A DNA stretch of 63,996 nucleotides, filler included, from Reclinomonas americana ATCC 50394 (taxonomy: Eukaryota): the NCBI GenBank assembly GCA_048213135.1. It is 5 parts of 5 records of this genome, joined end to end, with 100 filler letters (N's around TTAATTAATTAA, not from the genome) between each part and the next. Parts side by side here need not be neighbours in the genome. Positions count along the whole stretch, not along the records: positions 1 to 15,767 come from PS015383.1; positions 15,868 to 39,034 come from PS015384.1; positions 39,135 to 55,734 come from PS015385.1; positions 55,835 to 62,382 come from PS015387.1; 1 more part is not named here. The stretch is one strand, 5' to 3'. The position numbers and the translations under genes are program-made. Within the stretch, counting starts at the first letter, position 1. Each line of letters begins with the position of its first letter. The notes beneath the pieces are model-generated. The model worked only from the letters and a program-made list of their open reading frames with translations. It made no database searches and had not been told where the DNA came from. Shown here one piece after another: positions 1 to 63,996 of this stretch.

Positions 1-62
1 ATGGCATTCGGTTTGTTTTTTTTGTGAGTGATGCCGTGGATGCTGACTCGAGAGTGGTGCAG

Positions 63-2254
63 GATATCTACTCCAAGAAACTAATCAGCGAGGGTGTGAT
101 CACGGAGGAGGAGTTGAAGGACATGATTCGTGGCATTGACGACAACTTGGAGGCCGAGTTCAAGGCCAGCAAGGAGTACAAGAAGAAGGAGGGCGAGTGG
201 CTGGAGAACAACTGGCAGGGTGCGTGCGTGTGTGGGTGGTTAGGAGCAGGGGATGGTTGTCAGCAATGATGTTCGATATTAGTCTTTGTTGAGGCACTCC
301 GGGGTCGGAGTGCCGTTGAGATCAACATTTTTTCTCTGAGCTTGACATTGTCTCTCTCCCTCCTTGCTGTGTTCTGCCTCTCGTGGCTGTCACTTTGCTG
401 ACTGATGTTGCGTGTGCGTGATGCATGGCAGGCTACAAGCGTATCAAGGAGCAGGGTGTCATCAAGCCGACTGGCATTGAGCTCGGTGTGTGTGGACATG
501 GTATATGTCAGCATTTTTTTGTGTTTTCTTATTTGAGTCATGTTGATGGGCAGGCGCACTGCGTGAGCTGGCCGCCAAGATTTCAACGCTGCCGCAGGAC
601 TTTACTCTGCACCGTGGTGTGAAGCGTGTGTACGACTACCGTGAGAAGGTGGCCGCGCTGGCTGCCGACGACAAGAAGGTCGACTGGGGCATGGGCGAGC
701 TGCTCGCCTACGCTTCGTTGCTGCGCGAGGGCATTCCTGTGCGACTCAGGTTTGTGGACAACCTCAGCGCTTAGCTTTTCCCATTATTATCACTCAACCC
801 GCCCTGCGAAACAAAAAAATAGTGGCCAGGACTGCGAGCGCGGCACGTTCAGCCACCGCCACGCACTTGTGCACGACCAGAAGATCCCTGGTCGCGAGTG
901 GATTCCGCTCGACAACATGTACGACAAGCAGGGCAAGTTCCGCGTCACCAACTCGCACTTGTCAGAAATGGGCGTGCTCGGCTTCGAGCTCGGTATGTGT
1001 GTGTGCGATTCTCCATCGACGCACACGCCAGCAAGCTGACCACTCGTGTCCATTACGCAGGCTACAGCCTGGAGCACCCGCTGCTTCTGGTGCTGTGGGA
1101 GGCGCAGTTTGGCGATTTTGGCAATGGAGCCCAGATCATCATTGATCAGTTTATCGCCTCGGGCGAGCGCAAGTGGAAGCGGCAGTCGGGTCTCACCCTC
1201 CTGTTGCCACACGGCTACGATGGCCAGGGTCCGGAGCACTCTAGCGCGCGTCCAGAGCGCTTCTTGCAGCTTTCGGACGATGACCCAGAGTTGGTGCGTT
1301 GCCTCGTTCACTCGAGAGAGCGTGATCGCGGCTGACTCGTTTGATTTTTCGCAGTTCCCGCCAATGACGGCTGCACACCAGCTGCAGACGGCAAACATGG
1401 CAGTGTGCAACATCAGCACACCCGCCAACTTGTTCCACGTGTTGCGGCGACAGGTGCGGTTTTTCATTCTGCTCTCACTTCTCTCTTTCTTTTCTCATTC
1501 CCTCGTCACAGATCCACCGCGATTACCGCAAGCCACTGGTGATCATGACACCGAAGAAGCTTCTGCGCCACCCGCTGGCGGTGTCCTCTATGGAGGAGTT
1601 TGGTCCCGGCTACGAGTTCCAGTCGATCATTCCCGGTTCGTGTGTGTGTTTGTCTCTTCGGTGGTTGTTGTCGTCGTCGTCGTCGTCGCTCACTCGCAAG
1701 CGCAGAGACCGAGAAGCTCGTGCCACCGAATGAGGTCACCCGCCTCGTTTTCTGTTCTGGCCAGGTCTACTACGATCTGTTCGAGCGACGCAAGGAGCGT
1801 GACATCCATGTGCGTGATTCACCAACTTGTCGTTCGTGGCTCTCGAAAGAAAAGACACTCGCTCACCAATCCGCGCCACGCAGGACGTCGCCATTGTCCG
1901 TGTGGAGCAAATTGCTCCGTTCCCGTACGCTGCCGTTGCCGAGCAATGCCAGAAGTACCCGAAGGCCGAGGTTGTGTGGTGCCAAGAGGAGCCGCAGAAC
2001 CAGGGCGCTCTGAACTTTGCCGTGCTGCGCATCAATGTGTGCCTGCAGGATGGTCGCCGATGTGTGAGTACCATTGTCCCCTGCCAACATCACCAGTCGT
2101 ATGCTCCGTCGCTGACCCGTGTACCCTGTGCTTTTCTCGCTTGCAGTCACACGCCAGTCGCGAGTCGTCGGCATCGCCGGCCACCGGCTCACCCTACGTG
2201 CACGAGTTCGAGCGCAACTTGCTGCTCAACGCTGCGCTGCGCATCCACGACTAA
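63..2254 (+). CDS. OGDH: 2-oxoglutarate dehydrogenase E1 component (3' part, multi-exon, 5' end outside window)
   Basis: Spliced exons give [110 protein letters not shown] introns; TAA at 2252-2254. Confidence 0.96.
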
Positions 2255-2395
2255 GCGAATGCGCGAGGCGTGGGCTGTACCCTTGTTTTTTTTTCTCTCT
2301 CTCTTGTATGTTTCGGTTTCGAGTGAAGGTCGTTTATTCTACGTATCACGTCCGTCCTCCTCCATCGTCCTTTCACACCGCGCAGCATAGCAACG

Positions 2396-3672
2396 ATGGG
2401 AACGATGCGACTGGCCCACTGTTGCGTCGCCCGGCGATCGACACCACCAGCGCATCGTCGCATGCTCACCAAGTACGCACACAGTGTCAGACATTCACGT
2501 GCTGCCGTCGTCGGCCGGCCTCTTTTCACACGCACTCTTGTCACCGAAACGCATGCTCGGCGCGCTCAACATCAAATGGCGTCGCGGTCGCAACGCATAC
2601 CCGCCCGCGCTGGTCACTCGCAGCCTCGACGATGCAAAGCAGCAAGTGTGTGCGCGTGTGAGAGTAAGAGATCATCATCTTTTGTCGTCGTCGTCGTCTC
2701 ACGTGGTGGCGCTTGTCATTCAGGGCGCGAATCACTTTTTCGTCACTGGTGACCTCACCAACTTGGCCACCGAGGACGAGTTCGCGTACGCTCGCCATCT
2801 CCTGGCGGCCGGTGCGCGGATTTCGAGACAACTCGCCCTGTGTGTGTGCTCACTTTCCTTTTTTGATGCAGACGCCTCGGTGTGGCAACACTCGACGGTG
2901 ATACCCGGCAACCACGACATCTACACGTACGGATGCCCGCTGCACGATCGGTTCGCCCGACACTTTCTGCCGTCGGGCGTGTCGACAGCAGCGGCGTTTC
3001 CGCTGCACAGCACAGTGCAGAGCGGCACGCAACGTGTGCAGATCCTGGCGTTCAACTCGGCCGTCCCCAGACCGCTGTTCATGTCGGGAGGGCGTGTGTC
3101 GGCCGAGCAGTGGGAACGAGCAGAGCAACTGTGGTCACCGCAGGTCGGTCGGATCGAGTCTCCCCTCTCCCTTCCCGCCCCACATGCTGACTGTGCGTCG
3201 CAGAAACCGAGTCCCGACGTGTTCCGTGTGGTGGTACTGCATCATCCACCACTGCCACGGCGAACACCTCGCTCGCAAACCATGCACGGACTGGACGCGG
3301 TCGACATTGAGCGCATGGCGCAGTTCTGCGAGCGGCATCACGTCGATCTGGTGCTGCACGGTCACACGCACACACCGAGTGCCGTTGCGTGCTCCATCCA
3401 CCGTCTTCCCTCTCTCAGTATCGCCCGCACCTCACTCCACTCCTCTCCTTCCCTCTCCCTCCCTCTCGCAGCGCCGACTGGCGAACAGCGCCGGAACGCC
3501 CGTCTACGAGTCCGGCAGCACCACGATGCTGGCCGAGAATCCACTCGTGACGGCACGCTACAACATGTATGAGGTGCGCGACGGCAAGCTGGTACGCGCA
3601 TGGTCGCGAGTCTTCGACACGAAGAGCAACTCGTTCCGCGAGGTCGACCTGCCGGTGCTGCATCCCGAATAG
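2396..3672 (+). CDS. Calcineurin-like metallophosphoesterase (CpdA-like), 6 exons
   Basis: All five motifs appear after splicing: AHLSDIH, TGDLT, PGNHD, LHHP, LHGHTH. Confidence 0.9.
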
Positions 3673-3754
3673 AAGAAACCCCCCCCCCGAATAATGATGA
3701 TGCTGCTGTTAACATTATAGTGCTGCCTAGAATTGCATTTGTTGTCTACACACG

Positions 3755-6010
3755 TCAGTCGCCGACCTCTGACGCTATTACCGTGTTGAGCAGTGTGGTG
3801 CGTCGATCGACCTTGCTGATGTCCAAGTGCACCGCACCGCCGCCATTGTGGCTGTGGAGCGAGCGCAGCGTGAGTCAATGACCCCCACGGCGACATAATG
3901 CACAGCAGACAACGCAACTGATCGCGTACAATCGCACAGAGAGTGCGCAAAGAACTCGGCAGAATCGTTCCCGCCACAAAGACACCATGCACCGTGCGAC
4001 CACCTTGCTGAAAATCGCGAAACTCCAGCTGCAACATTTCAGGTACCATAAGTCGGCGCAACAAGACTCGAAGCTGCAGTCACACGCGCGCACCCGTAAT
4101 GACTGCAGTGTGCCATTCACGAACGCAGACGGACTCAGCAGTTGCGGCACGTCGGCAGTGAACCGTCGGCACTCATTCAGCAACACATCAAACACCTGTC
4201 GCACACTCTTGCCTCGCGCCACCACATGCACACAGTTCGCCCTGTGTGAAGCACGCGCGTGGGCGACAATCAACGAGCATCGTCTGGTGATTCTGAACAG
4301 AGAACGCAACTTGGCGGCGCCTGGTCGCACACCCGGCGTGAGGTCAAGTGGTCTCAGCTCCACATCCAATCCTGCAACACCGCCGAGCGTCAGCAACGTG
4401 TGCGGGAAAGGTGCAGTGCAGCTCGAGCCAACCTTCTCGATCGAGCACGTTGCGCACATAGGGCGGGACCGGAGTCCACACAGCCAGAGGTCGATTGCCG
4501 GCACCGCGACCAAAGAAGGCACACTCTGTCGGCCACAACACATAAAAGTATTCACACAATCCGTTCTGATAGGAGGACCACAACGAAGTCATGGCCTGCT
4601 CCCTGGAGGTGACGACGATAGTAGGACGGTGAGATACACAAGCGGGTGGCAGCCATGCATCAACGCACGCAAACCATTCGCGTATTCTCGACGTCAGGAA
4701 CGCCGAGTCGTCGGCCGACAGGCTGCTCAGCACAGGCGACAGCGTGTCGAGTGTTTCCGTGTCCACGGCCGAACTGCACGCAGCACTCACGAGAATGAAC
4801 AAACACACGACTGTGGTGCAGATGGTGAAGACCCACGAGTGGATTATCGCACCTTCGTTCCTGCGCGACCTTGAGGTGCGCAGCGGTACTGGCTGGCACG
4901 GCTGACGAAGGATGCGCAAAATACAACAGGCCCTGGCACAGTGAGCGCGTCTCGCCAAACACCTCATCCTGTGCACTCTCATGTCAATGGACGGCTTGCT
5001 TCACGATACACGGAGAGACACGCGAATGACGCACCTCGGCGGCGTGCACGCCCAGACACTTGAGCAACGCCGACGTGTGCTCCGTGGATCGCGTCTGCTG
5101 GCACCACGCAAACGGCGACGACGAAGTGAAAGCCATTTCCGTGCGCAGAATCCAGTCACGCGGCACATTGTCGGCACGCTACGCACCACAGCAACGAGCA
5201 GCGCATGTCAGACGGGGAGAAAAACGAACACAACACTGAAAACTGATGAGCACCTCGGTCGGTGGCGCGGCCGCAGCAACGCGCAGAGTCAACAGCTTCA
5301 CCATCGACCCCGTTGTCGTTGTAGTGGTGGCGGTCGTCGTTGTCGCAGCCGCCGCCGCAGCAGCAGCAGCCGCAGCAGCTGCCGATCCAACTTGCACCTT
5401 GCGAGACGCCGCCGCACTCCGCGCAATCACCTCGTCCACCCATTCTTGCTCCGAGGCAGTCGCCGGTGCAGCACCAACCGCACCCGCAATCATCTCGTGG
5501 AACCCATTCTGCAGCCCCGCTCCCAGCGCCGCGTGTCGCGACACGTCCTCCTGCATCTCCATTGTCAACAACACCGCGAGACACACACACACACAGACAC
5601 ACACAGACCTCCCAACTCGTCAGTCGTCGCACACCGTTGGCCGCTGCAGTGGTCGTGGTGGCACCTCTCAACTGGCGATCACTATCATCGTCGTCATCTT
5701 CATCATCATCATCGGCTTCACCATCATCATCGCGATCGTCGCCTTCATCGTCGACATGAGGAGTTCGCTGCCGCGACCGGGATGCTCGCGTTGAAGGCGC
5801 TGGCGGTGACTTGCTGGTGGGCCGGCGTCGCGCCAGTGGCAGTGGCGATGGCGGTTTTCGTGGAGGTGAGGAACCCGATGCAGCCGCTGTTGTCGTTGTT
5901 GTGCGTGTGGCTGGCGCCTGCAAGAACTTTTTCCGCTTGGTCGCCGGTGCACCGTTGCCGAGTGACCCGTTCAGCCCAGTGACGGACTGGTCCTCGGCGG
6001 CGCGTTTCAT
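3755..6010 (-). CDS. DONSON: DONSON (downstream neighbour of SON) replication factor, multi-exon; 3' end approximate
   Basis: PRDWILRTEMAFTSSSPFAWC, GLCEYFYVLW, VPQLLSPSAFVNGTLQSL and GTILPSSLRTL resemble the conserved DONSON blocks (DWSIKT..FTSSQPF, CPYFYV, PTLLSPVAF). Confidence 0.8.
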
Positions 6011-6072
6011 GCACAAGCAACGTGGACGGTTTGCGATGACAAATGACGTCAATTTCCCGCAATTTTGTATTA

Positions 6073-7690
6073 CTATGTAGGTGCTTGCGAGGTGCACCAC
6101 TGGTAGAGGCGACTGTTGACAGTGTGCAGTCGTTGCACTTCTGCTTCTAGCTCGGCTAATCTGGCGGCAAGCGCGGCGGCATCCGACGATGAGGACGATC
6201 CGGCGGCTTCGTCGGCATCGCCGGCCGGTCGCGCCACGCGATCGTGCAGGAACCGGTGATCGTCGAAATGGAAGGCTGCGTCGTCGCGCGAGGGCGAATC
6301 GTCAATGTCCATGCCACACGGTGGCAGAGTGGTGTCTGCGCAGGATGCGTAAGCATGCAGGGAAACGAGGGGATTTTCGTCGTTGTTACAGACCGTCGTT
6401 CATGACCGCCGGCAACTTGCGCAGCGGCACCACTGGATGTGGTGGCGCGGCCGAGAACTCCTTCGTGTCGGCCACTGTGACAATGGTGACTCCCATCACC
6501 GGCGAGCCACGGTGCTTCTCGAACGAGCGAACCGTCTGACCGCTCATGGTGTCCCACACTCGGAGGGTGCCGTCGAGCGAGCTTGACACCAGCGTCCCAT
6601 CGTGTGCCGTGCACAGGCCCGTGACGGAAGACCTGCGTAAACGCTGTGAGTGTGCTGACGAAAATGGGGAGCTCGTGGGGCGCCACCGCAACTTGTGACC
6701 GACAAGAGTGCGTGAGGCGGCGCTCGACGAGGTGGCGAGGAACGCCGAAGCAGCATTCGGTGCCACGGGAAACAGTTCGAACGCAAAGATGCGCCCATCG
6801 TCGGCTCCCACATAGCAGGTGGAAGCGAGGGTGTCGGTGGTCACCGAACGCAGCGCCGACGGGAACGCCATGGACCACACTGACTGGCCGGTGAGCAGAT
6901 CCCACATCTTGCACGTGCGATCCGACGACACCGACAGCAGCAGCGGCGCCATGCCGAGCGCAGTGGAGCACACAATGTCGGTGACGGCCAGCGTGTGCTC
7001 GGCCAGCGTCAGTCGCGGCATCGCCTCGCCCTGCGACAGCACCTCGGCGAGATCCCACACACGCACCAGTGAATCCTCCGAGGCCGAGATCAGCAGTGCA
7101 CCGTCGGCGCTAAAGCACAGCGCACTGACGCTCTTGTAGTGCGCCTCCCAACTGCGACACATGTGACCGGTGCGGATCTACAGAGAGCAGTGAGCGCGTG
7201 GATCAATGGCACACGTACACACGCATGCATGCAGACCTCCCACACATGCAACGATCCACCAACGCCACCGCCGACCACATACAGCCCGTCTGGCGACATG
7301 GCAACACTCGACAGTCGCTCCGGAGTTCCACATCGATACAGCGGCTGGTCCTGCACGACGCGGGAGTCAGCACAACGCCACACAGCACTGACATGGACAG
7401 ACAGCGAAGAGACAAAGAACCTTGGTGGCGGTATACATACTGACACTCGATCGCCCACTGTGCGCCGACACGACAACTGGTCCACCGCCATGCGGACTGC
7501 ACACGAGCGCCACACCATGCGCCGGTGCGCCACTGCCACCAGCGTCGCCCACGCGCCACGCTCGCATCACCGATCCCGTCGACAAGTCGTGCGCATACGC
7601 CACCACCGAAGCCGACGACGATGACGACGAGGCATCATCGCCACCACCGGTGGCCAGTGATGTCCACGAAATCACAACGCTGGTGCTCAT
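6073..7690 (-). CDS. WDR18: WD40 protein WDR18/Ipi3 (Rix1 complex)
   Basis: SPDGLYVVGGGVGGSLHVWE..TGHMCRSWEAHYKSVSALCFSADGALLISASEDSLVRVWDL, plus C-terminal coiled coil LAELEAEVQRLHTVNSRLY. Confidence 0.85.
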
Positions 7691-8189
7691 GTTTGCGTGT
7701 GTTGTGCGTGTGTGAATGTGCCGTGATGTGCAGATGTCGGCAAGCAAGCCCTCGCGTGGTCCACTCGCGATGCAGACTCACACCAATCGATGGTACGAAC
7801 AAGAAACAGAGGCGAGACACCCGCACGCGCAAGCCGAGATGAACACAAACAATGAGACACCGAGTGGGACAATCGTTGCTGGTGAAATGGCGGCCAATTG
7901 CAACGGGTCCCTTTCTCGATTTTTCAGTCACACTCAGCGTGCACGCTCTCTCTCTCTCTCTCTTTCTCTCTGTCTCGCACTGTCTGCGTGCCTGTTTGCT
8001 GCACTCTGCGTAGTGTGCACGTGCGTGCGATTGTCGTTGTCGCGACACCAAGAGACCGTTTTGTTTGCGCGACGAGCAGAAAAAAATAAGGTGGGCCCGC
8101 TGACCGATCGTGGTCCCACTTTCATGTCCATCACGCTCATTCCTCTCTCTCTCTTGTGTCTCTTCTGTGTGTGTGTGTGCACAGTAAGC

Positions 8190-11100
8190 ATGGGTGATCT
8201 GCAGTGGCAACGCATTCCGCATGGTAACGGGCCTCCACCGCGCTTCGGATCGTGCATCGTGCCCTTTGCAGGCTACCTCGATCAGTACTTGGTGTTTGGT
8301 GGCACCAACCAGAGTGTCTTCTTCAACGACATTTACACGTTTTCCACGAGTTGCGTGCGTGTCTGTGCGTGTCTGCGTGTGTCCGGCAACTCACGCTGCC
8401 TCACCGCAGGCACTGTGGAGTGGTACCGACGAGAGGGATGGGGCACTGTGCCACCGTCGATGTTTGCCTTCTCGACCTTTGTGCATGGCAATCATCTGTA
8501 CGTGTTTGGAGGCTACGGTGGCGCCTGCACCAGCGAACTGTACTCGCTGAGTTTTGGTGCGTCGCGTCACTCTCTCTCTCCCTCGTTCTCTCCTTCTCTC
8601 ATGCGCTCACTCATGCGTGTGTGTGCATGTAGACACCTTCGAGTGGGAGAACGTGATGACGACGGGCGATCGACCGCCTCCTCGATATCTGCACACCACC
8701 ACACGAGTCGGCGGTCTGGTGGTTCTGTACGGTGGCCAGGTCAGCGACGGCTCAGTCACCGACGACATGTACGTGCTGAGCCTCGTCTCCATGCGATGGG
8801 AGCGAGTGGTGTTTGCGCCGGGCGAGATGAAGCCGGTGGCTCGGTGTGCGCACTCGATGACGGCGTGGGATGGCTCCTGCGTACTCTACGGCGGCCGCTC
8901 CAAGAGCGAGCCCATGAATGATCTGTGGAGTTTTGACATTGGTGTGTGTGTGCGTGTGCGTGTGTGTGTACTCGCTGGTGGAGCTGGCGCTCGCTCACTC
9001 TTGCGCTTGTGTGCGATGCCCCAGAGAAACGCATGTGGACGCAGATCATTTCCGACGTCGCCACACCACCTTCGGTGTGCGAGCACTCGTGTGTGATGCT
9101 GCCGGACTTCCGCCTGTGTGTGTATGGTGGCAACAACGGGCGCACGCGAAGCGATCTGGTCTGCTTGTTCACACCGCGCTTCTCCGACTCGCGGACGCTG
9201 GTCACGGGTGTCGACATTCACGTTTTTGAGCCGCCGATCTTGAACCGGGAGACGGTTCGGTTTCTCCCATCTCCCTCCCCCCTCAGACCTCCGGCTCTCC
9301 TCCCTCACCACTCACTTCTCTGCAGTGCGGCTGGCCCACACGGCGGTCATTGCATGCGGCTGTTTCCGTGGCCAACAATGCACTCGGTCTGCGCACGGAG
9401 CGCGGTCTGCAGACTCACATGTTGATGTGGGGCGGTTTCGATGGTCGCCATGTTTTCGGCGATATGTACACTCTTTACGTGCCGCCCCGCGCCAACAATG
9501 CCATGTCGCTCACTGGCCTCAAGGCGCCCGTCGATGCGCCAGGTATGTACACGAGTGGCACCAGGGTGTCTGTCTGCCGTTGGGAGTTGTGAAGCCTGAC
9601 GCAATCACACTCTGTTGTGCTGGACAGACGAGATGTTGATTCTGGCCTTGCGTGACGGCTCCACTATTGAGGTGTCGCGGCCGCTGCTTGAGGCACACTC
9701 GACGTACTTCCGCACACTGACCACCGCCTCGCGCACTGTCATCATGTCGTCGGTGCCGAATGAGGCCGTGGAGCAGATGGTGGCGTTTTTGCAGGGTGGT
9801 ACGCTCACGGTGAGTGACATACAGACGCTGTGGTTTCGTCGACACATTCCTTTCTTGCTATTCAACTCACTCACTGTGGCGGTCTGCAGATCAAGACGTT
9901 CCGAGAGGGTGCTCAGCTGGTCGAATTGGCCGTGCGCTTCCGCCTTCCGGCGCTTCTGGAGCAGATCAAGCGCATTTTCAAGCAGCGCCAGCAGCCACAA
10001 GACCCGCCGTCACGTCGACGTGGTTTGTTTGCATCATTCCTGTTTTCGTGCTCCTGTTTGTTTTGCTGATCACTGGTGGCGAGCAGTTATTGGCGACGTG
10101 CCACTGCAGCCCGACGGCTACGAATACCTGATCAACATCAGTACTGTGACGGACTTGCTGGAGATGTGCGACGAGTTCAAGGCCGAGTTGCCGGATCTGC
10201 GCGACACCGTGGTGCACTTTATGGTGCGCAACTACCCAGAGGTGTCGGTCACCTCGCATTTCAAGATGCTACCGCGCCCACTCCGCGAAGAGGTCTGTCG
10301 GTGTTGTCTTTTGTTTGCGTCACCTTTTGCTCACCTGCGCTCGGCATAATAACAGATCCGCAATCGGTATCAAGCCCTGCTGTACTCGTCACCACTAGAG
10401 GAGCTTGACGATCCGACGCGGGCACTCGTGCTTGGCGTACACGACGCCACGCTTGCGGCGGTGTACGGCCGGCAGTCCACTCCGCAGGCGCAAGACCGCG
10501 AGTACGAAGAGTCGCCTGGCGAAATGTCGGCCGCATTCAGCATGCAAGGCCTGAGCCGCAGTGACTTCGACGACACTCCACAACCGCATTCGTCAATCAC
10601 AGCCAGGGCTCCGATTCTGCGCGACTCGCCGCCACCGGTCAAGCGCTCCATCTTTGATGGCCTCCCGTCGGGCACGTCACACCTCAAGTCCGCCACGCTC
10701 TTCCCCTCCACCGCCACCGCCACGCTGAGCAGCTTGCCGGCCGCCGTGCCCGTGGCTCAGCAGCTCATGCAACAGCAGCAAGGGTCGTTGTCTCAGGCGC
10801 CACCATCGATGCCGTCGGTGCGGTCGGCGTCTGTGCCTCGCTCACAGTCCTCGCCGGCACCGGCCATGCCGCCGCAGTCGATTTTCGATCGCGCAACGCC
10901 AGCGTCAGGAGTGTGGTCGTCGTCGACCAGCAGCACGGCAGCCACGCCACAAAGTATGTTGCCGTCGGCGTCGTCAACGCCGGTGCCGCCGTTTGAGTCG
11001 CGACGCACGGAGCAGTCGATTGCGGAGCGTCTGGAGGCAGAGAATGCGCTACTGCAGCAGCGCTCGATGGAGCAGCAGATGCGGCAGCAGCAGTACGCTG

Positions 11101-14100
11101 AGCCACGTATGGACGGACGCACACTGACACCGTTGGAGAGGCTAGAGCAGGATTACCGAGCGCGCCAGGGTGGAGGGCCACCACAGCAACAACAACAACA
11201 ACAACAACAGCCGCCACCACTGATCCAGTCGGCCGCCGACTTGGCCCTGGCACACACCGCAAACCCGGGCTCGTCGGCAGTTGACCAATTTGAGCGAGAC
11301 TTCCGTGAGCGACAGATGCAACAGACGGCGGCCATGCGATCGTTGCAGGACCAAACACTGCTGGGACCGCAGGCGCGGCGTACGGTGTCGCTCGAGGAGG
11401 AGTTTGAGGAGCGGCAACGCGAACTGCAGAGGCAGTCGGCCGCAGCCGGTCGACCAGCGGCCCCACTTGAGCAGCTGGAGGCGGAGTTGGCGATGAAACG
11501 CAAGCGCGACGAACCCCACCACGGGTACATTCCGCCGGTGCAACCGCCCTACGAGCAGATGACGCAGCTGCCGCGACCGGCGTTGCCGCTGGAGACGGAG
11601 CACGAGTTGCAGAGGACGCGAGCGCAGCAGCAGCAGCAAATGTCGGGTGCGCGATCGTCGCCAGAGCCACGGCACCAAGCCGATCCGTCCTCCGCCTTGG
11701 CTGTTCTGGAGCAGCGCTATGTGATGCAGCAGGCGGAGCAGCAAGCGGAGCGGAATCGCCAATTTGACGCACAGTACCAGCCGGCGACACAGGCAATGCC
11801 ACCACTGGGCCAGCTGGGACAGATGTCAGAGGGACCATCCAGGTCTGCTGGATCACCGCTGGAGCGCCTGGAGCAGGAGTACTTGCAGCGACACCCGCCG
11901 CAGTCGATCTTTGACCGACCGGGTGTGCCTGGAGCGCCGCCACCGGCCAGCGCCGCCACTTCGTCTGCGTTGGAACAGCTGGAGCGCGAGCGCAAGGATC
12001 GTCTGGATAAGATTGCTGCCGAAGCCGCGCAGCGCCAGAAGCAGCACGTTGCCGCGCAGCAGCCGTCGTCGTTTGACGGCAGCACGCCGGCACTGCAGCG
12101 GTTAGAGTCCGAGTATCGTCAGCGTCAAGTGGGGGAGCAAGCGGCGCAACAACAGCAACAGCAAGCACCAGGCGCAGGCCCTCGTCGTGCCAGTGCCGCC
12201 GAGGAGGAACTGCGACAGCAGGTATCGCAACTGCAGTACGATATGGCGCAATTGCGCAATCAGCAACAGACACGTGCTGCCTCCAGCGCGGCCCTGGGCG
12301 CTGCAATGGGAGCAGCCATGGCCAGCGGCTCTGTGCTTCCCGATGACAGCATTCCGCACAGCCGCAACTTCCCGACTCCACTGCTGCCTCAAGGCCAGTA
12401 CGCCAATTCTCCCATTGCACTCCCGCGCTCTGCCAGCGGTTCGGAGAGGTCACTGAGTGGTGAGTGGCGGAAGCCTGCATTTCTTTTTTTTGTTTCTTCC
12501 TCTCACCATGCCCAACAAAACATAGGTCGTGTCAAGCGTGAAGGCTCTGTGGCTCCGCGAATGCAGTCAGATGAGTGGACCTACGGAGGCATGCCACCGA
12601 GAGGTGACGAGCCGCCGTACAGCGGCGCGCGGGCGCCGTCGGATGTGGCCTCCGAGTCGTCCGAGTACGCTGAACCGCTGCAGTACATGTACGCGGAGAG
12701 TGGTGTGGGCGCGTCGGGTGGTCCACCGGGATCCACACCGCTGCCGCAGATTGCGCCGCCAGCTCGCATCATTCCCATGCCCGCGTCGTCTGCTAGCGAG
12801 GCATTCCTCACGACCGAGGATGCTCTCGGGCCGCGATCTTATCTGCCCGGCGATGAGCTCCGACAGCGTTCGCCCGTGTCGGTGGGACCACCGCCTGCCA
12901 CCCAACTGATGCCTGTGCCCACTGTGCCGTTGCGTCGCTAAGCAGCAAACGTGGAGAATTTTGTTGGTGCTCACTATGTTTGGATGCTGATCAGTGCCTA
13001 CGAGCCACCCATGGAGGTGCAGGACACGCATCGGCGTCCACTGCTGCGCAGTGGGTCTCCGTCTCTGGCCTCCCATCGCTCCATGAGTGCCATGGTACGC
13101 GCGCATGTGTATGTGTGCTGTCAATCGTCTTCTTTGATTGCTTACCGTGGTTGGTTTGTGCAGCCCACCAGTGGCACCGATCTCGACGATCTGGCGGATC
13201 TACCGCCGGGCGGCTCATTCGGTCGTCGTGTGGAGGATCTGTTGAGAAGACATCCACTTGACGAAGACCCGCTGTCCGATGTTTCTGGGATTGCGCCAAC
13301 ATACCCACAAAAGTGCGTTCAGTAGGCCTGCATCAGTGCTTTGCGGCGAGGCGTAACTGACCATGCGGGTATCGTGCAGAGTGGATCCCCGACAGAAGCA
13401 CGAGGCCATGGCGGCCGACATTGATATTGTGCGCTCCGAATTGTACGCTGCCATCAAGCAACTGCACGATGTGAGTGATGTGTGGTGGTGCCAGGACTTT
13501 AGGGATGCACGATACTCATCTTCGGATTATTTGCTGTGCAGTCGGAGGAGGCTGATCAGTTGGCAGAGACGGCAGCGGCACTCAACATGACGATGCGCCA
13601 GAAGCACTTGCTGAAGCCACAATTGCCGGCCACACCACCACCACGGTTAGCCAAACCACCGCGACCCGTCAACGCAGCTCCCGCACGTCGTTCCTCTGCA
13701 GCAACTGTCACACCAGAAAAGTACGTGTGCCATGTGAGCCTTTCGTGCACAGCGAGAGAGAGAAAGAGAGTAACCAACGACGCGCTGACAGGGAGTCGGA
13801 CGTTCCAATTTTGCACTCGTCAATGGAGGAAGGTCGCCGGCTGGCGCTGAAGCGTGAACGAGTCACATTCATGCGCACCATCAACGAGGAGAAGGTGTGT
13901 ATGAGTGCGCGCAGCACTGTACGTCGTGTCAGTTGTCGCTCACTGCATGGCACAGGCGGCATGGGTGGACGAAAATCACATTTTGCGCACACTGGTGAGC
14001 CTCCATCGAGCACACGGACCGGAGTCGTTTGAGTTCTTGGGGTGCGTCGCTCAATTCCCAATCTGTTGTAATCGCTCTCCGAACCACGCTCACGAGGACG

Positions 14101-14117
14101 GTGGACTACAGCTTTTT
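8190..14117 (+). CDS. Kelch-repeat + BTB(-BACK)-like protein with long Q/P/S-rich C-terminus; runs into N gap (may end at 14463)
   Basis: Kelch repeats (PPPRFG..LVFGG, LYVFGG, VLYGG, CVYGG, LMWGG), BTB-like VSRPLLEAHSTYFRTL and BACK-like LRDTVVHFMVRNYPEV; 2-kb exon at 10356-12460. Confidence 0.75.
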
Positions 14118-26978: not shown

Positions 26979-27961
26979 ATGTCTGCTCACCCGAAGATCT
27001 TCTACTGGTAAGTGCGCTCTCTGTGTGTTGCCATGCATTGATGATTGCGTTGCTCACGTCCGTTTTTCTACACAAAACAGGGGCATCAAGGCGTTGCGTC
27101 ACTTGTCTTGCTGACGTGTGCACTCTCTCCTCGCTCTCTCCTCACGCTTGCACATGCACAACAGTCGCGCTCAGCTCCCCATCCTCATCCTCGCCGCTGG
27201 CGGTATCGAGTACGAGTGGTGCGTGGAGATCTGCAGCTTTTGTTTTCTTTGTGTTCCGGCACGCATGCTCACTCACTGTCCATTCGTGTGCAGGGACCAG
27301 TCTGGTGGCAACTGGCCGGAGCTGAAGCCGCAGACGTTGCGTCTGCAGCTGCTGCAGCTGCTTGCTCTCTCATCCACCTGCATGTCTCACTCACTCTCCG
27401 TTTTCTGCGACAACAACAGTCACTTTGGACAGCTGCCGTACTTGGAGCACGGCAGCATCCGCGTGTCGCAGTCGATGGTTTGCGTGTGTGTGCCTCACTC
27501 GCATCCACGTCACCGTCGTGACTCATTCCCCATATGTGCGTGTGCAGGCCATTGCCCGCTACTGCGCTCGCCTGGCGGGCCTGGAGGGTGGCAGCGACTC
27601 TGACTTTGCGACGTCGGAGATGCTGATTGAGGAGCAGAACGACTTCTACAACAAGCTGGCCGGCGCCATGTACGCGCCCGAGGCCACCAAGGCCGAGGCA
27701 TGGGCCAAGTTCCTCGACGAGTGGGTCCCGGCTCAGCTGGCCAGCCTCGAGAAGATGCTGCCGGAGGGCCAAGACTGGTTCGGCTCGCGCCTGACCGCTG
27801 GCGACCTCGCCATCTTCAACGCCTTCAACCTGACCCTCGACATCAAGGGCGACATCCTCGACCACTCGCCCAAGCTCAAGGCTCACTACGAGCGCGTGCG
27901 CGCCCTGCCCCAGCTGCAGGCCTACTTCGACATGGGTGTGCAGCCGTACTTCCACAAGTAA
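26979..27961 (+). CDS. Glutathione S-transferase (Tyr-type, sigma/pi-like), 6 exons
   Basis: MSAHPKIFYWGIKARAQLP..THFGQLPYLE..VSQSMAIARY..LTAGDLAIF. Confidence 0.93.
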
Positions 27962-28114
27962 GCCGAGAAGGAAAAGGGAGAGTGGCAGCGAGTGCTCTCT
28001 CGCCTCCACCATCTCGCGTCTTTGTGAATAAACGATGATGCAACAAAAACAAAAAACCCAAACAACGACGGAACGTAGAAGGACAGCGAGAAATCAAAGC
28101 CGTTCGCCTCTTCC

Positions 28115-30758
28115 ATGAGCACAGGTGGTGCTGGTGCGTGCGCCGCCTTCTCTGTGCACAGTCGCCGTCACCCCGCTCGTGGTGCTGAACGTGAGTGAAA
28201 ACACACAGGAGGCTTCAAGGGCTTTGGTGCCAGCGGTGGCTTCAAGCCACCTGGTGCCGCCGCAGCGGGGGGAGCACCGGCAGCAGGAGGTGCACCGGCA
28301 GCCACAGGCGGTTTGTCTCTCTGTGTGTGTACACACACACACACACACGCCTGGTGTGGTGCGCGCGCATTCGAAATTCATGTTGGTGTTGTCGCACACA
28401 GGGTTTGGTGCTGGAGGCTTCAAGCCTGCTGGCGCAGCGGGTGCTGGCGCAGCTGGTGCCACAGGTGGTGCTGCTGCTGCAGCGCCTGCAGGAGGAGCAG
28501 CAGCAGCAGCAACAGGAGGTGCTGCAGGTGGGGGATTCAAACCACCAGGTGCGTGATTGCAGTGGTCGTGTGTGTGTGCGTGTGTGTGCATGCAGGCGAG
28601 AGTGTGTTGTGTGTGCAGCGTGCGCGCGCGTTGTCAGGGCAGCTCTGAATGTGATTGTCATTCATTCATTCGCATTCGTTCCCTTCGTGTCTTGTGTCTC
28701 TTCACAGGCGCCGCTGCCGCTGGCACTGGTGGCACTACTGGAGCTGCTGGTGTGCATTCTTTCGTATCGCACGTGCGTGTGGGTGTCTCTCTGTCTCTCA
28801 TGCACTGGGCACCGATAGGTGGAGGCTTTGGTGCTGGTCGTGGTTTTGCTGGCTTTGGCAAGCCGCCGGGCACGGCAGGTGCTGCCGCGGGAACAGGCGC
28901 TGCTGCCACTGGTGCGCCGGCTGCTGGTGCTGCTGGAGCGGCGGGTGGCGCAGCGGTGCGACACGAGTGATGCGAGTGAGTCGGATTGCAGTGCGTCTCA
29001 CCAATCTCTGCAGGGCACAACGGCAGGAGCGGCGGCTGGCACAGCAGCAGCAGGAGGGGTGCGTCACTCACTCTCTCACTCTCTCCTTCTTTCTCTCGTC
29101 CCTTTCGACTCTGACCCTGATCATTCCCGTGCAGGCACCAAAGATCGGCGCCGGCGTGGTTTGTTGACAAGTGCACTGAGCTTCTCGATGTCACTCCCTC
29201 ATGCCTTGCGTCGCGCACAGGCACCGGCGGCTCCACAAGTGCAGCTGCCCATGTACTTTGGCGAACCGTTGTACACGGCGGCGTGGCAGTCGGTCAACAA
29301 CGACACGAAGTTGAAGGAGATCAAGAGCGCCGAGTTGATGTCGCTGTTCAAGCATCTCGGGTAAGTGGCCCGCTCCCAGACCGTGTGTGCACTCTTTCTC
29401 ACGCGCACCGGCACACCACAGCAACCACATTGACACGCAAGAGCAGGCGCGGCATGCGTTGGATCGTGAGATTCAGGACTTTGAGGTGGAGCTGAGCGAG
29501 ATGGTGGAGCTGCGCGACCGCGTGCAAAAGGCATGTACTTGTTGTTGTCTCTCTGCTGGCTGCTGCTGCTGTGGCATCTCACGCGCTGTGTCGCAGGATG
29601 CCAAGCTGCTGTCGCACGAAGTGAGCAAAGAGCAGTTCACCGTCGACGCGTTGCACAAGGCCACCAAGATGTGTCTGGACGAGACCGATCGTGCCGTGCT
29701 GCAGCTCGGCCTCGTCAAGGACAACCAACCCGTGTCGTTCCGCTCACCGTCACCGTTGCGTTCAAGGGGAAGGAAGGGAAGGGGAAGTGAGCGACTGCTG
29801 ATCATGTTGTGTGTGGCGAACAGGTTCTTCAAGAATCTCGTCTCCGAGTTTGAGCAGCGCATGAGCTCGACGTGGCAGCAGATTGAAGAGGTGGGTGCGC
29901 AGCTGCAACCGACGTCGTCGATGGCTGGTGGCGCCCCGGAATCGAACGGTGGTTTCACACCGCAAAGTGCGTGGTTTTTTCGTGCGCACACGGTCTTGTC
30001 TGTCGGCTCACACCCTGTGTTGCAGTGCTGAAGGAGATGCTGCTGGAGTTGCACCGCGTGATGATTGACCGCGCAGGCGAAGTCGATTTGCTGCACGAGG
30101 ACGTGCAGAAGCTCAAGGTTATCCTCTGCTGCGCGCTGGTCGCACCTGTAGTGAGCGTCGCTGACGATGTGATGATGTACAGGATCAATTCGTGGTGTTC
30201 CGACGCGCGCACTTTGGCAACCCGGGAGTGGTGTTTTACAAGGACAGGCCAGCACGGCGCAGTCAGCGGCGCGCGGAGAGTGCCCGCACCATGGAGGAGC
30301 AGATGATGATGTATGGCATGATGCAACAACAGCAGCAGCAAATGGGCATGCAACAAATGGGTATGCAGCAGCAGGGACAGGGGCAGGGCCAAATGGGTGC
30401 ATACGGTCGCGGAACTGGCACATTTGGGTATGTGCAACCGTGTTTCTCCATTGTGCGCGTGAACACTCACCCACCCACCCACTCCCAATCTGTGTGCAGT
30501 CGCGGCACTGGCTTTGGTGCTGGCGGTGGTTTCGGTCAGGGCGCAGCAGCAGGTGGTGGCGGTTTNNNNNNNNNNNNNNNNNNNNCCGGCGGCTTTGGTC
30601 GTGGCTTTGGCGCGGCAGCTGGAACGGCGGGACGCGGCTTTGGTGCGTCTGGGGAGTGTCTTTTCCCCCCAGTTCCTTGATTCTTATGTGTGTGTTTGTA
30701 TGCAGGTGCACCGGCGGCGCCACCAGCCGGTCAGCCACCACCAGGCTTCCGGGTGTGA
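28115..30758 (+). CDS. NUP58: FG-nucleoporin Nup58/Nup49 family
   Basis: GF/FG repeats at both ends flank a coiled-coil core FFKNLVSEFEQRM..QQIEEV..TPQMLKEMLLELHRVMI..LHEDVQKLKDQFVVFRR resembling the Nup58 core. Confidence 0.8.
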
Positions 30759-30961
30759 GTCGACGACGCAAGACGGAGAGCAAAGAAGAGGAAGAAAGAA
30801 AGATTGAGAGAAATAGGCGAGAATGAATGTGACGGCGACGATGTCCATCATGCATATCTCCTTTGCGTCTTTGCCTTCATCTTCCTTATAGTTGTTGTTG
30901 GACAATCAATGAAGAAAAAGAGACTCAGAAAAAAAAGAAAGAAAAAAATGCAAAAATGTAA

Positions 30962-31034
30962 TGCCTTCGGCCGGGATCGAACCAGCGACCTTACGATCTT
31001 CAGTCGTACGCTCTCCCAATTGAGCTACGAAGGC
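30962..31034 (-). tRNA. tRNA-Phe(GAA)
   Basis: Reverse complement GCCTTCGTAGCTCAATTGGGAGAGCGTACGACTGAAGATCGTAAGGTCGCTGGTTCGATCCCGGCCGAAGGCA folds as a cloverleaf with anticodon GAA; T-runs follow downstream. Confidence 0.97.
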
Positions 31035-31213
31035 ACCGTTGTGTAACTATGAAGAATCGACCAGACGTGCGCTGCCCCGCCACCGTGGTGAGCTCCGGCC
31101 ACCGCGCTGCCGCCGCCGACACGCCGATGATGCAGCATTCACAGTGGACTAACAAGGGCACCAACAAGAGGTGCCAGTGGGGGCTTCTACGATGCCAAGT
31201 TTACTGCGTTCTC

Positions 31214-33494
31214 TCATCGAGCGACACTTGCAGCAGATCCAGCCGCCGCGCCGCTCAGCTCGGGTCGCCACAAGCGTGCGGTTCCATCAAAACTCGTGGT
31301 GACAAGGGTGGACGTGCCACGATCGAAGCGCATGTCGCGCTGTGAGCGACACGAAATGAGCAACTTGGACATCAGACTTTTTCTCTCTGCGTCTCTCTGC
31401 GCATCGCACGCACCACTTGCTTTGTGTGACCCTCGAGACGAGTCACCTGCTTTTGTGTCGCCGTGTCCCACACGTACACGTAGCTGCATCATGGCGCAGC
31501 GTGTGTCAGAGCACAGAGTACAGAAACTGACGGAAACTGCATGCAAACCTGTCGAGCGCTGTGGCGTACACGCAGCGCGAGCCGGCGCTGAGTGCACACC
31601 GCGGCTGGCCGGTGACCTCGTGGTTGTGCACGCCGAAAAAGTTGCGCACCTGGTTGGGGCTGCCGGACTCGAAGAGCACCAGTCGGCCCTTGTCTGTGGA
31701 GGCAATGAGCGAGAGAAAATCATGTGCGTATGCGATGACGACACGAACCAGTGTTGACCAGCAGCATGCGGTCATCGTCGCTAAACTGCGTGTCCATGGC
31801 CGAGAAGCTCACGTGGTGATCACCGTTGGCGTTCATGTTCACATCCGAGGTCTGCAGCGTCTCCAGGTCCACGTAGTGCAGCAGATTGTCGTTGAGACAG
31901 GCCACCACCGCGCGCCGTCCGTCCTGCACGACACGCACGGGTGAGGGGTGTGAGGCAACAAACAAATGCAGACCACAGAGAAGACGAACCGGGGAAAAGT
32001 CAAGAGACTCCACGTTGCTGGCAAATGGGTAGGTCTTGACCAGCGACGCAACGCCTGTGACGGGGTCGAACCTGCAGAGAAGGGGGAAAGGGAGAGGGGG
32101 GAGGGAGGGAGAAGGGGGAGGGTGAGTGGCTGCAGCAAGAGAAGAAGGGGTGCACGGGAAAGGCAGAAAGAAGGGACACAGCACGAGCAGCAGAGGAAGC
32201 AGCAAAGGAAAGGGGAAGTAGTACGAGACGAAGGAGAGGCAACACGGGAAGAGGGCGAAGCAGCAAGGGAAGAGGTGGAAGCAGCAGGGAAGGGGGACGG
32301 GGAGATGGAAAAACGTGGGAAGAGGAGGAAGAAACAGGAGGAAGAACGAAAACAGCGTGGGAGGAAGCAGCACGGGAAGAGCATTCCATGTGCTGCTCCC
32401 CTGTTTTCTCTTCAAACTTCTTTTGTTGTCGCGCTCCCTCGTCTTTTTCTTCTTTCTCCCCTTCGCCTCCCTCCCTTTTCCCTTATTCCCCCACGCAACT
32501 CGTACAACTTGCACGACTTGTCATACGAGGCCGTGCCAAACATGCGCCCATTCGGCGACCACCGCACTCGCACCACGAAGCGCGAGTGATCCCTCCACCG
32601 CGTCAGCGACGCCTGTCGCTCCACATGCAGCAGCTGGTGCGAGAAGTCCATGGACGAGGCCAGCACAAACGATCTACACGACGTACAGTCAGCCACGGGG
32701 CGGGGAGGAGAGAGCCGCGGTCGCCCAACGCAACGGATACACGGGATTAATGTCCACCGAGACCACGCCAGCGGAGAAGAGCGCAGGGAAGGAGGCAATG
32801 TTCGCGCCAGTGACAGCATCGGTCACCTGCACCGACTTGTCCACACCACCCGTGGCAAGGTAGCTCACGCCGTGCCCTGTTGCGGAGAACGCGCGCGCGG
32901 GTGAGAGGAGAAGCGACAAGGGCGGGTAGGGAGGGAGTCGTCCACACCATTGTCGGGGCAGTAGGCCACCGACAGCGGGTTGGTGAGGTGCAACGCGGGG
33001 AACTCGCGCACGCATGTGTCTGCATGCACCGGAGGTTCGGTCGCACTCGGATCAGCAGCACGAGTCTGCGCGTGTGAGAAAACGGAGAGACGAAGAGCAT
33101 AGACACTACGGGCATGCACACACACCAGTGCCAGGTCGAGCTCGCGGGCCACAGCACGCGTGTCGTCCAGCTCCCGCATCAGAGTGCTCTCATAGTGATC
33201 AGTCTGCTCACACACACGAAGAGTGTCACACAGACGCCTCTGCGCTCTCTCTCTCGAACACACAGCACTCACGCACCAGTGCAGTCAGCAACTCACTGCC
33301 ACGCGGCAATGCATCCTCCGTGTAGTCGACGCCTCTGTGTGTGTGTAAGAGACAAGTGTGTGAGATACAAAAAGAGTGGACGAGGATGCCGCGTGTTGCG
33401 TGTACCCTTCCTCCTGAAACGTGCGCAGAGTACGCGAGTAGCCGTTCTCGGAGAGGTACTGCAGCACGTACAGCTTGATGCGCTTGTCGTCCAT
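31214..33494 (-). CDS. LisH + WD40-repeat protein
   Basis: LisH IKLYVLQYLSENGYSRTLRTFQEE; WD repeats LATGGVDKSV, DHSRFVVRVRWSPNGRMFGTASYDKS, LVTTSFDGTARLW. Confidence 0.82.
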
Positions 33495-33537
33495 CTCTCA
33501 CTCACAAGGAAAATGAACTTCGTTGGTTTTGTTTTCA

Positions 33538-34709
33538 TTATGTGGGCGACGACGGTCCTTCCTCTGTACCGCCGACACCACCACCACCACTACTACTACC
33601 GCTTCCCTCGCCTCCGATCATGTAGTCTGGAGGCAGTGGGAAGGAGGCGGAGGACGACTCGGCCACGGCCAACCAATCGGCATCCACGTCCGAATCATCG
33701 CTGTCGCCGTCGCCTCCATCGTCACCCGCCGCCACTGCTGCCTGGTTCCGCAGTTGCCATCGCTCCATCACCAGCATGGTCTGCGCTCGTACACGAGTGC
33801 ATGTGTCAGGAAACAACACACTGCAAAAAACAAAGATGACAATCGTGGAGATACAAGACCTTAAAGTACTCGTACACACGCTCCGGCGCCATCTGTAACC
33901 TCGCCGCCAAGCGCAGCCGTCGTCGCTGCGAGGGTCGTCGTGGTTTGCGTCGGAAGGCGGCCTCCAGCAGCAACATCTGCACGCGCGCGCGAGAGAGAGA
34001 TAGAGATTCGTCAAAAGACGGGGTCCACAAACGGCAATACAAGTGAGGCACAGAGAGGGACACGCACTTGCACGTCTCGCCGCATGCGCGGTCGCCCTCG
34101 TGCCAGTCGTCGCTCCGCTCCACGTATTCTCGTCTGCATGCACAGGGAAGACAAGTGTGTCAGAAAACGATACAAAAATGACAAGCGGAAAAATGCTGCA
34201 GCAGTGCATACCAGACGACGAAGAGGTTCTCTTGTCAACTGCCACCACGACAAACATGTGAGCACCCAGCCACGCACACACAGTGAGCGAGAGAGAGAGA
34301 TGCGCGACCACACACCGTTTGTTGATCGCAGACAACTGAATCCTCCTGCATGGCCTCCACTGCCACTGCGCTCCCCTCCGCCTCTCTTCTCTCCACTGAC
34401 TGTTGTTGTTGCTGCGCGTGCTTGCGACACACAGACTCCTCGCCCGCCTGTCCGCTGTGGCACCCACAAACGCACGCCACCTTCTCACACACACATGAGA
34501 TTCACAGCACAGGCAGTGTGAGAGAGAGACAAGTGTGTGCTGACCTCTGAGATGCGCATGGTGGCCACTGCACTTTGCAGTGCATTCACCTCCTCCTTCT
34601 CCTCTCCCGACTCCGCCTCAACCGCACTCATCACATGTTGTTGTTGTTGTTGCTCCCAGTGCACCGCACGTGGAGGTCGCATGGTCACTGCGCTGCCCTC
34701 TTGTTGCAT
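33538..34709 (-). CDS. Hypothetical protein with divergent homeodomain-like segment
   Basis: Spliced GRPRMRRDVQMLLLEAAFRRKPRRPSQRRRLRLAARLQMAPERVYEYFK. Confidence 0.55.
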
Positions 34710-35164
34710 GTGTCCAACACACACGCACACACAGAGAGAGAGTGTGTGTGTGTGTGTGTGCGTTGAGAGAAAGTTGTGAAATTATTCCGCACACTCCGTA
34801 CGCTCTCTTCTCTCTTGTTAATATGTGTGCGTGCACACTCGCCACTCACTTACGAGTGCGTGCGTTCACGGAGAGAGAAAGTGTGTGTGTGTGCGTGCGT
34901 GTGCTCTGTCAAAAACGAGTGCGCGTGAGGTCGCAAATCGTTCGGGTAAAAGGCAACTTGAGGGTGTGTTGCATGAAAATGGCAATTTCTGCGTCTTCAC
35001 ATTCCGCTCTCTCTCTCTCTCTGCACCACTGCGTCTCTCTCTCCCTCCCTCCCTCCGTCTCTCATGTGGTGTTATACATGCCCGCAAACCCCCGCGTGTT
35101 TGTACTCCACAACCTCGGTATTCCTGCTTTCCTTTTCCTCCTTGGCCAATTATCCCGACTCTCT

Positions 35165-36101
35165 TCACGTCTGCATCACTGTGGCGTTCTCCAGCTGCGC
35201 TTGTGAGATGGTCAGCGAGTTGTCGGTGAGCAGCTCGCGAGTGGCTCCGTTCAGCAATTGGAACGCCTGGCCTGGCGACGACAGCGAGGCGGCGTAGAGA
35301 CGCAAATCGCCTACCGTGTGGCGGNNNNNNNNNNNNNNNNNNNNNNNNNNNNNNNNNNNNNNNNNNNNNNNNNNNNNNNNNNNNNNNNNNNNNNNNNNNN
35401 NNNNNNNNNNNNNNNNNNNNNNNNNNNNNNNNNNNNNNNNNNNNNNNNNNNNNNNNNNNNNNNNNNNNNNNNNNNNNNNNNNNNNNNNNNNNNNNNNNNN
35501 NNNNNNNNNNNNNNNNNNNNNNNNNNNNNNNNNNNNNNNNNNNNNNNNNNNNNNNNNNNNNNTCGGCATGCCCATGGGCGGGAAGGCCGATGATGCGGGC
35601 GGTGGCATGGCGGGATGCTGTGGCACTTGTGGTTGCGCGGCAACAGCGGCCGCAGCTGCCTCGGCCTCTGTCGCCTCCATCTCCACCAGTGAGAGCGCAG
35701 TCTGTGCGCACAATCGTCGATTCCACGATCAGCGATCATTCAATCACTCAATCACACACACTGGAGTGAAGTGTGGCAAACTCCATGGAGTGTGTGCGAA
35801 GAGAGCGCGCGTGCACGAGCTTTTCTTCTCTTCATCATTGATGGTGGTGGACAAGTGCCAGAAATGATCGTCTCACTCTCACTCTTTCTTTCTCTGCCTC
35901 TGCCTCGAGTAGTGCAAGAGCAGATGAACACTGTGTATGTGTGTGTGTGTTGTGTACGTGTGCGCGCGTGTGTGTCTAGCGTGCGATGGCCCCGCGCACC
36001 TCGACATCCCAGCCCGAGCTTTCCAAGTAGAAGCGTGCCTTGTCGGCACCGATGCTGCAGATCTCGCACAGCTGATCCACCAGGTCTTGCTCACTCGCCA
36101 T
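35165..36101 (-). CDS. p47/Shp1 (NSFL1C)-like UBX protein; middle lies in N gap
   Basis: N-terminal UBA-like LVDQLCEICSIGADKARFYLESSGWDVETAL; C-terminal UBX HTVGDLRLY..FQLL..LTDNSLTISQAQLENATVMQ. Confidence 0.8.
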
Positions 36102-36326
36102 TCTTCGTGTGTGATCGATGAAGTCGGTGTGAAACGAAATTGCACGGACGAGATGACACGAGGACAGCAGCGCGCGGATCGTTTTACACCACCATCAAAA
36201 GGAAGAGGGAGGGAGGAGCAGAGCGGGAAAAGTGTGTGTGGGGGGAAATGATACAAAAACGTGAACGTGCAAGATGTCATGCGAAACAAAGAATCGACGT
36301 CGGCTGCCGTCGTCGAAGCCATGCTC

Positions 36327-38440
36327 TCACTCCACCGTCAGCACCTTCATGAGGTTCGAGAGGCCGGAGGGACCCGACTTGGTGCCCGACGTGACAATCA
36401 CAAAGTCGCCTGCGATGAGGGAGGCAAGCGGCGGAGAAAGGTGAGTTCACTGGCTTGCGATGCAGACCGCCGACTGCCACAAACCAGACTTGACGACGCC
36501 ACGCTGCTTGGCCAGCGCCACTGTTCTTGCAATAACATTGTCGACGCCGACCAGCGTGCCGACCACCACCGGGAAGATGCCACGCGATACCTGTGAAGAA
36601 ACAAAGCACTCAGTAAAGCACTCTCCTTCCCTCTCTCTCACACGCGACGCACCAACAGCTGCCTGGCGACTTGCTTGCGTGAGGTGATGCAGAAAATGGG
36701 TGCCTGTGGGCGGTACTTGGCCACCAGACGCGCCGTGTTGCCAGTCTCCGTCAGGGTAACCACCAGACCCGCACGCAGGTCGTTGGCCGACAGCACCGCA
36801 GAGGCAGTGATGGCCTCGGCCACGGACACGTCGCCGGTGGCGTTGGTGAAGCGGCGCACTTGCTCAAAGGCCAGACGGAAGTCGTAGGCCATTTCTGCTG
36901 ACACGCAAATGTTGCTCATGATGCGCACGGCTTCCACGGGGTACTTGCCTGAGAGGAGGGGAGGGAGCGGGAGGAGATGGGTGTGAGCAGAGGGTACAAA
37001 GAGAGAGAAGCAGAAGAAGAAGACAAAGAGAGAGGGAGTAACAAAAGAACGACAGCATACAGATGTGTGATTAAAGACAGACAGACAGAGAGTGTGCGAG
37101 TGGAAGGAGAAGAGTGTGAGCGAAAAACAGAGAGAGTGTGAGAGAGAGAAGAAAAGGAAGAGAATAAAGAAAGATGAGTGCATGCGCAGGCGAGTGTGCT
37201 GAGAAATAGACAGAGAATGTGTGAGAGAAGAAAAGGAAGAATGAGTGTGTGTGTGTGTGAGGGCGTCCCTCACCCTTCGCGGTTTCTCCACTGAGCATCA
37301 CGCAGTCTGAGCCATCGAGCACAGCATTGGTGACATCCGAGGCCTCGGCACGTGTTGGCCGTGGGTTCTGGATCATGGTCTCGAGCATCTGTGTGGCCGT
37401 GATGACCGGCTTGCCCACCATGTGGCACTGCATGCGGATGGAGATGAGCGTCAAACTGGAAGGGGCAAACAACTGTTCTCTCTCTGTCTCTCTGTGGCTC
37501 GTTTTTACCCGTTCCCTCATTGTCGTTCCATCCCTTCCTCCTTTTCTTCCCTTCCCCCTATCTCTCTCTCTCCGCCAAACACACCTTGTTGATCATCATC
37601 TTCTGGGCCAGCGCGACCTTCTCGATCGGAATCTCCACACCGAGATCACCACGCGCCACCATGATACCGTCGCTCTCCGCCAGAATCTCGTCAAAGTTGT
37701 CAATGCCCTGCTGGCTCTCGATCTTGGAGATGATCTTGATCTCCGCACCCCTGTGCCACACAACAGCATGGTGAGTGTCACAAATAGTCGATGCCCACGA
37801 ACAACAGGATGACGNNNNNNNNNNNNNNNNNNNNTGCGTCGATCAGCTTGGCAATCATCTCGGGCGTCTGTCACCCAAAACAACGGAAGATGAGTGCGCT
37901 GCTGCTTCTGCTGCTCTCCATCGCTCTCTCGCGCGTGAGTACACACCTGTGTCTTGGGGCCCAGCGTGCACACAATCTATGTGTGTTATAGTGTTACTGG
38001 TAATCGAAACCACAAACAGCGTCTTGTACAGCACACACACAGAGAGAGATGGAGGTGCTCACCTTGGTGCGACGACCCTCCGCTGACGGCGGTTGCCTAT
38101 GAGTGTGTGTGCGCAAGAGAGTGAGAGACACGCAATGAGGCATCGCCCTCTTCTCGAGACACACGAAAGATCGCGCACAGACAGTCGCAAAGAGAGGAAG
38201 AGGAGGAGCGAGGCAAGGTGCTGAGACACAGTGCTGTCGACTTGAACGAGTGGACACAGAAAAAAGGTCATGCTCCAACACGACAATGCACCAGTGCGAC
38301 ATAGACAGAGAGAGACACACACAACAACAACAACAGCAGCAGCAGCAGCAGCAGCAGAGGGAGAAAGAGAGAGAGAGAGAAAGAGAAAGACACGCGACTG
38401 TGGCAATGTCGACACCCGAGAATAAGTGCACCTTCGACAT
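36327..38440 (-). CDS. pyk: Pyruvate kinase (internal part missing in gap)
   Basis: [88 protein letters not shown]. Confidence 0.96.
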
Positions 38441-38669
38441 CAAATCAAGTGGTGCACCACTGCACAAGTCGCTTACAACAAAAACAAACACAAAGTGTGT
38501 GTAACAACACGCACCAGTCAGCCTGCAAGTACTTGGCCAGCGGATGACTGCCGGGGCCACTCGCCTTGCCACTGCCACTGCCACTTCCCGATGCCGCACT
38601 CGCCATTCTCTCTCACACACAAGACAAGAAATCAAATTTGCGCCTGAGAGGACACAGGCAGGCACTGCG

Positions 38670-40876
38670 ATGCGACCGGAGCGTTCATGGCGGCTTCTGC
38701 TGCCTCTCGTGCTCCTCTTTGTCGTCTTCTACCTGCTCAAGCGACGCGGAGGCGCCACCGGGCGATTACCACCATTAGAGAACGTCGCACAATCACCACC
38801 TCCACCTTTGCAGTTGCGATCGTGGGCACTGGCGCAGCGCAAGCAACGCCCTGCGACACCGCCAGTGATCTCTGCTCGCGATTGCCTGTTGTCATCGACG
38901 TGGGCGGTGGTGGCTGCCTCGGATGGATCGGTGCTGGTCAATGAAGATCGCAGTGATTGGTTGGCCGGTGTGCCTCGAGTGCGACTTGTTGTTGATCGTG
39001 CGACTGTTGTCGTGGATGCGGCGATGATGATGATNNNNNNNNNNNNNNNNNNNNNNNNNNNNNNNNNNNNNNNNNNNNTTAATTAATTAANNNNNNNNNN
39101 NNNNNNNNNNNNNNNNNNNNNNNNNNNNNNNNNNGTGTGAGGAGGTGACGGAGGCGGCGGTGTGGTTGCCGGTGTCGGGGCATTTGGAGAACTTTTTCCA
39201 CTCGTTGCATGATGTGGCGTATCGGGCGGTGGCGGTGTTTCAGCGCGATGTGAGGCGTGCGTTGCGACGGGATGAGCTGCTGCGCGTGTTTGGTGTGGGC
39301 TGGGAGGCGGCGCTGGAGGAGTTGGTTTGTTTGTGCGATCCGGATCGTCTGCTATGCGCGCCTCACGTGTCTGACCAACGTCGGGTGCTGCTGGCAGGGG
39401 AGTGCACACTTTGTGCAGTTCATTGCTCCGCTGGGAGTGGAGCGGCTGGTGCCGAGCGGTGGCGCGTCGTCGTGTCGGTGCTTTGGGCGGGGAAGCAGTG
39501 CGCCGTCGTTTGGGCACGGCTTTCGCTCGCCGTATCGTGAGTTGTGGAGCTCGGCGGCGCAGAGTGACGACAATTGGCGGGCGGCGGAGCGCGCCACGCG
39601 CATGTTTCGGTGAGCGTGGGGAGAGAGTGTGTGTGTGGCGACTGTCGGGTCTCATGCTGTGTACTGGCAGGGCGCTGCTGGCGCAGCGCATTCTCGACTT
39701 TGAGTATCAGCCGGCGCGGTCCGCGAGAGAAGCCGCGTGCAAGGTGCCACTTTCGTCACACAAGTCTCTCCCTTTCTATGGCCTTCACTCACGCACGTGC
39801 ACGGCAGCGCGGTGCTCGACTGCGAGTGACGATTGCGCAGCGACCGGCGGGCGATCGCTCCTTTGTCGATCTCGAGCGCAGCATTCGCGACATGGAGACC
39901 TATCTCACGCCGGCGCACTCGATCCGCGTGGTGGATTTCGCCGAGTTGGACGAGCATGAGGCGGTATGAAGAAACGGGGTGCGAAGGAAAGAAAGAAAGT
40001 AACGAGTGTGTGTGCTTGCAGGTGGAGTCGATGGTCAGCACCGATGTGTTTGTCAGCGTGCACGGAGCGGCCATGAGCAACGCGGTGTTCCTCAGACCAG
40101 GTAATTGTCTAGGCCGCTGCAGACAAGGCGCCTTGTGAGAGCACCTTTAGCCACTGTGTTCTTCTCCTCCTCCCCATTCTGCAACCTCTGTCTTCATCTG
40201 TTGCTGCAAGGCCGCTACAGCTGCAGTCACTGTGTTCCTCAAACTGGGCACCCTTCCTCCTCTTCTTCTACTCCTCATCTTGTGTACAATTCTCCGTCTT
40301 CACAATAGCCGCTGCAGACAACGCGCTTCCTGAGAGTACCTTGGGCCTTAAACCAGGCACTCGATTTCGATCCTTATCTTCTCCCCCCTTCCCCTTTGCA
40401 GGCACGACGGCCATTGAGGTGTTCCCCCCACTGCAATGCGTGTGGGAATACGGTGGCGCGCTGTATCAGAACCCCGCCAACCTCGTCGGCGTGCAGTACT
40501 TGCGCTACTGCACGACGGTTCGCGCCACCAAGACGCACAACAATCACCCGTCAATTACCTACGAGGAGGAGGAGCGACTGCGTCGGGAGGTAATTATGCT
40601 TCCCCGCTTCTTTCCCGCTGTCGTTCCCCTCAGAGGGCTCATGCATAATGCACTCGTGTACAGCGCGCAGGCACGTCGGCCAACGATGCCTCCTTGCAAC
40701 AACAACAAATGTTGTTTTGGGTTTCCACGGTGCGCTTGTCGGGCAAGGAACTCGCGCAGCTACTGTTGCAGGCCAAGCAGAATATGTGTGCCGAGTATCA
40801 GGATGAGGAGGAGAAGGAGAAGGAGGGAAGGGAGAAGGGCGACGGTAGCGGGGCGGAGCAAATAGCACCTTCATGA
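38670..40876 (+). CDS. Glycosyltransferase family 61 (DUF563; EOGT/POMGNT2-like), type II membrane; spans the contig spacer so the join is inferred
   Basis: N-terminal TM anchor; NFFHSLHD; DVFVSVHGAAMSNAVFLRPGTTAIEVFP. Confidence 0.78.
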
Positions 40877-41081
40877 AAGAGCAGCCCAAAAAGGCAAGTG
40901 CATCTGAAAATTCTAAAACTCTGAACGAACCCCACACAAAACACTTGCCTGGGCGCGATAAAAAGGTGAGGCCCCATGAGCTCTTCCTCCACACGGGCGT
41001 GCGCACTGGGGAGTTTCTTTGTGCTTCTTCCTGTGTTTCTGTACTGCGAGAACTTTTTAGTGCCAAAACTCTAACTTTTAC

Positions 41082-42967
41082 ATGCTCTCTCGCACGTGCC
41101 CCAACACACTCATTCCTTCTGTGCTGTGTGGATTATGTTCATACGTGTGTGTGCGTCTGTGCGTGTGCGCGTGTGTTGATGCGTGGATTCATCACGAACT
41201 CACCAAGATTCTATTGTGCCAACGTCAGCGCAAGCGTGTGTTATTTCTTTCCTTTCTCCTCGCACTTGCCCGCCATCTTCAGTCACTCTCTTCGTGCGTG
41301 TTGTGTGGGGTGTGTGTTGGGTGTGGGTGCGTGTTGTGTAGTTGGATAAAGTTTTTGACCAAAACTCTAAATGCGCACGCACAGAACTCATCAACACAAT
41401 CACCATCAACAACACTTCCATGCCTGCCTCAGAAACGCCCTCCCCGCCTCAACCAGCCACCATGGCACCCCACAAGCTGCCAGCAGGAGCGGCCCCCGCC
41501 ATCGCCCTGGTGCCACCTGCTGTCCCAACGGCTGTCGCCAAGCACGACGACCACAGCCACGACGACGACGAGTGCTGTCCGCTGGCCTACTTGCGCCCAC
41601 TGCGTGCACTCGCGCCACACGTGCAAAAGACGCGCCTGCTCGGCGCCGCCCTGACGTGGGAGCCGACGAGTGCGTCAGTTGAGCCGACCGAGTGGCTTGC
41701 GTCATTTGCCTGCGACGGCTCGGTGGCGGTCGCATGCACCGAGGCGGCCACCGCCGACACGGTCACGTACTCGTGGCGAACCAGTGGTGGTGGCCAGACG
41801 GCGTCGTTGGCGTGGATGTCGCCCGAGTTGCTGTTGACGGGCGGCAGCGACGGCGCGCTCCGCTTGTGGAACGTCAAGAACGTCAATGTGGCCACGTCGA
41901 CTCCGTACCTGGTCGAAACCGTCAGCAAATTGCACCGGCAGGCGGTCAACGTGCTGGCCATGTCGCCGGTGACCGACCACGCCGTGTCGGCGTCGGTCGA
42001 TGGCGGCTTGTGCGTGCACACTGTGTCGCGCGGCGTCGCCGGATCCACTTGCATGGGCATTGACGGGCGACGGTCGGTGGTGCTGGACGGCCACTTTGAC
42101 TGCATCACCGCCGTCGACTTTGATCCGCGTGGACAGCTGCTGGTCACTGCCTCGCGCGATCGCACGGCGCGTGTGTGGAGGTTGGTTGTCAGCAACGTGT
42201 TCGGATTGAGATCCAGTATTCACTTCCCTACTCCCTCTATTTCCTGCAGACTACCGACGACTGGCGGCGGCGGCAACACCACCAAGTGCGCTGCTGTACT
42301 GCGCGGTCACGCGGACGAGGTGACAGCAGTGGCGTGGCGCGACAATGAGCTGGTGACGGCGAGCGCCGATGGCTTCTTGCGGGTGTGGGGCGTCGACCGC
42401 GACCAGGACGCCGTGAGCGTGCAACAGCAGTCGTCGACGCCAGTGCCAGCTGGACTGCAGACGGTGCAGGCCATGGCATTTGATGCCTCCAGGACGGTGC
42501 TGGCCACCGCCACCGGCAGCGTCGTCACCATGTTCCGCGTGACGGTGGACGAGACGGGAAGCCACCACGTGTTGCTGCCACTCGGCCGCCTGGTCACTGG
42601 CCACACGGACCGCATCGTGTCACTGTCGTGGCACGCAGCGAGCGGCCGCCTGTGCACCGCCGCACTCGACCAGACCGTGCGAGTGATGGCCAACCCTGTA
42701 GGTTTGTGATGCGGCGCTGAGCGGATGCCCTTGACCGATTGACTTACGCAATGTGGCGCAGATGACATGTACGGCGAAATGTGCATGATGGAGGACGCGC
42801 TGGCGGTGCTCATTGCGCGTGAGCAGGTGGAGGCCGACAGGCCACAACGCAACGCGCACATGCCGTCCATTCCGCTGCTGGCAGTCCACATTGCGCAACA
42901 GCTGACGCGCACCTTGTGCTCGCGGAGGCGGCCTCTGAGCGATGCCGTTGCACTCTTCGCTCCCTGA
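41082..42967 (+). CDS. WD40-repeat protein, unassigned; start uncertain
   Basis: LLTGGSDGALRLWN, GHFDCITAVDFDPRGQLLVTASRDRTARVW, GHADEVTAVAW, GHTDRIVSLSW. Confidence 0.75.
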
Positions 42968-43016
42968 AAATAATGGGGGAGGTGAAGGCACTTGCGAAAA
43001 AATGAACCATTGTAAT

Positions 43017-45222
43017 CTAGTTGTTCAGAAAGTGACGAATGAGGTCGTCGATTGGCACCGCCGTCTGCGTCTTCGCCACCATGTCGCGCACAATCACCGA
43101 GCGCGATCCACGATACTCCTGCTCCGCGACAATGACGGCATGCGAGCTGTTGACTGCTGACGCACGGGAGAGCTGCTGCGACAGCGTTCCCTTGTTGTTC
43201 AGATCGTGCAACACCACAAAACCGGCTTGCCTGTGACATCGAAAAGAGAAGATAGAAGAGGGTGAGCGAGCTGCAAGCAGAGAGAGAAAAAGGGGGGAGG
43301 AAGAGAAAGAACACTGGAGAGAGAGAGAGGAGAGAAAATCGACAAGAGAAGGGGAGACAGCACAAACAACCAGAAAGAAAGAGAGAACGCAGCGAGAGAC
43401 ACGCAAAGAATGGAATTCCCTTCGCATTGACAACAGAGTATTGTAACACGAAAGGCGTGAGTGAAAGAGAGTCAGAGACAACAAAGAGAAAGAGAAAGTC
43501 AGAGAGAAGCACAGCAAGAGACACACACAACACAGTCAAGGCCCCTTCACGCTTCCCCCCCTTCACCCTTTCCCCTTTTCCCCTTATCTTCACACTCACC
43601 GCAAGCGATCACCAACATGCAGTGCTTCGATGCCCAACTCGACGTCGGAGGCCGGCAGCGTAAGGAGCGACACTGTGGGCGGTGCTTCGACACCAATCGG
43701 CCGCGGCTCCAGGAGCATCAGACGATTCAGTCCACATGCCCATCTGCACTCGACAGTGAGGCCAGCAATACAAAAAAATATGGAGGGACGAGCTCGACGC
43801 ACCCAATGGCCGGCACCACCGTGGTCTTCTTTGAGGACAACTGCTGCACCAGATCGTCGTATCGGCCACCGGCGAGAACTGCCGACTGCGCACCAATATC
43901 ACCACTGCAAGAGAATCAAAGTCACACAGTGAGGCAATGAGCAGCATCATCGCTGCTGCAGGATGCAGCCGCACCTGAGGAATTCAAAGCATGTGTGCGT
44001 GTAGTAGTCGAGACCTCGGACCAAGCGCGGATTCACAGTGTACGCTACGCCGAGACTGTCCAGAGCGCGAAGAACGACTGCAAACCTGCATTGCTGACTG
44101 ATGAATAACAAGTGCACTGCCACACGACAAGCTCATCTTCTCAGGCACCCACCGTTCCCGACTCTCCTCGCTCAAGTGGTCGCTCAACAGTGGTGCTCCG
44201 GCGACAATCTGCACGTCGCCAGGCGACTTTGAATCCAGCACGCGCATCGGGTTTCCACGCTCCACTCTGCTCACCAGCTGATGAACAACAAGACACGAGG
44301 TACTGGAGCACATAAGTCGCGAAGCATCACCGTCGCTGACTGTCCTCCGACAGCTGATCCCAGTGAGCACGCAAGTAGTCGACCAGCACTTTGGAGTAGA
44401 GTTCGCGACTGGCCGCGTCGCCCAGTGTGTTGATCTCCAGCTGAGAAAACGCACTGTTTTAGCCTGTTGTTGCCTCTCTTCGTCCTCCCCAGCGACGCAC
44501 CGTTAGCTTGGCATCCGCGGGCAAGCCAGCATCGCGCCGCAAAAAGTAATCGGCGCACTGAATCACTTCCGCGTCGGCCAGCGGCGACGCGAATCCAAAC
44601 TGTTCCACACCGAACTGGTAAAAGCAGCGCAAGCGACCGCGCTGCGGTCTCTCGTATCGAAACATGGGACCACAGTAGTAGTAGCGCTGTGGCAGATGTG
44701 TCCAGTCGCCACTCGTCAACAGCGCACGCACCACACCTGCAGAATGCCTGCGAGTGAGCACGAGTGCGTACAGTGTGGATATCTTGCACACACACACACC
44801 AGCCGTGTTCTCCGGGCGCAGCGACAGCATGTGATCGGAGCGATCGGTGAACGTGTACATCTCCTTGGCCACCACATCGGTGGTGTCGCCGAGTGAGCGT
44901 TGGAACAACTCGGTGCGCTCGACCACAGGAGTGATGATCTAATGGAGTGCATGATGCGCGAATCAGTGCATGCACGCACACACGCATGCATGTGCTTGTG
45001 TGCAACCTCTTCGTAGCCATAGGCAATAGCTGTGCTCCTCGCTGCCTCATGCAGCGCACCGAGCAGACGACCCTCTGCATGCATAATGTCGGGCATTCCC
45101 CTTACACTAGGCACAGTCGACACTGCGCGACACAGCGTGGGATCAGCGAGTGAGGCGCACATCACACACACACGTCACACAGGCGAACCCCATCGTCTGC
45201 CGAGCAGCACTTGTCTCAGCAT
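43017..45222 (-). CDS. hisS: Histidyl-tRNA synthetase, bacterial/organellar type, probably mitochondrial
   Basis: [69 protein letters not shown]; short R-rich N-terminus. Confidence 0.93.
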
Positions 45223-45403
45223 GATGTGATATGACGAGAGGGACAGAGGACGACGCTTCACTTGTCTCGTTTCTCAGCTGTGCGTCGCTGTCTCCACACT
45301 GTGCATGCATGCACGGAGAGCGCGGGAAGACTGCAAGTCACTGGCCATCCCATCGATCTCTGGAGAGAGAGATGCGCGTCGACAACACCAATCATCATCT
45401 GTG

Positions 45404-45672
45404 TCACTGTCCTCCCGCTGGTGGTGGTGCTGATGACGATGACGACGATGACACACCACCACTGCTGTCACCACCACCACCACCACCTGCTCCCTGTTGC
45501 TGACCGTGTTGAGGATGATGATGATTGTGATGCTGACACGACTTGTGATGTCTGCGTCGCTGATGACGACCACCTCCCTGCTGTCGATCGTCGTCGTCAC
45601 TCGAGTCGTCGTCCTCTTCTTCACTGGAGCTCTCGCCAAACGCTCGTCGCTTGTGGAAGATGCAGCATTCTG
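45404..45672 (-). CDS. PPP1R11: PP1 inhibitor-3 (Ypi1/PPP1R11), C-terminal exon; N-terminus in gap
   Basis: CCIFHKRRAFGESSSEEEDDD signature. Confidence 0.75.
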
Positions 45673-46182
45673 TGAGAGGAAAACGCGATTCAGAGGTGAT
45701 CACTCTCGCATCACTTGTTGTCCTCCCTTCCTTTCTCTTCTTCTTCTTCTTCTTCTTCTTCTTCTTCTTCTTCTTCTTCTTCTCTCTCTCTCTCTCTCTC
45801 TCTCGCNNNNNNNNNNNNNNNNNNNNNNNNNNNNNNNNNNNNNNNNNNNNNNNNNNNNNNNNNNNNNNNNNNNNNNNNNNNNNNNNNNNNNNNNNNNNNN
45901 NNNNNNNNNNNNNNNNNNNNNNNNNNNNNNNNNNNNNNNNNNNNNNNNNNNNNNNNNNNNNNNNNNNNNNNNNNNNNNNNNNNNNNNNNNNNNNNNNNNN
46001 NNNNNNNNNNNNNNNNNNNNNNNNNNNNNNNNNNNNNNNNNNNNNNNNNNNNNNNNNNNNNNNNNNNNNNNNNNNNNNNNNNNNNNNNNNNNNNNNNNNN
46101 NNNNNNNNNNNNNNNNNNNNNNNCGTACAGAGCGAGCACGAAGGGTGTTTGTTTGAGTGTGTTGTGTTGCGTTGTGTGAAGT

Positions 46183-46307
46183 ATGGGCATCGCGATCGAG
46201 ATCATCAAGAGCGGCAACACGCGCAACCAGCCTGCCAAGGTGAGAGAGAAAGAGAGAAGAGAGAAGAAGAGGAAAAAGAGAGAGAGCAAGTGTGAGTGAA
46301 TGAGTCA

Positions 46308-46348
<41 letters not shown>

Positions 46349-46955
46349 CGTGTGTGTCATTGCTCACGTTGTGTTCACTGTGCAGGGTCAGACTGTGTCG
46401 ATTCATTACACTGCCATGGTATGTCTCTCGTTCTCTCTCTCCTCTCCCTGTGTGTGTGTTGTTGTTGTTGTTTGTGACGTTTTCGTGTGTGTGCTTCTTG
46501 CGCCAGTTCTCCGATGGCACACAATGGGATTCGACGCACGAGCGAGGGCGGCCGTTCAAGTTCCGACTTGGCATTGGAGAAGTGATCTCAGGTGCGTTCT
46601 CTCTCGTCTCTATCTCTGTTTGTTTTGTGTCTCACTTGCGTTTCTCATTGTGCGTGCGCCACGTGTGTAGGTCTCGACGAGGGCGTTGCACAGGTCTTGC
46701 TGACACGATGTTCGATATCTCCTTGTTCTCTGTTTCTCACACCAGCAGCTCTCTGTCACACACAGCTCACTCTCGGCGACCGCGCCAAGGTCAAGATGAC
46801 GGCCGATCGTGCGTTTGGCAAGCAGGGACTGTCCAAGCTGTTGCGTCGCGCAGAGAGCCTCCGTCGTTTTGGCGGTGTCTGATGAGCTGTTGTTGAGCAG
46901 GGTGCCTCCGGACTCCCCGGTGGTGTTCGACGTTGAGCTGCTCAGCTTCCAGTAA
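46183..46955 (+). CDS. FKBP12-type peptidyl-prolyl isomerase, 6 exons
   Basis: MGIAIEIIKSG..GQTVSIHYT..DGTQWDST.ERGRPFKFRLGIGEVISGLDEGVAQL..VPPDSPVVFDVELL. Confidence 0.93.
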
Positions 46956-47076
46956 ACGCACAGGTGTATCATGATATGCGCAAGCCTCCACTGGGGTTCC
47001 CTCTCTTAGAGAGACCACAAGAAAGAAACGGGCGAAAAGGGGAACAACGGGGGAAGGCGGTGAAGCTCTACCAGGC

Positions 47077-47696
47077 TCACTCGGATGCGGCGGCGGCACT
47101 GGCGTCTGTGCCGCCAGTCGCCGACTCTGGAACCTGCAAGTTTTGCGACTTGCACCAGCTGAGGAGTGCCTCGAGCCGATCCGAGGTCTTGGTGCGCTCC
47201 TCCTGCAGCGTACGACACAGATCTTGCAGACTCGACATGCGCTTCTCCAGCACGGCCCGCTGCTGCGCTCCTTGTTGCAACTGCACCCAGCCGTGAGACG
47301 TCCATCGAGAGAAGCAACAGCGGCAGCAAGAACACAAACCTCCTCCTGCAGAGTCAGCAGGGCGCCGTTCTTTTGCATCACGCTGGCTCTGAGTTCCACA
47401 TTCTCTCGCTTTTGTGTCTCCATGGTCTTGTGCACGTTGGAGATGGTGGTGCTGCTGTCCTTGATGTGTTTTGAAAACTCCTCGAAGCGAGAGGCGTACT
47501 CGGCCAGCTGCTGCTCGTGGTGCTTCTTCACGTCGAGAAGCAACTGGCGATCCTCCATCAGCGCTTGCATCTGTCATGTGCGGGTGGTCAGCCACACCTT
47601 CCACGCCACGCTCTGTCCAGTTCTCTCACAGTCGTTGTCGCTCTCTTCTTCTCCGTGGGTCACATTATCTGTGTCCCTGTCGTGCCTTTCTTCCTT

Positions 47697-47733
<37 letters not shown>

Positions 47734-48527
47734 CCTTCTTCTTTCCTCATCTCCTCTCATTTCTTTTTCTCCCATCTGCTCTGCATGTCAAAATCCCTCA
47801 TCGCCTTGTCTCTCTCTCTCCGTGAACGTGTTCCATTCTCTCACAGCCTGCGTCTCTTTCTCTCCCTGTGTATCTTCATTTTTGTGCAATCCCTCGTCTC
47901 TCTGCTTCTTTTTTCTCTCCAACATGTCTCTAACGCCATCCCCTCCCTCTCTTTCTGCTCTTCTTCTTTCCACCCGACCTCTTACTTTCCTTCTTGCTCT
48001 CTTCCACATTCCACATCTTCTCCCTCTTCCCCTCTCCCTTTCCCTCTCTCTCTTCTCTCCCTCCCNNNNNNNNNNNNNNNNNNNNNNNNNNNNNNNNNNN
48101 NNNNNNNNNNNNNNNNNNNNNNNNNNNNNNNNNNNNNNNNNNNNNNNCTGACAACACACATAAGCACACATACACACACAGAGTAGACAAACAGCACACA
48201 GAGACCTTTTCTCGCGCCTCCTGCTCTCGCGCGGCCGCATAGGCGCGCGCATCAAACGGGCCCGACAACTCCAACTCCACCAGTCGCTCCTGCACGCGGT
48301 TCTGCAGCACGTGCGACTGTGCATCGCCCTCTCCACTGCTACTGCCGCCCGCAGCAGTCGCAGTCGCAGAGGCCACAGCAGCACTGGCACCTGAGGACTC
48401 TCCACTGGCCACTGTCGTGGTCACCGCGTCTGACAATGATGCAATGAGCGAGTGAGCGAGTGACGCACACACAGAGAGAGAGAGCGCGCGTACCACTCGA
48501 CGGCTTCTCCTTCTTGCGCGACTGCAT
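47077..48527 (-). CDS. Taxilin-family coiled-coil protein (gap inside)
   Basis: QLAEYASRFEEFSKHIKDS and LQDLCRTLQEER resemble taxilin motifs. Confidence 0.72.
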
Positions 48528-48602
48528 CGTTGCTCTGTGTGAGAGTGTGTTGTGTTTCCCGCCACAATCCGCTGGATCGACGAGTTCGTACTTTTGTCAA
48601 TC

Positions 48603-51582
48603 ATGCTGTTGCGCGGTCGCCTGCTGGTGGCCGCTGCCTGTGCACTGCTGCTGCTGCTTGTGTCGGCGTCGACGATGCAGGTGGCGTGGGGAGAGTTGAG
48701 GCCGGAAGACCCGTCGCGAGTTGCGTCTTTTACACACACACATGAAGGCACGCGCACATTGGCACGCGCACTCTCTCTCTCTCTCTCTGTGTCTCCGTAA
48801 TCCATTGCGCACACGAGCAAGCGAGCGAGGGAGAGGGTGTGTGTCTTGCTTGGCACGCGCACATGGCGTCATTGCCGACCACAAATTCGTTCAACTCTCC
48901 TCTTTGCTCACGTTCCTCTCTTTGTACTGTGCAGCATCGCGATGCTCACTCTGTGTCGTTCCCGGTGCGCATTGGCGCCGATGGACGCATGGACCACTGG
49001 TCGCACGGAGGATCCACTGTCATCACCGACTCGTTCATCCGCGTGACTCCGGCGCTGCCGAGTTCGCACGGCTCACTGTGGAACATGGAGGTACGGTCCC
49101 ATTATTGAAAATGCATCTCTCTCTCTTGTGATCGATGTCGTCGTGATGTGATTGACACGTGTGATTTCATCTGCAGCCGGTTGCGGCATCGGCGTGGGAA
49201 ATCACCTTCCACTTCCGCATTCATGGACCCAAGTCGCCGGGCGCCGATGGCATGGCACTGTGGTACATTTCGCATCCGGCGCCCGCGGGTCCGGCATACG
49301 GCGCGTCGCCCAAGTTCAAGGGTCTCGGCATTGTTTTTGATACGTTTGACAATGACGGCATGCGCGACAATCCCAAGATCCAGGCCGTCTACAGCGAGGA
49401 CGCGCGTATTCCGTACGATATGAGTGAGGATGGCTCGCGTGTGGAGATCGGCTCGTGTGTGGCGTACTATCGCAACTTGCCGCACCCGGCCGTCATCAAG
49501 GTCCGCTACGAGCAGCGCACCTTGTCGGTGCACTTTAACCTGCGCAAGGGCGTCGGCACCTTTGTCGAGTGCTTCACCGTGCCCAACGTCAACCTGCCCC
49601 AGTACTACTACTTGGGCGTCACAGGCGCCACTGGCAGTCTGTCTGGTGTGTGTGTGTCGGTTGAGTGGCAATGATTCTCGCGTGACTGCCCTCACTCACG
49701 GTTGCGCAGATTACCACGAGGTCCACGGCCTGTCGTTTGTCGATCTCTCGCCGGTGAGTCGGTGATGGTGGTGATGGCGATTGTTGCCACGCATGGTCTT
49801 ACCTCTCCCTCCCTCCCTCCCTCTCCCTTGTTGTACCGCAGGGCGCTGGCTCGTCGGACCCCGAGAACGCACCGGCGGCGGCGACTTCGGCGATTCCGCC
49901 TGGAGCCACGACTAACGCCGCGTCGGCCACCAGTTGTGTACCTTTGCATTGTTGGTCTTCTTCTTCTTCGTCTTCCATGGTTGCTGAACTGCGTTGCTCG
50001 TGGTGCAGCTGAGGAGCCGGCTCCTTCGGCCTCGTTCGACAACCCCGAGTTTTTGAAGGTATGTACTGATTCAATTCACCGTCCCACGATCGATACTCAC
50101 GCTGTCGCGGTCATGTTTATATGTGTTAGGCCTTCCGCCGCAAGCTGAAGGCCATGCGTGACGCGGAGCGCGCTGCGGCGGCGAACGGCGGTGATCCGTC
50201 TCGTGCCGACGACCCTGCACGCCAGCACTACAATCAGTACAAGCATCAGGAGTCGGGAGATTCCGTGCCGAGTTCTGTGCAATCCGACGACGCGAGCAGC
50301 GACAACAATGACAACAACAACAACAACAAGAGCAATCCACCACCGCCGACTCCGCGTACCGAGTACAGCCCGCCTCCGTCGGCTCGTCAGCTCAACAGCG
50401 AGCCGTCCATGAGTTGCGTTGTTGATGTCTTCTCTGCTCTTCCTTGTTTTGCCCTTCTCGCTCACCGAGACGGCTGGCGTGCAGGCATTGCCGAGTCGGA
50501 GCTCAAGTCCGAAGTCAAGCAGCTGATGACCAGTGGTCATGAGAGGATTATCGGCGAAATCAGCAAGATGACCACTGGTGTCGCCGATCGCTGGAACTCG
50601 CAGGAGGCCAAGGTGCGTGTGTGCGTGTGCACGTGTGTGCTCCTTTCGCTCATGCCACTCATCCTCCCACTCTCTTTGTGAACGCCTGCAGCTCGACAGC
50701 ATCCACAACCTGGCTGTGGCCGTGGAGAAGATTGTGACTCACATTCCCAACGAGGACGCGTTGCGCGCGGTGCGTGTCGTCTACTGCGCGTCCCTCGCAC
50801 AGGATGTGTGTGTGCTGATACTTTGATTGTGCTGCAGGCCCTGGCTGTGGCACTTGCCGAGGCCAAGATCTCTGCGGCTCCTGCCAGCAGCAGCGATAAC
50901 AAGGGTGATGCCGCGGTGGAGAATGCGACTGTCATGTTGCGTTTTGATGGCAGTGGAATGGATGGTGATTGCACGAATCTCCACGTCGCTCACATCGGTG
51001 CAGTACCGCCATGTTGCAAGGAATCATGCACACGCTGGAGGCACACACCAAGGGATTCGGTGATCGCATGCTGACGGTGGAGACCAAGATGTCGGATGTG
51101 CTGTCGCACGCCGAGCGCGACGAGAACTCGCGCTCCACCGCTCTCGGCTACCTCACCAACATTGATCGCGGCGTCAAGGATGTCATCCCGTCGGTGGTGC
51201 AGCAGTGGGGCTCCACCAACAACGAAATCATCCAGAACCTGCGCAAGGAGCTCAACGCTGTGCGCAACTCTGTGACCGCCATTGAGGAGCACATTACCGG
51301 TTTCCGCCAGGTGGCCGAGTCGCTGCCGCAACAGGTGCGCGCGGCACTGGCCGGCGCCCCCGCTCCCACGGCGTCGTATGGCGAAGGTGGGGATTTCAGC
51401 GGCGGCAACGGTGGCGCCTCATGGTGGGTGATTGCCATTATGCTGTTTGCCAACACGTGCATTCTGGTGAGCTTTTGTGCCCTCTTCCATGGCTTGCATG
51501 ACGAGTTGTTGGTTCTCACACACACACACAGCTACTGTACTTCAAGATCAAGGAAAGAAAGGAGCACAGCAAGTACCTGTAA
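48603..51582 (+). CDS. L-type lectin cargo receptor ERGIC-53/Emp47-like
   Basis: Signal peptide, FIRVTP..GSLWN, GADGMALWY, FKGLGIVFDTFDND, YYLGVTGATGSLSDYHEV, coiled coil, TM helix and KERKEHSKYL tail. Confidence 0.88.
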
Positions 51583-51677
51583 GACTACAGCAACTCGCCG
51601 TCCGCAAGACACCCTTCCTTTGTTGATCTTCAAGAATGAAAATCCGCGTCATTGATTTGTGTCCGTAATCGTCGACA

Positions 51678-51826
51678 ATGGTGCGGCGTGGTTCGCCGCC
51701 GCGCTGGTCGCATTCCACCACCTCGTCACTATCTATGCATCTGTGCCTGCTGACGATCGTGTGGTGTGTCAGCATGTGCCAAGGCAAGTAGATTCACAAA
51801 CATGCACACTCGTCCCCGTCTCACCG

Positions 51827-51861
<35 letters not shown>

Positions 51862-54800
51862 TCTCTCTCTTTACCGCCCACAGCAGCCACACCCACGCTG
51901 GAGTCCTTTACCCCCATCCTCGCATCTCCGTTCACCAATGTCGGTTCGTCAGCATCACATCGCTCCCACATCACATCGCTCTCACTTGTCACGCAGACAT
52001 CACCATCACCGGCAGCGGCCTCGCCTCCGGAAACACTGTGACACTGTGTGCGGACTCTGCATGCAGCGGCACAGCGGCGTTCACAGGCTCGAATCCGCGC
52101 ATCAACTGGTACGAGGGAGCGTCCACGACTCTCATCGTCACCATCTCCAACATCACCACGGGTCAGTGGTACGTGTGTGTCGACACTGGCTCGGTGCAAG
52201 TCGTGCCCAACTTTACACAACTCATCGGTTCTGTCGTGCTGCTCACCCACACGCCCCTCATCCGCGCTCACTTTTCGCGCATGCAGTGCCGTGGGCCTCC
52301 AGCTATTCTTCGACGGTCGTGGCCAGTGACGCACCAGCTGCAACGATTGTCATCTCGGGATCGCTGCTGTCGGCCACGGATCAAGTGTCCTTCCAGCTGC
52401 CGGGTTCCCAATGCGACGGCTCAGGCACGTACACGAATGCAGTCGGAGTGCAGTTCGTGGACGACACGGGGTCATCGCTGACGGTCAACATTGGTGGCTC
52501 GTTGCGTTGCATACGCTCTCTCGCTCTCTCTCTCTCTTTCTCGTTCTCATCTGTCCTCTCACCCGCGTCGTGCTGCAGCGGTCTGGCGCCCTCTGGCAGC
52601 AACAAGTATCATGTGTGCATTGCGTATCGTGGTGGCCAGGTGCAGCGGGCGCGAGTGGGTGCCGCGCTGATTGTGCAGGCGCCATTGGCATTCAGCTTTC
52701 AGCCGGCATTCATCCCACAGCTAGACATTGCGGCGGCACTGACGTTGCGTCACACGACGTGGTAAACTCCAGTTGCCGTGCCAAGTGGATAACATCACTT
52801 TGTGTGTGTGTGCGCGCAGACTGGTCGGCTTTGGACTGTCGGTGACCGATGTGGTGGTGCTGCAGAGTGGTGGCTCGTCGTGTGCTGCGGCTGACGGGCA
52901 GCTGTACACGCTAACAGGCTCTGCGTCGTTGCCGGCAGTGGTGAGTGCTCACTACAAACGTGCGTGCGCGCATCCTCTGACTGTGTATTGGACAGGCATC
53001 TGGAGTCTCGCCCGGTGTGCAAGTGGTCAAGTTGACGGGTATTGCCATGACTCCCGGCACCTACAATGTGTGCTACAAGCAAAACGGTGGCAGTTCACTC
53101 AGCAGCGTGACGGGCACGCTCACAGTTGGTGCGAGCATGGTGTATTTTTTCCTGCTTGGTGTCCGAGCTCGCACTGACCACCACCCTTGTAACTATCCCG
53201 CGACAGTCGGTTTCGTGTCATATTCGCCGACCAGTGTCAGTGACACGGCCTCGTCCTCTCTCGTCATTGCCGGCTCCGATCTCTCCATGAGCGACACCGT
53301 GGCACTGGCCCAGTTGGGCTGCTACCAAGTATCGGGTGGCACGGTGTTGACGTCGATGTCGTCGGACGGTTCATCGCTGACAGTCGCTGTACCGGCGGCT
53401 GCCGTGACACCTGGTGTGTGTCCCCACACATACCATATTTCTCCGCCTCTGTGTCTGACTTTCTGCGTGCCGCACAGGCCCGTATTCGGTGTGCGTTCAG
53501 GTTCGAGGCACTGGCAATTGGATCATTGTGGGAAACTCGTCGACTGCGCCAGTGGATCTGACGTACGGTGGGTGTGGCGTGTAAGTGTTGTTTGTTCGCC
53601 AACCGTTCTAATGCGTGCGACAGGGTTCTCCTTCAAGCCGCTGTATCTGCCAGCGTCGGATACCTCGCAGAAAATCACAATCACTGGCGTCAGCGATGGC
53701 ACGAGCGTGAGCCTCGTCTCAGGTGTGGTGAGTTCGTGCTCCGGTGGCTTCTCGGTAGCCAGCGTCTCGGCAGGGCAGGTGGCCATGAGTCCGTCGGTGG
53801 CCTCGGGAGTGTACTCGGTGTGCCCGAGTGGATGGTCGACTCCGGCGTACACTAGCCTTGTCCTCGGTACGATGTATATCGAGTCCGCTGCCTGCGTGAA
53901 ACAACGTCGATTCACACGCATTCTGCCCTTTTTCGACAACGCAGGCAACTGTGGCAAGTACAATGTCAACTCGCGACCGCAGTTCTTCACGGCGCCGCTC
54001 CAGCAGAGCTTTCTCTTTGGCGCTCAGATGGCTGGCAAGTGCGCCAGCGATTCCACCACGGACAGCGTCGGATGCATGTGGTATGCGACGAAAACAACAA
54101 CGAGCCAGTCGCCCAGTTGTCCATCTGACTTATTTCGTGCAGGTGCAGTTTTCCGGGTCTGGCGCTGGGTGACATCTCCGCGGCTGGTGTCGCCACCCGT
54201 GGCATGTGTGTGAACCGCACTTCCGGTGGCTGCACCAATGTCGGCTCGCGCACCGAGACGCACAAAAACAGTGTGTCGATGAAGCTAGTGCAGGTTCGGT
54301 GTCGATCGCCAGCAATAGTGGTGTCGTATCGTGTTGCTGACACACACACACACGATGATGTAGAACCCCGCGGCCTATCTTCCCGAGTTCGACAAGTCCG
54401 CTGAAAATGGACAGAACGTGGCCGAGGAGGTCGACTATTTCGCGCTGGCATTTTACTCCGTCACTCCACCGCACCGGTACGTCGCCCTCATTTGTGTGCG
54501 ATTGTGTATGTCATGTCACTCACAGTTGGTTTCTGCTCGCAGCAATTTCAGTTTGCGAGTGGTGGCAACCTCAGCAGACTACGGCACTATTGGTGACAAC
54601 TTGCACCTGTTTGTGTCGCGTAGCAGCATGCCAACTAGCTCCACGTACGACTTTTCGTCGATTCGCGAGGAGAATCCGTGGTCGATTGACATTCTGGCGG
54701 AGGATGTTGCGTGACACCTGCATCTCTCTCCACACCGCTATCGTGTTGTTCATCTTTACAGCGCATGCACAGCTTGTCACACTGTTTGGTTCATGCAGTG

Positions 54801-55734
54801 GTGCCACTTGTGTGTACAACGTGGCCGTGCAGGGAGCCAACGAAGGTCGCTCGGACAGCTCGCAATACCAGTTGCAAGTGTGGCTTGGTGCGTGTGTCGC
54901 TGTTGTTCTTCTCCCTGCCTTGCACTCACATATTGTTGTTCTTGCGTGCAGAGGTATTGCTTGTGTGTGCGCGCGCGCTGTGTGCAGCAAAGGCGCATTC
55001 ATCTCACTCCTGTACCGCGCAGACCAACTTCACTTCATTCCAGTGCTCAGACGCCTCCGGCAACTGTTTCTCGCTGTACGGACGAGACGGGCAGACGAAT
55101 GTGACAGCGCTGAATGGACAGACCAACGTGCGCTTGCTTCATTCACCGGCAACCAATGCCGGCACGTACACGCGTCAAGTAACGGTTCGTCGCCCGTCGT
55201 CTGCGTCGTCAAGCATGCAACGCAGTGTGTGACCATCTTTGTCGTTCTTGGTGCCATTGCAGTTTGTACAAGACGCAACGTCAGCATATGTGGCGCGCCT
55301 CACGCAGTCGTATTCCACTCTGCAAGTCCGCGACTCTGATCGCTATTTGCGAAGCAGTCTGTGGATCACCGATCCGGTGTACATGATCGACGGGTTCGAG
55401 GTGCGATTCCAGTTCCGCGTCAGCGCGCTGGGAGTTGCGTTCTCCCCACTTTGTCACGCTTTGTCAGCGGCTGGTCACATCTCACATTATGCATGCACGT
55501 CACGCAGTTGTGCAACTCGTTGGACGGTTTCTGTGGCGGTGGTGATGGCTTTGCTCTGGTGTTCAGCAAGGTGGGCGACACATACCTGTTCACCGCTGAC
55601 ACACACGTCTCTCTCACGGTTCTCTGTTCACAGAACTTGACATCTCCGTCGGTAGGTTCACGCGACAACGTCGGCAAAGGTCTCGGTTATGAGGGCTACA
55701 CAGACGCACTGGCCGTCGAGTTCGACATGTGGTA
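51678..55734 (+). CDS. Large secreted/surface protein with Ig-like repeats and a legume-type lectin domain (3' truncated)
   Basis: Signal-like N-terminus; repeats ending G-x-Y-x-V-C; GFEVRFQF..GGDGFALVF..GLGYEG..ALAVEFDMW. Confidence 0.72.
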
Positions 55735-55834
55735 NNNNNNNNNNNNNNNNNNNNNNNNNNNNNNNNNNNNNNNNNNNNTTAATTAATTAANNNNNNNNNN
55801 NNNNNNNNNNNNNNNNNNNNNNNNNNNNNNNNNN

Positions 55835-57330
55835 TCTCCACAAACCTGGTCGGGAGTGTTCTCCGGTCCCGGCTGCACACACGCACGCATACTCGAGTTA
55901 GAAAAAGAACTGCATACAGTTTCCCAAGGAACCTCCTTCTCCCCCTCACCTGCAGCATACGCAGCAGCGGCTCGACCAAATGCTGATTGATGTGAATCAT
56001 GACGAAATCGGCCACAGCCAGCACCTCCTCGGCCGGCCCCAGCGAGTCCCATTCCACCTGAATCCACATGTTGGGAGAATCAAACGCTTCTGCCAACTTG
56101 CGCGCATACTTGTCGAGCTCTGCATTGCAGCTCTCGCGCAGCACCGACTCGCGAGCGAGTTCCTGCACACAACGTCAGTGGCTTTGAGAGGCACGACAGG
56201 TGTGCAGCCATGCAGACAGACCTTGGCCAGATTCAGCACATCCATCCACTGCTTGCGGGTCTCCTCGGAATTGGCGTGCAGGAAGTAGGTGCGTTTGCGC
56301 GCCTCGATCGACCACGAGAACGGCTTGCCTGCACGCACGGTCGAGGAGTGTGAGTGCTGACAGCAGACTGCCTCTCGCTAACACACAGACACACGCGAAC
56401 CAGTCTCCGCCTTGTCGACCGCCGTAATCGCCGAGTCAGCTCCCAACTCCATCACACCCTTCAGCTTGATCATGCCCTGCACACGATCACCATGAGCACC
56501 CAGCTCGGAGACAAAGAACGTCTCATCAACAGTGCTTGATCATGTGAAGGACTGCTCTCTCTCTCTCACACACACATACACACATACACACTGTCTCTCT
56601 CTTTCTCTCTCTTTCTCTTCTACTCTCCCCTCTCTTTCGCCACTCAACATCCGGCTTGGACGAGTAGTACGACAGCTGCAATCCGCGCAACACAAAGTAC
56701 CGCTTCTTCCAGCTGCGATGACGACCTGATCGGAGAATAGTCAGTCAGTCAAAAAAAAAAAGCCTCATCTCCGAACATCGATGGCGTGCTTGACTGCACA
56801 CACACACACCTCCGCGCTTTGACAGGAATCCCTCATAGAGCACATCAGCACCACCGCCTCCCTGCAACAAACAAAACACGCACACACACACGCAATGAGA
56901 AAGGCAAACACAAAAGTGTGTGCGTGTGACATTGCGATGCTTCACCTGCAGACCGGCCGACTGCAGCGAGAAGTTGCCACTTCCACTGCCGCCTCCGCCA
57001 CTGGAGCCACCAGCGCCGACGAGCACCGAGGAGGCCGACGAGGACAAGGACGAGGAAGGGGAGGAGGAGGCGGAGGAGCCGAGTCCTGCAGTGGACACTC
57101 GCCGATCGCCGTACGCGATGCCTGGCGGTGAATCAAGTGCGACCGTGCTGATCAACACGCAAACGCAAACGAGGAGTGGCACAGTGAGTGTGAGCGATCA
57201 AGAAGTGACTGAGCATGAGGAAAATGCAAACAAGTGAAAAAAGAAAGGAGAGGGAAGAGAAGAAAGGCAGAGAACGTGGAAGGGATGGAGAAGAAAAAGG
57301 AAGGAGCTCACCGACGACTCATGATGACAC
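55835..57330 (-). CDS. PH-domain protein (3' truncated; start uncertain)
   Basis: YEGFLSKRG..SWKKRYFVL..LSYY..KLKGVMEL..RTYFLHANSEETRKQWMDVL. Confidence 0.85.
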
Positions 57331-57477
57331 TGAACGATGTCGTCCTTTGATCGTCCCACAAATTTCTGTCCGTTTGAGCAGCTCTCGCCGCGCCCGATCA
57401 TTCGCTTGCTCTCAACCGAGCTTATTCGTCACACACACACACACACACACTCTGTCGCACACACACGTCATTGTTAG

Positions 57478-60400
57478 ATGCTATCCAGTGAGCTGCGCCA
57501 GCGACTGCGCAGTCGGGTGCTTCCGTCGCAGGTGCTGCGATCGCTGAGCAGCGATGAGGATGATGAGAGTGGGAGCGATCCACCACCGCCATCGCACCTG
57601 CTAGCGTCGCCACACGAAGAGATGGATGATCTGATCGCTGAGGCCGAGGCCGAGGTGCGTCGTGCCGAGCAGCACTGGACAGAAGAGGAAGAGGAGGAGG
57701 CGATCATCATGGCGTCGTCGTCGCCATCGGTGTTTCCATCGAATGTGGTGTTGCACGTGGCCGATGCGCGACCGCTCGAGTCCTTCCCGGCGGCGCAGCA
57801 GGCGCAGCGATGGCGGGAACGCACGCGATCGCGATCGCAGTCGCCTGTTCCGTTGCCGCAATCGGTCGGCAGCACCGTGTCGCCGCCTCGTCGACTGACG
57901 CGACCACCGACGCCACCGTCGCAACAACAGAAGCAGCAGCAGCAGCAGCAGCAGCAACAGCACCAGGGAACATCGTCATTGTCGTCCATGTCGGGGCCGA
58001 TCGCGTCGGGTGGTGGCGTTGTCGCCGGCAGTGGCCCTCCGTCGTCGGTCTCGTCCGTGTCATCGTCGACGGCATCGAGTCCCCGTCGAGTCGTCGCGTC
58101 GCAGCAACAGCAACAGCAACAGCAGCAGCAGCATTCACCACGGCGACAGCGACGTGCCGTGTCGCCATCGCCACCGACACTCACACCGCGATCGTCGGGA
58201 TCGCGTCACAGCAATGGGCGCATTGGTCAGCTGATGGCTCGATCGCCGTCGCCGTCGTCCATGCCCTCCAGTCACGATCGGTGGCACAGTGGTGGTCTGT
58301 TGCATTCGCAGGACGGCTACTCGGCGTCGACCGCCGGCAGTGTCGCCATTGGCAAGGCACTGAATTCGACGGAGCGGTTGCTGGAGACGGCCAGGTTTGT
58401 ATTGTCGAGATCCAGCGCTGGCAAGTGCTTCTTTCATTGTCGCTGACTGCTTCCACTGCGCAGGTTCCATTTGGAGGCCTACACGCGGTATGTGTTGCGC
58501 ACGGTCGCCAACGAACCGTATCCCTCGGAGAAGCACTTTGCCACGGTGCACGCGTTGTGTCTCATTCTCGACATTGAGTTCCCGATCAACAACTGGCCTG
58601 GTGAGCCGTGCAGTTTGTCGGCCAGTCTTGCCTCTATGCACTGGGGGACTGACGTGTGCGTGCCTGTGACAGCGTGTCGGGAAATCTTGTTGGATCCTTA
58701 CCTGCGTGATCGACTGGAGATGGCCCGTCCCGACGACTGGTCGTTGAGTCGTGTTGGCAAGTTTTCCGCGCTGCGGACACGAATGCTCTACTGGATGAGT
58801 GATGTTTCTGTTGCGTTTGGATGTGGTGCTGTCGCTGTCAGTGCGCCACACGTCGCTGACGAGCACCCGCAGCTGGATCACACCTTTCATCGCATGTTCC
58901 ACTATCTAGTCACGTTTGGCGATGCACTCGAATACTATGCCAACTTCGCGTGAGTTTCATCCCTTGCTGCCTCCCAGCCTACCAGTGCACTGACTCGACA
59001 GCGCAGAAAACGAGCCACATCGTCCAAGGAGCTGAGTCGGTCGTGGAGTCCACATCCATCACGCGGTTCATCGCCGCTACACATCTTGGCGACGGCCGGA
59101 CGACCAAGTGGCTCACCGACACCACCATCGCCAGCAGGGCCGACGGCGCTGCCCGACGGCGATACGCTGGACCTGTCCAGCTCCGACGACGAGCACGACA
59201 GACAGCCGCTGTCCTCCAAGCCCGCAGCACGGCGGCGGAAACTTCAACAGCAACAGCAGCAGCAGCAACAGCAAGAGCAGTCGTTCTCGTCCAAATCCAC
59301 ACCACGCAGCTCGGCATCGGGAGTGTCGAGCCCGCGCATAATTACTGCCTCCTCTATCACGAGTGCCACTGGAGCGGCGCTGTCACCGCCCACGCCATCC
59401 GCAGCTGCTGCGTCGTCGTCACCGCGCGGTTCTCGGCCACCGCTGGCATTCAGTCCGCGTGACTCGAAGCGACCACCAAGTCCGGCGATGCGCAACTCTC
59501 CGCGTCACACACCGACCTCCAGCGTGAGCTCCAGCGGCACGATGAGTCCGCGGCACATTGTTCATCCGCGGCACAATGGTGGCGGCCAGTCGAGTGCGCT
59601 GGACAGCTCACCGCGCCACACTCCACGCTCGTCGGCCAGTCCCACTGTGAGTTTTGTCAGTGTCAATAGCCAGTCGCCACGCCAGTCGGCTACCCACAGC
59701 CCGAGGAGGAGTTCAGTACCAAACACGGCAGCAACCGGCACCCCTGCCGGTAGCAGCACCGGTTCGCTGACGCCACGTGCTCAGTCGCAACACACGCATC
59801 ATGGGCGCGCTCAGAATCGCCCGTCACCTTCCTCCACACCGCGGTCTCCCGGCACCGGCAGCAGTGCCTCGTCTCCCGATTCGGGTCCACCGGTATGTGT
59901 GCATGTGTCTGTGTGTGCCTTGTTGCGCCTTCTGACTCGCCTCTCTCTCTCTCTCTCTCGCTCTCTTCGACGCAGCTCATGCGACTGCCCGCCGCCTCCG
60001 GAGTGCAAGCCAGTCGATCCGATGTGTCACTCATCAGCTCCTTGGCGCCCTCCGACCGCTCAATGTACAGCGAAGTGCCGTCGGCACACGGCGCCGTCGC
60101 CGGCTCGTTGACCACGATGGAGACCGAGGCGGCTGTCACACTGCCGGAGAAGCCCGGGCGGTTACACGGCGGCCGCGACGAAGAGGACGATGTGGACCTT
60201 ATGCGCGCGCTGGTGGGCTCCTACCAAGCCGCAATCAGTGCCTGCGAAGCGCAAGCCATACCACCAGCGGCTGCCACACAACTACCGTTTGCTCAGTACT
60301 CTGTTGCGTCGACTCTGTGCTCGCGAGTGAGTGCGAGATATACGGACTCAACTTCTGTGCAGATCAAGACGCGCGTGGCACCCGATCGTATCGGTCCACA

Positions 60401-60745
60401 CACGCCAGTGCCGCGAGTCGCGTCACTGGAGTTTGCGTTGGAGGCCATGCGTGTGGGCAACCAGACCATGGCTAGGGCGCTCGATGCGTTGCGTGCCGAT
60501 GCGTGGCCGGCACAGCTGCAGGCGGCCGACGTGGAATCCCATCGACGAGACAGCGACGCGGTGGGTCGCGACAATGACAATCTGGTGCGGTTACAGCAGG
60601 AACACCGGCAGCTGATTTCCGAGTTCCGCAAAATGGTGCGTGCATCCCTGGCGCGGAAGGAATAGGCCATGGTTGTGTCTCACTCTACTGCGTCTGTGTG
60701 CAGCTGGAGGAAGCAACTCTCCTCCAACGGGCCATGCGTACATGA
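57478..60745 (+). CDS. Hypothetical protein: S/P/Q-rich disorder, a central helical domain and a C-terminal coiled coil
   Basis: Long open exons joined by GT-AG introns; many SPR motifs. Confidence 0.55.
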
Positions 60746-60948
60746 CATGGGGCGGTGGACGCTAGCGTGATTCACCCAACTTTCTCTGACACATATCACA
60801 ACAACAACAACAATAACGAACAACTTTTTACGCGTCACGTGTACAGCTGCTGAGGCACGCATGCGTGTGTGTCTGTGCATGTTATAAAAAATGACATTTT
60901 TTTCTGCTTGCTTTCTTTACTTGCTTGTTTGTCACGTGTTCTCCACGG

Positions 60949-62382
60949 CTATGAGTGCACGGAATTCGCACGCGCTTGCGAAGCGTGTTGCTGTATCTTG
61001 GGTCGCAGACTGACCACAAAGTGCTTCAGCTTGCGACACAGCGTCGCACCGTAGGCACACGATTTGAGAATGCCCTTGAATGCCGCCTCCCACGGCAGCA
61101 CGGGATAGCGGAATTCATGCTGATCCACCACCTGCGCCTGCCGACCACCAATGGATCTGTGACCACGCAGTACGTAGTGAGGACGACATTGGGGGAGGAG
61201 GAGAGAACATGTCGACAAAAAATACGCAACACTATCTTGCCGGTCAAATCGCGGTCGGCATACGATCCGAGATGCGCCTGCTTGGCCGCCTGCTGTGCAG
61301 GCACACTGCCAACGGGCGCCAGCTGGAACACACCCAGCACCAACTGCGTCTCCTGCACATAGCAGCCGAGCAGCACCTCTTGCGGTAGTGGTGGCTTGAA
61401 CGACTGACGCAGAGATCACATGTGAGCGTCGTCGTGCAAAGAGGCCAGCTCGGGTCTTGCACGCAACTCGCTCACTGAACGTGCCGTGCCGTGCGGCAAT
61501 CTCCACCGGTCGCAGCTGCAGCTCCTCTTTCGCCTGCTCCAGTATCAGCAGCACCTGCTCAAGAACCTGCGCCACACACACACATCAGATGCGATCCCGA
61601 GCAATCCTTTGCAAAGTGCAGGGACACACCTCCACATTGCGTTCGGCGACCTTGAACACCTCCACATCGCCCTCCAGCGCATCACTCTGCGCGGCGGCCG
61701 ACAGACCCTCCATGCACTGCAGCGCCTCATTGGTGAGGTTCTCCGCATTCTGCACCTGCTCGACAAACACCGGAAACGCCTCGTCAATGTGCGTCTCGAT
61801 CAGTGCCCCACGTTGTATCCTCGGCATGCGAAGCAACACGTTCTGTTGAACCCACGAGCGAGATCAGCACGTAGTTGACCTCTCTCTTCCTCACACACAG
61901 ACAGGCACAGAACTCCTCCTGTGATCATCGATCCCATGATCTCCATGGCGCCACCAATCGCAATCACACTGTGAGCGCAACACACATACATGAGCGCCTC
62001 TCCCTCTCTGTTCTGCTCTCTCCTCTTTGACACACACACGGAAGCACACCTGTTGTTCCGTGTGAGCTCCACCTGATCCGTCGCGCCTATCAAATTGTCA
62101 ACACATGCACACACACACACACTCTCTCTCACACACAGACCTTTGGTCGACAACAACGTGGCACAGAACTCCAAGTTCTCTCGCGTGTGTCGCCACAACA
62201 GCGGAAACTCATCGCGCAACAACAAGAACAGCTCGCGCGTCTGCCTCACCAACACACTCTCAGAGACGCACACACAGGCGCACAGAGACATACACAGAGC
62301 GAGAGGTGCTCACCATTACGCGATACTCTTCTTCCAGCAACGCAGCTGTCTCGGCGGCTGCCACGCTGCTCATTCTTGGATG
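60949..62382 (-). CDS. Hypothetical alpha-helical protein (5' truncated)
   Basis: Exon-like segments such as LIETHIDEAFPVFVEQVQ and VLEQVLLILEQAKEELQ separated by TG-rich introns. Confidence 0.5.
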
Positions 62383-62482
62383 NNNNNNNNNNNNNNNNNN
62401 NNNNNNNNNNNNNNNNNNNNNNNNNNTTAATTAATTAANNNNNNNNNNNNNNNNNNNNNNNNNNNNNNNNNNNNNNNNNNNN

Positions 62483-62850
62483 AGAGAGAGAGAGAAGGGA
62501 GGATGAAGGGGAAGGATGAAGGGGAAGGGAAGGAGGGAGGGAGGGAGAGAGAGAGGAAGGAGACATGAGAAGAACTATGCGAGACTCTTTTCTTTCTATG
62601 TGAGTGAGAGAGAGAGAGAGCGAGCAAAGAGAGCAGAGAGTGAGAGAGAGAGAGAGAGAAAGAAAGAGAGAGCAGAGAGATAGAGAGAGGAAGAGTGAGG
62701 AAGGGAAGGAGAGAGAGAGAAGGGAGACACGAGAAGAACTGTGCGTGCACGTGACTCTTCTTTACGTGTGAGAGAGAGAGAGAGCGAGCAAAGAGAGCAG
62801 AGAGAGAGAGAGAAAGAGAAAGAGAGAGAGGGGGGACTGAGTAAAGGGGC
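62483..62850. repeat. GA-rich low-complexity tract with a duplicated block
   Basis: gagagcgagcaaagagagcagagag occurs near 62615 and 62780, each preceded by gagaagaact.tgcg. Confidence 0.8.
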
Positions 62851-63698
62851 AGAAAGCGAAGGAATGACTTTGTTTACTCTCTTTCTCTTTGTTCTGACAA
62901 CCGCGCGTGAGAGGAAGAGTGAGAGGTGAATCACAGAGGAGAAGAAGAAGAGAGAGTTTGAGACTCTTGTCTCTCTGTGCTGTTCTCTCGTGTAGAGAGG
63001 AGACAGAAGAGAGGGGCTGAAAGCCAAAGTAATCCTCTGTTCTCATCCTTCGTGCTCTGTGTTGTTGCATTGTCGCGTGTCGGGCAGAATGAGAGAAAGG
63101 GGACTTTGAGAGCGCGACTTTCTCCTTAATCTTTGTCTTCTGAGAGACGAGATGTGGAGGGAGGTGAAATAGGGACAGGGGTTGCAAGGTGGTGAGACAA
63201 TCTCCTTGTCTTTCTCCTTTCCCCCTCTGTCCTGTGGTTTGGCAGGTTCGCGAGAGACGAGCGAGAAGGGCCACTCTCTGCTTTCTGTCAGCTGTGCGTG
63301 TTAGCGAGAGAGAAATGAGGATGAGTGGAGTGGAAAGAAAAATGAGAGGGTGAGAGATTCCCTTTTTTCTTGTTTTGTCTCCTTGGCCTCTCTTATCAGT
63401 CGCTTGCAAGTCTGCAAGACATTGAGAGAGGCTAATGGTGAACTCTTTGCTGTCCTTCGTGAGTGGCAGATTATGAGTGAGTGACAATCAAAGAATGAGT
63501 GTGTGTGTGAGAGAGAGAGAGAAAGGGAGAGGTGAGAAAAAAGCAAAGACGACAGCGGGACTCACAGCCGTTTCCTGTCAATCTCGCTTTCCAATTTTGT
63601 CATTTGTGTCCCCTTCCCCTCACCCTTCCTTCTCCCTGTTCCCTCTCCCTTCCTCCCTTCTCCCCCTTCCCCCTTCTCCCCCTTCCCCCCCTCCGCAG

Positions 63699-63996
63699 CT
63701 ACATCCTGGCCTTTTGCGAAATGCTTCCCATCTGGTTCCTGCTGGCCCTGCTCCCCGTCAACCCCACCCTCGAATCCCTCACCATGTCCGACGTGGCCGT
63801 GGTCGTCGCCGGCCTCTTTGTCAGCCAGGTCGTCTTCCTGCCGCTCAGCCACCTCCTCTCGCAGTCGGTGATGGTGTGGCGCGCCATGATGCTCGGCGGC
63901 GCCTTTCTGGAGATCGCCGGCCTGGTGAGCATTGCGCTGCTCAACGAGTACGTGCGCACGAGTCATGAGCGGCGGTCGCCCAAGTTGCTGCTGATT
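63699..63996 (+). CDS. Exon of a multi-pass membrane protein (MFS-like?), partial
   Basis: Polypyrimidine tract + CAG acceptor, then YILAFCEMLPIWFLL..VAVVVAGLFVSQVVFLPL..GAFLEIAGLVSIALL. Confidence 0.55.

Follow-up and report, generated by a model that had tools for sequence, protein, structure and literature searches.

The window analysed here is a 63,996-nucleotide stretch of the Reclinomonas americana ATCC 50394 genome (assembly GCA_048213135.1), five parts of five records joined end to end, and it carries, among others, genes for a metallophosphoesterase, a glutathione S-transferase, an FKBP, WD40 and Kelch-BTB proteins and a papain-EGF-FN3 protein. The gene models were curated by hand: 199 automatic introns became 192, about a dozen doubtful ones being dropped or merged, and these 192, with their final donors chosen by hand, are the sample for all donor counts below. 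The best matches of the window's pyruvate kinase were those of Acrasis and Willaertia (53–55%); a lineage tree left the window unplaced.

To our knowledge, one fixed spacing between the cut and the G at +5 is assumed for all eukaryotes, and departures are regarded as rare exceptions. Here, 39 of the 192 introns (20%) have donors of the form GTT-[G]-[C]-G-T, that is, the usual GTGCGT displaced one base inward to GTTGCGT (Table 1). In this class G is absent from +5 and present at +6 throughout, and T occupies +7 in 36 of the 39; the base at +3 is T in every one, in agreement with the original prediction that donors with one extra base at this position are in routine use. The 19 GTTGCG positions on which that prediction was built, and the GTTGAG at 22296, are all present on the expected strand and all 20 fall within the curated class, to which we add 19 further donors. 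Its inclusion of GTTTGCG as a related shifted start did not hold up: the examples at 27478 and 4674 are standard-register donors, because G stands at both −1 and +5. Two other calls were false and were removed, one at 46685 (the FKBP reading places the true donor at 46694) and one at 315, which was dropped in curation. The class itself is confirmed as real, and is larger than first reported. Shifted U1 registers were reportedly described by Roca and Krainer in 2009 in human, at atypical 5′ splice sites, and the sign of such a register, a donor consensus displaced by one base without a +5 G, is what this class displays.

Table 1. Introns with shifted donors (a slash marks the cut; coordinates are window positions)
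Intron	Strand	Donor	Gene	Remarks
2421..2484	+	T/GTTGCGT	metallophosphoesterase, intron 1	metal-binding motif 1 matches bacterial homologues with the GT cut alone
3384..3471	+	C/GTTGCGT	metallophosphoesterase	basis is frame only
3852..3918	-	A/GTTGCGT	DONSON-like	label by eye, without Pfam match
4242..4310	-	A/GTTGCGT	DONSON-like	missed originally
6633..6692	-	A/GTTGCGG	WD40	missed originally; homology-decided
8350..8409	+	A/GTTGCGT	Kelch-BTB	
12929..12994	+	C/GTTGCGT	Kelch-BTB	
15131..15209	+	A/GTTGCGT	unnamed	no other in-frame GT
16388..16465	-	A/GTTGAGC	membrane protein	+4 neither GC nor GT
19196..19262	+	C/GTTTCGT	papain-EGF-FN3	+4 neither GC nor GT
19488..19560	+	T/GTTGCGT	papain-EGF-FN3	
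20886..20956	+	A/GTTGTGT	papain-EGF-FN3	GT at +4 is no open-frame alternative
21053..21114	+	A/GTTGCGT	papain-EGF-FN3	
21431..21496	+	C/GTTGCGT	papain-EGF-FN3	
22296..22358	+	A/GTTGAGT	papain-EGF-FN3	no in-frame GT alternative
22568..22645	+	T/GTTTCGT	papain-EGF-FN3	
23426..23492	+	A/GTTGCGA	papain-EGF-FN3	
23769..23832	+	C/GTTGCGT	papain-EGF-FN3	
25864..25937	-	T/GTTGCGT	unnamed	gene model weaker
27093..27164	+	C/GTTGCGT	glutathione S-transferase	homology-decided
27336..27419	+	C/GTTGCGT	glutathione S-transferase	homology-decided
29755..29823	+	C/GTTGCGT	FG-nucleoporin-like	label by eye
32072..32499	-	A/GTTGCGT	LisH-WD40	428 nt
32674..32734	-	C/GTTGCGT	LisH-WD40	profile scores did not separate cuts
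46840..46900	+	T/GTTGCGT	FKBP	homology-decided
48720..48934	+	A/GTTGCGT	L-type lectin	
49933..50008	+	A/GTTGTGT	L-type lectin	in-frame GT possible at +4
50413..50484	+	A/GTTGCGT	L-type lectin	
50936..51003	+	T/GTTGCGT	L-type lectin	
52501..52578	+	C/GTTGCGT	large extracellular protein	
52744..52819	+	C/GTTGCGT	large extracellular protein	
54706..54772	+	T/GTTGCGT	large extracellular protein	
55434..55507	+	A/GTTGCGT	large extracellular protein	
56477..56648	-	T/GTTGAGT	PH-domain	
58810..58872	+	T/GTTGCGT	unnamed	in-frame GT 6 nt upstream
60303..60362	+	T/GTTGCGT	unnamed, same as 58810..58872	
61157..61230	-	T/GTTGCGT	Rogdi-like	
61404..61467	-	A/GTTGCGT	Rogdi-like	
61843..61913	-	A/GTTCTGT	Rogdi-like	shifted copy of common GTCTGT

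The register depends on the base that precedes the cut: shifted donors are 39 of the 51 that follow A, C or T and 1 of the 141 that follow G (Fisher p = 7e-29). At 52228, G/GTTCTGT also matches the motif; with G at −1, it was tallied separately. Positions +4 to +7 of the shifted class (frequencies G.92, C.85, G 1.0, T.92) copy positions +3 to +6 of the 12 standard donors that follow a non-G base (G.92, C.58, G 1.0, T 1.0), and the motif stops at +7, with +8 and +9 near random. The C at +5 of shifted donors is under selection, being found in 31 of 36 cases vs 81 of 405 in intron interiors. Mild enrichment is seen for A at −1, which pairs with U10 in the shifted register (17 of 39, p = 0.03), and none for C at −2 (12 of 39); GTTAAG is absent from the 192 donors. 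A conserved G, at +5 or +6, is present in all 51 donors after non-G exon ends; after G, 15 of 141 donors lack the +5 G and the rest are degenerate. G at −1 is thus anticorrelated with intron-side conservation, the pattern of two classes, one held from the U5 side and one from the U6 side.

A degenerate GTNNNN donor, which the original prediction had named as its own alternative, does not account for these counts. GTTGCG is the commonest donor hexamer in the curated set, with 31 occurrences against 0.82 expected, and 20,000 column shuffles of the donors never gave more than 6. That the class reflects chance, through a degenerate donor in a GCGT-rich genome together with annotation bias, is barely credible, and we consider it largely refuted, even though GTTGCG is in only mild excess over the whole window (83 raw occurrences vs 65.9 ± 7.0 in 100 shuffles, none of which reached 83), a standard-looking in-frame GT lies no more than 45 nt upstream or inside the intron in 20 of the 39, and the final donors were chosen by hand. 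The other 19 have no such alternative, a gene finder given "GT" alone, with no donor matrix, recovered 32 of the 39 unaided, and the conserved-gene subset has a shifted share of 12 in 67. Within the 51,620 bases of gene models, moreover, GTTGCGT occurs 33 times in sense and 6 times in antisense, and 29 of the 33 sense copies are frame-keeping donors.

All of the shifted introns start with GT and end with AG (of the 40 GTT..G introns counted, 39 end in CAG and 1 in TAG), and no U12-type donor, RTATCC, was found among the 192. CURAY-type branch sites are present in 31 of 39 shifted and 114 of 153 other introns, at a median distance of 19 nt in both. This match to the other introns, which extends to acceptors and to length (median 69), argues against a recent wave of introns derived from a single mobile, introner-like element with GTTGCGT ends. 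Such a wave, which we hold to be highly improbable, would fit the identical 7-mer GTTGCGT shared by 29 of the 39 and the 9 shifted introns among the 24 of the papain-EGF-FN3 gene; yet the identity ends at +7, the variants GTTGAG, GTTGTG, GTTTCG and GTTCTG parallel those of the standard donors, and a spliceosome able to read the site would be needed even if an element were the source.

Cutting could also fall elsewhere: at a GC-AG donor from +4 (GTT/GCGT), at a UU donor at +2, or at a GT at +6. The GC at +4 would keep the frame in 31 of the 39, of which only five are decided by homology, and the window does contain one true GC-AG intron, at 29531. At all five decidable junctions, the first GT is favoured over the in-frame GC three bases downstream, by 4–8 bits in the four that were scored; the five lie in the metallophosphoesterase (2421), WD40 (6692), glutathione S-transferase (27093 and 27336) and FKBP (46840) genes. 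For the glutathione S-transferase, the GT cut at 27093 is gap-free against four homologues and scores 259.2 bits (252.9 for the GC cut), and that at 27336 scores 259.2, ahead of the GC cut (253.6) and an upstream GT (232.3). The FKBP scores 97.3 bits with the GT cut vs 93.0 with the GC cut, and its loop then has the length found in three of four bacterial FKBPs, the fourth carrying an insertion. For the WD40 donor at 6692, the GT cut scores 29.8 bits, the GC cut 21.6 and a downstream G/GT 19.9, on a repeat profile that was built from GH-x3-V repeats and so leans to that spacing, and the search matches are generic repeat proteins; a count on which the spacing was not imposed found it in 1102 of 1116 WD40 repeats. 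The two junctions in the LisH-WD40 gene, at 32734 and 32499, were not separated (at 32499, 83.4 bits for the GT cut vs 83.4 and 83.9 for the alternatives). Direct searches for metallophosphoesterase homologues gave none, and family matches were used instead: seven motif matches from six of nine loci, three to four of them aligning cleanly. A cut elsewhere is made quite unlikely by the wider set as well: +4 is neither GC nor GT in 6 of the 39, a frame-keeping acceptor exists in only 12 for the UU cut and 9 for the +6 GT, mostly GAG or AAG, and GC cutting would mean that GTT closes 31 exons, spread over all three phases, when the window's sole GC donor is AAG/GCATGT. The alignments support cleavage at the first GT in the five introns, and the other 34 are probably cut there too.

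Standard U1 would bind these donors poorly. In duplex energies that take no account of pseudouridine, it gives −1.2 kcal/mol on the shifted class vs −6.9 for G/GT donors with a +5 G, and 0.0 and −0.6 kcal/mol in two fixed registers, so the better pairing that Roca–Krainer sites show in the shifted register is not seen with the standard arm. When 256 arms were scanned, ACGUACC best separated donors from decoy GTs (AUC 0.918; the standard arm ranked 25th, at 0.826), and the shifted class paired in the +1 register only. The lowest-energy duplex bulged U+2 or U+3 in 0 of 39 cases with the standard arm and in 1–2 of 39 with four variant arms, by model energies, and the free-fold geometry of arms with G5 and C8 was a bulge in only 2 of 39. 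The confinement of the class to non-G exon ends also points to a shifted register, with G+1 standing in for G−1, and not to a simple bulge.

We consider it probable that these are ordinary GT-AG introns of the major spliceosome, with the cut preceding the first G, but read one base out of register, most likely by a U1 with a probably altered arm. The recognised word would be G-[G/U]-U-G-C-G-U. Its first G would be the last exon base in the common class (G/GUGCGU); after an exon-final A, C or T, G+1 of the intron would replace the exon G, and the U at +3 would displace GCGU to +4 to +7 (/GUUGCGU). U1 snRNA, the most likely reader, would pair in the +1 register, G+1 with C9 and GCGU with positions 6–3, and its arm would probably carry a G at position 5 and perhaps an A at position 8. 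For U6, this would mean docking on +6G/+7U with a base to spare, or a weak grip on the site. An altered arm is probable because standard U1 barely binds the class and G at U1 position 5 fits best; the C preference at +4 does not in itself force it, because Thecamonas and Mamiellales share that preference and keep a standard U1 (Roy and Bowser, bioRxiv 10.1101/2022.06.08.495308). The data suggest an altered splicing RNA behind the shifted start signal; an Rfam search of the window for snRNAs gave only a tRNA.

Alternatively, U1 may be standard and the class may be set at a later step, in which the ACAGA box of U6 pairs with +6G/+7U and a tolerant active site (changed Prp8, SNRNP27 or PRCC, or lost U6 methylation) accommodates U+2/U+3 as a loop. 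Donors without −1 G are the U6-dependent class in animals and plants, and U5/U6, not U1, have been argued in reviews to fix the cut (PMC11732430); one-base slips occur at GUU introns in C. elegans PRCC mutants (PMC8865678), out-of-register U6 pairing is possible at STAT3, though with the opposite shift (PMC11162779), and the +4C lineages with standard U1 cited above would also fit. We nevertheless judge this unlikely: it leaves standard U1 with almost nothing to bind, a bulge would cost energy and one more fixed base, yet shifted donors outnumber standard non-G donors 39 to 12, and a standard ACAGA box does not predict the C. Surroundings rich in GTTGCGT were likewise not seen at 15 metagenome U6 genes with a changed box (0–2 copies per locus), and a scan of viral contigs for U6 box variants gave nothing. 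A variant U1 is the better fit to the modelled energetics than a bulge-tolerant spliceosome with standard U1.

If U1 is the reader, the predicted binding of a single G5/C8 arm is weaker at shifted sites (−4.4 kcal/mol) than at standard sites after non-G (−5.7 kcal/mol), so the 39:12 excess would go unexplained unless U1 position 8 were also changed; the same arm is poor on G/GT donors (−2.7 to −3.5 kcal/mol). Arms of the type ACGYAAC give computed energies of −8.6 to −10.6 kcal/mol on the shifted class vs −2.7 to −5.5 on G/GT donors. There might then be two kinds of U1 snRNP, one (ordinary or G5) serving G/GTNNG donors and another, of the ACGYAAC type, dedicated to /GTTGCGT, a possibility that we raise tentatively and would not ourselves favour. 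Were it true, a fifth of introns would have a genetically separate donor code within the major spliceosome, and U6 would routinely accept a 5′ strand one base longer.

A second spacing in a fifth of introns, set by the last coding base, amounts to a natural experiment on splice-cut control: it addresses whether the cut is fixed by U1 or by U5/U6 with Prp8, and by what means an extra base is accommodated in the active site. The class also predicts a co-evolved snRNA, which can be checked, and such introns will be mis-called by gene finders whose training used a single donor matrix.

Our literature search, which covered main texts and few subscription journals, found no report of an abundant shifted donor class. 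Human atypical sites with shifted (+1) and +2/+3-bulged U1 registers (Tan et al., 2016, PMC4856993) keep the GT cut, as here, and the shifted ones share the conserved G/T at +6/+7 and the lack of +5 G, the model site having A at −1. There, however, +2/+3 and +3 bulges account for 54 + 36 of 201,541 sites, and the validated non-canonical registers taken together for 1.5%, against 20% shifted donors here; the human shifted core, AAGU, fits standard U1, unlike GCGU; and the human registers were proved by suppressor U1s, whereas ours is read from sequence and computed pairing. Two U1 arms in one protist genome, as our two-U1 reading would require, are found in the diplonemid Sulcionema specki, which has a second U1 gene with a changed 5′ end (PMC12621601), although that variant is tied to no donor class and both U1s pair comparably with the consensus.

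The dependence on the exon end resembles the pair of 5′ splice-site classes, U5-side AG//GU and U6-side //GURAG, of Parker, Fica and Simpson (2025, PMC11732430), with the same trade-off between exon-side G and intron-side conservation; here the intron motif after non-G is nearly invariant and is mostly displaced by one base, and the words "shifted", "bulge" and "GUU" do not occur in that review. Co-evolved U1 arms offer a parallel to the altered U1 that we propose: Entamoeba has ACAAAC with the donor GUUUGU, and in Mastigamoeba a U1 candidate with ACGUAC accompanies GUGCGC donors (bioRxiv 10.1101/2022.06.08.495308). Those donors, like the ones described here, misfit standard U1, and a Mastigamoeba-type arm ranks first in our independent scan. 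They keep the +5 G, however, and form one class, whereas here there are two registers, chosen by the last exon base.

In support of the original prediction that Reclinomonas americana routinely uses 5′ splice sites with one extra base at +3, such sites form a discrete class in our set of 192 introns. All 20 of the listed starts (19 GTTGCG, plus GTTGAG at 22296) were found in place, and in total 39 introns (20%; 95% interval 15–27%) begin GTT-N-N-G, typically ^GTTGCGT (caret, cut), after an exon-final A, C or T. We refer to these as shifted donors, and to those with a conserved G at +5, such as G^GTGCGT, as standard. Shifted donors occur in 17 of the 28 gene models and make up 12 of 67 donors in the conserved-gene subset.

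The open-frame models were curated by hand, all intron calls resting on sequence, reading frames and homologues. The gene finder was run once with GT as the sole donor requirement and no donor matrix, and a second time with a two-register donor model before curation; the no-matrix pass already contained 32 of the 39 shifted donors, 7 of the 12 standard donors not preceded by G, and 82 of the 141 preceded by G. The window is 56% GC, with 2,028 N, and is dense in eukaryotic genes whose introns are short (median 69 nt in the curated set). Pfam backs the names phosphoesterase, WD40, Kelch-BTB, papain, FN3, LisH, L-type lectin, PH, Rogdi and homeodomain, some under curated cut-offs; the DONSON-like and nucleoporin-like labels were assigned by eye. 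The pyruvate kinase, unplaced in the tree, has its closest matches in Acrasis and Willaertia (53–55%).

Genes, introns and other features by position in the window
Feature	Position	Strand	Observation
Linkers in four N gaps	15812, 39079, 55779, 62427		12-base TTAA-repeat; pieces may be artificially joined there
Predicted membrane protein gene	18102-23930	+	1,392 residues; papain-like, EGF and FN3 domains; shifted donors in 9 of 24 introns; residue at the expected catalytic cysteine position looked altered by eye
GC-AG intron	29531-29596	+	Sole one among 192 donors; strong exon side typical of GC donors (AAG^GCATGT)
Donor G^GTTATCCT	30118	+	Resembles U12 donor GTATCCT plus an extra T; branch site major-type; probably chance
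tRNA gene	30962-31034	-	Sole Rfam match in the window
Long introns (300-430 nt; few)	32072-32499, 36949-37273, 40101-40401, 43231-43599		Mostly pyrimidine-rich low-complexity or repeated sequence
Pyruvate kinase 5′ region	38100-38600	-	Several very short exon candidates, no single confident model
Possible 11-nt micro-exon	54952-54962	+	Gene for a large extracellular protein; flanked by 60-64 nt introns
Rogdi-like gene	60925-62373	-	Pfam PF10259 under cut-off; shifted donors in 3 of 7 introns

Membership in the shifted class depends on the last exon base (Fisher p = 7e-29). After G, +5 is G in 126 of the 141 donors; of the other 15, 14 are degenerate and a single one carries the shifted motif. 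The 51 donors after A, C or T comprise the 39 shifted ones, which lack the +5 G, and 12 standard GTRNGT sites. T at +3 and G at +6 are invariant among the 39, with G at +4 in 36, C at +5 in 33 and T at +7 in 36. The +3 T is not by itself the mark: 25 of 29 GTT donors after G retain the +5 G, so the GTTTGCG examples that had been grouped with this class are standard-register donors. In raw counts GTTGCG is only slightly in excess across the window (83 vs 65.9 ± 7.0 in shuffles), but among donor hexamers it ranks first (31, ahead of 28 for GTGCGT), against a position-independent expectation of 0.82 and a maximum of 6 in 20,000 shuffles, and the alternative of a merely degenerate donor, which the original prediction had itself named, thus fails. 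Within genes, GTTGCGT occurs 33 times in sense, 29 of them as donors, and 6 times in antisense. Shifted introns are more often in phase 2 than the others (18/39 vs 29/153, p = 0.001), as would follow if protein constraint dictated a non-G at the exon end and the intron then adjusted. The missing G^GTTGCGT would require no active exclusion: because many intron sequences work after G, it is expected only rarely. Since branch sites, acceptors and lengths are the same as in other introns, and no U12-like donor was found among the 192, we assign shifted introns to the major spliceosome.

Of the alternative cut positions, the UU at +2 has an acceptor that would preserve frame in just 12 of the 39 introns, and the GT at +6 in 9. 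The GC at +4 retains frame, so homologues are needed to decide, and these favor the first GT, as already proposed for glutathione S-transferase and FKBP. Both transferase junctions are gapless against four homologues with the GT cut (259.2 bits vs 252.9 and 253.6 for +4 cuts); FKBP scores 97.3 vs 93.0 bits, its loop then being as long as in three of the four bacterial FKBPs compared; at 6692 the WD40 junction (29.8 vs 21.6 bits) reads GH-x3-V, a spacing found in 1102 of 1116 repeats; and the first phosphoesterase motif matches bacterial homologues with the GT cut only. At two other WD40 junctions homology gave no preference. Homology thus sets the cut at five junctions, six donors have neither GC nor GT at +4 and cannot use it, and for the remainder we infer the first GT from class membership. 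Counting against this, a standard-looking in-frame GT lies near 20 of the 39, mostly 12–45 nt away, and each homology margin amounts to a few bits.

The observation is confirmed and the shifted-donor interpretation supported; the mechanism is still an unproven proposal. Once aligned, G^GUGCGU and ^GUUGCGU share a single word, G-[G/U]-U-G-C-G-U, which would be recognized in both; their cut sites differ by one base. A standard U1, whose donor-pairing 5′ arm is ACUUACC, has a computed energy of about -1 kcal/mol on the shifted class. Were U1 standard nonetheless, a U6 or protein step would have to define the class instead, which we consider unlikely though not negligible, given one precedent for out-of-register U6, at STAT3 (accessible text of PMC11162779), and the C preference alongside standard U1 in Thecamonas and Mamiellales (accessible text of bioRxiv 10.1101/2022.06.08.495308). 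Separately, in U6-like genes from metagenomes (L014-L028), several of which look full-length, the ACAGAGA box is replaced by ACGGAGA, ACTGAGA or ACCGAGA.

For an altered U1, selection of C at shifted +5 (31/36 vs 81/405 in intron interiors) predicts a G in the partner RNA. In an exhaustive scan of 256 arms on donors and decoys, ACGUACC ranks first (AUC 0.918; standard 0.826), places the shifted class in the +1 register only, with pairing one base out, and matches a Mastigamoeba U1 candidate in the accessible text of bioRxiv 10.1101/2022.06.08.495308. Because it binds shifted sites more weakly than standard non-G sites (-4.4 vs -5.7), and these need one more fixed base, it leaves the 39:12 excess unexplained. 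Arms carrying A at position 8 reach -8.6 to -10.6 on the shifted class and would, in these calculations, account for that excess; they serve G^GT donors poorly, which keeps a two-U1 reading in play. A dedicated second U1 reading a fifth of all introns is therefore possible, though we lean against it.

We found no description of an abundant shifted donor class in the literature searched. As far as the accessible text of PMC4856993 goes, the class resembles, in how it works, the human sites that are shifted or bulged at +2/+3. Those are rare, at 90 of 201,541 donors, and match standard U1, whereas ours makes up 20% of introns and matches it poorly, and for the latter reason we do not count it as a member of that type. 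The accessible text of PMC12621601 describes a diplonemid that has a second U1 gene and no donor class to match it. A trade-off between exon and intron sides is common to the shifted class and the two-class 5′ splice-site scheme (accessible text of PMC11732430). A co-evolved U1, a feature of archamoebae in the accessible text of bioRxiv 10.1101/2022.06.08.495308, is probably shared here, but archamoebae donors remain in register.
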